Assembly: GCF_023055435.1 (NCBI RefSeq) | Contig: NW_025964372.1 | Coordinates: forward strand, 38,626,001-38,690,000 | Length of the DNA: 64,000 bases | From: Haliotis rufescens | Lineage: Eukaryota | Reading direction: 5' to 3' | Shown: positions 1 to 64,000 of the stretch, piece by piece | Layout: each line of letters opens with the position of its first letter | How positions within the stretch are numbered: the stretch's first letter is position 1 | Translations under genes and position numbers: made by a program | Notes under the pieces: model-generated | Told to the model about the DNA's origin: nothing | What the model saw: the letters and a program-made list of their open reading frames with translations, nothing else | Database searches by the model: none

Positions 1-209
1 GTGTGTGCATGAGGTGTGGGTATGTGTGTGAGTGTGTGAGTGAGGTGTGTGATGTGTTTGAGTGAGTGAGTGAGGTGTTTGAGTGTGGGTATGTGCGTGT
101 GTGAGTGAGTGGGGTGAGTAAGTGAGATGTGGGTATGTGTGTGTTTGTGTGTGTGTGTGTGTGTGAGTGAATGTGTGGGTATGTGTTTGAGTGTGTGTGT
201 GAGGTGTGA
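1..209. repeat. (GT)n/(GTGA)n compound microsatellite next to an N-gap
   Basis: Seen directly. Confidence 0.9.
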
Positions 210-467
210 NNNNNNNNNNNNNNNNNNNNNNNNNNNNNNNNNNNNNNNNNNNNNNNNNNNNNNNNNNNNNNNNNNNNNNNNNNNNNNNNNNNNNNNNNNN
301 NNNNNNNNNNNNNNNNNNNNNNNNNNNNNNNNNNNNNNNNNNNNNNNNTGTTCGTCTCGTAGTTTCAGAGTGGAAAATTGAAGCATGTTGCTAACAATAC
401 AACTCAGTACAGCCTGGTCACGTGCATATGTATTTATGTTGTTTCAAATCTACGGCAATATTTCCAG

Positions 468-1768
468 AGTGTCATCGAGTTACGGAACGACCACTTCATT
501 GAAAAGCTGACATCGGACAAGGATGGAGTGATCATGCAGTTGGATGTCGACACGTATCGGGATGGGGACTTCGTCATTGCGGTGAGTGAGTGAGTAGAGG
601 AGTGAGTGAGGAGAGGAGTGAGTGAGGAGAGGAGTGAGCAGACGANNNNNNNNNNNNNNNNNNNNNNNNNNNNNNNNNNNNNNNNNNNNNNNNNNNNNNN
701 NNNNNNNNNNNNNNNNNNNNNNNNNNNNNNNNNNNNNNNNNNNNNNNNNNNNNNNNNNNNNNNNNNNNNNNNNNNNNNNNNNNNNNNNNNNNNNNNNNNN
801 NNNNNNNNNNNNNNNNNNNNNNNNNNNNNNNNNNNNNNNNNNNNNNNNNNNNNNNNNNNNNNNNNNNNNNNNNNNNNNNNNNNNNNNNNNNNNNNNNNNN
901 NNNNNNNNNNNNNNNNNNNNNNNNNNGTAGAGGAGTGAGTGAGTAGAGGAGTGAGTGAGGAGAGGAGAGGAGTGAGTGAGTAGAGGAGTGAGTGAGTGAG
1001 GAGAGGAGAGGAGTGAGTAGAGGAGTGAGTGAGTAGAGGAGTGAGTGAGTAGAGCAGTGAGTGAGTAGAGGACTGAGTGAGTAGAGGAGTGAGTGAGGAG
1101 AGGAGTGAGTGAGGAGAGGAGTGAGTGAGGAGAGGAGTGAGTGAGTGAGGAGAGGAGTGAGTAGAGGAGTGAGTGAGTAGAGGNNNNNNNNNNNNNNNNN
1201 NNNNNNNNNNNNNNNNNNNNNNNNNNNNNNNNNNNNNNNNNNNNNNNNNNNNNNNNNNNNNNNNNNNNNNNNNNNNNNNNNNNNNNNNNNNNNNNNNNNN
1301 NNNNNNNNNNNNNNNNNNNNNNNNNNNNNNNNNNNNNNNNNNNNNNNNNNNNGTAGAGGAGTGAGTGAGGAGAGGAGTGAGTGAGCAGACGAGTGAGTAG
1401 AGGAGTGAGTGAGGAGAGGAGTGAGGGTGTAAATTAGTGAGAGGGTAAATGGGTGAGTGAGTATAACATTATTATGTTAACTTTCTACATTAATTCTATG
1501 TCATTGGCTTTGTCATTATGTTGTTGTCTTCTACATTCATCCCACCATATATCATGAACGCATTGTGGGGTGAATGTATATATTTACTTACTGGGCATTC
1601 ACCCGATGAAGGAGCAAGAAGTAGCTCTGTAACGTCTTACAAAGAATAAAAGAAATTGTAAAAAAACCTTCCAAATGCCTGTCAAAATCTTAACTCTGTG
1701 CTTGTTTCTGTTCCCAGACTCAGACCAAGGATGGCGCCACGGAGACCCAGAGACTGAGAAAACTCTGA
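468..1768 (+). CDS. FABP-like paralog 1, last two exons (468-581, 1718-1768); 5' exons lie outside the window or in gaps
   Basis: ttccag|468-581|gtgagt encodes SVIELRNDHFIEKLTSDKDGVIMQLDVDTYRDGDFVIA (phase 0-0). ttcccag|1718-1768 encodes TQTKDGATETQRLRKL*. Exon sizes and phases (114, 51 nt) mirror exons 3 and 4 (117, 51 nt) of the downstream FABP-like gene. AATAAA at 2004-2009. Confidence 0.7.
582..1460. repeat. (GAGT)n/(GAGGA)n compound repeat starting at a splice donor; contains two N-gaps
   Basis: GTGAGTGAGTGAGTAGAGGA... reiterated from position 582. Confidence 0.9.
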
Positions 1769-1860
1769 CCAGCCCCTACACCAGCCCCCACACCAGCCCC
1801 TACACCAGCCCCCACACCAGCCCCTACACCAGCCCCCACACCAGCCCCTACACCAGCCCC
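1769..1860. repeat. 12-bp repeat (ACCAGCCCCYAC) with alternating 24-bp period in the 3' UTR
   Basis: About 7.5 units immediately after the TGA at 1766-1768. Confidence 0.9.
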
Positions 1861-4380
1861 TGACTGACGTGATCTCAACAATATGTCACTACCAAAACAA
1901 TGTACGGACCCCGAAAAGATTGTGTTCATTTATCATAAATAGAAACTTATTTAATCCAGACTATTCCGGATCTATGTCAGTACCGAACAAACATACAGTC
2001 CCGAATAAATAACGTTAATGTATCATAAAATGAAATCTGTCTTATCCAAACTCTATGTCTATTCCGGATCTATGTCAAATTGTTTATTCAGTGAACACTG
2101 AGAGGCCATAGGCCCTAGTTCAACAAAACTCACAGGGTATGCATGTTCCTATAACTTACAATGCATAACGTGTGTACAATGCAATATTTTGTGATACTGT
2201 AATATTTGAGGTTGACATGAGTATGCAAAACAAATTGATATTTGGGTACGTTTTCAACATCTTTGGAATATATTTGTTTCTTAATTCAGAATAGAGTTTC
2301 TAAACAAAGATAAAAAGAAACTCATTTTCTACAACATTAAGGTGAAATAAGCCTTTATAGATATACACATCATTATAACCTCTTGCTCTGGATTGAGTTT
2401 TGAAAATCATTTTGATTGCAACAAATGCTCGATATTCTTCGAGAATATATTGTTGGCATTACCTAACTGGAAACAAAGTCCTAGTAAACAGTATTTCAGG
2501 GTAACCCGAAGATTAAACTACCTCTATATATGCATCTTTGTGCATCCCTCTCTCTAATTACAGTAATTTCCCACCGTTTTTAAAACGAGAACTTTACTTG
2601 TATTTCGACTGACGGACAGTGACCACTTGTCACAATAATCTCCAAAATGTTGATATGATGTTTGAGACCAATTACCGAATCAGAGAAAAGGACAACATCG
2701 TCAGCAAAAAGTAAAAGGAATAATGAATTTTCTTTTTGATCTGGATATAACTGTATGGCATTTTCAGATTTTGAGTTAAGTTCAAGAACAAGACTTAATT
2801 ATCAGTTCCAGTAAGGACAAGATATTTTATGGGGAGAACCTTTTCTATTGTATTCTTATGCGACGTTTCTCTATAGCTCCTCATACCGTTAAGCATTGTA
2901 TATTTGTACCATGTACAGATGCCTTCTTTCTATTAACATTCAGCCATTAACTGCTTTCTGTTGTTACTATATAAACCAACCATTATCCTTTGGTGTTGTT
3001 CATCCCTTTTATGTTTACTGTCATGTTGTTTTTGTTAATCCGTATTGGATGTATATAACACTGTACTGTGCTGTCTTACTTACGCATACAGTCGGAAAGC
3101 GCACGTAAAATCCCCAACTTAAGTAAGTAAGTAAGTAAAGATCTTACCATGCTTACTCCACTCTTGCTTGACTACGTTATAAAGATCTATACCGAAACAT
3201 AATACAATTAAGAAGTTTTTATCCGTAAAAATATCTTATCTTTACTCTTTACTACCAATTTCTTAAAATGCCAATCAAACAAGACTTTAAGTCATTTATG
3301 AAAAAAATGAGAACAAGATTGGGCTTCATACACAACCCTGACGCACTCCCAAGGGGGAATCAAGCATATCTGTAAGGTTACTACCATTGTTGCGAACACA
3401 AGCTTTATCTGGCTGGTAAACGGCTTTCAGTGATTTACCATCTTTACCATCTTTGATCCTCACGCATATTCACCAAATAATTGCCAACGTTTGTGTTGAT
3501 GTTGTGTGTTATGTTCTGTCAATATCGAAACGGATTTACAGTTACGTATTTACTACGTTAATGTATCATCAAATACGTACCTTACAAGTGGTGCCAATAT
3601 ATTTGATTGGCTAACCAAGAATTATTTGGGCGTTTAATTTCCATAAACCGAAAAAATAAATAGGCCACGCCCTCTAACGTACAACTGTTTCCAGATTGGC
3701 TGACAATAGAATGGGAGAGGTTTATGCTGCGTTATTGCGCTGATTGATGGGACTGATTTCGTATTGTTGTCACTAGTATTTTGTGTGTTGGTGATTAAAT
3801 AAGCAGTGTGTAAAATTAGTAGTAGTAGTATTAAGAAGTGATTTTAATCAGTTTTGGTGTTCATGGAGTCATGAACGGAAAACCCCATTGGCACTTTTTG
3901 CGGACGAACGATCTCATTAAATTCAGATGTTTAACCCCGACCAGGGGAGGTTTTGAGTGGAGGAAGAAACATCTGTTGTGTGAAATAAAAATTGTGAATA
4001 TTTTATGTACGCTCAGGATAATTTTGTCATCAGTGATTCGTACATTGCATCAAGTTGAAAAGAGAAATAAATTTCGTTCGTGAAATCTCTTCCACCGGCA
4101 CCTCGGAGGCCCCACGAAGCTGTATACTTAGTAGTATGGGAACTATACATCTATATAAAACATTCTTAGTACATGTACGTCAACCAAAACACACGCCCAA
4201 CATCGTTAAATAATCATATCGCTTTTGAAGAAAAATGAATTATACGACGAATACATGATTGGTGACTTGTTAAGGATAGGATTCGGAAACCTATGGTGCG
4301 TAAACATGTTATATCCACTTATGCCCTTATGAGGCATGGTGGCATCGCTAACAGTAAATGCCTTTTGGTTGGTACCATAC

Positions 4381-4938
4381 CATCTTCCCGAGGCAAGAGC
4401 GTTTAATGTTTTGAAAATGTTATTTGTTAGCTGGGGAGTTAACTGACTGTAACAGTCCACTTTCCACCCTTGCCGAACTAGGCTGGAATTCGATGGTAGC
4501 GCCCTCAGAGGCTATTACGAGTTATTTCCCTTCTATGCCTCTCCTATGGACCAATCAGATGCCACCTTTTGTATCATTTGCATTTGCTTCAAACAAAATG
4601 GCGGCGCCCAGTCAAAACGATCTAATCGAAATCAGTATCTATATTGTGATAATACGGGTCTTTCATCGCGAAGTGCATCAAATCACGTGAGCACCTTGAT
4701 TAAACACATGAAAGTTTTTGGAAAATATCCGTTGACAACTAGTTGGCGGTGCACATGCTTTACAAATCCTGTAATCGACAGTTCACGAGCCGGATTTCGA
4801 TTTTGTTGCGCGATTTTGATTGGACTATGCAAAGTCTCGTTAGTCCAACCAAAATGTAACTCCATAATACCAGCCTAGTTCGGCAAGTGTGAGAACTGCA
4901 TTTTTACAGTCAGTTAACGCCCTTGCCTCAGGAAGATG
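4381..4938. mobile_element. MITE with CATCTTCCCGAGGCAAG termini and 9-bp TSD
   Basis: Long TIRs; TSD GTACCATAC/GTTCCATAC (one mismatch); inverted homolog of 24831-25366. Confidence 0.85.
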
Positions 4939-5257
4939 GTTCCATACAGGTGCTCGATGGTTTCACAGAAGCGGTAAATGTCTACACGAACTACTGTGTA
5001 CTTAGTATAATACCTTTCCAAGTTTGAGTGTATGTTTGTTTTTTGTTTAACGCTGCGCCCAATATCCATCTATTTGGCGGCGGCCTGTAAATTATTGAGT
5101 CTGGACCAGACGAACTAGTGATTGATGTTATGAGCTTCGTCTCACGCCGTCGGGGTAGACACCCTCATACAGCAGCAGAACCCTGTAAGTCAGGATGAGA
5201 AATGGTCCATCACCTTGGTCTGCAGTCGAAGCTTCAGTTTCGTCTCCACCATAGAAG

Positions 5258-6090
5258 GGAGCACGGGTGGCCCAGTAGTCTTAGGCGCCGCAATTCGCTG
5301 TGCAGAGTTGCGTCCCTTGGGCTCGCCAGAAACCTATGATTGTGGGTTCGAATCCCGGTTCCCCCCGATTATGTTTCTAGGTTTGTCAGCACCATACCCG
5401 TGCTCGTGGGTTTCACCGAAGTGGTAAACGTCTGAGACCTGCATCACTTCTGGCTTTCCTCCCACATTAAGCTGACACACCGTGATATATATAGAATACT
5501 AAATGAGCTCCCGTGTAATATGAATCCCGTTTTATGAAACGAGCTTTCGCTCGTCAGATGCCACAACTATTCACGAGTTTCATAATCCAATTGAGTAATA
5601 CTTCAAACACGTCAAATGATGAAACGTATGAATTTAATACCATACAACGGTCCACCTTTAGAATTCAGGCGTCCGTTCCACAAAATTATCGTAGCGCAAT
5701 GTTTATCGCAAGTCACATACTTTACCTAACGAATGTCGTTTACAATCACGTCACAATACCCGATGACGTAATTTGTGGAATTTTGTTGCAAGATCCATCG
5801 GCGAAACAATTCCATGTGACGTCAGCCTAGCAACAAGGTTGCGGGGGTCATCGAGTGTGTATAAGCTCCTTTCAGTGATCTATCATTTCCACACGCAATG
5901 TCGTTGAATAAGCCAAGGGATGTTGAGAGCTTTCAATATTTGTTCGTGAAACGTGTTCCGAGGGTACATAAGCACGCGTTTTGGTATTACACAATGTGTA
6001 ATACTTCTGTATGTTTATTAAACGGATGATCTCTTCACGGGCTAGTAATAAAACTGGAATAATTATTAAAAGCGGCGTTAAACCAACTCA
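5258..6090 (+). mobile_element. tRNA-derived SINE family C, interrupted by a ~560-bp insertion (~5490-6052)
   Basis: B-box GGTTCGAATCC; tail AAAAGCGGCGTTAAACC; 14-bp TSD CTCCACCATAGAAG (5244-5257, 6091-6104); homologs at 14950-15212 and 29409-29600. Confidence 0.8.
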
Positions 6091-6255
6091 CTCCACCATA
6101 GAAGTATCAGCGGGTGGCTTCAGTAGGCAAAGTCACGGTTTCTTTGTTTCTGAGAAAAATAAGTGTTTTCTGAGATAGTTAGAGCACAAATACTATCTGC
6201 AACGAGGTGTGACTGTCAGTGGGAAATGCCATGCCACGGAACTTCATCCTCTGAG

Positions 6256-6420
6256 TGGGTGAGTGAATATGGTTTTACGCCGCTTTTAGCAATATCCAAG
6301 CAATATCACGGCGTGGGACACCAGAAATGGGCTTCACACATTGTACCCATGTCGGGAATCGAACCCGGGTCTTTGGCGTGACGAGCGAACGCTTTAACCA
6401 CTAGGCTACCCGACCGCCCC
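6256..6420 (-). mobile_element. tRNA(Asp-like)-derived SINE family A
   Basis: Minus strand reads GGTAGCCTAGTGGTTAAAGCG...GTCACG...GGTTCGATTCCC with an (ACTC)n tail; TSD TCATCCTCTGAG. Confidence 0.9.
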
Positions 6421-6432
6421 TCATCCTCTGAG

Positions 6433-6700
6433 ACCAAGGTACCAAGGAGACACATCGAGGAAAGATCCACTCAGAGGTGCTACTGTTTCACGAGGTGTAT
6501 CGGCAACGACGAGGTAAATGCTGTCGTCGATGCCTTTGTGGAGCGCCAGGATGAAGACTTGTTTAGAGCTAGGGTAACTAAACTATAGCATCGCTGGACC
6601 CATCGTAATTAAATTAAAAGAGGATTTATTGAAACAAACTGTGTGAACAATTTTGATTCCGAACGATCTTCTGTTTGATTCCGAGAACCTTTCGTTGTTC
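6433..6700 (+). mobile_element. Possible decayed mariner transposase C-terminal fragment
   Basis: NDEVNAVVDAFVERQDEDLFRARVTKL*HRWT resembles a mariner C-terminus; short and degraded. Confidence 0.4.
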
Positions 6701-8059
6701 CACGTATGACCCAGATGTTAGCGTATATAACATTTGGTTTGGTTTGTTTGTTGATTAACGCCGCAGTCAGCACTATTCAAGCTATAGTCGCCTTTTACGG
6801 CAAGCATGGGTTGCTGAAGACCTATTCTAACCCGGATGTTCACGAGCCCCAAGCCGGTACTGAGGACAAGCATGTGATACTCGGGTTTGACTTAGTCAGT
6901 CCAGAATCCTCCTAGGGGGGCATGTGGGATACCTGAGACGCCCCTTGCCCTACTACCGGTAGTGCGGAGGTGGGATCTGACCCCGATGACGACAAGCATA
7001 GTCGCCTTTTACGACAAGCATGGGTTGCTGAAGAACTATTCTACCCCGGATCTTCACGGGTGTATATGTGTTGAAAAGGGACACAGTTCGTAGACTCTAG
7101 TGACTTGAGTGTCGACAGGCCAAAGTGAAAATTGGGGCGAATCGGGGATCAGAACTCGTAACCGGCGGATCTGACACGGCTGAGACACGTTACTTTTACA
7201 GTGTCGGATTCAAATTGACAAGTATTTATTATCTTAACAACAGATATGTTTGAGACCCCGTGTATTGATATTATTAACGTATTTACATTTTTACAAACAC
7301 ACATGACAGTGTAAGGAAGCTGCTGTCATGGACGTCCACACACACCACCTGCCCCCGCGGGCACCTGCATGTGCACCTGCTAGTGCACCTCCCGCCACTC
7401 GTGCACAGCCAGTTAGCAACAAGCTCGGAGACAGATCTTAAGCACGTATCCTTCCACCTGACCAGAGGAATGTTTTTTGAGAATTTATCAGCTGGTTCGT
7501 TTCTTGAAGGTTTCAAAGTTCATATGGGATTTTATCCGCTCGTCTCAAAAACTTCCTGCCAATATTAAGTAAATACATGGTTAATTACAGTCAGAAGCGC
7601 AGTTAACTCTTTTGATGTCATGACGTGGGACGAATGTTCTCGCCAAGGGCTGTCAGTGCCCTGACCAGCTACGTGAATTATTTAAGGTGACTCGGTGCGT
7701 TGTTCACTGCAGGGAGAAATACAGTGCGTCACTTTTAATTGATTGTACATTGTTTGATGATCTACTGTGTCATCTTTAAAAAGTATTTCGAAGCTTTAGC
7801 GATTAACATGTTGTTTTTTTAACTTGAGTAGTTTAGATATTATGAATGAAGATTAATTGCAAACTTCTCTATACAATAGGATTTGCAATATGTTTAAGAG
7901 AAGAAAAAATATTCCTATATGCTCGTTTTTGGATAAACATTTTACATAGTTTAATAGCGTATGTCATTGTGTCTCGTAAGCCGAGTGCGGCTGGATGTGC
8001 AAGGTTTATATGTCACTAGTTTTAGTGTATATATATATACATGTGACACATAAATAAAC

Positions 8060-8094
8060 ATGTCTCTCTCTCTCTCCCCGTGTTTCTCTGTCTC

Positions 8095-8127
<33 letters not shown>

Positions 8128-8935
8128 TCGCTCTCTCTCTCTCCGTGCCTCTCTTTGTCTCTCTATTTGTGCTTCTCTCAAGCTGTGTTTCCCTGTCTTT
8201 TGTGTGTGTGTGTGTCTCTCTCTCTCCGTGCCTCTCTTTGTCTCTCTATTTGTGCCTCTCTCTAGCTGTGTTTCTCTGTCTTTTGTGTGTGTGTGTCTCT
8301 CTCTCTCCGAGCCTTTCTTTGTCTCTCTATCTGTGCCTCTCTCTAGCTGTGTTTCTCTGTCTCTTGTGTGTGTGTGTGTCTCTCTCTCTCCGTGCCTTTC
8401 TTTGTCTCTCTATCTGTGCCTCTCTCTAGCCGTGTTTCTCTGTCTCTTGTGTGTGTGTGTCTCTCTCTCTCTCCGAGCCTTTCTTTGTCTCTCTATCTGT
8501 GCCTCTCTCTAGCTGTGTTTCTGTCTTTTGTGTGTGTGTGTCTCTCTCTCTCCATGCCTCTCTTTGTCTCTCTATTTGTGCTTCTCTCAAGTTGTGTTTC
8601 TGTCTTTTGTGTGTGTGTGTCTCTCTCTCTCCATGCCTCTCTTTGTCTCTCTATTTGTGCCTCTCTCTAGCCGTATTTCTCTGTATCTTGTGTGTGTGTG
8701 TCTCTCTCTCTCTCCGTGCCTTTCTTTGTCTCCCTATCTGTGCCTCTCTCTAGCCGTGTTTCTCTGTCTCTTGTGTGTGTGTCTCTCTCTCTCCATGCCT
8801 CTCTTTGTCTCTCTATTTGTGCCTCTCTCTAGCCGTATTTCTCTGTCTCTTGTGTGTGTGTGTCTCTCTCTCTCTCCGTGCCTTTCTTTGTCTCCCTATC
8901 TGTGCCTCTCTCTAGCCGTGTTTCTCTGTCTCTCA
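8060..8935. repeat. ~65-bp minisatellite built from (CT)n and (GT)n tracts
   Basis: About 13 units of GTGTGTCTCTCTCTCCGTGCCTYTCTTTGTCTCTCTATYTGTGCCTCTCTCTAGCYGTGTTTCTCTGTC. Confidence 0.9.
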
Positions 8936-9256
8936 GTATGTGAGGCGTTTCCTGTTGTTTGTATATGATCGACAAACCAGTGATTGATACCACGAACAAC
9001 ATCCCACGCCGTCAGCATTCGCTGCTGGGGCTCCGTTCTAACTCGATGTCCCCACGGTAAAGGGGCGTCCTGTTAGGATTTACTCTCTGGCGTAAAGCGA
9101 CTCAAAAACATTTCGTAAGCGTAACATCGGCTTAAATGATATGGTAATAATTAACGTAAAACGATGATGAAAAACAAGTACTGCTAAGAGTGAACATTGA
9201 TGAAGTGAAGGGAAATGGGGTCTGAGGTCACGTTCAAGATTTTTTAACTCATGTTT

Positions 9257-9520
9257 TGTTTGTTTGTTGTTTAACACCGCACTCAGCAATTTTCCAAGTT
9301 ATATAGCGGCGGGCTGTAAATAATTGAATCTGGACCAGACAATCCAGTGATTGACATTACAAGCATCAATCCACGCTGTTCCCATACGATGACATGCATC
9401 AACCAAATCAGCGAGCCTGACCACCCGATCACGTCGGTCGCCTCTTATTGCAAGCATAGTCGCCATTTTCGGCAAGCATGGGTTGATCAAGATCAATTCA
9501 ACGCGGATCTTCAAGGGTCT
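9257..9520 (-). mobile_element. SINE family B (Nin-domain-like core, (AAAC)n tail)
   Basis: Reverse complement of the copies at 28745, 35546 and 63001. Confidence 0.8.
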
Positions 9521-9803
9521 TTCACTCATGTAGCGACTTGCATTCACGTATCAGGAATGATTTGAGGAAGACAAGTCTTATTTTGAATCATACAACTATA
9601 TTAAATTGAATGTCATCAGGACTGCATAGGACAGCAATCAAGGCAAGTTCATCCCCAGGCACAGTAGCCAGCGTTCTGCGCATCATCGGTCCCTCTGTAG
9701 ACCCTGATAGCTTCGGCTCTGCGACCTGGAATGTACACCCGCCGTAGACATTTATACAGGTTAAATCAACCACGTGTCCTCTCTTTCAGATTCAGGAGCA
9801 CTA

Positions 9804-9969
9804 GTGAGTGAGTGAGTATGGTTTTACGCCGCTTTTAGCAATATTCCAGCAATATCACGGCGGGGGACACCAGAAATGGGCTTCACACATTGTACCCATG
9901 TCGGGAATCGAACCCGGGTCTTCGGCGTGACGAGCGAACGCTTTAACCACTAGGCTACCCGACCGCCAC
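9804..9969 (-). mobile_element. SINE family A, full length
   Basis: A/B boxes; 12-bp TSD TCAGGAGCACTA (9792-9803, 9970-9981). Confidence 0.9.
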
Positions 9970-10679
9970 TCAGGAGCACTAAAATGGAAATATATATGTA
10001 GATCCGTGACATTACATCGTATTCGTTTCCCACTTATGTAATTGCAAATTTGGTACTTGCGGTAAAATAGCGGACCATTAACCTCAAATTTTTAGCGCAA
10101 CTGCATCAAAAAATGTTATAATGCTGAAAATGAATACGAACGCGATGTTGAGCTTTGAATTGTTGAACGATACACGGACCTCTGTGGAACCCAATAACAG
10201 CCAACACTGACATAATTTTACTCCATTGCAATCACACTGACCTCTACTGTTCTGTACACATAGCGTTTCCCTCTCAAGAGTCTGTTTATTGGCAGATACT
10301 GAAGACTTGTACACGTACTTATAACCCCGCGTTTTGCACGTGAAAACCATACCAATCCGGTTTCATTACACTCAGCTGAACCGGTTACAGACTGGAGTCA
10401 CATATTTCTTTTAAGTAAGAATAATTTAACTCTTAGAATTCGTTTGTGGCGGGTTATACGCCAGGGAAAACATGCCTCCGAGGTTTGGGCTGAAAAAGTA
10501 AACACGGGAGAGAGGAAATGTTTCATGAAAATCGACTGAACCGTTTACAGACTGGCGTCATATATTTCGTTTTCAGACAAGAGAAGTTAGCGTTTCGAGT
10601 TTGTTTGTGGCGGCTTTATAAGCCACAGTAAGAAACTTTCCCCCGGTTTCAGTTCAAAATGTAAACATTCGCGGTCAAG

Positions 10680-13045
10680 AAAAGTGATGTTACCCCGTGG
10701 TATAGTTTCCCCAGTACATCTTTCAAAACGTTGTTACCCCGTGGTATAGTTTCCCCGGGACATCTGTCAAAACGTTGTTACCCCGTGGTATAGTTTTCCC
10801 GGGACATCTTTCCCTAACATTGTATGTCCCTGTCGAGTTTCCCGCGTAAACTTTCCCTATCCTTGTTACCTATTGGTATAGTTTCTCGGTATAGCTTTCC
10901 CTAACGCTGTTACCTTTGGGTATAGTTCCTCGGTATAGCTTTCCTTAACGTTGTTACCTTTTGGTATAGTTTCTCGGTATAGCTTTCCTTAACGTTGTTA
11001 CCTTTTGGTATAGTTTCTCGGTATAGCTTTCCCTAACGTTGTTACCCCGTGGTATAGTTTCTCGGTATAGCTTTCCCTAACGTTGTTACCTTTTGGTATA
11101 GTTTCTCGGTATAGCTTTCCCTAACGTTGTTACCTTTTTGTTTCCCTGTATAACTTTCACTAACGTTGTTACCCCTTGGTATAGTTTCTCTTTATAGCTT
11201 TCCCTAACGTTGTTACCTATTGGTATAGTTTCTCGGTATAGCTTTTCCTAACGTTGTTACCCCTTGGTATAGTTTCTCGGTATAGCTTTCCCTAACGTTG
11301 TTACCCCTGGGTATAGTTTCTCGGTATAGCTTTCCCTAACGTTGTTACCTTTTGGTATAGTTTCTCGGTATAGCTTTCCCTAACGTTGTTACCCCTTGGT
11401 ATAGTTTCTCGGTATAGCTTTCCCTAACGTTGTTGCCCCGTGGTATAATATTTCGGTATAGCTTTCCCAAACATTGTTACTCCAGGTCGATTTTCCCGAG
11501 TAAAACTTTCCCTATTGTTTTTACCCTTTGGTATAGTTTCTCGGTATAGCTTTCCCAAACATTGTTACTCCAGGTCGATTTTCCCGAGTAAAACTTTCCC
11601 TAATGTTGTTACCTTTTGGTATAGTTTCCCTGTATAACTTTCCCTAACGTTGTTACCCCTGGGTATAGTTTCCAGGTATAGCTTTACCTAACGTTGTTAC
11701 CCCTGGGTATAGTTTCCCTGTATACCTTTCCCTAACGTCGTTACCCCTGGGTATAGTTTCCCTGTATAACTTCCCCTAACGTTGTTACCCCTGGGTATAG
11801 TTTCCCTGTATAACTTTCCCTAACGTTGTTACCCCTGGGTATAGTTTCCAGGTATAGCTTTACCTAACGTTGTTACCCCTGGGTATAGTTTCCCTGTATA
11901 CCTTTCCCTAACGTCCTTACCCCTGGGTATAGTTTCCCTGTATAACTTTCCTAACGTCGTTACCCCTGGGTATAGTTTCCCTGTTTAACTTTCCCTAACG
12001 TTGTTATCCCTGGGTATAGTTTCCAGGTATAGCTTTACCTAACGTTGTTACCCCTGGGTATAGTTTCCCTGTATACCTTTCCCTACCGTCGTTACCCCAG
12101 GGTATAGTTTCCCTGTATACCTTTCCCTAACGTCGTTACCCCTGGGTATAGTTTCCCTGTATAACTTTCCCTAACGTTGTTACCCCTGGGTATAGTTTCC
12201 AGGTATAGCTTTACCTAACGTTGTTACCCCTGGGTATAGTTTCCCGGTATACCTTTCCCTACCGTCGTTACCCCTGGGTATAGTTTCCCTGTATAACTTT
12301 CCCTAACGTTGTTATCCCTGGGTATTGTTTCCCGGTATAACTTTCCCTAACGTTGTAACCCCTGGGTATAGTTTCCCGGTATAGCTTTCCCTAACGTTGT
12401 GACACCTGGGTATAGTTGCCCGGTATAGCTTTCCCTAACGTTGTTACCCCTGGGTATAGTTTCCCGGTATATCTTTCCCTAATGTTGTCACCCATGAGTA
12501 TAGTTTCCCGGTATAACTTTCCCTAACGTTGTTATCCCTGGGTATAGTTTCCCGGTATAACTTTCCCTAACGTTGTTACCCCTGGGTATAGTTTCCCGGT
12601 ATAACTTTCCCTAACGTTGTTATCCCTGGGTATAGTTTCCCGGTATAACTTTCCCTAACGTTGTTATCCCTGGGTATAGTTTCCCGGTATAACTTTCCCT
12701 AACGTTGTTACCCCTGGGCATAGTTTCCAGGTACATCTTTCCCTAATATTGTTATACCTGATAAAGTGTCCCCGGTTTAGCTTTCCCTAACATGTTATTT
12801 TATGGTATAGATTCACGGTATAGCTTTCACAAATATTGTTACTTGATAGTATAGTTTACCGGTATAGCTTTCACTAATATTGTTATCCCTGGGTATAGTT
12901 TCCCGGTATAACTTTCCCTAACGTTGTGACCCCTTGGTATAGTTTCCAGGTACTTCTTTCCCTAACATTGTTACCCCTGGGTATAGTTTCCAGGTACATT
13001 TTTCCCTAACATTGTTACCCCTGGGTTTATTTTCCCCGGTTAATC
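10680..13045. repeat. 44-bp minisatellite (~53 units)
   Basis: Unit TTACCCCTGGGTATAGTTTCCCGGTATARCTTTCCCTAACGTTG; period checked at 12541/12585. Confidence 0.95.
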
Positions 13046-13529
13046 TTTCCTTTCTCCTGAATTCAGTACAGACATGTCACCTTCGTTCAAAACCTAAATG
13101 CAATAGCTTCATAGATATAGAAATTTAATATATGTTGATTTCATTTTAATCAAATATATATGGTTGTCCCGGAATTAATATACACTGAAGCTCGCGGGAT
13201 GAACTCGGCCATCTGTGGAGCCTGGATCAATTGCAGACGAAATGAGTGTAATGATATATTTCGTATATATTGCTAATGCTAATGACAATAGGGCTGACCA
13301 ACAGTTGACCAGGCATGTTATTTGACATGAAATGCAACTTGGGGTATTATTTGTGAGTACGCTGCTTTAATTTCAAAATACATTTATTAAAATTGCACAC
13401 AAAGCTAACACTAAAAGACCTTTTTTCATGATGCGCTTCATTAGAATTAACATTCAGTGGGATAGACAACATCTTGTCAAATATACGAGATGAATATAAC
13501 AGTCGTATTTATAACAAAGCCATGGCAGG

Positions 13530-13573
13530 GTCACGTGATTTCCTCAGTCACAATGTGGGCCTCTGCTATAAAG
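13530..13573 (+). promoter_or_regulatory. Candidate core promoter of FABP-like gene 2: E-box GTCACGTGAT (13530-13539) and TATAAAG (13567-13573)
   Basis: TATA lies ~95 nt upstream of ATG 13665; the E-box is palindromic and of bHLH-ZIP type. Confidence 0.55.
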
Positions 13574-13664
13574 GGTTAACGAGACTATACGTGAATCACA
13601 TGCCAGCCCACCTCACTAGCTCTTCGCTGTGCTGTTTGTTTGCATCGATACCTAAATCAGTATA

Positions 13665-16600
13665 ATGGCTGCGACGCTAGGCAAGTGGCAGTGCTGCCCT
13701 GAGCTCACGACGGGATTCGCGGACTTTATGGACGCTATCGGTGAGTGGTTATTATCATAACTGTTTTGTTAATTTTTTAAAGATTGAAAATATGTTTAAT
13801 ATATCATCGTCACTTTTAACATGAATTAATCATGTTAAATTGCCTATATTTCAAATATAATTTCGGCGTTTTATAGGTACAGTTTATCAACACAAAATAT
13901 CCAACTTAAACATAATTAAAAATCTGAAAAGGACCTGAATTCCTATAAACGCTATAGCTCTACTATATTTTACGCGGATAAGGCCTGCTGGCGAACATCT
14001 TCAGGCGAATGTCAACGTGTGAATTACAACGGTACAGTACACTCTGGAGAGTTGGAAACATACATAAAACGACAGAGAGGGTAAATTTCACTTTTTTATT
14101 TCGTGACAAGCGTTTGGATTATTAAAAAAAACGGTGCAATAATCTTTTTTTACAAGAAACGAAACGACTGTTTTAGATAAAACTTCGGATAAATGACACA
14201 GAGGCAATCATGACGGTGGTTACAGGATACAGGTTGGATGATGCATATATGCTTTAAAATATTACATAATGCCAAAAAATTACATCATCCGAAAATAAGC
14301 CAGCAGGTTATTGGGCTATTTATAACGTCAAAAGATGTTGGAAATGTTATGTAATGGCATGTCGACTGACTCACAATGTCCCGTCGTGTTGTGCGTGGTG
14401 TGTGTGGGCCTAGAAAACAACGAGTGAACTTGAGTCAATATTCAGGCAAGTTGTTATGGTGGAAGAACGGGATAACAAACAGGTTTCACTCTGACGCTCG
14501 ACAAATCATGTGAGCTCAGTTCGTCTGCCTGGAACTTAGATAGAGGACACAACATTTCCCCAACACCGACCTGACATGGCCGCGTAGTGTCAACAAGGCC
14601 ACTGCCCCGTCAACGACAGCAGGTAGGAATCCCCGTAATAGGTGATAGCGTTCATAGGGATGCATTTTTGAAAATGAATTTGGTTTTCATTAACCAAGAT
14701 TAAGGTATTTTAATTATCTAGGTTGTGAAAATAATCCCGATAAAGTTGAAATCTGGAAAACAAATTCATACATTTTTTTAACAAATTTCCAGATTTGTGT
14801 TTTGACTTGATCCGACATCTTCCCGAGGCAAGCGTTTCCACATACCTGTATCAAATCTTAGTTTCTGTTTTCGATACGAGACTTTGATAAATGGCTAGTG
14901 GACGCTCTTGCCTCTGGAAGATGTTGATCCGACTGCTCGGATATGGTGTGGTGCCCAAGTCGTCTAAGGCGCCGCGATTCCCTGTGCAGAGTTGCGTCCC
15001 TTGGGCACACCAGAAACCTATGATTGTGGGTTCGAATCACCGGTTCGCCACGATTATGGTTCTAGGTTTGTCAGCACCATACCCGTGCTCGTGGATTTCA
15101 CCGAAGTGGTAAACGTCTGAGACCTGCATCACTTCGGGCTTTCCTCCCACTTTAAGCTGACACGCCGGAATACTATTAAAAGCGGCGTTAAACCCAACGC
15201 ACTCTCTCACTCGTATGTGTGATGGTACTTAGCAGATATCTTTATTTCTACCGCTACTTTTTCGGGGGAGTTCAGTCTAACGTGAATACTTGACCGGGAG
15301 AGTTTCTCAGTGAATTTAAATAAGATAGATACTTTAGCCTCACTGACATTCGTGTCTGCAAGTATAGTTTGCATCCAGTTTGCTAGATTTGCCGTGGTCT
15401 TAATGTAGCAGCCATCTCCCCTCGCTCACACCAACTTTGCTAGTCTTGCCCTGGTCTTAATCTTGCAGAGATCTCCCCTCGCTCACATCCAGTTTGCTAG
15501 GCTTCGTCCCGGTCTTAATCTAGCAGTGATCTCCCCTCGCTTACATCCAGGTTGCTAGGCTTGCCCTGGTCTTAGCCTAGCAGAGATCTCCCCTCGCTTA
15601 CATCCAGGTTGCTAGGCTTGCCCTGGTCTTAATCTAGCAGAGATCTCCCCTCGCTCACATCCAGTTTGCTAGACTTGCCCTGGTCTTAATGAAGCAGAGA
15701 TCTCCCCTCGCTTACATCCAGTTTGCTAGGCTTGCTCTGGTCTTAATGTAACAGCGATCTCCCCTCGCTTACATCCAGTTTGCTAGGCTTCGTCCTGGTC
15801 TTAATGTAGCAGAGATCTCCCTTCGCTTACATCCAGGTTGCTAGGCGTGTCCTGGTCTTAATCTAGCAGAGGTCTCCCCTCGCTTACACCCAGGCTGCTA
15901 GGCGTGCCCTCGTCTTAATGTAACTGCGATCTCCCCTCGCTTACATCCAGGTTGCTAGGCTTGCTCTGGTCTTAATCTAGCAGAGATCTCCCCTCGCTTA
16001 CATCCAGGTTGCTAGATTTGCCGTGGTCTTAATGTAGCAGCCATCTCCCCTCGCTCACACCCAGTTTGCTAGTCCTGCCCTGGTCATAATGTAACAGCGA
16101 TCTCCCCTCGCTTACATCCAGTTCGCTAGGCTTCGTCCTGGTCTTAATCTAGCAGAGATCTCCCCTCGCTTACATCCAGGTTGCTAGGCGTGTCCTGGTC
16201 TTAATCTAGCAGAGATCTCCCCTCGCTTACATCCAGGCTGCTAGGCTTGCCCTGGTCTTAGTCTAGCAGAGATCTCCCCTCGCTTACATCCAGGTTGCTC
16301 GGCTTGCCCTGGTGTTTATCTAGCAGCGGTCTTACCTCACGCTTACATCAACTTTGCTAGAATTGCAGTGGTTTAAATCTTGCAGCGATCGTCCTCTCGT
16401 AACAAATGTTATATTTGGGATAACACTTTCTGAGTAAAGTACAGATTCTCGTACCTTTTTGGGTTGAGTCCCGTCCAAAATTCGAACCCACACTGCCAGA
16501 GTAAGGCACCTAGTTGCCAGCGCACAAAGTCAGCGATCTAACCCACTCAGCCACCGAGGCTTCCACAAAAATGAAAGTCCCACAACATTACTGGTAGTCT

Positions 16601-19600
16601 AGATCACGTACTTTGTGTACCCCTCTGACAAGTGTAAATCTGTACTTTAGTGTAATCCCAAATGTAACATTTGTTACCTCTGACCACTTTCTAAATGGCA
16701 TTGTGTGTTGATCGTCCTCTCGTTTACATCAAATTTGCGAGACTTGTCCTGGTCTAAATCTAGTAATGATCTTCTTCTTGGTTAAACACAGACTTGCTCT
16801 GGTCTAAATACAGCTTCGGTCTCCCTCTCTCTTACACTCGGATTGGTAAACTTGCCCGAGTCTATATCTAGCATCGGTCTCCTCTCGCTTAAACAAATTT
16901 CCAAGACGTGACGTGGTGTAGATATAGCATCGATCTTCCATCAAGGAATCAAGGTTGCTAGACTTGATCAATTGTACATACTAATAAATCTCGATTGATA
17001 ATATGGCCGTTTAATCTGGAGACGAATCGAATCTAATTTCTGGCGGTTTTGTTTTATAACAGGGGCATTGGATGAAGAGCGGAAGGCATCCCAGGGTTCG
17101 CCATTCACAATGGAGATGTCCCGTGACGGTGACACTTGGGACGTGGACGTGTTTTACCCAAACAACGCAGCTTTCTCCCGGAAATACTCGTTTAAGTCCG
17201 GCGTGGAGTTCAACTACCCCGGACACTCCCCTGGCCACGCAGTGACGGTAGGTAGACGTTCCCCTGGCCACACAGTGTCCGTAGGTAGACGTTCCCCTGG
17301 CCACGCAGTGACTGTAAGTAGACGTTCCCCTACCCACACAGTGACTGTAAGTAGATGTTCCCCTAGCCACACAGTGACTTTAAGTAGATGTTCCCCTAGC
17401 CACGCAGTGACTGTAAGTAGACGTTCTCCTGGCCACACAGTGACTGTAAGAAGACGTTCCCCTAGCCACTCAGTGACTGTAAGTAGACGTTCCCCTAGCC
17501 ACACAGTGACTGTAAGTAGATGTTCCCCTAGCCACGCAGTGACTGTAAGTAGATGTTCCCCTAGCCACACAGTGACTCTAAGTAGATGTTCCCCTAGCCA
17601 CACAGTGACTGTAAGTAGACGTTCTCTTGGCCGCGCAGTGACTGTAAGTAGATGTTCCCGTGGCCACACAGTGACTGTAAGTAGACGATCCCATAGCCAC
17701 ACAGTGACTGTAAGTAGATGTTCCCCTAGCCACAAGTGACTGTAAGTAGACGTTCTCCTGGCCACACAGTGACTGTAAGTAGACGTTCTCCTGGCCACAC
17801 AGTAACTGTAAGTAGACGTTCTCCTGGCCACACAGTGACTGTAAGTAGACGTTCCCCTAGCCACACAGTGACTGTAAGTAGATGTTCCCCTAGCCACACA
17901 GCGACTGTAAGTAGATGTTCCCCTAGCAACACAGTGACTGTAAGTAGATGTTCCCCTAGCCACACAGTGACTTTAAGTAGATGTTCCCCTAGCCACGCAG
18001 TGACTGTAAGTAGACGTTCTCCTGGCCACACAGTGACTGTAAGAAGACGTTCCCCTAGCCACTCAGTGACTGTAAGTAGACGTTCTCCTGGCCACACAGT
18101 AACTGTAAGTAGACGTTCCCCTAGCCACACAGTGACTGTAAGTAGATGTTCCCCTAGCCACACAGTGACTGTAAGTAGACGTTCCCCTGGCCACACAGTG
18201 ACTGTAAGTAGACGTTCTCCTGGCCACGCAGTGACTGTAAGTAGACGTCCCGCTAGCCACACAGTGACTGTAAGTAGATGTTCTCCTGGCCACACAGTGA
18301 CTGTAAGTAGATGTTCCCCTAGCATTACAGTGACTGTAAGTAGACGTTCTCCTGGCCACACAGTGACTGTAAGTAGACGTTCCCCTAGCCCCACAGTGAC
18401 TGTAAGTAGACGTTCCCCTAGCCACACAGTGACTGTAAGTATACGTTTTCCTGGCCACACAGTGACTTTAAGTAGACGTTCCCCTGACCACACAGTGACT
18501 GTAAGTAGACGTTCTCCTGGCCACACAGTGACTCTAAGTAGACGTTCCCCTAGCCACACAGTGACTGTAAGTAGAAGTTCCCCTAGCCACACAGTGACTG
18601 TAAGTAGACGTTCCCCTAGCCACACAGTGACTGTAAGTAGACGTTCCCCTAGCCACACAGGGGCTGTAAGTAGATGTTCCCCTAGCCACACAGTGACTGT
18701 AAGTAGATGTTCCCCTGGCCACACAGTGACTGTAAGTAGACGTTCCCCTGGCCACGCAGTAATAGTAAGGGGACGTTCTCCTGGCCACACAGTGACTGTA
18801 AGTAGACGTTCCCCTAGCCACACAATGACTGTAAGTAGATGTTCCCCTAGCCACACAGTGACTGTAAGTAGATGTTCCCCTAGCTACACAGTGACTGTAA
18901 GTAGACGTTCCCGTGGCCACACAGTGACTATAAGTAGACGTTCCCCTAGCCACAGAGTGACTATAAGTAGACTTTCTCCTGGCCACACAGTGACTGTAAG
19001 TAGACGTTCCCCTAGCCACACAGTGACTGTAAGTAGACGTTCTCCTGGCCACACAGTGACTGTAAGTAGACGTTCCCCTAGCCACACAGTGACTGTAAGT
19101 AGATGTTCCCCTAGCCACACAGTGACTGTAAGTAGACGTTCTCCTGGCCACACAGTGACTGTAAGTAGACGTTCCCCTAGCCACACAGTGACTGTGAGTA
19201 GATGTTCCCCTAGCCACACAGTGACTGTAAGTAGACGTTCCCCTGGCCACACAGTGACTGTAAGTAGACGTTCTCCTAGCCACGCAGTGACTGTAAGTAG
19301 ACGTTCCCCAAGCCACACAGTGACTGTAAGTAGACGTTCCCCTAGCCACACAATGACTGTAGAATACGTTCCGCTAGCCACACAGTGACTGTAAGTAGAT
19401 GTTCCCCTAGCCACACAGTGACTGTAAGTAGACGTTCCCGTGGCCACACAGTGACTGTAAGAAGACGTTCTCCTGGCCACGCAGTGACTGTAAGTAGACG
19501 TTTTCCTGGCCACACAGTGACTGTAAGTAGACGTTCCCCTAGCCACACAGTGATGTGAAGTAGACGTTCTCCTGGCCACATAGAGACTGTAAGTAGACGT

Positions 19601-22600
19601 TCCCCTAGCCACACAGTGACTATAAGTAGACGTTCCCCTAGCCCCACAGTGACTGTAAGTAGACGTTCCCCTAGCCACACAGTGACTGTAAGTATACGTT
19701 TTCCTGGCCACACAGTGACTTTAAGTAGACGTTCCCCTGACCACACAGTGACTGTAAGTAGACGTTCTCCTGGCCACACAGTGACTCTAAGTAGACGTTC
19801 CCCTAGCCACACAGTGACTGTAAGTAGACGTTCCCCTAGCCACACAGTGACTGTAAGTAGACGTTCCCCTAGCCACACAGTGACTGTAAGTAGACGTTCC
19901 CCTAGCCACACAGGGGCTGTAAGTAGATGTTCCCCTAGCCACACAGTGACTGTAAGTAGATGTTCCCCTGGCCACACAGTGACTGTAAGTAGACGTTCCC
20001 CTGGCCACGCAGTAATAGTAAGGGGACGTTCTCCTGGCCACACAGTGACTGTAAGTAGACGTTCCCCTAGCCACACAATGACTGTAAGTAGATGTTCCCC
20101 TAGCCACACAGTGACTGTAAGTAGATGTTCCCCTAGCTACACAGTGACTGTAAGTAGACGTTCCCGTGGCCACACAGTGACTATAAGTAGACGTTCCCCT
20201 AGCCACAGAGTGACTATAAGTAGACTTTCTCCTGGCCACACAGTGACTGTAAGTAGACGTTCCCCTAGCCACACAGTGACTGTAAGTAGACGTTCTCCTG
20301 GCCACACAGTGACTGTAAGTAGACGTTCCCCTAGCCACACAGTGACTGTAAGTAGATGTTCCCCTAGCCACACAGTGACTGTAAGTAGACGTTCTCCTGG
20401 CCACACAGTGACTGTAAGTAGACGTTCCCCTAGCCACACAGTGACTGTGAGTAGATGTTCCCCTAGCCACACAGTGACTGTAAGTAGACGTTCCCCTGGC
20501 CACACAGTGACTGTAAGTAGACGTTCTCCTAGCCACGCAGTGACTGTAAGTAGACGTTCCCCAAGCCACACAGTGACTGTAAGTAGACGTTCCCCTGGCC
20601 ACACAATGACTGTAGAATACGTTCCGCTAGCCACACAGTGACTGTAAGTAGATGTTCCCCTAGCCACACAGTGACTGTAAGTAGACGTTCCCGTGGCCAC
20701 ACAGTGACTGTAAGAAGACGTTCTCCTGGCCACGCAGTGACTGTAAGTAGACGTTTTCCTGGCCACACAGTGACTGTAAGTAGACGTTCCCCTAGCCACA
20801 CAGTGATGTGAAGTAGACGTTCTCCTGGCCACATAGAGACTGTAAGTAGACGTTCCCCTAGCCACACAGTGACTATAAGTAGACGTTCTCCTGACCACAC
20901 AGTGACTGTAAGTAGACGTTCCCCTAGCCACACAGTGACTGTAAGTAGACGTTCTCCTGGCCACACAGTGACTGTAAGTAGATGTTCCCCTAGCAACACA
21001 GTGACTGTAAGTAGACGTTCTCCTGGCCACACAGTGACTGTAAGTAGACTTCTCCTGGCCACACAGTGACTGTAAGTAAATATTCCCCTGACCACACAGT
21101 GACTGTAAGTAGACGTTCTCCTGGCCACACAGTGACTGTAAGTAGACGTTCCCCAAGCCACACAGTGACTGTAAGTAGACGTTCCCCTGGCCACACAGTG
21201 ACTGTAAGTAGACGTTCCCCTGGCCACACAGTGAATGTAAGTAGACGTTCCCCTAGCCACACAGTGACTGTAAGTAGACGTTCTCCTGGCCACACAGTGA
21301 CTGTAAGTAGACGTTCCCCTAGCCACACAGTGACTGTAAGTAGACGTTCCCCTGGCCACACAGTGACTGTAAGTAGACGTTCTCCTGGCCACACAGTGAC
21401 TGTAAGTAGACGTTCCCCTAGCCACACAGTGACTGTAAGTAGACGTTCTCCTGGCCACACAGTGACTGTAAGTAGACGTTCCCCTAGCCACACAGTGACT
21501 TTAAATAGACGTTCCCCTAGCCACACAGTGACTGTAAGTAGACGTTCTCCTGGCCACGCAGTGACTGTAAGTAGACGTTCTCCTGGCCACGCAGTGACTG
21601 TAAGTAGATGTTCCCCTAGCAACACAGTGAATGTAAGTAGACGTTCTCCTGGCCACACAGTGACTGTAAGTAGACGTTCCCTAGCCACACAGTGACTGTA
21701 AGTAGACGTGTTCCTAGCCACACAGTGACTGTAAGTAGATGTTCCCGTGGCCACAAGTGACTGTAAGTAGACGTTCCCCTGGCCTCGCAGTAATAGTAAG
21801 TAGACGTTCTCCTGGCCACACAATGACTGTAAGTAGACGTTCCCCTAGCCACACAATGACTGTAAGTAGACGTTCCCCTAGCCACACAGTGACTGTAAGT
21901 AGATGTTCCCCTAGCCACACAGTGACTGTAAGTAGACGTTCCCGTGGCCACACAGTGACTGTAAGTAGACGTTCTCCTGGCCACACAGTGACTGTAAGTA
22001 GACGTTCTCCTGGCCACACAGTGACTGTAAGTAGACGTTCCCCTAGCCCCACAGTGACTGTAAGTAGACGTTCCCCTAGCCACACAGTGACTGTAAGTAT
22101 ACGTTTTCCTGGCCACACAGTGACTTTAAGTAGACGTTCCCCTGACCGCACAGTGACTGTAAGTAGACGTTCTCCTGGCCACACAGTGACTCTAAGTAGA
22201 CGTTCCCCTACCCACACAGTGACTGTAAGTAGACGTTCCCCTAGCCACACAGTGACTGTAAGTAGACGTTCCCCTATCCACACAGTGACTGTAAGTAGAC
22301 GTTCCCCTAGCCACACAGGGGCTGTAAGTAGACGTTCCCCTAGCCACACAGTGACTGTAAGTAGACGTTCCCCTAGCCACACAGTGACTGTAAGTAGACG
22401 TTCTCCTGGCCACACATAGACTGTAAGTAGACGTTCTCCTGGCCACACAGTGACTGTAAGTAGACGTTCTCCTGGCCACGCAGTGACTGTAAGTAGACGT
22501 TCTCCTAGCCACACAGTGACTGTAAGTAGACGTTCCCCTAGCCACACAGTGACTGTAAGTAGACGTTCCCCTGGCCACACAGTGTCGGTAGGTAGACGTT

Positions 22601-25600
22601 CCCCTGGCCACACAGTGACTGTAAGTAGACGTTCCCCTAGCCACACGGTGACTGTAAGTAGACGTTCCCCTAGCCACACGGTGACTTTAAGTAGATGTTC
22701 CCCTAGCCACACAGTGACTGTAAGTAGACGTTCACCTAGCCACACAGTGACTGTAAGTAGACGTTCCCCTAGCCACACAGTGAATGTAAGTAGACGTTCC
22801 CCTAGCCACACAGTGACTGTAAGTAGATGTTCCCCTGGCCACACAGTGACTGTAAGTAGACGTTCCCCTGGCCACACAGTGACTGTAAGTAGACGTTCCC
22901 CTGGCCACGCAGTAATAGTAAGTAGACGTTCTCCTGGCCACACAGTGACTGTAAGTAGACGTTCCCCTAGCCACACAATGACTGTAAGTAGACGTTCCCC
23001 TAGCCACACAGTGACTGTAAGTAGATGTTCCCCTAGCCACACAGTGACTGTAAGTAGACGTTCTCCTGGCCACACAGTGACTGTAAGTAGACGTTCCCCT
23101 AGCCACACAGTGACTGTAAGTAGATGTTCCCCTAGCTACACAGTGACTGTAAGTAGACGTTCCCGTGGCCACACAGTGACTGTAAGTAGACGTTCTCCTG
23201 GCCACGCAGTGACTGTATGTAGACGTTCTCCTGGCCACGCAGTGACTGTAAGTAGACGTTCCCCTAGCCAAACAGTGACTGTAAGTAGACGTTTCCCTAG
23301 CCACACAGTGACTGTAAGTAGATGTTCCCCTAGCCACGCAGTGACTGTAAGTAGACGTTCCCCTGGCCACACAGTGACTGTAAGTAGACGTTCTCCTGGC
23401 CACACAGTGACTGTAAGTAGACGTTCCCCTGGCCACACAGTGACTGTAAGTAGACGTTCCCCTGGCCACACAGTGACTGTAAGTAGACGTTCCCCTAGCC
23501 ACACAGTGACTGTAAGTAAATATTCCCCTGACCACACAGTGACTGTAAGTAGACGTTCTCCTGGCCACACAGTGACTGTAAGTAGACGTTCCCCTAGCCA
23601 CGCAGTGACTGTAAGTTGACGTTCCCCTGGCCACGCAGTGACTGTAAGTATACCTCATGATCATCGGAAATAAATTACGAGGGGACTCATGTAAGGCGAG
23701 GCATGGCATATGCTACAAGGCGTCACGGTTGCATTGAGACGACACGCAGCTTCGAGTACTGATGATTCCGCCGCTTGTTTCAAACATGTGAGTGAGTGGG
23801 TGAGTGAGTGAGTGAGTGAGTGAGTGAGTATGGTTTTACGCCGCTTTTAGCACTATTCAGGCAATATCACGGCGGGGAAACCACCCATGTTGGTAATCGA
23901 CCCCGGGTCTTCGGCGTGACGCGCGAACGCTGTAACCACGAGGCTCCCCCGCCACCTTCAATCGTGAAATAACATTATAAATTAATTTGATGTCAACGTT
24001 ATTTTTCGCCTCGTGTCAATCGATCCTGATTGAAAACAAAGGTATGGTGGATAACAGATCCAAGGTATTCATCATAACAGATCTGACATTTATTACACTG
24101 GTAAATCGAGGAAGTAATTACATTACTTAACGTCAAATGAACAAAATTACTTTTAATGAAATAAAATAATGCGCGTGATTAGATGTTCTTGTAATCACGG
24201 ACAATTATCATCGCCGCAAATTAACGGTTGTTTTTGTATATTTAGACTACGTTCCTCCCTTACTTACGGAAGCCCATTAGGGCCATCTATATCATTTGTA
24301 TTCTTGAAAACTGAAGATGCTAATTTGAAAATTCAAGCTACCATGTTGATGATACTGTTTAAAATTCGTAATACCTTTTTGAATTAAAGATATTAAACTA
24401 ATGCTTTAACATTGTTATTGGACTAGTACCTTGGACTTTCACCATACTATCTTGAAATGTGAATATATAACCTTTACATTTGAACATCCTATCTAGTTTT
24501 TTTCTATTATTTTGTTTAAGAAGATATCGCCTTGCTCGTATCCCGTACTTTCTCGTGAATACACGTGGTGTCGTATCTATTTTTAGTAAGCCCATGAAAA
24601 GAGACCGTTCATTATTCTGGGATTTCAAATGAGCACTGATCCTTGCAAGATCCGTGTGCGATGCGTGTCACGGCGGGGGACACCAGAAAATGGGCTTCAC
24701 ACATTGTACCTATGTCGGGAATCGAACCCGGGTCTTCGGCGTGACGAGCGAACGCTTTGAACACTAGGCTACCTGACCGCCCCCGATGCGTAGAGTACAT
24801 ATTGATAAGCGCGAAGAATTACCGTTTGTGCATCTTCCCGAGGCAAGAGAGTTAACTGACTTTAAAAGTCCAGTTTCCACCCTTGCCGAACTAGGCTGGT
24901 ATTATGGAGTCACAGTTTGGCTGCACTAACGAGTCTATGCATAGTTCAATCAAAATCTCGCAACAAAATCGAAATTCGGTTTGAAAACTGTCTTGCACAT
25001 TTCGGTCGATTGCAGGATTTGCAAAGCATGTGCACCGCCAACTCGTTGTCAACAGATATTTTCCAAACCTTTTAATGATTTTAATCAAGGTGCTCGCATG
25101 ATTTGATGCACTTCGCGATGTAAGACCCGTTTTATCACAATATAGATCTTGAGTATCGATCGGATCGTCTTGACTGGGCGCCGCCATTTTTTTGGAAACA
25201 AATGCAAGTGATGGAATCTGATTGGTCCATAGGAGAGGCTTAGAAGGGACATAACTCGTAATAACCACGGGTGGCGTTACGATCGAGCCCAGGAATTCCA
25301 GCCTAGTTCGGCAAGGGTGGCAACTGGACTTTTAAAGTCAGTTAACTCTCTTGCCTCGGGAAGATGCCGTTTGTGATCTGTAAGTGTGAGCTCTCATTGG
25401 TCGAAGTACTGGAAGGCCTACCTCTCGTTGGAACCAGGCTTTTCCGGACGTATGTATTCGCGGGTGATGGGGGGAAGGCAGTGTATAGGTACCTGGGAAG
25501 TATTACCGATGGTACAATTATCTGTGACTATGTTCTGAATTGTCAGGGCGTGGTCGTAGTCGACGGTGACGTGCTGACCAGCAAGATGAAGTTTTCGATC

Positions 25601-26465
25601 GATGGCGAGGTGAAGCGGGAGTGGGAGACAGACACACGGGTAGTCGGAGACTACCTGGAATACGTGAGTATTTATTTATTGTTTGTTTGTTGTTTAACGC
25701 GCACTCACCAATATTCCAGCTGTATGAGGGCGGCCTGTAAACAGTCAGACATTCCTGTGATTGACATCATGAGCATAGATCTATGCAATTGGGATATGAT
25801 GGCATGCATCAATCAAGTCAAGGAGTCTGACAACACGACCCCGTAGTCGCTTCTTACAAAATTCATGGGAGTATTTAATAAATCTGATATTTGGCAACGC
25901 GAATCACATTCTGTTTCCTTCAACCTCAGATTAAACGAAAAGAGTTACAAAAAGAAAAAACGAGGGAAAAAACGATAAAAAACTACTTAGATTGCCTAAG
26001 CATGATAATTCAACGGAAGATGCGACTTAATTGATGCGTGGTCAAACTCACTGACTTGGTTGATTGCGTGTCATCGTATCTCGGCGGGGTGGAAGGTTGC
26101 TCATAATATCCATCACTGGTTTGTCTGATGATTTACAGGCGCCGTCCTATAAGTGGAATATTGCTGAATCAGCAAACAGAAATACAATAACTTTCAATGT
26201 CACGGCGTAGGAGCAGTGGGTGGGTTTGACGCCGCTCTGGACAATGTCAGCTTAATCTGGGAGTAAAGGCTAAATCGACGCAGGATATCTGGGTTTTTTT
26301 CTTTAAAAAACATTGTTCCCGAAAATGCTTGAATGAAATAATGTGTGCTCTGGTTTTAAACCGAAACGTTCTGCCAGGCGTATATGACATTTGTCCCATT
26401 TATTGTTTCTTCAGAAAAGCATATTCAAGGGAAAGGAGATGGTTCACAAGCTAAAGAAGATATGA
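13665..26465 (+). CDS. FABP-like lipid-binding protein, 4 exons (13665-13740, 17063-17247, 25547-25663, 26415-26465), 142 aa
   Basis: Spliced product: MAATLGKWQCCPELTTGFADFMDAIG/ALDEERKASQGSPFTMEMSRDGDTWDVDVFYPNNAAFSRKYSFKSGVEFNYPGHSPGHAVT/GVVVVDGDVLTSKMKFSIDGEVKREWETDTRVVGDYLEY/KSIFKGKEMVHKLKKI*. It has the GxW motif, DGDTW and FKxGxEF, the canonical FABP intron phases 1,0,0 and GT-AG boundaries. AATAAA at 26703-26708. Confidence 0.88.
14816..14923. mobile_element. 108-bp mini-MITE of the CATCTTCC family in FABP intron 1
   Basis: 17-bp TIR; perfect 9-bp TSD TTGATCCGA. Confidence 0.85.
14950..15212 (+). mobile_element. SINE family C
   Basis: Close homolog of 5258-5490 with the same tail. 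Confidence 0.8.
15370..16970. repeat. 57-bp minisatellite, interrupted at ~16405-16705 by a tRNA-like repeat (family E)
   Basis: Unit CTTACATCCAGGTTGCTAGGCTTGCCCTGGTCTTAATCTAGCAGAGATCTCCCCTCG; degenerate after 16710. Confidence 0.9.
17228..23652. repeat. 33-bp minisatellite (~195 units) derived from the FABP exon2/intron2 junction
   Basis: Unit TCCCCTAGCCACACAGTGACT|GTAAGTAGACGT; the first unit is the true exon end. Confidence 0.97.
23789..23955 (-). mobile_element. SINE family A, internally deleted
   Basis: Same head and tail as the 9804 copy. Confidence 0.8.
24667..24783 (-). mobile_element. SINE family A, tail-less
   Basis: Homology to the 9804 copy. Confidence 0.8.
24831..25366. mobile_element. 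MITE with CATCTTCC termini, ~65-bp TIRs and 9-bp TSD
   Basis: Near-perfect TIRs; TSD CCGTTTGTG (24822-24830, 25367-25375). Confidence 0.9.
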
Positions 26466-27014
26466 CGTGTTTGCACGGGCTCCGCGTGAGATTTAGGAGC
26501 ATGCACTCGTCTCACCTAGACATTGGTCACGTGCTAACGCTGCCGAGAATCGAACTGAAAGAAATTGCCGACATTTCTGCCTTCTGTGTTTTCTCAAATA
26601 TCGAATCTATGCAAACGTGTGTTCATAAATATGCATACGCTTATTGTCTGTCATACTTTAAGATGTCTAGTTCTACGAAGACATTTTGCTTATGAAGATA
26701 TCAATAAAATCGACTTGCATGTATACTGTTATATTCATGTAATTGTGTTTTACTATGCAGAAGAAAATGAATAGGTAGAACCTGACGCTGGAGCTATCTG
26801 TCCAAGTTTGCAACGATACTAATTCATTTCCTCGTGGGTGGGTCTCTCACCCTTGTTTCAAAATGCCTATGATTTTTTATGACGTCACTTCGAGTGTTTT
26901 GGGTGTACATGTATAGGCCAGACAAATGTAATTACATTTTTACGGATTCTAATCGCAAATACCTTAAGGAAAGAGGGAAAAACTAAACATAAAAATAGCT
27001 TTTGGTTTTAATGA

Positions 27015-27285
27015 AGCAGCGATCCGGTTTGCTAGACTTGCCCTGGTCTAAATCGATCAGCGATCACTCCTCACTTACATCCAGTTTGCTAGACTTGCCT
27101 TGGTCTTTATCTAGCTGCGATCTCCCCTCGCTTACATCCAGGCTGCTAGACTTGCCCTGGTCTTTATCTAGCTGCGATCTCCCCTCGCTTACATCCAGGC
27201 TGCTACCCTTGCCGTGGTCTAAATCTAGCAGCGACCGTCCTCTCGTTTACATCAAATTTGCTTGAATTGTCCTGGTCTAAAAATA
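27015..27285. repeat. Second array of the 57-bp repeat (~4-5 units)
   Basis: Same unit as 15370-16970. Confidence 0.85.
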
Positions 27286-28131
27286 TAGCAAAAAGCAATT
27301 GTTATATTATGACTGAATTCTTCTTTTGTTTAGTGAAACGCTGTCCGTTCGCTTCAGGTGAAGTCTTCATTGAGCAGGTTGTCAACATGCCAGTGTAACT
27401 GCTCACTTGGACTGTATACAATGGCTAAAACCAGACAGGTGTGTTTCTTGTATATAAAACGTTAACGCCGGACAGTAAACAGTCTTGATAGTCCGTGGAA
27501 ACTGGTTCCAGTTGGCGTAAAAGGCAAAATAGCTGTGAAAAATATATGAATGGATTACTGAAGATCAGTGATGACACCAGGTGTTCGCGAAAAGGTTAAC
27601 CTGTCCTGTCCTACCTTTAGCAAGTAATAAAACAAGTGAGTGATTGAGTATGGTTTTACGCCGCTTTTAGCAATATTCCAGCAATATCACGGCTTGGGAC
27701 ACCAGAAAGTAACTGCATCAGTCTGACTTAACAAACATTTGGAAAGATGGTATTTTTATGCAAATGGTAACGTAATTCCAGGTCTTGATAGGCTGGATAG
27801 AAAGCTCCATCGTTGCGTGTGAAGTCTGTAAAACACGGAACGGACGCCCCCCACCGCTAGTCAGTTTTATTGACATCACATTGTGTAGACGTGTTGTTAG
27901 TTGGTATTGTGTGCTATGTGCCATTGTTAAATAAACACGTGAATATATATAAAATATTTTAGGCTTTTTGCTGCCTGGAAGTGCTTTGGTACTGCATTCC
28001 GATCGTGATGAATGTTGATGCATGTCAGTAGACTGCAGGCCGTGTCTCGATACAGCGTCTGCTCGGAGAGGGAAAATCGGTGGTTCATGCCAGAAATATG
28101 TTGAAAAATGGTACTTAGGGCATTAAACAAT

Positions 28132-28450
28132 GACCGCCTCCGTGGTCTAGTGGTAGAGCGTCCGCCCGGAGAGCGGAAGGTCCGGGGTTTGATCCCCGGC
28201 CGCGTCATACCAAAAGACGTTAAAATATGGAACTTGTTGTTACCATGTCTGGCGCTCGGCATTAAGAGGCTAAAACAAGGACTGGTCGCCTCGGAGTCAG
28301 TATACTGTGTCTGAGTGGGATATCCATGTGAAATTGCGGCATGGTATCTCAGTGGGCTAGCACTAGAAAATCAGCATCAGTCAAGACAAGTTCAAGCAGC
28401 CGCACAAACGCGCACGTGCAGTATTCTGAAAGGAGATTGAGACCCATTTC
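28132..28450 (+). mobile_element. tRNA-derived SINE family D
   Basis: Head GGTCTAGTGGTAGAGCG...GGTTTGATCCCC then GTCATACCAAAAGAC; inverted copy at 31810-32043; decayed copies near 46465, 51950, 54060 and 59985. Confidence 0.8.
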
Positions 28451-28744
28451 ACATTACTTTATTTATAATTACCAGTGTACTGCGATAAGTACCATGCTTA
28501 TTAGAACGTATGTAGAGATAATGTGGTATAGCAGAGGGCAATAATTCCAGGAACAAGAGAGTTGTAACTTTATAAACAGAGTATGTCACAAGTAGGATAA
28601 GAACACCATGTGATATTTTACGTGCGCATCGTATGGTCATAAAAGGAACAGTGGACGACCACGATCCCTATTGGTCAAGTTTGCTCTTATAGATGACAAT
28701 CTGATAGCACTATGGAATAAAAAACCCAACTCATCATAGCATCA

Positions 28745-28990
28745 ACCCGTGAAGATCCGTGTTGGAAGAGGTCGTCAGCAACCCATGCTTGTTGTAAGAG
28801 GCGACTAACGGGATCGGGTGGTCAGGCTTGCTGACTTGGTTGATGCATGTCATCGTATTCAAACTGCGTGGATCGATGTCCTTGATATCAGTCACCGGAT
28901 TGTCTGGTCCAGGCTCGATTATTTACAGACCGCCGTCATATAGCTGGAATATTGCCGAGTGCGGCGTTTAACAATGATCAAACAAACCAA
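28745..28990 (+). mobile_element. SINE family B
   Basis: Core GTAAGAGGCGACTAACGGGATCGGGTGG; tail GCGGCGTT. Confidence 0.8.
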
Positions 28991-29408
28991 GAAAATTATC
29001 AGTAGGTATTTACAGTGTTTTGACTAAACATTAACGACGGGTGATCCCCGAACATCGCGAGATGGGAAAACATGCTTGGGGAACTAATGTTTAAACCTTC
29101 ACCACACACTGAAACGACTTTCAGCCACCAGACACCCAAACTACCGTTAACACCACAGTGAGCATTAACAAGACGACCGGAAGTCACCAACATGACCTTT
29201 TCACTACTACCAGGGACTGGACAACTGTGGTCAAGTATACGGCAACGACATCTACTCCAAATGAATGAAAGGCATTACGACATCTTGACCACAAGCAAAA
29301 GACAAAATAAAGATAGGACTTCGGCCGGACTCCACACCATAGTGTAACTGTTCTGTTGTGGAATATTGAAGGTTCTAGCAGCAAGATAAACGACGCATAC
29401 TTTTTAAC

Positions 29409-29600
29409 CTTGGAGGAAAGCCCGAAGTGATGCAGGTCTCAGACCTTTATCACTTCAGTGAAACCAACGAGCACGGATATGGTGCTGAGAAACCTAGAAA
29501 CATAATCGGGGCGAACCGGGATTCGAACCCACAATCATAGGTTTCTGGCGTATCCAAGGGACGCAACTCTGCACAGGGAATCGCGGCGCCTTAGACAACT
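29409..29600 (-). mobile_element. SINE family C inserted in a LINE endonuclease remnant
   Basis: Reverse complement of the 14950 copy; upstream 29341-29408 reads SVTVLLWNIEGSSSKINDAYFL, resembling an APE N-terminus. Confidence 0.7.
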
Positions 29601-31113
29601 TTCGATGATTTTGTGAACAAGTTTGGTCGAATACTTTTAAAGTTTTGTTGTATCTTCAAACTGACCAGGGCTGCATTTTGATAGATTGTTTCATAGCTTC
29701 ACATAGATGGTTTAAATATTTTAAGTCAGCGTAGGTTTATAGACAGCGTGGTCGAAGTAAGCATATGCCACTAATTTTCGAATGTAATGGAACAGATGGA
29801 GATATTTTTATAACAAATGAGGTCAGTTTATGTTGGTATGAGTTAGATGGCTTGCCAAATATACTTTTGTACAAAAAACATATTTATATCAGAGAGGTTC
29901 AGTACTTTTAAAACAGGAATAAGCGAGCGCTCCTGTGACACCTACATTAATTTTTCTACAAGACGCGGGCAGAATAAGAGTTATCGTTCTTGTTTGAAGT
30001 AGTTCCAGTGTTCATACGCCAATACCGGAATCGGACGAGTTGGTCACGAATGTGGTAGATAAGGCTATATTCTTTTAAAACCATTTAATAATACCGTTCG
30101 AAGTTGAAACATTATACAATATACTATGTGTTATTTGTGGCGATGTGTCACAGGCAGTGGTACAAACAAACATCGGACACAAGAGAGTGTGTGCACACGA
30201 TCCCACAACACTGTTCTCGGCAATCACTTGCAGATACTACTGCACCACCATACGTTATAACCGTAGTTTACTGTATTCCTGAAATATCACGACGGGATTT
30301 CGTCCTTGCAATTGGATATTTTACGAGCGGTCATTTAATAAGCAGGTTATAATTGGCCAAATTCTCGTTTTTGATTTTGCCAATACGAGCAGTCATCCCG
30401 ATTCAGGAGCATAAAGAAACAGATCATGAAGTAGATGAGACTATAGTTGCCCTTGGGGGTGCCTACTGGCTGCTTGAATTTCATATCCCCAATTTCACAT
30501 AGATTTTGTTTCTGCGTGGAAACTCCACCTATGTTTGTGGGGCGTCTCCTGTGGGATTCGCGTTTGGAACAGGGTCAAAGTAACCCCTCCTTGTAACAAG
30601 CGACTAAATGGATCGGGTGGTCAGACTTTGTTGTTTGATAACGTGTCATTGTACCCGACGGCATGGGGCGTTACTCATAATATCAACCACTCGTCTGACC
30701 TTGTTTTCAAAATCAGCCATTTATTGTCTGACCTATATTATTTTCTGGCTGCTGTCAAATTGCTAGAATATGTCTGAATGCGACGTTAAACAACAAACTA
30801 ACAACAAAACATATAATCGCTTCTTTCTCCTTGCTCTGAAGCTAAAGTAAAATATCCTCTTGCGTCCTGTACAAGCCGCGCCTCACTTCTTCCGGTTTTA
30901 GTGGGACAGGAGATTCATTCGTGTCGTACGAGACAACTCAATTGACTGTGTGACCTGGTTGATTGTGTGTTATCTTGGCCGATGACCATCTTCCCGAGGC
31001 AAGGGCTTTAACTGACTACAAAAGTCCAGTTTCCACCCTTGCCGAACTAGGCTGGAATTCTGGTGTTACATTTTGGTTCAACCAGTGAACTTTGAAAACT
31101 AACTCATTTACTG

Positions 31114-31192
<79 letters not shown>

Positions 31193-31755
31193 AAGGGGAG
31201 GCGTTATGTTGCTGGAAGACATAAAACATATAAAATATAGTACAACGCAGAAATTTGCAAAATGTATGCAGCTGGAATACAAATATATAATTTTGAAACT
31301 AGCCCAATCACAACGACCTACATACAGTGTTTTGGCATGTCGGGGGTGTTATATGGTGTCAGATATGAAGGTTGTGTTTGGTTTGCTCGTTCTTGGGATT
31401 CCGGGTTAGAATTGATCACTGCAACTTGTGCTGTCGTAAGAGGCGACCAAATGAATAGGGTGGACTGGTTAGGCATGGATCACTGGTTTGTCTGGTCCAG
31501 ATTCAAATAATTTACAGACCGCCACCATATAGCTGACATATTGCTGGAAACAGTGTCAAACAACAAACAACATGTCACGCATGCCAACGCACTGCTGTAA
31601 ATCGGTGCATTCGATAGACCTTTACCGAATACCCAATTCAAACCAACCTTTCTGTTATATGGAGACATCATATCAGGTGAAATAGGGTGTAACGTCGCGT
31701 TCAAGATTATTGCACTTAATAGCTACGTACGTGCGTGCATGCGTGCGTGCGTGCA

Positions 31756-31786
<31 letters not shown>

Positions 31787-31809
31787 TTGTACTAGTCCGG
31801 ACGATTTAA

Positions 31810-32043
31810 AATTGCTAGCCCACTGAGATACCATTCCGCAGTTTAACAAGAATACCCCACTCAGACACAGTATGTGACTCCGAGCCGACCACTTTTTTTA
31901 TTTTATCCCCTCAATGTCTCGCGCTAGGCAGGGTAACAACAAGTAACATCTTTTAACGTCTTTTGGTATGACGCGGCCGGTGATCGAACTGCCGACATTC
32001 CGCTCTCCGGGCAGACGCTCTATCACTAGACCACGGAGCGGTC
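31810..32043 (-). mobile_element. SINE family D
   Basis: Reverse complement of 28132-28370. Confidence 0.8.
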
Positions 32044-32331
32044 TGGAAGATTCCACAGGACGTCCATACTTATTTTCACAGTTCTGTTACCTGACCTATT
32101 TATTTCACTTGTATGTTTTTTGCTGTTAAGGTCATGAAATCTGGGCTGAAGTCCAACAGGTGGTGTATGGCGTATCCTTCTCACATCAAAGTCACAGAAT
32201 CGGTTATTTCAGAACGTTTATTTATGCAAAATAATGGCCGCCAGCCATATTAGACCACATTCAAGTTTTCAATAAGTATTTGTATGAAATGCATATTAAT
32301 TCCTTCATTATATATTTTGTATATTATTATA

Positions 32332-33835
32332 TACTCAACAACCAAAGTTCCTGTGACACAAATATTTTAGTGAATTTTTCAAACAAATAAGTTTGGTTTT
32401 CAATATCGAAGTACATGTATGGAATTAAGTCACAATAAAGCAACTGCTACAGAAAAGCATGCATTCCATGCAACAGTTGACTTTTATGCAAGCCCCATGC
32501 ATTTCATTACCCAAGAATGGGTATAAAAACATGTGCGTTAACGGGATTCCATATGCATTGTTAAACATCGTGCTGACAACAACCACTCAGAAAAACAACA
32601 AAATTACGCAATTTTTCAACATTACGAAATGCCACGCCTGTCCGAAAATAAGCGTCTGCGAGCCATTGGTATGCTTGAAGCAGGATAGAGTCAACGTGAT
32701 GTTGCATGACAATTTAACGTCCACAGAAACACCATTTGGTGTTTATGGCAACGTTGGCAACAGATGAATGCAATCAGAGACCATCCTCGGAGTGGCAGGC
32801 CACGCGTAACCAATAATCGACAAGATAACTGGATTCGAACAACACACCTACGAAATCGATTCCAGCCAGCAACAGTGACTGCAAGAAGCACCCCTGGCCT
32901 TCGATGAATATCTTCACAAACCGTAAGTCGCCGCCTCAGATGTGCAGGTATTGTCGCCAGAAGACCCACTAAACGTCCCATTTTGACAGGAAACCACCGT
33001 TAAGCACGTCTACAATGGTACAGAGAGCGTCTACGCTGGACGGCCATGCAGCGGGGACAAGTTCTATTCACTGACGAGTATCGTTTTCACCTCAGCCAAG
33101 GCGATGGACGGATTCGAGTGTACCGACGTCGAGGTGAACGTCAATCATTGTGTCATGGAAGAAGATCGGCTCGGGGGCGGCAGTGTTATGGTATGAGGTG
33201 GGATTACAGCAAGACAGAGGACCCGTTTTATAGTGGTAGAGGGAAATCTCAATGGACAGCGCTATCGCGACGAGATCATCGGCCCTGTTGTTCAACCGTT
33301 TTTGCTTCGTCATGGCCCAGGCATTACCTTTCAACATGACAACGCCCGGCCTCATTTTGCTCGACTTGTTCAGGATTCTCTTCAAGAAAACAACGTGAAT
33401 GTCATCCCCTGGCCGGTTCGCTCCCCTGAAATCTCACCTATCGAGAACATGTGGGATGAGATGGATCGGCGCCTTCGACGTCAACCACGGGTTCCACAGA
33501 CACTCCAGGAACTTCGAAACATGCTCCAGCAGATATGGACAGATATCCCACAGGACTTTGTGCGACGCCTGGTCCATTCCATGAGACGAAGATGTGTTGC
33601 TTGCATCGCAACCAGAGGTGACACACACGCTATTGATTAATAAAATGACATTTTGTCATGTTCATGTTCTTTATATGAAATCACGCATTTTCTGAAGTCA
33701 GTGTGGCAAATTAAACCATTTGAACACGTACAGAAGTCTTTTCCTGTTGCAAACCGAAATTGTTTCAGATTTGGTAAAAAACATTACTTTGAATTAAATC
33801 TTATTCAATGTCACAGGAACTTTTGTTGTTCAGTA
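32332..33835 (+). mobile_element. Full-length Tc1-type transposon
   Basis: 27-bp TIRs TACTSAACAAMAAAGTTCCTGTGACA-like flanked by TA; internal transposase. Confidence 0.93.
32629..33640 (+). pseudogene. Tc1 DD34E transposase pseudogene
   Basis: MPRLSENKRLRAIGMLEAG*...RSGRPRVT...VLFTDEYRF...FQHDNARPH...WPVRSPEISPIENMW; several stops and frameshifts. Confidence 0.92.
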
Positions 33836-33942
33836 TATCATATTGACGTGCATGTATGGAACTGGAACACGGACACTAATCTAGGAAACGGTCATGACCT
33901 ACAAACAGCGTCTAGTCACGTCAGTTATTGTGTGCTGACAAG

Positions 33943-33982
33943 ATGATAGTGTTGGTGTTGTTCAGCTTAGGACTTTCAACAG
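33943..33982 (+). CDS. Signal-peptide exon (MIVLVLFSLGLST+g)
   Basis: Hydrophobic N-terminus; donor CAG|GTACGT in phase 1 fits exon 35335; Inr-like TCAGTT at 33921. Confidence 0.75.
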
Positions 33983-36900
33983 GTACGTGTTTCCAAAACT
34001 GTATCTGAACATTTCCTTATTCCTTGAATTGAGGAAGAATATTTTTGTCTGTTTATTGCTTAATAATAGTAATATTATTGTACATACATGTAAGTTTTGT
34101 TGTTTAACGCCGCCCTCAGCAATATTCCCGCTATATGACGGCGGTCTGTGAATAATCGAGTCTGGACCAGACAATCCAGTGATTGACATCATAAGCATCC
34201 CTCTGCGCAATTGGTTGGTTGGCTGGTTGGTTCGTTGGTTAACGCCGCACTCAGCAATATTCCAGCTATATGACGGCGGTCTGTAAATATATCGAGTCTG
34301 GACCAGACAATCCAGTGATTAATACCATGAGCATCGATCCACGCAATATGGGATCGATTACATGCATCAACCAAGTCAGCAAGCCTTTTACGACAATCTT
34401 AGTCGCCTATTCATGCTAGTTTGGGTTGCTGAAGACCTATTATACCACGGATCTTGACGGGTCCCATATATGTAAGTAATCGAGTCTGGCTTCATCAACC
34501 AGTGATTGATATTATGGGTACGGCCACGCCTTAAGGGTTCGAACTCGCCATCCGTTTAGTCCTTCTTACCACAAGCTTTGTAAATACCCGGAATAACTCG
34601 GAATCACAACGGATGTGGCCGAGTTATACTAATACGTCACCATTATCTGACGCGTACTCTAAATTTTCCCCGAGATTCTCTAGATACAGGAGGCATCAAA
34701 GAGTGACCGAAGGTGGAGTTACCATCACATTTAAATCCGATTGTATCCGATTTGTAGCTCGCCGCAATCAATAGGAAGTTGATGTGACTGATCTAGCGGG
34801 GATACAGCTGTCTTGATAGCATGCTCGATTGTACCTTAAACCTTTTGAAATGTAGACACAAAAGGCTGGAGTATATTGCTCGACATAAAGGGAAAGTTGA
34901 AGTCATCCTGTCATGCAGTCTTGTGGGAATACATTTGTGACTCTGAATTTCTATGCATCGATCTAAATATGAAACAGATGAGGCGGGCTCTTTTTTTTCT
35001 CGTTCAGGTGGGTAAATCAGTGGAAGGAAATTAGTTTTTTGACCATTAATGAACGATATTAGATGACCGATACACATGAAGCTTAAGTGATGACTTTTGC
35101 CAATCCGAGCAGAAATTAATAATTTTTATGCATAAAGAAACATATCTCCAAGATGGGGAGCCCCATTGGTTCCCATGGGGATGCCTTAGTTAAACTTCTC
35201 TTGGCCATTTCCCGTGATTTTTGTTTTTTTTCAAATCCAAGCAGACATTAGGTCCTCAAAGAAACAGATCATCAGGAAGCACAATATCTTCGGGAAAAAT
35301 TCAGTAACATGCTGTTTTTCCCCTTCTTTTTCAGCGGCCTCCCTGGACTGCTACAATTGTAATCATTATGATGTTAACAACGTTCAGCATTCTTGTCAGG
35401 TTTTGAAATGTAACAAAGGAGAGGTCAGTTTTTCTCTTTTATAACCCATAGCTTTAGTATTAACCAAGTTCATATAAAAACGTATGCGCACTAGTGCATT
35501 TATCACTTCACGTGCACTAGTGTATCGTTTACGTCATCCGGATGGACCCGTGAAGATCCGGGGTAGAATAGGTCTTCAGCAACCCATGCTTGCTGTGAAA
35601 GGCGACTTTGCTTGTCGTAAAAGGCGACTAACGGGATCGGGTGGTCAGGCTCGCTGATTTGGTTGATGCATGTCATCGATCCCAATTGCGTGGATCGATG
35701 TTCACGATGCCAATCACTGGATTGCTGGTCCAGACTTGATTATGTACAGACCGCCGTCATATAGCTTGGATATTGCTGAGTGCGGCGTTAAACAACAAAC
35801 AAACGTCATCCGGATGGTATTTTGGACGTCATTCGAATCTTATTATGACGTAAGGTCGAAATGACATCTCATTAGAACCGACGTCATGGCTGAAGATTGT
35901 TGACGTCATTCAACAATTGTAGTTCTTAAAGACGGCGGTGGTTATCAGTGCTTTTTTTTAAGTGGAGCTCAAAGGGATTACGAAGGAATGGCTAATAAAT
36001 AAATTATCACACTCGCATGTGAGGGATGCTTCGTTCACGTTACAAAATATCCATAGAAACATGGAGGTCACGAATCGGTACATTTGTAACTCCTAGAGGA
36101 CAACGACAAGTAGAGACAGTTCTCTCCTGCACCTCGACGGCGGAGTGGACAACAGGAACCTACATGTCCTACGGTCTGATGTTGTGTACAACACTACTTC
36201 TCACGAGCTAGTATTTGGGATCTACTACAGCATCGGCGATGCAATCGGCATTACCTACCCTCATACCATCATCATCGTTGTTCTCAGAAGGTGAGATTTG
36301 TGAACATGTCTACAAACAATCGACATTGTTTACATACCGAAATCTGAACAATACCTTGGAATTTAGGCGACAGCCATTTGTGACACTTATCTATCTCTCC
36401 GGAGATATTGAACTTAATCCTGGACTTAAAGGAGATAACTTTGATGAGCTAAAGTGTGCAATAATTGAACAGATAAAGGAATCGGAAGCTAGATTAACTC
36501 AAAATATTGAATCTGTTAAAGCTGAAATCCAGACAATCAAGAACGATGTTCGTGAACTTCGAGACGAGGTGAACAGCAACAAAGAAGAACAGGCAATCTA
36601 AAGGCTTGATATTGATGCTGTTTCCGATAGAATAGATGCTATTGATGGTTATGGCGATGGTGTTAACAGTTTGGAGGAAAGAGTTGAAAGTCAAGAACGA
36701 CATAGTAGAAGAAACAATTTAATTCTTTATGATGTTCCTGAAGGAGATAGTGAGTCCTATGATGCATGCAGGGGATATTATTAACAGAGATAGAAAAATA
36801 AAGAAAACAAACTTCCCCAGCTAGTGTCAAGAGATGTTGAACGTGCACATAGACTATCTATAAGGGAAGATAACCAACCACGCCCACTCATAGTGAAAAT

Positions 36901-39900
36901 GACTCATTGGATGGGCATGATGCAAGGGGTGAGCATGAGAGGTACTAGTATACTGAGAGAGATGGGATTCGGGGTTGCTAGTGACCTAACGTACGAGGGG
37001 CGTTCAATAAGTTTTGCAACTTTAATATAAGACCAAGTCGCAGAATATCTTTTGCACTTTTACTTTTCAATATTATCCCCATTTACCTCAATACACTTAT
37101 TCCATTTGTCCTTCAAGCTTTTAATACCACTTTTATTGAAATCCGGGGGCTAAGTCACGGGGGGCTAAGTCTGGGCTGTACAGTTAAATCACCCACCCTA
37201 CAGCCCAGACTTAGCCCCCAGTGACTATTTCCTGTTCCGGCAAATGAAATCTGCCCTAGGATGACGAGGACCTAGAGGCTGCCACAGAGGCGTTGTTAGA
37301 GGGCCAATCTACGGATTTCTATAAAAGTGGTATTAAAAGGCTGAAGGACAAATGGAATAAGTGTATTGAGGTAAATGGGGATAATATTGAAAAGTAAAAG
37401 TGCAAAAGATATTCTGCGACTTGGTTTTATATTGATGTTGCAAGACTTATTGAACTCCCCTAGTATAACCAACGACGTGAACGTAACAGATTACGCGCTG
37501 AAAATCCTAATAAAAGGTTTTTCTTCAAAGGAGGAAAAATTGCCCAGGACATAAAACGTGACGCAGAGAGAAGAAATGGTCCTGCACAGACTCAGGATAG
37601 TGATGTTAGACCAAAATATGGTGGAACCAGGAACAACGGTAATCGGAGGCAGGGTGAAGAAAACAGAATTGACTTTCGGCCTCGATCACTCCGCCCCAGC
37701 ACGAGAAAGAAGACAAACAATAGAAAGGGGGTGGCCCGGGCCAAAATGATTGGAGGCTGTGTCAAACAGGTTCACCTACAATTCCCCCTTTGTTGATTGG
37801 GTCCATAAAATTTAATTTCTGGAACGTGTCTGGACTAAAATCCAAAGTAGACGATTGTGAATATATTACCTTTGTTAACTTATTCGATATTATCGGGCTA
37901 ACTGAAACATGGTTGAAGGAGACAGATTTGGGTGGTTTATTCAGTGGTTTTACTATACACACAAAGGTTGGTGAGCGGATATCTACCCGGGGACGACACT
38001 CAGGTGGTTCAGTAACAGTATTAATCAGAAACAGTTTAGCACTTGTGAAGCGGACCAAAGTGTGTGGGAGTGGTATACTTATTTTACTAGATAAAGAAAT
38101 ATGTGGTCTAAAGAAAGACGTATTATATGCATGTGTATATATTCACCAATAACCTGTTACGTCAATGCAAAAAAGGCATCTCATTATTACAAGACGATCT
38201 GTTGCATATGCTTTCTAATTGTGACAATGTGTATGTTATCATCGGAGGTGATTTCAACTCTAGGACTGGCACACTACCTGATTTTGTTGAACACGATATT
38301 CTTGAATACATGGAGGGTAATGATTTATAACGGGTTGGAGTTTCTGTTGGATAGTTTTAACATGAAACGATTTTCGGTAGATTCAACTATAAACAGGTTT
38401 GGTAAATGCTTGTTAGATATGTGCAGTATTCTAAACATCCATATTATGAATGGAAGATGTGGATCAGACGCGGGTGTAGGGGATTTCACTTTTATAGGAA
38501 ATCAAGGTGCGAGCGTGGTTGATTAAATAATATGTTCATCTGAGTTGTTTAATATATGCAGTAGATTTGACATACGCTCACGTCCTGAGTCATCACATCT
38601 TCCACTCACAATGGATTTACGTACGTTTCATAAAAACTGAACAGATTAAAAGTGATCAAATTATTAATGAATCTTTCAGATTTACATGGGTCCACGATAG
38701 AGCTGAGAACTTTAGATATAATTTGACATCAGATGAAGTATCTTATTTACTTGAAAGGGCAGTAAATACAGCATTCGTTAGCATCGATGCTAGTGTAAAA
38801 TATATCACTGAAGCCTTATAAATGGCTGCATCAGATATGAAGAGAAAAGTTTGCATTAAGAAACCGCATCGTCAGTGGTATGAAAGTTGTTGTGAGTTAT
38901 TTAAAAAAGAAAGATGTAGATGTTGAAATATATTTCGAAGGAAAAAAGATTTGGTTTCATTGGACAATTACCAACGCATCCGGAATCAGTATAACGAAAG
39001 ATGTAGAAAAAAGAAAGCTGAATATTATGAAATGAAACAGGAACTTCTTGAGAAAAAACATTCATAATTTTAAAAAAGTATTTTGGTCAACTCTTAAAAA
39101 GCTAGGGACAACTCCACACAGTCATAATAATATTAGTATCGAAAATTGGTATGATCACTTTAAAAAAGTACTCACGAGACTCCGATGACGAGTGATGAAA
39201 TAAGAGAAAACATTTCTCATCTTAAAAATGGTAAATCAGCTGGATATGACAAACTTATATCAGAGTTTTTTAAACATTCTATAGATATCCTTGTACCATA
39301 TCTAGAGTTGATTTTTAATATTATGCTGGAAACATCATATTTTCCTGAAGACTGGGCACTTGATATAATCGTCCCTCTCCATAAACAGGGTTCAGTGAAT
39401 GATACAAATAACTATCGAGGCATTGTGTTATCCAGCATTTTTAGCAAAGTGTTCATATATATTCTAGGGCTGATACTTACGAAAAGATTAGTGAGTCTCA
39501 GTCTGGTTTCAGGCAAGGATACTCGACAAATGATAATATATTTAGGTTGCAAACAACAATACAGAAGTACCAGTAGATTTCTCTAAAGTTTTTTATTCTG
39601 TTAGCAGAAATAAATTATGGTCACTTTTCAAAGCACATGGTCTCAGCATTAGAATTGGAAAGTTAATGTGCTGCATGTATCCAAATGTGAAGGTTTGTGT
39701 GCGAAATAACGGTACTGTGTCTTACACATTTGAAAACAAAATTGGCGTTAAGCAAGGGTGCATTTTACGTCCGTTTTTGTTCTCTTTCTTTTTCAATGAA
39801 TTAGCTCAACAAATTCAGCAGAACTGTTCTGATGACATCCTACTTCACCCGGAAACTATTATTAGTTATTTTTTTCTTTTGTTTGCCGATGATATAGTAA

Positions 39901-42900
39901 TGTTTCCAAGCACAGTACCTGGACTACAAAAGCAAATTAATCAGCTGGAATGTTATTGCAAAGCAAAGAATGGAATTTATCTGTCAACAAGAATAAAACA
40001 AAAGTTATTGTTTTTAAAAATGGTGGTACACTAGCCAGAAGGGAGAAATAGTTTTATCAAGGACATTCATTAGATGTTGTATCGTCCTATAAGTTCTTAG
40101 GTGTATATTTTACAAATAGATTGTCATGGAAGATGCATGCTAACCAGGCTGCTGTACAAGCTAAGAAGATCCTAATTGGAATTCTTCAACATATGAAAGT
40201 TCTTGGAAATATAACCTATAATACATTCTTTAAGATTTTCGATACAAAAATAAGCCCAATTTTGTTATATGGAGCAGAAGTTTGGGGATTAGAAATGATT
40301 GATGTTATAGAAAAAGTACATTTATATGCATGCAAAAGAGTCCTTGAAGTGAAACCTAGTACGTCTGATCTAATGGTCTATGGAGAATGTGGAAGATACC
40401 CATTAACTATGTTTGCAAAGTTAAAGAAGATAAAATACTTGATTAAATTAGTTAAAATGCCTGCAAAAAGATATCTAAAGAATTGTTATAACGTGTTATT
40501 ACTCTATGATCAACAAGGACAGGCTAACTGGGCATCTTCTGTTAAGCATCAACTTTATTCATATGGTTACGGTAATATATGGACAGAACAGGATACGTAT
40601 ATACCAAATCATTTCAAAGATGCTTTCACTCAGACACTGAAAGATATGTACATTCAAAATTGGCATTTTTCCTGATCAGTATCAAAGAAACTATCAAGTT
40701 ATTCCCTCTTTAAAAACAGCTTCCGTGGAGAGCAACAATACGTATTAGATTAAAAACATTTCGAATTGCACTTGCAAGATTCAGATGCGGTTCACACGAA
40801 CTCTTTATAGAGACGGAAAGATATATGGGGATCGTGAGAGAACACAGAATTTGTCAGTTTTGTGATTTAAACACTAGAAAATGAATACCATTTCTTACTT
40901 CTTTGTCCCTTGTATGCTGAACTCAGAAAACAGTTTATTGATAAATATTATATCCGTTATCCAAGTCTACAGAAATGTGTTACATTAATGTCAAGTAAGA
41001 ATTTAGCAATAACGAAAAAGCTGTCAATGTACATATTGCATGCTATGAAGCTAAGAAGTTCCAAATGTGTTACCTTTTAAATGTATATGCACCCATTACT
41101 ATGTAACATGTACTATAGGCCTGTGGTCTCTCAGTATCATGAATAAACACATATACGTGAGGGATGCTGTTTTTACGAAACTGGTGATAATAATTCGTGT
41201 ATTTCCCTCGTTCTCGCTCGGGAAATACAATATTGTTTCTTTGTTTGTTGTTTAACGACACACAATATTCTAGCCAAATGACAAGAATTCTGACAGTCAT
41301 AACGTTTAATCTGTATGACACACATGCTCGTGTAATTATATATATTGTTAATGAGCGAGGTGATTAAAAATATGTGTATAATAATAGTTTCACCTGCTTC
41401 TCATCATTTTTGACATTATCCAAATACCATCGTGACGTGATTTATGACCACAATAGTAATGACGTCATAGCAAATAATTTTTGACGTCATATTGACTCTG
41501 TTAGCACTGCAAGACGTTTTCAGTATAGAAAACTATCCATGTGCTACATCTGATTGATAAAGTGTGGATAATAACAGGGAGTATTATATATATGTGTGTT
41601 TCTACTGATTTAGAAAACAGGCGATGCTCAGGAAATAGAACTGCAGATACTCGTTTTGTGAAAATGGTTCCACTCATATACCATTCTGTTTCGACTTGTT
41701 ATTCTCTGGTTTTGACCTTTTATACATGACACCTTTTCATAGCCGATTAAACAAAACACATTGATATCTCATTGACCTGGAGGATTTTTAATCTTTCCGT
41801 TTTACATGTTTCTGTACAAACGAGTATAAAGTATTTCAAATCATTTGCAATATGTTTTTGTTATTTGTTAATAGTTGCGATATTAGAGTATTTTGGTTTG
41901 ATTGATTTATTGACTTCCGGATTTCTGTATTAGGTTGGATTTTGTTTCCCTAAAATTCTGAGGAATAAGTACAAGTACTTTTTGAGCCAAATTGAACTTG
42001 AATATATTATTCGGTTGGTCAGACTTGTTGACTGTGTTGATAACATGTCATCGTATCCCGATTTCGTGGATCGATATTTATGATTTTAATCACTGGATTG
42101 TCTGGCCCGGGATCATGTAGCTGGAATATTGCTGAGTGCGGCCTTAAACAAAATAATCCTGAATTAATTGAATTAATGAATTAAGGATTATCAATCATCG
42201 GAATTAACATGGGATTATTTATCGTATCGCTGGAAATGCGTTGTCGTTGAAGTTGTAAGCAGTAGTGTATTTGTCAATGAAATTCATCTATTTCAGTTTT
42301 GCAAAATGGAAACAGATCACAGCACCAAAGTACATGGACATTGTGAAGATATTCATCAACTGGCAGTGAGTTCACAATGACATACGGAGCTTCTCTTTCC
42401 GACGTTAGGCGATGCTACTTTGCAATGCATAATTCCAACTTCTTCATTCACAGAAAATAAGTAAAACAATAAAATCATTAAGATGTTATTATAAAACTTA
42501 CTAATGTTGTTTTCCATGGCCAATAGCGGAATATGAAATACCTGAAGAAATGTCTGTAGCATGTCATGTGCCTCTTCCATTCCGTACCATGTCATGTCAC
42601 GACTTTATCATGTTATGTTCTCTTCTCCTCCATTCGTACCCTCTCCTCTGTACCACCTCATGTCCTCTTCTCCTTCGTTATGTATATTGTCATGACTGTA
42701 CGCCATTCCGTGACATGTCTTGTCATCTTCGCCGCCTCTGTGTACCATGTCCTCTCTCACGTCATGTCCTCTTCCATTCTCTACCATGTCATGACTTCTC
42801 ATCTATTGTTTACAACTTCAAGACCTCTTCTCCATTGTATAAAATGTCATGTCCCCTCCTCGTCTCCTCCAGTCTCTATGACGTAATATCCGCGTCTCCT

Positions 42901-45900
42901 CAAGTCTCTACCATGTCATATCCTCGTCTCCTCAAGACTCTATCACGTAATTTCCTCGTCTCCTCCAGTCTCTATCACGTAATATCCGCGTCTCCTCAAG
43001 TCTCTACCATGTCATATCCTCGTCTCCTCCAGTCTCTATCACGTCATATCCTCGTCACCTCCAGTCTCTATCGCGTCATATCCTAGTCTCCTCCAGTCTC
43101 TTCCATGTCATGTCTTCGTTTCCTCCAGTCTCTATCACGTCATATCCCCGTCTCCTCCAGTCTCTATCACGTCATATCCTCGTCTCCTCCAGTCGCTACC
43201 ACGTCATTCCTCTTTTCCTCCAGTCTCTACCACGTCATATACCCGTCTCCTCCAGTCTCTATCACGTCATATCCTCGTCTCCTCCAGTCTTCACCACGTC
43301 ATATCCTCGTCTCCTCAAGACTCTACCACGTCATATCCTCGTCTCCTCCAGTCTTTACCACGTCATATCCTCGTCTCCATCCAGTCTTTACCACGTCATA
43401 TCCTCGTCTCATCCAGTCTCTACCACGTCATATCCTCGTCTTCTCGAGTCTCTACCACGTCATATCCTCGTCTCCTCCAGTCTCTACCACGTCATATCCT
43501 CGTCTCCTCCAGTCTCTACCACGTCATGTCCTCGTCTCCTCCAGTCGCTACCACGTCATAACCTCGTCTCCTCCAGTCGCTACCACGTCCTTCCTCTTCT
43601 TCTCCAGTCTCTACCACGTCATATCCTCGTCTCCTCCAGTTTCTAACACGTCACACCATGGTTAATTACATTAACATTGCAGCACTGCCATGCGACACCT
43701 TCGTGTATTCCGTTTCATGAGAACAAGTGCACTTTCTGCTGTGATACAGATGAAGAGGTGCACAAGACACTCCAGCAACCAAGTTAGTGCTTGGCATCAT
43801 AATTAGACGTTAAAACTAACGTTTATCTCTGGAATTGTGTGTTCCAGCTTTGACATTCGACACATACAGAATCCTTCACACATGGACTTTCTTTGGTATC
43901 TGACATAACGACAATGACTGTGGTAGTTTATTTATTACCGACGTTAAATTTACATTTAAGTGTAAAGCAACAATAACTGTCGTTCGTTACAGACCCCTGA
44001 CCGAAAAGGGCATGTATATTGATATATGCCCAAATATAGGCAATGATCCTGCTATTATGTGGGTAAACATGACAGCAGCAACGCTCAAGATCTTTATTTA
44101 AGTATTTTTGTCAACTGATAGTAGTTCAGTTCAGGCGCATAGCTAATACGCAGAACAACTGTAAAACATAAAAATAAGTGAAACAGTGCCTCATTCGGAC
44201 CTACCGTGTGTCACTCGCACCGCCGGTGTAATCAACATAGCTCCCTTTACCGTTGTCAAGCAAGATGAGGATAAGGATAACTATGGAAACGTCGCTATTG
44301 CGGGATAATAAAGAAGTTGTTATCCATAAACCTTTCACAACTTTGTCATCCGTTAAGTTCTAAGAAACGCCTATCAACCAAGACGTTTACGCCCATTGTA
44401 TATGTGTGGAATGACACGAAACGCAAAAACTCCCAAACCAGCCGTTTACGTTTGAGGTTACACACAACCAAATGTTTTTCCATAGACTTCTATAGTAACG
44501 TTATATTTTTTTTTAAATAACTAAGCATTCAACAGCTATTACCTGTACGTGTGTGCATAGTTTGGCCTTAAAGCAGCAATAAAAACAAAAAAATGACTAG
44601 CTTAGCCAGCTCCTTTTCCGAGTACAGGAAGCTAAACACACCACCCCCAGTTTCGCACCAAATGTCACCTACATGAAAATAGCTGTGGTAACATTCAGCA
44701 TAAGTCATCATGTTGAAAAAGACAGTACTAAATAAAGAAAAACATGATCAGTTTTAATAACTGGATGGATGTACATTTAAAAGACATAACAATCTTACAC
44801 AATATCCACCAATCACAGCCTGCAGATATCTCTCGATCTGCACTGAAGACTCCCTACGAAAACCGCACTGACCCAACTGGTTCTGATTTGGTGTAGTAGA
44901 ACCTTGACCGACAGCAGGCCTTCCTCAACCATCTTGTGTTATCCACGAGGCGCAGTTGTTAAGCTTGTGTCGCTGCTAATGGTGGTCATACCTGGTGCTG
45001 ACTTGTGAACTGACCATTGACCCCGCCCCACTTCAAGCCTGAGGTGACGTTGACTTTAACAAAGGACAGGTGTTGACACTCGTAATGACACCAGTTATTG
45101 TTCTCTTGCAAAATGGTAATTTGTTTACGTTTAGTTATTATTTCCCATGACAGTCGGTGATGCACAGAAACTTTTTTCCCGCTTGTATAGATGTCAAAGT
45201 GGTATTAAACATTTTTCTTTTCATTTCAGCGGAATCTCTGGCGTGTTACAATTGCCACCATTATGATGTTAACAGCATTGGCCATTCTTGTGAAGTTTTG
45301 CACTGTGGTGTTGGAGAAGTATGATATATCGATTCCTTTAGTTGTATTGCTAATGATTGTGAGTGTGGTTTTACGCCGCATTTACTGATATTCAAGAAAT
45401 ATCACGATGGAAAGCTCCAGAGAGAAGCTTCACAAATTGTACATATGTGGGCAATCGAACCCGGTCCTTCGGCGTGACGAGCGAAATGTTAAAGCATTTG
45501 GCCTCCTCACAATCCACATGGCCATTGGGGGACGGAAGTAATAGGACTCCAGTGGTATCTTCATAATTTACGATTTCGAATAAAACGAATAAAACCTATG
45601 AATGATGAAATCTCACTGCGAATCCCTCAAGCATCATGGGAAAAAACGATAAATTATCGAATGACCTGCCTGAAAACAGCCAAACATGAACTGGCAACAT
45701 CCGAGCTTGTACACATCTTCAGTTAGACTGGCAACATCTGTATCATGATATAATCAATTGGCTAATTCACCCTGTTCTGTAAATATAATTACTTCTAGTT
45801 TTGCAAGATGGAAACAGACCACAACAGCAAAGTGACAGGAACGTGTGCAAAGATCAATGAAATGAGTGTGAGTATAAGAATTTAATTTACTCTTCTAGGC

Positions 45901-48900
45901 GTAAGATTACTTTGTTTGTGTAACACAACAGATGATGCTGGCTACAAGATCGTGTTCGGGAATGTAAGAACTTTTAACTCAAAGTGAGGTAACAGAGCCA
46001 CTGACATAACAACTTATACCTGGGCTGGGCTGGGCTGGGCTGGGCTGGGATTGGATTNNNNNNNNNNNNNNNNNNNNNNNNNNNNNNNNNNNNNNNNNNN
46101 NNNNNNNNNNNNNNNNNNNNNNNNNNNNNNNNNNNNNNNNNNNNNNNNNNNNNNNNNNNNNNNNNNNNNNNNNNNNNNNNNNNNNNNNNNNNNNNNNNNN
46201 NNNNNNNNNNNNNNNNNNGATTGGATTGGGGATTGGATTGGATTGGAATTGGATAGTTCTGTTCATTGAGCATCACTGACCTTCAGATGTATCTCCATCA
46301 GGCAACAACACCACATCGTTTGAAATTGGAAACATGTTTAGCACCTCCCCATCTTTGTCCATGCATCAAATATTTTCATGTTACATTGATCTCATTTTTA
46401 TATGTGTATTTTACACCATCGATACCTTTCTTGTTGCTGCTTGTTCTAATCCGGGTTTTAGTGTTAGCCCACTGAGATACCAGTTTCACACTTAGAACCA
46501 ACTCAGACGCAGTACTTACTCCGAGTTGGCCAGTATTTGTTTTAGCCCCTTAATGCCGAGCGCCGGGCAGGGTAACAGCAAGCACCATTTTAAAAAGTAT
46601 TTTGGAATGACTCAACCAAGGAATCGAACTTACCTAAAAGAGTGTCTATACTATGTCAAGTTTATTTGCACTCACTGGCCATAATAGCATGAATTTACAT
46701 TGCAGCACTGTCAAGAACACGTGACCTCTTCATGCATTCCGTTTTACCATGATAAATGCACATTCTGCTGTTCGACTGGAGAATGTATAAGCAATTCTCT
46801 CCAGGTGCCAGGTAAGATCTTAAACATCATTATGTTTACATCATGTAGAAACACAAAAGCGTTGGTAATGAATAAAGGGTAAATCCAGATAATTTGCATC
46901 TCTCAGTTATTCTGAAGTAAATCCATCAGCTAAGCGATAGACGTCGGAAGGACATGGTTGCTGAATGTGATAATGTCATAATATCCATAGTAGTTTTGTT
47001 CCTTTTTTTCGTTTTTATATACATATCTCAGGACGTAATGCATTTGAATGGTGATGGATACAATGACACTGAACGCTGTTGCAATTATATACATTTAAAT
47101 ATTTAAATGTATATCTATATATAAATGATTTGATTTGTTGGTTTGTTGTTTAACGCCGCACTCAACAATATTCCAGCTATATGACGGCGGTCTGTACATA
47201 ATCGAGTCTGGACCAGACAATCAAGTGATTGACATCATAAACATCGATCCACGCAACTGGAATCGATGACATGCATCAACACAGTCAGCGAGCCTGACCA
47301 CCCGATCCCGTTAGTCGTCTCTTACGACAAGCATATTCGCCTTTAAGGGCAATCATTGGTTGCTAAAGACCTATTCTACCCCGGATCTTCACGGGTCATA
47401 TATTAATGAATTAATAAATTAAATAGACTAACTTAAGAGATGAATGGGTGCATCACTTAAACACCTGAAAGTTGCACAAACAAACAAAGGTGAGGTGAGG
47501 TGAATTGGGTTTATCGTCGAGTCCAAGATTATTGCACTTATATAGCGACGTGAACAAACAAAGGAATAATAAGCTTTCGGCTTTGCATATATACGTTTTG
47601 CTTGGAGGTCATGAGTTACCATCAGTTTATCATAGTGCAAATGCATTGAACCTTTAAGAGTCCTCATTATGTTGAAAATGTTATTGTTTATTCCTGTGTC
47701 ATAACTATTTATGCTAAATGTATTATTTGTCATTTGCCTCCATAGAATAGGGGTTTTATACAACATTGTGTTACAATCTAAGAAGGTATCTTTATGATAA
47801 AACAGTTTTATTTAATTCCTCGAAAGGAGTGAATCAAGTTGAACAACACATATATTGTTCACTGTGCATGCCTCATTTATACCCGTTGCCCATAAACAGA
47901 TCAACTTCGCGAAATGGACGATTAAGTCATATCGGTTCAAACATAACATTATTTATATGTCTAGGATTACCATTATGTTTTCCATCAAATCCATCGCATA
48001 TCTTCTTCATTGATTTATGCTAGCTCCTAGTCTGAAGAGTTATTTTACATATCGGGTTTGTTTTTTCAAAAGATAGGTTTTAAATGGCTGGGTCTCATAT
48101 TTGATGGTTTTGAGGCTTCACATCTTCCATCGAGAATCCCGGACGGGACGCAACCTAAAATGTACGAGAATCTGTACTTTACTTAGAAAGTATTATCCCA
48201 AATATAATATTAGTTACATTTGACCACTTTCTAAATGGCATTGTGTATTCATAGCTTTCGGCGTGGGAGCCGTACCAATGTACACGTGTCAGAGGGGTAC
48301 ACAAAGTACGTGATCTAGACTACCAGTTGTCAGACTTTCAATGTTTTGGGAAACCTCGTTGGCTGAGCGGGTTAGATCGCTGATTTTGTGTGCTGGCGAT
48401 TAGGTGCCTCCCTCTGGCATTGTGGGTTCGAATCCCGGACGGGACTCAACACCTAAAGTAAGATAATCTGTACTTTACTGAGAAAGTGTTATCCCAAATA
48501 TAACATTTATTGCTTTGCCATTCCCCTCAAATTAAAAAAAAAATCTATTTATTGATAAATTCCTGTTGTGGGTTGGGAAGAGAGGAGAATAAATGTGCTG
48601 GAGTAGATAATGACAGGTTTTTTTAACTGTACTCATACATATTAATGTTAATCTTTTCTTTCTTTAGCTCGCAAGTAGCATATTAATATTGTAATTTGTA
48701 TAGTCTTTTCCTGGTATTTATTACCCAAAGGTCTTTCAGACGTGTGTTAAGTTTGATTCCTTATGCTTCAAACTCTTTAGAGTACCAGTCAAAGTGGAAT
48801 ACCTGACACAGTATTATATTATTTCCTGATATGCAACCAATTCAAATATCTTTTGTTGTATCAAAGTTCATGTTTCGTGATGAAAGTGTAGTGAAAGTAG

Positions 48901-51900
48901 CCTGAGAGGCAATACAGGTTCTAAGAATTTCTTCTCTACGACTTGCATGTCATCTGATTATTGTCCAAATTTATATTCTTCATTTGATTTTTTATCCAAT
49001 TAATGTCTGTGGTGCATCCTTTCATAATCCCAAGTATTTCAGCCACAAGGATGAAAAGTCAGGGCGATATTGGACCACCTTGTATTAAGCCACTTTCGTT
49101 ATAAAAGAAGATGACGATGACCATTTTGTATTACACAGAATTCATCTTATCATATGATTGTCTAAACCATATGTTACAAGTACACCCATTAGGTAATGTT
49201 TGGACACTACGTCAAACGCTTTTTTTAAAAGAATGGATAGGCAATAGCATGGTTTCTTGTGGTCTTTTCTTAAAACATGACATCGTACAGGCGTCTTATG
49301 TTATCACTGATGCATCTCCCTGGAATGTAACCAGTCTGGAGTGCGGCGTTAAACAACAAACAAAACAAAAAGCTTAGTACTTTATAAAGTTAGCGGAGTA
49401 GCGGAGTTGGCCGCCAATTCTTCAAAGTGTGCTTGTCTATGTTTGGTGTAGGGATACATGTGTTTACACACCTACTCATTGCTGCGGTTAATCATTTTAT
49501 TATTTACAGCTTCTGTGATAAATCTGTAGACCCAAATTTCGAAATCTTTCTAAACGAATTTAAAGAACTCAATATGGAAGGATCAACACCCGGGCTTTCA
49601 TTATCTTCCATGGTTTTTGTTGCTTCTAAGTATTTCTTCAAATTCCATTGTTTTGTCTAATTTATCAACGTGATTGTTTAAAAAAAAAGTTTTTCTGTAT
49701 GTATAAACTTTATGTATTAATCGTTTACATGTTTTCCATTGTCCATAAGGGTGTAAAGAGTAAGAACTTACTGATATTGGCAAATGTGCATGTCAGCAAT
49801 TCCAAATGCTGATTTGCCATTTAAAGCGATATGACGTCATAGTGCTTTGAGAAAAGCAAGATATGACGTCATTCATTGTTTATTTACGTCACATACGGAT
49901 AATATTACGTCAACTGAAAAGTAGACTAACTTCGGTGAAGTGTCCCTGTGGGTTGACATTTCATCCGATTTCTTCATTTTTGTCTTGAAACTCAGAATGT
50001 GAATGAAAGCTATAGTCACTAGCTAAATGATTGGGGTTTACACCATCCAGACAGACGAAACCTAATTACTATGTTTTTACATAGATGTTTCTCTAAAATG
50101 GCATGGTTCAATCAGTTCTTGCTTCAAACTGTTAACATGCATATTCATATGATTGCCAATGAGAGTGAGCTATGAAGTCACCTAAGTAGTATTTCATCCA
50201 CATTGTGACCTTATATAGATAATGAGGTATGCACACTCCCACTGAGAATAACGTTTTTCATTATTTTGACAACTATAGTTTACCAGAATTATAACATGAT
50301 GTCAGTAATTTACTGTCAGTTTGTAAACACGCTGCATTCCTTTCCTGTAGCCATCCATCACGCTAAACCAACACCACTAACATCTACCACAACGTTGCCT
50401 ACAGTGATCAAAGCAACTTCTGTGACCAACGTTCGGCCATGTAAGCTTCACCAGTACTACTTGAGGAACAACTTCTTCAATCTCTGTATATTTAAATAAT
50501 GTCTACCGCGAACGCGACAGTACGATTATTGAATTATGAATTTATATTATGAAATATTTATACTCTACTGGCTCGAAGTCTTGCTAATCTACATCAAAGC
50601 TCCATGACTGGTAATACTATACACATTCGATGTCTTGCTGATCTAAATTGTGTTTGCCTTGTCCTACTATCACTTTGGACCAACAAACATTGATTTCGAT
50701 TAAAACAAAGTACACAGTTTATATTTTCACCATAAAGCAAGTTGATTGAATTTACGTGTCTATTTATTTTGAGATTGAAATATTATTATGGGATCTGAAA
50801 AGAAATAGATTTCAATAAACGAGATGATTTTATTCACAGATGTCGAAATGTTACTCAATACATGTTTTATTTTGCATTTCAGCGGAATATTTGGAGTGTT
50901 ACAATTGCCACTACTTTGACGTCAACAATATATACCATTCTTGTGAAATTTTGCACTGTGGTTTTGGAGAGGTATTATTCATAGCTGATATAAGTATATT
51001 GCAAATGAGTGAGTGAGTGTGGTCGAATTTAGCTCTATTTCTGTAATATCACGGCAGGAAATATACAAGAAGTAGGCTTCACAAATTGTACACATGTGGG
51101 AAATCGAACCGGGACCATCGGCGTGACGAGCGAAAAGTTAAAGCATTAGGCTACCACACCGCCCACATGACTAATGAGGGAAGGTAGTAATAGGACTCCA
51201 GTGGTTTCTTGATAATGTCATGATTTCGAAATGTGAACAAAACCCATTTATGATGTAATCTCACTGCGAATCTATCAAGCATCATGGAAAAAACGATATA
51301 TCATATCAAATGACCTGCCTCAAAAAGTCAAACTTGTATCACCTACCGTTCAATTATTGAGTCATTACGAGGTCACATGAGGGTCTGCTGTTGAAAATGG
51401 ATCGTTTAACGAGACACAGGGAAATGACGTAATTGCGGTTGTAGCATTGTTACTCGCAAACGCTGTGTGCATATTTTCTGAAACTTTAAGCAAACCTTTC
51501 TACCTCGTTGCGAACAGATCTCCAGTTACACTGACAAAATCTGAGCTTGTACACACATCATCAGTTACACTAGTTACAACTCTGTCATTGTATAATCATT
51601 CGGCTAATTCACCCTGTTCTGAAATTTCTGTAAATATAATTACTTCTAGTTTTGCAAGATGGAAACAGACCACAACAACAAAGTGACAGGAACGTGTTCA
51701 AAGGTCAATGAAATGAGAGTGAGTATAATTTTTTAAGTTACTCTTCTAGGCGTAAGTTAACTTTGTTTTAGTAACACAATAGATTATGCTTGTTACAGGC
51801 TCGTGTTGGCGAATATAGTAACTTAAAACTCGAAATGAGGTTACAGAGCTGCTGATATAACAACGTACAACAGATCTCATTTTGATATGTGTCTCTTACA

Positions 51901-54900
51901 CCACCGATACTATCGAGTTGTTGCTTGTACCAATCCCATGTCGCATTTTCACATTGAGAACCAACTCAGACACAGTATACTGACTCTGAGTTATCCAATA
52001 TTTGTTTAAGGCCCGTAATTCCAAACCTGCAGAGGAACAGCAAGTACCATCTTTTAAAGTAGTGTAGTATGACTCAACCAGGAAATCGAACTTACCTGGA
52101 AGAGTGTTTGTACCATGTCAAGTTCATTTGTATTCACTGGCTTCAATAGAATGCATTACCATTGCAGCACAGGCCATAATAGCATTTACATTGCAGCACT
52201 GTCAAGAACACGTGACCTCTTCATGTATTCCGTTTGTCCATGACAAATGTACATTCTGTTGTGCGACTGGAGAATGTGTAAGCCAGTCTCTCCAGCTGCC
52301 AGGTAAGATCTTAACATAATTAACTTTACATCCTTTGGAAACAAATGAGCGTTAGTAATGAATACAGGTGAAGTCCAGATAATGTAAACCAAACTTTCAT
52401 ACAAATATTGTTCGAGCTGGATCCAGATATTTATTTGACATAATATCAGTAATGTACTGTCAGTTTCAAAACATGTTGCATTCCTCTACTGTAGCCACCC
52501 ATCACGCTATACCTACACCACCAACAACAACATCTACCACAACGTTGCCTACGGTGGTCCAAGCAGCTTCGAAGACCACTGTTCGGCCATGTAAGCTTCA
52601 CCAGTACTACTTGAGGAACAACTTCTTCAATCACTGTCCTCTTAAATAATGTCTACCATGAACGTGACAGTACGCTGGATTATTGAATTATGAATTTTTA
52701 TATTGCAATAGTAATACTCTACTGGCTCGAAGTCTTGTTTATCTACATCAAAGGTCAATGAGTAGGGGCTGTATATTAAACCAACACTATTATACAGGTT
52801 CGATGTCTTGCTGATCTAAATTGTCTTTGCCTTGTCCTACTATCACTTTGGACCAACAAACTTCGATTTCGATTAAAGTCCACAGTTTATTTTTTCACTA
52901 TAATGCGAGTTGAATGAATTTGCTTATCTGTTTATTTTGAGATTGAGATATTATGATGGGATCTGAAAAGAAATAGATGATATTATTCACAGATGTCAAA
53001 ATGTTTCTCAATACATGTTTCTTTTCATTTCAGTGGAATATTTGAACTGTTACAATTGCCACCACTTTGACGTCAACAACATTTACTATTCTTGTGAAAT
53101 TTTGCACTGTGGTTTTGGAGAGGTATGATTTATAGCTGATATAAGTATATTGCAAATGGTCGAATTTAGCTCTATTTCTGTAATGTCACGGCAGGGAATA
53201 CAAGAAGTAGGCTTCACAAATTGTACACATGTGGGAAATCGAAACCGGACGTGACGAGCGAAAGGTTAAAGCAATAGGCTACCCCATCGTCCACATGACC
53301 AACGAGAGAAGGAAGTAATAGGACTCCAGTGGTTTTTTTTGATAATTTCATGATTTCGAAATGTGAACAAAACCCGTTAATGATGTACTCTCACTGCGAA
53401 TCTCTCAAGCATCATGGGAAAAAAGATATATCATATCGAATGACCTGCCTAAAAAGCCAAACTTGTATCACCTACCGTTCAATTATTGAGTCATTACGAG
53501 GTCACATGAGGGTCTGCTGTTGAAAATGGATCGTTTAACGAGATACAGGGAAAAGACATAATTGAGGTTGTAGCATTGCTACTCGCAAACGTTGTGAGCA
53601 TATTTTCTGAAACATTAAGCAAACCTTTGTACCTCGTTGCGAACAGATCTCTAATTACACTGACAACATCTGAGCTTGTACATATATCATCAGTTACACT
53701 AGTTACACCTCTATCATGATATAATCATTCGGCTAATTCACCCTGTTCTGAAATGTCTGTAAATATAATTCCTTCTAGTTTTGCAAGATGGAAACAGACC
53801 ACAACAACAAAGTGACAGGAACGTGTGCAAAGGTCAATGAAATGAGAGTGAGTATAATATTTTAAGTTACTCTTCTAGGCGTAAGTTAACTTTGTTTGTG
53901 TAACACAATATATTATGCTTGTTACAGGCTCGTGTTTGGGAATATAGTAACTTAAAACTCGAAGTGAGGTTACAGAGCTGCTGATATAACAACGTATAAC
54001 GGATCTCATTTTGATATGTGTCTATTTCGAGTTTTTGCTTGTACCAATCCCATGTGGCATTTTCACATTGAGAACCAACTCAGACACAGTATACGTACTC
54101 TGAGTTGTTCAGTATTTGTTTTAGCCCCGTAATTCCAAACCTGCAGAGGTACAACAAGTACCATCTTTTAAAGTAGTGTAGTATGACTCAACCAGGAAAT
54201 CGAACTTACCTAAAAGAGTGTCTGTACCATGTCAAGTTCATTTGTAGTCATTCGCTTCAATAGCATGCTCTTACATTGCAGCACTGTCAGGAACACGTGA
54301 CCTCTTCATGTATTCCGTTTGTCCATGACAAATGTACATTCTGTTGTGCGACTGGAGAATGTGTAAGCCAGTCTCTCCAGCTGCCAGGTAAGATCTTAAC
54401 ATAATTAACTTTACATCCTTTGGAAACAAATGAGCGTTAGTAATGAATACAGGTGAAGTCCAGATAATTTAAACCAAATTTTCATACAAATGCTGTTCGA
54501 GCTGGATCCAGATATTTTTGACATGGTCACATTCAAGAAATACAATTGATACATGCATTATGTATACATGCAGACATTTCTTATGAATATGGAAAGGATT
54601 TTGTGTTAAATTAAATTCTAATTCCTTAATATCTTTTTCAAACAATTCCTCCTTAGTAAAAGGGATGTCTGGAAATACGTTTTGCTCGGAGGTCATTAGT
54701 TACCATCAATTATCATGGTTATATGACCAAGACCTATTAGAGGACTTATTATGTTGAAAACATTATTGTTTATTCCTGTGTCATAAATATTTATGCTAAA
54801 TGTTTTATTTATCAGTTGCCACCATAGATGTGGTATATTATACATTTTGTTGCAATCGAAGACGATGCCTTTATGATTAAAGATTTTCTTTAAATCCTCG

Positions 54901-57900
54901 AAAGGAGTGAATCAAGTTGAACAACAAATATATTGTTCCATGTGTATGCCTTTGTCATACCCATTCTCTATAAACAGATCAACCCCGCGAAATTAAGGAT
55001 GTCATAAAGGTTCAAACAAAAAACAAAATCTTTTATACAGGATGTTTGGGTTTTTAAAGATTTGGTTTAAATGAACGCGTCTCATATTTGATAGTTTCGA
55101 GGATTCAATAAATGTTTCCACATCTACCATTCTAAGGCCATCATCTTCTCATGACTTTATCAAGTCAGATCTTTTTATTTGGTCTGTTTTGCCATTTCCT
55201 ATAAATTTAATGAAAGTTCTACTAATGAAGTTTACTGGAGCAGATAATGACAGGGTTTATATAAGTGTAATTATACCTATTAAAGTTAACCTTCCTACTT
55301 CAGCTTGCAAATAGTATACTAATATGTTTTCCTGGTATTTATTACCCAAAGGTCTTCCAGACGTTTGTTAAGTTTGATTCGTAATACTTCCAACTCTTCT
55401 GAATGCCAGTCAAAGTGGAAATCCTGACACAGTGTCCTAATACTTCCTGACATGAAACCAATTGAAATATCTTTGGTTTTATCTTTTGTCCTGATAATTG
55501 AGAGAAAGAAGCTGAAGTGGTAATAGAGGCTCAAATAATTTCTTCTCTACGACTTGTCCTAATTTATATTGTTCATTTGTTTTGTTTTATCCCTTTAATG
55601 TCTGTGGTGCATGTTATCGTAATCCCAAATATTTAAGCCACAAGGATGAAAATATAGGGCGATATTGGACCACCTTGTCTTAAGACACTTTCGTTATAAA
55701 AGAAGATGACGATGACCATTTTGTATTACACAGGACGTGTCATTATTAGTGAATATATGAATTAATGTGATCATATGAGGACCAGCACCACATGCAATGT
55801 TTAGACACTACATCAAACCTTTTTTCAGTAAATCGATAAGCAATAAAAATAGTTGGTTTCTGGTATTTCTTTTCTTAAAACATGATATCGTACAGACGTC
55901 TTATGTTATCACCGATACATCTACCCTGAATGTAGCCTGTCTGGCTTCATGAATTATGGTATTTAGAGTTGGTTATACAGGTACTCAGTATATTATTAAG
56001 TGAGTTGGGTAAAGATGTTGGCCGCAAATTCTTCAATGTGTGTTTGTCCATGTTTGGTTAAGGTAAACTTGTGATAACTACTCATTGTTGTGGTTAATGT
56101 ACTGTTAGTAACAGCTTCTGTGATAAATCTGCAGGCCCAACTTTCGAAATCTTTCCAAAAGAATTTAAAGAACTCAATATGTAAGGATCAACACCCGGGC
56201 ATTTATTATTTTCCTTGGTTTTGCTGCTTTTTGTATTTCTTCAAATTCCATTAAGTTTTGGTGTTTGTATAAACTTTATGTATTAATCGTTTACGTGGTC
56301 TCCATTGTCCATAAGGGTGTAAAGAGTAAGAACTTACTGATATTGGCAAATGTGCATGTCAGCAATTCCCTAGGCTGATTTGCCATTTGAAGCGATATGA
56401 CGTCACAGTGCTTTGAGAAAAGCAAGATATGACGTCATTCATTGTTTATTTACGTCACATACGGATAATATTACGTCAACTGAAAAGTAGACTAACTTCG
56501 GTGAAGTGTCCCTGTGGGTTGACATTTCATCCCTTTTTCTTCATTTTTGTCTTGAAACTCAGAATGTGAATGAAAGCTATAGTCCCTAGCTAAATGATTG
56601 GGGTTTACACCATCCAGACAGACGAAACCTAATTACTATGTTTTTACATAGATGTTTCTCTAAAATGGCATGGTTAAAACAGTTCTTGCTTCAAACTGTT
56701 AACATGCATTTTCATATGATTGCCAATGAGAGTGAGCTATAAAGTCACCTAAGTAGTATTTCATCCACATTGTGACCTTATATTGATAATGAGGTATGCA
56801 CACTCCCACTGAGAATAACGTTTTTCATTATTTTGACAACTATAGTTTACCAGAATTATAACATGATGTCAGTAATTGACTGTCAGTTTCTAAACACGCT
56901 GCATTCCTTTCCTGTAGCCATCCATCACCCTAAACCAACATCTACCATAACGTTGCCTACAGTGGTCCAAGCAACTTCGAAAATCACTGTTCGGCCATGT
57001 AAGTTTCACCACTACTACTTGAGGAACAACTTCTTCAATCTCTGTATGTTTAAATAATGTCTACCGTGAACAGTACGATTATTGAATTATGAATTTGTAT
57101 TATGAAATAATTATACTCTACTGGCTCAAATCTTGATAATCTACATCCAAGCTCCATGACTGGTAATACTATACATATTCTTGCTCATCTAAATTGTGTT
57201 TGCCTTGTGCTTATATCACTTTGGACCAACAAACATTAGGAATTTCGATTAAAATAAAGTCCCACACTTTGTATTTGCAGCATAATGAGAGTTGATTGAA
57301 TTTGCGTATCTATGTATTTTGAGATTGAAATATTATCAAGGGATTTGAAAGGAAATAGATGTCAATTAATGAGGTGATATTATACAAAGATGTCGAAATG
57401 TTACTCTTTTCATGTTTTTTTTTATTTCAGCGGAATATTTGAAGTGTTACAATTGCCACAACATATACTATTCTTGTGAAATTTTGCACTGTGGTTTTGG
57501 AGAGGTATGATTTATAGACTCCTATAGCTGATATAAGTATATTGCAAATGAGTGAGTAGGTGTGGCATTTAGCACTATTTCGGAAATGTCACGGCGGGGA
57601 ATACAATAAATAGGCTTCACAAATTGTACAAATCGAACCAGGACGAGCGAATGGATAAAGCATCAGGCTACCCCACCGTCCACATAGCACTTTTATTTTT
57701 AAACGATTATTGGCTATTTTCTGAAGCTTTAAGTGAACATATTTATCTCGTTGCAACATATCTGTAGTTACAATGGCTACATCGGTGCTTGCACACACAT
57801 CAGTTACACTGGCTACACCAGAACTTGCACACAGATCTCCCGGTACACGGGCTAAATCTGAGCGGACACACATCACAGTTACACTGGCTACAAAAGTACT

Positions 57901-60900
57901 TGCACACAGATCTCCCGGTACACAGGCTAAATCTGAGCTGACACACGCATTCAGTTACACCGGTTTCATCTTAACCTGCGGACAGATCTTCAGTTACACC
58001 AGCTACATCGGTCCTTGTACACACATCAGTTACACTGGTTACATCTGAGCTGTCACACACATCTCCAGACACACTGGCAACATGTCAGCTTACACACATA
58101 TTTCCAGTTACAGTGGCTTCATCTGAGCTTACACACACATCTCCAGGCACACTGGCAACATGTCAGCTTACACACATATTGCCAGTTACAGTGGCTTCAT
58201 CTGAGCTTACACACACACATCTCCAGGCACACTGGCAACATGTCAGCTTACACACATATTTCCAGTTACAGTGGCTTCATCTGAGCTTACACACACATCT
58301 CCAGGCACACTGGCAACATGTCAGCTTACACACATATTTCCAGTTACAGTGGCTTCATCTGAGCTTACACACACATCTCCAGGCACACTGGCAACATGTC
58401 AGCTTACACACATATTGCTAGTTACAGTTGCTACATCTGAGCTTACACACACACATCTCCAGGCATACTGGTAACACGTCAGCTTACACACATATTTCCA
58501 GTTACAGTGGCTTCATCTGAGCTTACACACACATCTCCAGGCACACTGGCAACATGTCAGCTTACACACATATTGCCAGTTACAGTGGTTTCATCTGAGC
58601 TTACACACACACATCTCCAGGCACACTGGCAGCATGTCAGCTCACACACATATTTCCAGTTACAGTGGCTTCATCTGCGCTTACACACACATCTCCAGGC
58701 ACACTGGCAACATGTCAGCTTACACACATATTTCCAGTTACAGTGGCTTCATCTGAGCTTACACACACACATCTCCAGGCACACTGGCAACATGTCAGCT
58801 CACACACATATTTCCAGTTACAGTGGCTTCATCTGAGCTTACACACACACATCTCCAGGCACACTGGTAACATGTCAGCTACACACATATTGCTAGTTAC
58901 AGTGGCTTCATCACACACACATCTCCAGGCACACTGGCAACATGTCAGCTCACACACATATTTCCAGTTACAGTGGCTTCATCTGAGCTTACACACACAC
59001 ATCTCCAGGCACCCTGGCAACATGTCAGCTTACACACATATTTCCAGTTACAGTGGCTTCATCTGAGCTTACACACACATCTCCAGGCACACTGGCAACA
59101 TGTCAGCTTACACACATATTGCTAGTTACAGTTGCTACATCTGAGCTTACACACACACATCTCCAGGCACACTGGTAACACGTCAGCTTACACACATATT
59201 TCCAGTTACAGTGGCTTCATCTGTGCTTACACACGCATCTTCTGTTACTCTGGCTTCATATGAACATGGACACACATCTTCAGTACACTAGATGGATACA
59301 TGATATAAGCAAATGTCTAATTCCCCTTGTTCTGAAATGTCTGTGAACATAGGGTATAATTTCTTCTAGTTTTGCATGATGGAAACAGATCATGACGCCA
59401 AAGTGACTGGAAAGTGTTCCAGCGTCAATGAAATGAACGTGAGTATAAGATTTCAAACCGCATTACTCCTCTTGCCGTTAGTTGACTTGTAAAGCATGTC
59501 CCATTCGCTGTCTGGGCTGCGTGTAGAGGGGGCAAGGGCCCTGAGCTGATGATGAGCCTTACAAGCCTGACTGTGCCAGGATCACCCAAACCCTCTTTGC
59601 TGCATTTTTTATTTTAATCTGTTAATAATATAAGCAGCAGCAGCATCATCATCATAATAATAGTGCCACTTATATAGCTCCACATTGAGAGCATTGTGTG
59701 TTACTCTAGTCAAACATGAAGCAGGAGAGCAGAGGAAGAAATTGGCAATGGCAGTAACTATTGCCCTGGAATAATTTCAACATGAGTAAGTCAAAAGTAA
59801 ATGCATTTCTTCCGAAAATCATTACAGGATACGATTTGTAAAAGAATTTATATGGAATATAACGTAAGCTGGGCTTAAGGATATACGTTAATGTGAAATG
59901 GGTTAACGTCGCGTTCAAGATTATTTCTCTGCGACGTGCATTCATGTTGGTTTATGTGACCTCTTGTACTAGCACGGCTTTACAGTGCTAGCCCACTAAG
60001 ATACCATGTCGCAATGTAATATGGATGCCCCACTCAGATAAAATGACCCTAAGACAGCCAGTCTATCTATCCCCTTAATGCAGAGCACCAGACAGGGTAA
60101 GAGCAAGTACTATCTTTCAACTTATTTTGGTTTGACTTTGACAAAGGATATCGAACATGTCCACACTAAGTCAGTAAATAAAAGCGACAAAACCCTTTCC
60201 ATGTTCATAAGTTATGTCGGCTCAGAGTCGATTGTACGTTTTCGACTATATCATGAGCATGTGTTTATGAATCACTATGAAATAGTGATGTTACCAGATG
60301 TATCCTTCCCCAACGGTGACACCCGTCACAAACACCCGACAATGCAATTGTACACCTGAAAAAATCACGGGAACAAATACGGCTTATACAGTAATAATGT
60401 AGGTCACCAGAGGTCAAAAGGTCACGAAATTTGACCCCTGCTTAAAATATTACCGACTGTCAGAAAATACACTGCAGATACCACACCTATGGGACTTTCT
60501 TAACCCAAATGCGCTATGATTGAAGCCAAGAAGTACTCAATTCTGTTAAAAGTCTGAAAAAATGAAATTTATTGTTTTTTGTGGTGTGGTACAGAACGGT
60601 TTTTGATACATTTTAAGACAAATGTTGTTTTGCGCTAAAAGCAAACAAGATTTGAATGAAGTTGGACTTCTTGAAATGTGTCATTATGTTTTGATCCAAA
60701 ACTACACCTATTGCTAATAGTGAGTGAGTTAGTATGGTTTTACGCCGCTTTTAGCAATATTCCAGCAATATCACGGCGGGGGACACCAGAAATGGGCTTC
60801 ACACATTGTACCCATGTCGGGAATCGAACCCGGGTCTTCGGCGTGACGAGCTAACGCTTTAACCACTAGGCTACCCGACCGCCTCGGCTAATAGTCATGT

Positions 60901-63723
60901 CCTATATGTATTCAGATGTTGATTAGTTACATTTTGATGTAATTTGGTTACCACTCATCCAAGATGAACGCCATCTAGTACCATATATGAACATGGTTTT
61001 AACCAGAATATATTACAAAATATAACTCTTTCACAAATATGTTGAGTTAGAATAAAAAGAGAAGCATCTGGACCTTTATTCTGAAAAAGAAAAGACAACT
61101 TAATGTTTTGTACTAAAGTTGGATTTTGAGACAATAGCTCCTCCTAATGAGAACAAGAACAGGGATGTGAGTATAGAAAAAAAATTATGAAGGGAAACAA
61201 TTGCTAATATTTAACACTTCTTAATATGTACATACCACACCAATGGGACTTTCCTGACCCAAATGGGCTATGATCGAGGTACCTAAGTTTATTAAAATTC
61301 TAAACAAGTGAAATTTATTGTCTTTTGTGGTGTGGTACAGAACGGTTATTGATGCATTTTAAAACAAATGTCATCATGCGCTAAAAACATGTAAAATTGT
61401 ATGTGGACTGCTTGAAATATGTTTGCATTAATTTATAACTCTTAACTCCAAATTATAACAGCCATGTGCTAGATGTAGTCAGAAGTTGTTTTGATGCGAC
61501 GTTGTTCTGTTTTTCCGGCTCACACGATTAAACTGAAGGTCAAATTGGGGTCAAATGGGATATGCGAACCGCAATAACTTAAAATGCAGTTATCTGTAAT
61601 GTAATATTTCATAAGATCACACAATAAGACTATTTTTATCACATTAGTGTTAGAAACTTAAGTCTTGACATTGTAGACCTAAACAATGGTGGTCACATAT
61701 GAGTCTGCTACTATAGAGTACACCGTTGATTACTCATCATCTGGACCATCATCAACATCACTCGCTTCAAATTAAACCTCGTCCTTAACTTCCTGATTGC
61801 TACATGTCTGTGATTTGCAATGGTATGCACATTTCATGTTATTCTGTAGGCAGGTACATCTGCAGCTACAACTCTCCTCTAAGCACTTCTTTAAACAGTT
61901 ACAGTCCCCTTGTCAATAACCAAGGCCCCATCCTCCTCCTTCCAACCATTACCAACAGGAAAAGCCATCATTCTCCTTTTCCATACTGGATAATTGTCCC
62001 AGTTGCAATGGTTCTGCAGTGAAGAGGTGCAAGGAGGAAGCTGCTAAGATTCAGCTTCGCAAAACAGGTTGAACCGCAATTCACGAATTCTCAATGAGTG
62101 TCCTTGTGCTGTATAGACAGCACATTTGTGACTCTAGTGCCTTGAACAGCTGTGGTGAAACGTTCCAGCTTGTGCCTTAGAAAGTCAATGTGTTGCTGTG
62201 TATGTCGCTGGTGAGTAGCCTGAGGGCTGAAACCTTTCCTCTTCAAGTGAAGCAGCTAATAGTGGTGTACAAAGTTGAAACATCGAGTTCTTTTGTATTT
62301 TAATATTTTTTAACATTGCAGCACTGTCAGGAACACGTGACCTCTTCATGTATTCCGTTTTACCATCATAAATGCACATTCTGCTGTTCAACTGGAAATT
62401 GTGTAAGCCAGGCTCTGCAGCTGCTAGGTAAGATCTTAACATAGTTAAGGTATATAAAGGTAAAAAAAAGATAAGTTACATCCTTCAGTTACACTGTAGT
62501 AGATCCCGTTGCTGTTGGATAGACGTCGGATGGAAAAACAGTACGTTTATAACGAGATCAACTACTAATTTAATTCGTTATAACCGTAGTTCGTTATATG
62601 CATATATACAGCACATAAACAGCAAATCGACGGGACCCCAAAACAGGTATGTCATATCCATCATATCCATTATATGCGTGTTCGTTATAAACGTAGTTTA
62701 CTGTAATGACTGAATGGCATAGTGGCATTATCTATAAGTTTGTTTAATGCCGCACTCAACAATAGTCTGGACCAGAAAATGATGGATCAACCAAAATCCC
62801 TACCCTGACTTCTCGATCCATAAGTCGCATCTTACGCCAAGCATAGGTTGTTGTGGACCAATAACCTCGAATCACTAAGTGGTCATGTTACTCATAACGG
62901 TGTAAAGAGTGAAAACGATATTGACACATGTGCCTTTCAGCAATTCGAAATTCTGATTTGTCACAGTGCTTCATGAAAAGTAGGCTGATTTCATTCTCGT
63001 TAGATCCGGTTTAGAATAGGTCTTCAGCAACCATACTTGCCGTAACAGGCGACTATGCTTGTCGCAAGAGGCGACTAACGGAATCGGGTGGTCAGGCTCG
63101 CTGACTTGGTTGATGCATGTCATCGTATCCCAATTGCGTGGATCGATGCTCATGATGTCAAACGCTTGATTGTCTGGTTCAGACTCGATTATTTACAGAC
63201 CGCCGTCATATAGCTGGAATATTGCTGAGTGCGGCGTTAAACAACAAACAAACAAAAAATGTAATGGGATGAGTCATATATCGTCGCATGTTGTTTTGAT
63301 GGAGTGTACCTAATATGATGACAAATGCAGCAGTCATCACCCCAGGAAGAAAAGTAGTGATTTCACTTCATCTGTATGTTTTTGTATACTGTACATTGCA
63401 ATACGAGTGCGGCGTTAAACAACAAACAAACACACACTCGTCGAAGGGGTGACAGTGCGCCCGGGCAGACAATCCCCTACACCCAAGAGTGGTTACAGTG
63501 TATCCGCCCACTCAATCCCTCACCCTCTTAATGCCATCGGTGCAGTTGGTTTTCTTTTGATGGGTGATTTATTTTGATAGTTTTCTAATTCTTTATTACA
63601 TTCTTATGTTTCTGTTAGACACGTCTCATAATCCCACACCAACCGCATATCACCAATCTACTACATCTACGCCAGCAACAACGTCGACAGGTGGAATGAT
63701 ATCACGGTCGACTCATCTACCAG
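33943..63723 (+). CDS. Secreted multi-repeat Cys/His-rich protein: five Ly6/uPAR-like modules plus Thr/Pro-rich linkers; 20 exons, 570 codons seen, 3' end beyond the window
   Basis: Exons: 33943-33982; 35335-35423, 42297-42365, 43683-43782; 45230-45318, 45799-45867, 46706-46811, 50351-50440; 50883-50971, 51650-51718, 52197-52302, 52495-52590; 53034-53122, 53779-53847, 54282-54387, 56918-56998; 57431-57504, 59370-59438, 62322-62427, 63619-63723. All are GT-AG with compatible phases and no stop in 1711 nt. Confidence 0.85.
34097..34463 (-). mobile_element. Two adjacent SINE family B copies
   Basis: Two tails (near 34100 and 34235) with the shared body. Confidence 0.75.
34690..35290 (-). mobile_element. 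Penelope-like reverse transcriptase remnant
   Basis: Minus strand reads GIPMGTNGAPHLGDMFLYA ... ASSVSYLD ... TRLHD, matching the Penelope RT pattern GIPMGTNCAP/SYLDL. Confidence 0.7.
35335..43782 (+). CDS. Module 1 (exons A1, B1, C1)
   Basis: ASLDCYNCNHYDVNNVQHSCQVLKCNKGE/FCKMETDHSTKVHGHCEDIHQLA/HCHATPSCIPFHENKCTFCCDTDEEVHKTLQQP. Confidence 0.85.
35546..35802 (+). mobile_element. SINE family B with 15-bp TSD
   Basis: TSD ACGTCATCCGGATGG (35531-35545, 35803-35817). Confidence 0.9.
36031..41156 (+). mobile_element. Full-length decayed APE-type LINE (ORF1 + ORF2) in intron 2 of the multi-repeat gene
   Basis: 12-bp TSD GTGAGGGATGCT (36019-36030, 41157-41168). ORF1 is coiled-coil with RRNNLI and VERAHRL motifs. 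ORF2 has APE (WNVSGL, GLTETW, GGDFNSRTG), RT (NYRGI, KQGCIL, LFADD) and a C-terminal CxxC..EYHFLLLC. AATAAA near the 3' end. Clade not determined. Confidence 0.92.
36994..37463. mobile_element. Mariner-derived fold-back MITE nested in LINE ORF1
   Basis: TA TSD; terminus CGAGGGGCGTTCAATAAG; ~150-bp inverted arms; HPPYSPDLAPSDYFLF motif inside. Confidence 0.92.
42560..43655. repeat. 32-bp minisatellite, degenerate at its 5' end
   Basis: Unit CACGTCATATCCTCGTCTCCTCCAGTCTCTAC. Confidence 0.92.
45230..50440 (+). CDS. Module 2 plus linker exon
   Basis: ESLACYNCHHYDVNSIGHSCEVLHCGVGE/FCKMETDHNSKVTGTCAKINEMS/HCQEHVTSSCIPFYHDKCTFCCSTGECISNSLQVP/AIHHAKPTPLTSTTTLPTVIKATSVTNVRP. Confidence 0.85.
46019..46254. 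repeat. (CTGGG)n/(TTGGA)n microsatellite spanning an N-gap
   Basis: Seen directly; absent from the paralogous introns of modules 3 and 4. Confidence 0.85.
47140..47397 (-). mobile_element. SINE family B
   Basis: Reverse complement of the 35546 copy. Confidence 0.85.
47600..49680 (-). mobile_element. Old L1/Tx1-like RT remnant, duplicated at ~54680-56250
   Basis: Minus strand reads MEDNESPGVD and IQGGPISP*LFILVAEILG. Confidence 0.6.
48130..48510 (+). mobile_element. tRNA-like repeat family E
   Basis: TGGCTGAGCGGGTTAG...GGGTTCGAATCCC; homolog at 16405-16705; absent from the duplicated intron copy. Confidence 0.65.
50883..52590 (+). CDS. Module 3 plus linker exon
   Basis: EYLECYNCHYFDVNNIYHSCEILHCGFGE/FCKMETDHNNKVTGTCSKVNEMR/HCQEHVTSSCIPFVHDKCTFCCATGECVSQSLQLP/ATHHAIPTPPTTTSTTTLPTVVQAASKTTVRP. 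Confidence 0.85.
53034..56998 (+). CDS. Module 4 plus linker exon
   Basis: EYLNCYNCHHFDVNNIYYSCEILHCGFGE/FCKMETDHNNKVTGTCAKVNEMR/C exon same protein as module 3/AIHHPKPTSTITLPTVVQATSKITVRP. Confidence 0.85.
54680..56250 (-). mobile_element. Duplicate L1/Tx1-like remnant
   Basis: Collinear with 47600-49680. Confidence 0.6.
57431..63723 (+). CDS. Module 5 plus divergent Thr/Ser-rich exon
   Basis: EYLKCYNCHNIYYSCEILHCGFGE/FCMMETDHDAKVTGKCSSVNEMN/HCQEHVTSSCIPFYHHKCTFCCSTGNCVSQALQLL/DTSHNPTPTAYHQSTTSTPATTSTGGMISRSTHLP. Confidence 0.82.
57745..59290. repeat. 78-80-bp dimeric (2 x ~39 bp) minisatellite in the module 5 A-B intron
   Basis: CATCTGAGCTTACACACACATCTCCAGGCACACTGGCAA+CATGTCAGCTTACACACATATTTCCAGTTACAGTGGCTT. 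Confidence 0.93.
60722..60887 (-). mobile_element. SINE family A
   Basis: Near-identical to the 9804 copy; TSD GCTAATAGT. Confidence 0.9.
63001..63257 (+). mobile_element. SINE family B
   Basis: Homology to the 35546 copy. Confidence 0.85.
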
Positions 63724-63790
63724 GTATGGACAAGTGTGACTTACTTATCAGCATGACATATACGTGTCAGAGACAAGTGTGTCAGATAAG

Positions 63791-63925
63791 AGTGAGTGAA
63801 TGAGTATGGTTTTACGCCGCGTTTAGCAATATTCCAGCAATATCACGGCGGGGGACACCAGAAATGGGCTTCACACATTGTACCCACGTCGGGAATCGAA
63901 CCCGGGTCTTGATCTTGACGAGCGA
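63791..63925 (-). mobile_element. SINE family A, head-truncated
   Basis: Homology to the 9804 copy. Confidence 0.8.
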
Positions 63926-64000
63926 CAGTGTCAGAGACACGTGTTAGAGACGCGTCTGGGGAAGTGTCCGAGATAAGCGTGTCAGTGATAAGTGTGACAG

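What the first reader, a model, noticed from the sequence alone, without database searches (positions are those of the whole stretch)
17228..23652. 6.4-kb minisatellite made from an amplified splice donor: a ladder of in-frame 5' splice sites in a FABP gene
Seen: the 33-bp unit is the last ~21 nt of FABP exon 2 plus the first ~12 nt of intron 2. The native donor is ACG|GTAGGT (17248), while most of the ~195 copies carry ACT|GTAAGT, a perfect +1..+6 consensus. The unit is 11 codons (VSRRSPSHTVT) and stays open in the exon frame until a 2-nt deletion gives TGA at 17737-17739. About a dozen intact donors at 17248+33k would therefore splice in phase 0 to exon 3. Established: FABP intron 2 falls near the betaE-F turn of the ligand portal. 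Inference: the array could give isoforms with n x 11-aa basic Arg/Ser inserts, act as a U1 snRNP decoy or NMD rheostat, or tune expression by VNTR length.
Basis: partly seen in the sequence, partly recalled or inferred. Interest (0 to 1): 0.9.

Follow-up and report, generated by a model that had tools for sequence, protein, structure and literature searches.

The report
Splice-donor minisatellite in abalone FABP-like gene
A 6.4-kb array of about 195 copies of a 33-base exon/intron junction really sits in intron 2 of an abalone fatty-acid-binding-protein-like gene, but the mRNA seen uses only the original, first splice donor, as in the known boundary minisatellites of human F7 and of amphioxus.

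Summary
A 33-bp x 194.8 tandem array lies at 17227-23650. Its first unit is the last 21 nt of exon 2 plus the first 12 nt of intron 2. It holds 172 reiterated GT sites, 154 of them ACT|GTAAGT. The exon frame stays open to TGA at 17737. The host is a four-exon gene whose product is identical to Haliotis rufescens LOC124138447 (142 aa). It is a divergent but genuine FABP-fold protein, and intron 2 falls in strand F, just after the E-F loop.

The functional reading is not supported. RNA contigs from three runs (three studies, two species labels) join exon 1, exon 2 and exon 3 through the native donor (17247|25547). None of them covers the distinctive sequence just past it, which every downstream-donor isoform must contain. 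The array donors are also not stronger than the native one. They lose the G at -1, and predicted pairing with this genome's own U1 is -7.0 against -10.6 kcal/mol for the native site.

Boundary-spanning minisatellites with silent pseudo-donors are already described: human F7 IVS7, IFI6, CBS, LMNB2 and PDGFA, and the amphioxus 'mirages'. This is an unusually large new member of that kind. Low-level isoforms, NMD targets and a U1 decoy effect remain untested.

The parts
13567..13572 (+). TATAAA box about 25-30 nt upstream of the inferred transcript start
   Evidence: Read from the sequence. The X15 contig extends 154 nt 5' of the exon 2 junction, which puts the start near 13588.
13665..13740 (+). 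Exon 1 coding part (ATG to ATC G|GTGAGT), intron phase 1
   Evidence: tblastn of P0007 residues 1-26 at 100% identity; sequence. The loose end of the X15 contig before 17062 reads the end of exon 1.
15372..16399 (.). Unrelated 57-bp x 18 minisatellite in intron 1
   Evidence: TRF
17063..17247 (+). Exon 2 (185 nt, 61 codons plus 2 nt), encoding helix II to the first half of strand F
   Evidence: Translation; identical to P0007 residues 27-87; RNA contigs cover 17062-17248 with 0 mismatches.
17245..17253 (+). Native 5' splice site ACG|GTAGGT. This is the donor actually used.
   Evidence: X15 and X19 contigs end at 17248, and the X15 loose end continues into exon 3 sequence. U1 duplex energy -10.6 kcal/mol.
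17227..23652 (+). 33-bp minisatellite of about 195 units (82 distinct variants). Each unit is 21 nt of exon end plus 12 nt of intron start.
   Evidence: TRF; unit segmentation; unique in the genome.
17248..17739 (+). Part of the array that is open in the exon frame: 12 reiterated in-frame GT sites, then TGA at 17737-17739
18381..20886 (+). Two adjacent 1,253-bp blocks of 38 units each (18381-19633 and 19634-20886) that differ at 2 positions. Either a recent higher-order duplication or an assembly duplication.
23653..25546 (+). Unique remainder of intron 2, including (GTGA)n at 23788-23829
25547..25663 (+). Exon 3 (117 nt, 39 codons), acceptor cag|GGC, donor TAC|GTGAGT
   Evidence: Sequence; P0007 residues 88-126; the X15 loose end behind 17248 equals the start of exon 3.
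26415..26465 (+). Exon 4 coding part (KSIFKGKEMVHKLKKI plus TGA)
26703..26708 (+). AATAAA signal in the 3' UTR
   Evidence: Sequence

Best explanation
This is an intronic minisatellite of the 'mirage' or F7-IVS7 type. A 33-bp piece spanning the exon 2/intron 2 junction of an abalone FABP-like gene was duplicated in tandem. It then expanded to about 195 units by unequal exchange, including multi-unit blocks. The whole array is removed as part of intron 2. The spliceosome uses the first, exon-proximal donor (17247|17248), which is also the one that pairs best with U1. The roughly 170 downstream copies are silent pseudo-sites. Shown here: the array and its origin, the gene model, the FABP fold, use of the native donor in mRNA, and the weaker U1 pairing of the copies. 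Inferred: the mode of expansion, that the array has no function, and that first-site preference works as shown experimentally for F7.
For: Array anatomy.

Exon end not extended: paralogous exon 2 copies end at the same position, 19 residues after the FK.G motif.

Gene: the product is identical to P0007, H. rufescens LOC124138447. The RefSeq models of three Haliotis species all join ...SPGHAVT|GVV....

RNA:
- X15 has an 838-nt contig at depth 57, and X19 a 488-nt contig. Both cover 17062-17248 with no mismatch.
- In X15 the loose ends of that contig read the end of exon 1 and the start of exon 3.
- Depth is zero over the unique intron stretch 16779-17057, so these runs are RNA.
- Depth is zero over 17249-17268 in X15 and over 17275-17305 in X16 and X19. 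Any isoform from a downstream donor must contain these stretches.
- Only 61-63-nt collapsed repeat contigs at depth 4-13 are seen. That fits trace pre-mRNA summed over many copies.

U1: the genome's own U1 starts ATACTTACCTG. Duplex energy is -10.6 for the native site against -7.0 kcal/mol for 147 array sites.

Variation: the most variable unit positions are 3, 7, 13 and 31, two of them CpG sites (13 and 31). The donor G at +1 is itself lost in 10% of units, which argues against maintenance of the donors.

Genomic background: minisatellites are common here, with 7 arrays in 64 kb and others in paralog introns.

Precedent: in F7 IVS7 only the most upstream of identical donors is used, even when downstream copies are improved to a consensus value of 91 (PMC1557585). 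Amphioxus mirages do not disturb splicing (PMC3087553).
Against: The RNA evidence is from assembled contigs, which drop rare variants and give no counts, so isoforms below a few percent would be missed. Transcripts spliced from donors beyond 17737 carry a premature stop and could be removed by NMD, so they might be invisible at steady state. Tissue and condition coverage is unknown. No length polymorphism or expression correlation was examined. First-site preference was demonstrated in mammalian cells, not in molluscs.
Confidence: 0.8

Rival explanations
1. Isoform ladder. The first few in-frame pseudo-donors (17281, 17314, 17347 and so on) are used at a low level. This would give FABP-like proteins with n x 11-residue Arg/Ser-rich extensions of the E-F loop, as happens with the first two pseudo-sites of human IFI6 and CBS.
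For: Twelve in-frame GT sites lie before the first stop. The junction sits 4 residues after the E-F loop in the model, and the insert repeats the native SPGH.VT, so it would read as a longer loop. There is precedent for use of the two nearest pseudo-sites in IFI6 and CBS (PMC1557585).
Against: No RNA contig in three runs covers 17249-17268 or 17275-17305, although exon depth reaches 57. The first pseudo-site is TCC|GTAGGT, with no G at -1 and -7.0 kcal/mol. The annotated proteins of three species lack inserts.
Confidence: 0.08
2. Regulatory array. About 150 U1-binding sites in one intron act as a U1 sink or decoy, or divert a share of the pre-mRNA to out-of-frame donors that feed NMD. Array length would then set the output of the gene.
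For: There are 154 sites with contiguous +1..+6 complementarity. After 17737 every donor gives a premature stop. Trace array RNA is present in X15 and X16. The array is also multi-copy in the DNA of a second species label (X12 depth is 30-70 times the flank), so it is not ephemeral.
Against: There is no positive evidence. The array RNA level fits ordinary intronic background summed over copies. The donor G at +1 is among the more variable non-CpG positions. Similar arrays in F7, LMNB2, PDGFA and amphioxus are spliced out silently. The region is generally rich in minisatellites.
Confidence: 0.08
3. Assembly artefact. The array, or much of its length, is a mis-assembly.
For: Two adjacent 1,253-bp blocks differ at only 2 positions, a pattern that assemblers can create. 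Short-read DNA runs hold only 0.5-0.6 of the sampled words of 16900-17800.
Against: Twenty runs from eight studies hold part of the stretch. DNA of a second species label shows repeat units at 30-70 times single-copy depth right after the exon. There are 82 distinct unit variants with an ordered structure. Existence of the array is therefore secure; only its exact length is open.
Confidence: 0.04

Closest known systems
Human F7 intron 7 37-bp VNTR (Borensztajn et al. 2006, PMC1557585)
   Same: The first monomer spans the exon-intron boundary, the authentic donor is followed by reiterated donor copies, and only the most upstream site is used in mRNA.
   Different: F7 has 5-9 copies with only 4 bp of exon per unit, and the pseudo-sites are identical to the authentic site. 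Here there are about 195 copies with 21 nt of exon per unit. The unit is a multiple of 3 and open in frame. The copies differ from the authentic site (T for G at -1, A for G at +4) and pair less well with U1.
Human IFI6 (6-16) intron 2 and CBS intron 13 boundary minisatellites (as summarised in PMC1557585)
   Same: Tens of pseudo-donors (25 in IFI6; 15-20 repeats in CBS) lie behind the real one.
   Different: In those genes the two nearest pseudo-sites are used constitutively. Here no use was detected in RNA contigs.
Amphioxus 'mirages' (Adh3 and the globin genes BflGb6 and BflGb9; PMC3087553)
   Same: These are minisatellite-like tandem duplications of exon-intron boundaries in an invertebrate. 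Regular splicing is undisturbed, they show concerted evolution, and the edge units are excluded from homogenisation. Here units 1-2 keep GTAGGT while the interior is GTAAGT.
   Different: Mirages described there have a few units (3-6 in the globins) of 10-160 bp. This one has about 195 units and is in a mollusc.
Cytosolic fatty-acid-binding proteins / iLBP family (e.g. squid ReP1-NCXSQ, intestinal FABP)
   Same: The host protein has a ten-strand barrel with a helix-turn-helix lid, is 142 aa long, and is encoded by four exons with intron phases 1, 0, 0.
   Different: About 20% identity, below Pfam thresholds. Ligand-binding residues were not examined. The databases call it 'uncharacterized protein'.

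Membership tests
Boundary-spanning minisatellite (F7 IVS7 type / 'mirage') | A tandem array whose first monomer spans an exon-intron boundary | tested here: met
   The array starts at 17227, 21 nt inside exon 2, and the donor is at 17247|17248. The exon end lies at the same position as in paralogs.
Boundary-spanning minisatellite (F7 IVS7 type / 'mirage') | [quoted passage not shown] | tested here: met
   172 homologous GT sites, 154 of them ACT|GTAAGT.
Boundary-spanning minisatellite (F7 IVS7 type / 'mirage') | Regular splicing from the authentic (most upstream) site, with pseudo-sites silent or nearly so | tested here: met
   The X15 contig joins 17247 to 25547, and the X15 and X19 contigs both end at 17248. 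No RNA contig runs past the native donor in X15, X16 or X19. This is contig-level evidence only.
Boundary-spanning minisatellite (F7 IVS7 type / 'mirage') | Length polymorphism between alleles (VNTR) | not testable with these tools
   Only short-read contigs were available. Partial word shares in DNA runs are uninformative.
FABP / intracellular lipid-binding protein family | Ten-stranded antiparallel beta-barrel with an N-terminal helix-turn-helix | tested here: met
   AlphaFold2 model with pLDDT 84.8 has strands A-J and two helices. Foldseek gives TM 0.77-0.84 to iFABP, FABP3/4 and ReP1-NCXSQ, with E about 1e-8.
FABP / intracellular lipid-binding protein family | Significant sequence similarity to family members | tested here: met
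   phmmer against PDB: ReP1-NCXSQ 3.8e-5, Drosophila FABP 2.7e-4, insect FABP 4.6e-4. ESM Atlas neighbours are molluscan Lipocalin_7/FABP clusters at 0.93-0.94.
FABP / intracellular lipid-binding protein family | Match to Pfam PF00061/PF14651 above the gathering score | tested here: not met
   No lipocalin or FABP family is listed even at E<=10 for P0007 or P0006, nor for the single exons. The protein is too divergent for the profile.
FABP / intracellular lipid-binding protein family | Conserved four-exon structure with introns in phases 1, 0, 0 | tested here: met
   Exons of 76, 185, 117 and 51 nt of coding sequence, with phases 1, 0, 0 read from the sequence. That this is the canonical FABP gene structure rests on my own knowledge.
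FABP / intracellular lipid-binding protein family | Carboxylate-binding Arg/Tyr residues and lipid binding | not tested
   Residue-level comparison was not done. Binding needs an assay.

The most novel reading that the evidence does not exclude
The array is not inert. With about 150 U1-complementary sites in one intron, it would sequester U1 or divert a length-dependent share of transcripts to out-of-frame donors that NMD destroys, and occasionally to in-frame donors that lengthen the portal loop. Array length would then tune the output of this FABP-like gene. Taken together with the other boundary-seeded arrays noted in this genome, it would mean that abalone minisatellites preferentially arise at, and act through, splice sites.
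Probability: 0.08. Interest if true: 0.6.

Novelty: new member of a known kind. Interest (0 to 1): 0.3.

Why it matters
As it stands this is a tidy annotation result. A striking ladder of splice donors turns out to be a large 'mirage'-type intronic minisatellite that the spliceosome ignores. Its value is as a natural test case for 5' splice-site choice. Roughly 150 good donors lie downstream of a single authentic one, yet the exon-proximal site is the only one seen in use. That extends the F7 observation from 5-9 copies in mammals to about 195 copies in a mollusc. Here the authentic site is also the stronger U1 partner, so position and strength are confounded. If other boundary-seeded arrays in this genome hold up, abalone could be a good system for asking why minisatellites are born at exon-intron junctions.

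Tried and rejected
- Pfam on single exons and on the full-length orthologs gave no FABP hit. Family assignment came instead from the PDB sequence search and the fold.
- The whole-library HMMER search with exon 2 found one true relative (the H. rubra ortholog) and four spurious repeat proteins.
The orthologous introns of H. rubra and H. asinina could therefore not be fetched, and the age of the array could not be dated by synteny.
- Dispersed satellite or transposon origin is rejected, because the unit occurs only at this locus.
- A coding function for the long array ORFs on either strand is rejected. They follow from a 33-nt unit with stop-free frames, indels break them repeatedly, and mRNA does not contain them.
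- Rfam found nothing in 12000-28000.
- Paralog loci were checked for similar boundary arrays. None starts at the exon 2 donor.
- MaxEntScan is not installed, so I used U1 duplex energies instead.
The database protein P0007, identical to the four exon translations, was used instead.
Full report
**Observation**

Tandem Repeats Finder reports a single array at 17227-23650 with period 33, 194.8 copies, 90% matches and score 10282. Read directly, the first unit is TCCCCTGGCCACGCAGTGACG followed by GTAGGTAGACGT. The first 21 nt are the end of an exon and the next 12 nt are the start of the intron.

Segmenting the array gives 195 units, of which 82 are distinct variants; short deletions leave the array 9 nt short of 195 x 33. 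Among sites homologous to the donor there are 172 GT dinucleotides:
- 154 are ACT|GTAAGT.
- The native site is ACG|GTAGGT, with the G of GT at 17248 and the last exon base at 17247.
- In the exon frame the first stop is TGA at 17737-17739, created by a 2-nt deletion.
- Thirteen in-frame GT sites, the native one included, precede that stop. The sites at k=4 and k=10 are destroyed.

A DNA search of the whole 1.33-Gb assembly finds the unit only inside this array. It is a locus-specific minisatellite, not a dispersed satellite or part of a mobile element.

**The gene**

A whole-library HMMER search with the exon 2 peptide found one real relative, a 129-aa Haliotis rubra protein. A word-based search with that protein found a 142-aa Haliotis rufescens protein, LOC124138447, 'uncharacterized protein'.

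That protein (P0007) matches the window exactly in four pieces:

| Exon | Coordinates |
|---|---|
| 1 (coding part) | 13665-13740 |
| 2 | 17063-17247 |
| 3 | 25547-25663 |
| 4 (coding part) | 26415-26465 |

Intron phases are 1, 0, 0. The window is thus very probably red abalone.

P0007, which is identical to the exon translations, was used instead.

Evidence on family membership:
- Pfam does not recognise the protein.
- phmmer against PDB sequences gives squid ReP1-NCXSQ at 3.8e-5 and insect and intestinal FABPs at 1e-4 to 1e-2, over almost the full length.
- The ESM Atlas neighbours are molluscan FABP-like clusters.
- An AlphaFold2 model (pLDDT 84.8) has ten strands and a helix-turn-helix.
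- Foldseek matches FABPs with TM 0.77-0.84.

'FABP gene' is supported as 'divergent FABP-fold family member'. Intron 2 falls between T87 and G88. That is inside strand F (84-93), four residues after the E-F loop (79-83).

Eight paralogous exon 2 copies elsewhere on the chromosome end at the same position, 19 residues after the FK.G motif. The array has therefore not lengthened the exon. It was born from the exon's end.

**What the RNA shows**

Twenty public runs from eight studies hold part of 16900-17800, and six small ones look like transcriptomes. I laid three of these, plus one DNA-like run of a second species label, on 16500-17420.

- The three transcriptome runs have zero depth over the unique intron stretch 16779-17057, so they are RNA.
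- In X15 an 838-nt contig at depth 57 covers 17062-17248 without a mismatch. Its loose ends read the end of exon 1 on one side and GCGTGGTCGTAGTCGAC..., the start of exon 3, on the other.
- X19 has a 488-nt contig with the same two boundaries. X16 covers the exon in pieces.
- No RNA contig covers 17249-17268 in X15 or 17275-17305 in X16 and X19. Every isoform made from a downstream donor would have to contain that distinctive first-unit sequence.
- The only array signal is 61-63-nt contigs with 2-4 mismatches at depth 4-13. This is the size expected for a collapsed 33-nt cycle in a k=31 graph. It fits trace pre-mRNA summed over dozens of identical units.
- The RefSeq models of three Haliotis species also join ...SPGHAVT|GVV....

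These are contigs, so isoforms below a few percent, and NMD-sensitive products, cannot be excluded.

**Donor strength**

The genome's own U1 genes start ATACTTACCTG. Duplex energies against that 5' end:

| Site | Energy (kcal/mol) |
|---|---|
| Native ACG|GTAGGTAG | -10.6 |
| 147 array sites ACT|GTAAGTAG | -7.0 |
| First pseudo-site TCC|GTAGGT | -7.0 |

Against the consensus MAG|GURAGU quoted in PMC1557585, both site types match 7 of 9 positions. The copies gain A at +4 and lose G at -1. The authentic donor is therefore both the first and the better U1 partner.

**How the array evolved**

- Units 1-2 keep GTAGGT, while the interior is homogenised to GTAAGT. This is the usual exclusion of edge units from concerted evolution.
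- The most variable unit positions are 3, 7, 13 and 31. Two of them (13 and 31) are CpG sites.
- The donor G at +1 is lost in 10% of units, so it is no better kept than its neighbours.
- A 38-unit block is present twice in tandem (18381-19633 and 19634-20886) with 2 differences in 1,253 bp. Shorter unit runs recur elsewhere in the array. This points to unequal exchange of multi-unit blocks. For that one block, an assembly duplication is also possible.
- In the DNA of the second species label, depth over the first units is 30-70 times that of the single-copy flank. A multi-copy array exists there too.
- The window holds seven minisatellites, and paralog introns hold more, though none starts at a donor.

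**Comparison with what is known**

PMC1557585 describes exactly this arrangement. The human F7 IVS7 37-bp VNTR has a first monomer that spans the boundary and silent identical pseudo-sites. The paper lists IFI6 (25 pseudo-sites, the first two used), CBS, LMNB2 and PDGFA as further cases.

The same paper shows by mutagenesis that the most upstream functional site wins, even against downstream sites improved to a consensus value of 91.

PMC3087553 describes 'mirages' in amphioxus Adh3 and globin genes. These are boundary-spanning minisatellites that do not disturb splicing.

The present array meets the defining features I could test. Length polymorphism could not be tested.

Two unchecked first-reader notes from other parts of this genome report further minisatellites seeded on splice sites. 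I did not test them.

**Verdict**

This is a real and unusually large member of a known kind, about 195 units against 5-25 in the vertebrate cases. It is most likely a neutral intronic by-product that is removed with intron 2 (confidence 0.8). The isoform-ladder, decoy/NMD and artefact readings keep small probabilities.

Noticed in passing
window 18381-19633 and 19634-20886: Two adjacent 38-unit (1,253-bp) blocks of the array differ at only 2 positions (18576, 19344). This is either a very recent higher-order duplication or a duplicated block in the assembly.
   Followed up: partly
window 15372-16399 and 27022-27281: A 57-bp minisatellite (18 copies) lies in intron 1, and a related 4.5-copy array lies just downstream of the gene. 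This unit is therefore a dispersed family, unlike the 33-bp unit.
   Followed up: no
window 10688-13036: A 44-bp x 53.5 minisatellite ends about 530 bp upstream of the gene's TATA box. Further arrays lie at 8118-8933 (83 bp), 42857-43653 (32 bp) and 57766-59289 (39/80/158 bp). The region is very rich in minisatellites.
   Followed up: no
window 16500-16716: A high-copy interspersed repeat in intron 1. Summed contig depth is 1e5 or more in the DNA run X12 and hundreds to thousands in the RNA runs, with many rearranged joints. It is probably a transcribed SINE/MITE-like element.
   Followed up: no
window 17195: An A/C difference in run X16 changes AAG (Lys) to ACG (Thr) in exon 2 (...YSFKSG... 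to ...YSFTSG...). Thr is the residue in the H. rubra and H. asinina orthologs.
   Followed up: no
window 471-587; G000:C594:38625262-38625405 and 38619110-38619256: Paralogous FABP-like genes lie immediately upstream, forming a tandem cluster: exon 2 copies just before the window start and an exon 3-like stretch at 471-587. More paralog pairs lie at 14.1, 16.0 and 49.8 Mb on the same chromosome. The start of the window has four N runs (210-348, 646-926, 1184-1352, 46058-46218), which I left untouched.
   Followed up: partly
G000:C46:11179277-11242436 (L016-L018): U1 snRNA genes stand in a long tandem array with a 592-bp spacing. At least 42 identical-scoring copies were found.
   Followed up: no
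L004, L005, L006 (paralog loci): Three paralogs carry a 27-bp x 36 minisatellite in intron 1, and (CA)n or other microsatellites lie shortly after exon 2. Intronic tandem repeats are a recurrent feature of this gene family.
   Followed up: no

What the first reader, a model, noticed from the sequence alone, without database searches (positions are those of the whole stretch)
33943..63723. Hidden 20-exon gene for a secreted beads-on-a-string protein of 12-Cys, His-rich three-finger-like domains with mucin-like linkers
Seen: a signal peptide followed by five copies of CxxC-x10-C-x4-C-x5-C-x13-C-x8-C-x7-C-x7-C-x2-CC-x4-C, with Thr/Pro-rich spacer exons after modules 2-5. Exon indels are all multiples of 3 while the paralogous introns are full of indels and insertions, implying purifying selection. 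Established: the LxCYxC start, CC-x4-C end and phase-1 domain borders typify Ly6/uPAR (LU) domains, which usually have 10 Cys and end in CN. Here there are 12 Cys, no terminal Asn and many His. Inference: a lineage-specific multivalent LU-like protein of mucus, adhesive, shell matrix or immunity, possibly metal-binding. The ORF track does not show it as a gene.
Basis: partly seen in the sequence, partly recalled or inferred. Interest (0 to 1): 0.85.

Follow-up and report, generated by a model that had tools for sequence, protein, structure and literature searches.

The report
Abalone secreted five-module three-finger-like mucin gene

Summary
On the + strand, 20 GT-AG exons (33943-63723) join into a stop-free 570-codon frame. 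It has a signal peptide, five 3-exon modules with 12 Cys each, and four Thr/Pro-rich linker exons.

My independently built model equals residues 1-570 of RefSeq XP_048245368.1, Haliotis rufescens LOC124138448 "uncharacterized protein" (908 aa, five isoforms). So the gene is hidden only from a bacterial-style ORF track.

The gene runs about 20 kb past the window. The extra exons encode a sixth linker, three ShKT-like domains, a Ser/Thr mucin stretch and a C-terminal LU-like domain ending CC-x4-CN, then a stop. There is no TM segment or GPI tail.

- **Selection:** modules evolve under purifying selection (dN/dS 0.17-0.49). H. cracherodii keeps all five.
- **Assembly gap:** it lies in a GGATT microsatellite inside an intron.
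- **Pfam:** nothing matches the modules.
- **Relatives:** other Haliotis species, and distantly the sea slug Elysia.
- **Missing evidence:** no RNA evidence could be obtained, and function is inferred.

Verdict: a new variant of a known kind, of moderate interest.

The parts
33943..33982 (+). Exon 1: start codon and signal peptide (MIVLVLFSLGLST...), ends in phase 1
   Evidence: It is the only hydrophobic segment of the protein (KD19 1.88 at residue 1). Identical to the P0001 N-terminus.
35335..35423 (+). Module 1 exon A (C1-C4), phase 1 in, phase 0 out
42297..42365 (+). Module 1 exon B (F-C5-x13-C6), 69 nt, phase 0-0
   Evidence: It is 89% identical to module 3 exon B while the surrounding intron does not align.
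43683..43782 (+). Module 1 exon C (C7-C11; 12th Cys replaced, 6-nt deletion), ends in phase 1
45230..45318 (+). Module 2 exon A
45799..45867 (+). Module 2 exon B
46058..46218 (.). Assembly gap (N), intronic, inside a GGATT/CTGGG microsatellite between module 2 exons B and C. It is not part of the coding sequence.
46706..46811 (+). Module 2 exon C (C7-C12)
50351..50440 (+). Linker exon after module 2 (Thr/Pro-rich, phase 1-1)
50883..50971 (+). Module 3 exon A
51650..51718 (+). Module 3 exon B
52197..52302 (+). Module 3 exon C
52495..52590 (+). Linker exon after module 3
53034..53122 (+). Module 4 exon A
53779..53847 (+). Module 4 exon B
54282..54387 (+). Module 4 exon C
56918..56998 (+). Linker exon after module 4
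57431..57504 (+). Module 5 exon A (15-nt deletion in finger 1, specific to H. rufescens)
59370..59438 (+). Module 5 exon B
62322..62427 (+). Module 5 exon C
63619..63723 (+). Linker exon after module 5. Its donor is CCAG|GTATGG in phase 1, and the gene continues beyond the window.

Best explanation
The region is the 5' two-thirds of Haliotis rufescens LOC124138448. The gene spans about 50 kb with 26 coding exons, 20 of them in the window.

The 908-aa product has, in order:
- a cleavable signal peptide;
- five tandem modules of about 87 aa, each His-rich with 12 Cys and encoded by three exons;
- Thr/Pro-rich, presumably O-glycosylated linkers;
- three single-exon ShKT-like domains (outside the window);
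- a Ser/Thr mucin stretch (outside the window);
- a C-terminal 12-Cys LU-like domain ending CC-x4-CN (outside the window).

There is no TM helix or GPI signal, so the protein is secreted.

The modules most likely adopt the three-finger (Ly6/uPAR, CD59-like) fold. They would carry the usual five disulfides plus one extra pair (C8-C9) in finger 3.

Inferred mechanism: an extended, glycosylated, multivalent extracellular protein of mucus or another secreted matrix. Its repeated three-finger and ShKT domains would act as protein- or ligand-binding beads. Its conserved His/Asp-rich fingers could give metal- or pH-dependent binding or cross-linking.

Shown here: gene structure, secretion signals, selection, family membership and fold resemblance. 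Inferred only: glycosylation, tissue, ligands and metal binding.
For: - **Exon chain:** it has canonical splice sites and gives a stop-free 570-codon frame. This is identical to residues 1-570 of XP_048245368.1.
- **Rest of the gene:** the remaining exons and the stop codon map 7.7-20 kb past the window.
- **Selection:** dN/dS between modules is 0.17-0.49, and all 12 Cys columns are conserved.
- **Ortholog:** the H. cracherodii protein is 94% identical and keeps all five modules.
- **Secretion:** only the N-terminus is hydrophobic, and the C-terminus is hydrophilic.
- **Paralog:** P0013, on the same chromosome, has the same order of module, ShKT domains, mucin and LU. Overall E is 2e-45. Module against module gives E 8e-14 at 33% identity with all Cys aligned.
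- **C-terminal domain:** its N-terminal half hits PF00021 UPAR_LY6 at E 0.0043. The three ShKT-like exons hit PF01549 over the full profile at E 0.01-0.07.
- **Modules against the C-terminal domain:** hhalign gives a collinear Cys alignment with P 8.5e-4.
Against: - No Pfam family matches the modules, either exon by exon at E up to 10 or on whole proteins at E up to 1.
- No PDB sequence matches.
- The model of P0001 itself was useless, with pLDDT 26.
- An HMM of the modules does not score the C-terminal LU domain above shuffled controls.
- The modules lack the terminal Asn of the LU motif.
- No transcript or proteome evidence was obtained.
- Isoforms X4 and X5 skip whole module units. This could reflect reads that map ambiguously between near-identical exons.
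Confidence: 0.72

Rival explanations
1. The modules are a new disulfide-rich fold, or belong to some other Cys-rich family, and only mimic the LU start and end motifs. The three-finger model would then be AlphaFold defaulting to a familiar Cys pattern.
Against: Thirty-one consecutive top hits out of 48,161 chains are three-finger proteins that cover nearly whole targets. In Elysia, only C2 and C3 are missing from the 12-Cys skeleton, and in CD59 these form the optional finger-1 disulfide (my recollection of CD59). The same proteins end in a domain with CC-x4-CN and a sub-threshold PF00021 hit.
Confidence: 0.18
2. The 20-exon chain is an over-joined computational model. The array would really be several genes, or partly a decaying tandem duplication (pseudo-exons), so the five-module protein is not made as such.
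For: No RNA evidence could be obtained here. RefSeq isoforms X4 and X5 drop whole module units. Module 1 has lost its 12th Cys, and module 5 has a 15-nt deletion.
Against: Only exon 1 has a start codon and signal peptide. Every module begins and ends in phase 1 and has no start of its own. There are no stops or frameshifts in 1711 nt, although the introns carry retrotransposon (RT) sequence and two satellite arrays, with a DDE transposase remnant just upstream of exon 1. dN/dS is below 0.5 for all pairs. H. cracherodii keeps the same five modules in frame, including module 1's odd Cys count.
Confidence: 0.07
3. The gene is real, but it is a fast-evolving reproductive or immune recognition protein (egg or sperm coat, pathogen binding) and not a structural mucus or matrix component.
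For: There are 57 substituted residues plus 12 gapped positions over 908 residues between two closely related California abalones. Modules 3 and 4 evolve in concert, and module number varies between species and paralogs (1, 2, 3 and 5). These are traits seen in recognition proteins.
Against: No expression data were available. dN/dS between modules is below 1. The architecture of mucin stretches plus ShKT domains resembles secreted surface or mucus mucins such as Toxocara Tc-MUC, as summarised in PMC7333891.
Confidence: 0.2

Closest known systems
Ly6/uPAR (LU) three-finger domains, e.g. CD59, Lynx1/2, PSCA, Prod1
   Same: The modules share the L-x-C-Y-N-C start, the CC-x4-C end and a size of about 80-90 aa. 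Domain borders are phase 1. The best structural matches of the modelled paralog module are all three-finger proteins. The Cys skeleton fits the 10-Cys LU frame (spacing of CD59 recalled from memory).
   Different: There are 12 Cys, with an extra pair in finger 3. The terminal Asn is absent. His is 8-9%. Three exons encode each domain. No Pfam LU-clan model detects them.
Multi-LU proteins of vertebrates (uPAR x3, C4.4A x2, TEX101 x2, CD177 x4)
   Same: Several LU-type domains occur in tandem in one extracellular protein. CD177, TEX101, C4.4A and uPAR appear among the structural matches.
   Different: Those proteins are GPI-anchored and compact, with no mucin linkers (from general knowledge). 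This one is secreted, has Thr/Pro linkers, and is combined with ShKT-like domains. That combination is not among the non-standard invertebrate LU architectures listed in PMC13719153.
ShKT (SXC)-mucins such as Toxocara canis Tc-MUC-1 to 4, as cited in PMC7333891
   Same: Secreted Ser/Thr-rich mucin stretches alternate with six-Cys ShKT-like domains, in the C-terminal half outside the window.
   Different: The nematode mucins have no three-finger modules. The ShKT hits here are below Pfam's cut-off.
Family members found here: H. rufescens paralog XP 'integumentary mucin C.1-like' (P0013), H. asinina P0011, H. rubra 'mucin-2-like' P0012, Elysia crispata P0015
   Same: They share the same module type. 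The three Haliotis members have the 12-Cys skeleton and share the exon A/B/C structure in the paralog. They follow the same order of modules, ShKT domains, mucin and LU.
   Different: They have one to three modules instead of five. Finger 3 is longer (x10-11). Elysia has 10-Cys modules and no C-terminal LU domain in the record.
Lustrin A of abalone nacre (recalled from the literature, not tested here)
   Same: A modular secreted abalone protein with repeated Cys-rich domains separated by Pro-rich linkers and a Ser-rich region.
   Different: No sequence relationship was tested or seen. Its Cys-rich domains are of another type.

Membership tests
Ly6/uPAR (LU) three-finger domain | Three-finger beta-structural fold | tested here: met
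Ly6/uPAR (LU) three-finger domain | Conserved Cys framework with an N-terminal CxxC-type start and a C-terminal CC-x4-C | tested here: met
   The Cys spacing is the same in 16 modules from four Haliotis species. All 12 columns are conserved. Mapping onto CD59 was done from memory only.
Ly6/uPAR (LU) three-finger domain | Terminal Asn of the CCxxxxCN motif | tested here: not met
   The modules end CC-x4-C followed by V or I, and module 1 has lost the last Cys. The C-terminal domain of the same protein does end CCTTDDCN.
Ly6/uPAR (LU) three-finger domain | Match to a Pfam CL0117 profile at or above its cut-off | tested here: not met
   No hit on module exons at E up to 10 or on whole proteins at E up to 1. 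Only the N-terminal half of the C-terminal domain hits PF00021, at 17.9 bits against a cut-off of 24.8.
Ly6/uPAR (LU) three-finger domain | Disulfide pairing C1-C5, C2-C3, C4-C6, C7-C10, C11-C12 | not testable with these tools
This needs MS disulfide mapping or a solved structure.
ShKT / SXC domain (PF01549), outside the window | Six-Cys profile match over the full domain | tested here: inconclusive
   All three single-exon domains match profile positions 1-37 of 37, at E 0.01-0.067 and 14-17 bits against a cut-off of 20.9.
Secreted mucin-like glycoprotein | Signal peptide, Ser/Thr/Pro-rich stretches, no membrane anchor | tested here: met
   The N-terminus is hydrophobic and there is no other hydrophobic segment. 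Residues 726-794 are 58% S+T+P, and the linkers are T/P-rich. O-glycosylation itself is not testable here.

The most novel reading that the evidence does not exclude
The His/Asp-rich 12-Cys three-finger modules are a gastropod-specific metal- or pH-switchable cross-linking unit. Strung on mucin linkers, they would let abalone mucus, adhesive or shell matrix gel or stick reversibly, much as His-metal coordination does in mussel byssus. This would be a new job for the three-finger fold.
Probability: 0.15. Interest if true: 0.7.

Novelty: new variant of a known kind. Interest (0 to 1): 0.4.

Why it matters
Three-finger (LU) domains are known as single receptor modulators, toxins and receptor ectodomains. 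This family would add several things:
- a divergent 12-Cys, His-rich LU subtype that standard profiles miss;
- a new architecture that combines LU arrays, mucin linkers and ShKT domains;
- a clear case of exon-shuffled, phase-1 module expansion (1, 2, 3 and 5 copies) with concerted evolution between copies.

Surveys of invertebrate three-finger proteins that rely on Pfam thresholds may undercount such families. For abalone biology it offers a candidate component of mucus, adhesion or matrix that can be tested directly.

The gene model itself is not new. RefSeq already predicts it.

Tried and rejected
- **False exon B.** I first took a C-x13-C piece next to exon C (52063, 54177) for exon B. I rejected it because it overlaps a dispersed repeat also present at 28204-28347 and 31828-31990, lacks a usable acceptor in module 2, and is absent from modules 1 and 5.
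- **Pfam and PDB sequence searches.** Pfam on single exons and on whole proteins found nothing for the modules. PDB sequence searches with P0001 and with the exon C profile found nothing.
- **ESM Atlas.** A search on one module gave scores below 0.8, which is no lead.
- **AlphaFold of P0001.** With a 6-row alignment it gave pLDDT 26 and was unusable.
- **Module HMM against the C-terminal LU domain.** It did not score above shuffled controls.
- **PF00021 over the whole genome in six frames.** It gave only five weak hits, none in this gene.
- **Weak genome hit at C301:605477.** It lacks the CC motif, so I discarded it.
- **More modules downstream.** A search of 39 kb past the window found none.
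- **Literature.** Searches for the accession numbers and for abalone ShKT or His-rich mucins found no paper on this gene. The supplements of PMC13719153 are not held.
- **Joined spliced model.** I never typed it into a search tool. The exons were searched by reference. The joined protein was used only as P0001, which the exon C profile search returned, and inside local scripts.
Full report
**Observation.** The window is eukaryotic DNA with about 34-50% GC, dispersed repeats and N gaps. Three-frame translation of the + strand shows short Cys-rich open pieces recurring five times between 35.3 and 62.4 kb.

Aligning the copies fixed the exon borders:
- Exon A starts after TCAG and ends GGAGA(A/G)|GT.
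- Exon B is 69 nt, from ttctag|TTTTGC... to ...|GTGAGT.
- Exon C starts after ATTGCAG|CACTG and ends CCAG|GTAAGA.

I first mistook a C-x13-C piece next to exon C for exon B. That piece overlaps a dispersed repeat and is missing from modules 1 and 5. The true exon B is present in all five modules, and it is the only part of module 1's 6.9-kb intron region that still aligns to module 3, at 89%.

A signal-peptide exon (33943-33982) and four Thr/Pro-rich phase 1-1 linker exons bring the count to 20 exons. Joined in a local script, they give 1711 nt, or 570 codons without a stop.

The exact Cys pattern is C-x2-C-x11-C-x4-C-x5-C-x13-C-x8-C-x7-C-x7-C-x2-CC-x4-C. Modules 2-4 match it exactly. Module 1 lacks C12 and has a 6-nt deletion. 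Module 5 has a 15-nt deletion.

Exon length differences are multiples of three, while the paralogous introns range from 432 to 6873 nt. Those introns hold an RT-bearing retroelement and two satellite arrays.

**The assembly gap.** N 46058-46218 lies between (CTGGG)n and (GATTG)n runs. It sits in a 372-nt insertion relative to the collinear module 3 intron, between exon B and exon C of module 2. Both exons are phase 0. The H. cracherodii protein has no extra residues at that junction. The gap is intronic, and I did not fill it.

**Identity.** A profile of the five exon C peptides (A2) was searched against 1.84 billion representative proteins. It returned one strong hit, P0001 (E 6e-107, six stretches), plus four weak hits to sushi-like repeat proteins that I take to be chance Cys-rich similarity.

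P0001 is XP_048245368.1, "uncharacterized protein LOC124138448 isoform X2" of Haliotis rufescens. Its cluster holds isoforms X1-X5 and the H. cracherodii ortholog XP_071096126.1. My 570-aa translation equals residues 1-570 of P0001. The gene is therefore already predicted in RefSeq, and "hidden" applies only to a prokaryote-style ORF track.

The window is G000:C594:38626001-38690000. In the 39 kb I fetched downstream, the rest of the protein maps to six further exons:
- a sixth linker;
- three single-exon six-Cys domains;
- a Ser/Thr-rich exon that also encodes the first half of a C-terminal Cys-rich domain;
- a last exon ending in TGA at about 83.68 kb in extended window coordinates.

**Is it a working gene?**
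- Nei-Gojobori dN/dS between modules is 0.17-0.49, with dS reaching 1.2-1.8 against module 1.
- All 12 Cys columns and six His columns are conserved.
- The H. cracherodii ortholog is 94% identical and keeps all five modules. That includes module 1's missing Cys, but not module 5's deletion.
- Only exon 1 offers a start codon and signal peptide, and all module borders are phase 1.
- The protein has a single hydrophobic segment, at the N-terminus, and a hydrophilic C-terminus. This predicts secretion without a TM or GPI anchor.

**What the domains are.** Pfam finds nothing on module exons or on whole proteins. PDB sequence searches also find nothing.

Scanned as separate pieces, the parts outside the window give sub-threshold hits:
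- The first half of the C-terminal domain hits PF00021 UPAR_LY6 at E 0.0043 and 17.9 bits, below the cut-off.
- Each of the three six-Cys exons hits PF01549 ShK over the whole profile at E 0.01-0.07, also below the cut-off.

The C-terminal domain also has 12 Cys, with the same C-x2-CC-x4-C ending followed by Asn. hhalign of a 16-module profile against the four C-terminal domains gives a collinear alignment of the Cys skeleton at P 8.5e-4. A plain module HMM does not beat shuffled controls.

**Family.** Within the genome, exon A and exon C types occur only in this gene, apart from one diverged hit 11.6 Mb away. At that locus I found the same exon A/B/C structure, followed by ShKT-like, mucin-like and LU-like exons.

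Protein searches then gave the following relatives:
- The annotated product of that locus is P0013, "integumentary mucin C.1-like", 525 aa, with one module.
- H. asinina has P0011, with two modules.
- H. rubra has P0012, "mucin-2-like", with three modules.
- Elysia crispata has P0015, with three His-rich 10-Cys modules that lack the C2-C3 pair, plus ShKT-mucin repeats.

P0013 aligns to P0001 collinearly at E 2e-45. Module against module gives E 8e-14 at 33% identity with every Cys aligned.

**Fold.**
- AlphaFold2 of P0001 failed, with pLDDT 26.
- AlphaFold2 of P0013, using the 6-row family alignment A4, gave block-mean pLDDT of 47-83 across its module. The rest of the protein was unreliable.
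- Foldseek found no significant match, but its weak hits are dominated by LU proteins and three-finger toxins.

I did not send a single joined module to any fold or search tool, because it has no contiguous reference.

**Evolutionary detail.** Modules 3 and 4 are more alike within each species (95% and 94%) than to their orthologs (91% and 87%). They carry paired substitutions at equivalent positions, for example residues 257/377, 262/382, 269/389 and 293/413. This indicates concerted evolution by gene conversion. RefSeq isoforms X4 and X5 drop exactly one module-sized unit, and X3 drops one ShKT unit. Whether these are real or are mapping ambiguity is open.

**Mechanism (inferred).** The protein would be a secreted, extended and probably O-glycosylated chain. 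It presents five three-finger modules, three ShKT-like domains and a terminal LU-like domain as binding beads.

His is 8.6% of the module region. The paralogs carry His/Asp runs in finger 1, such as HHHHDD. Metal- or pH-dependent binding is therefore a reasonable but untested idea.

ShKT domains combined with mucin stretches are known from secreted nematode mucins, and ShKT domains occur in limpet pedal mucus proteins (PMC7333891). A 2026 survey of invertebrate LU proteins lists several non-standard mollusc architectures, but not this one (PMC13719153).

**Verdict.**
- It is a new variant of a known kind.
- Interest is moderate.

Noticed in passing
G000:C594:26993700-27015800, minus strand (loci L019-L022, L013): A paralogous gene lies 11.6 Mb away on the same chromosome. 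It has one 12-Cys module whose finger 1 is very His/Asp-rich (HKYDHHHHDDR), with the same exon A/B/C split. After it come four ShKT-like exons, mucin stretches and a C-terminal LU-like domain. It is annotated as 'integumentary mucin C.1-like' (P0013).
   Followed up: yes
window 50883-54387 (modules 3 and 4): Modules 3 and 4 are more similar within H. rufescens (95%) and within H. cracherodii (94%) than to their orthologs (91% and 87%). They carry paired substitutions at equivalent sites. This points to concerted evolution or gene conversion between neighbouring modules.
   Followed up: partly
window 33046-33640 (+): A Tc1/mariner-type DDE transposase remnant (PF13358, E 7.5e-8) lies only about 300 nt upstream of the gene's start codon.
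   Followed up: partly
window 36215-40675 (+): A non-LTR retrotransposon fragment with a reverse transcriptase domain (PF00078, E 2.5e-8) sits in the same orientation inside the 6.9-kb intron between exons A and B of module 1.
   Followed up: partly
window 42857-43653: A 32-bp pyrimidine-rich satellite of 25 copies (87% matches) ends just 30 nt upstream of the acceptor of module 1 exon C. Each unit contains CCAG.
   Followed up: no
window 57766-59289: A 39/79/158-bp nested satellite of about 1.5 kb fills part of the intron between exons A and B of module 5. A short homologous stretch exists in the module 3 intron (51472-51587).
   Followed up: no
window 63003-63260: A dispersed element of about 260 bp has at least 40 copies at 92-95% identity across many contigs of the genome. 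It looks like a young SINE-like repeat. Related pieces encode the recurring 'ECGVKQQTN' frame seen throughout the window.
   Followed up: partly
extended window 73096-80228 (L005): Three single-exon six-Cys domains (C-x6-C-x6-C-x8-C-x3-C-x2-C) each match Pfam ShK end to end but below the cut-off. RefSeq isoform X3 skips one of them.
   Followed up: partly
P0015 (Elysia crispata): A sea-slug ShKT-mucin protein carries three His-rich 10-Cys modules with the same C-x2-CC-x4-C-V/A-L ending but without the C2-C3 pair. This suggests the module family predates Haliotis.
   Followed up: partly
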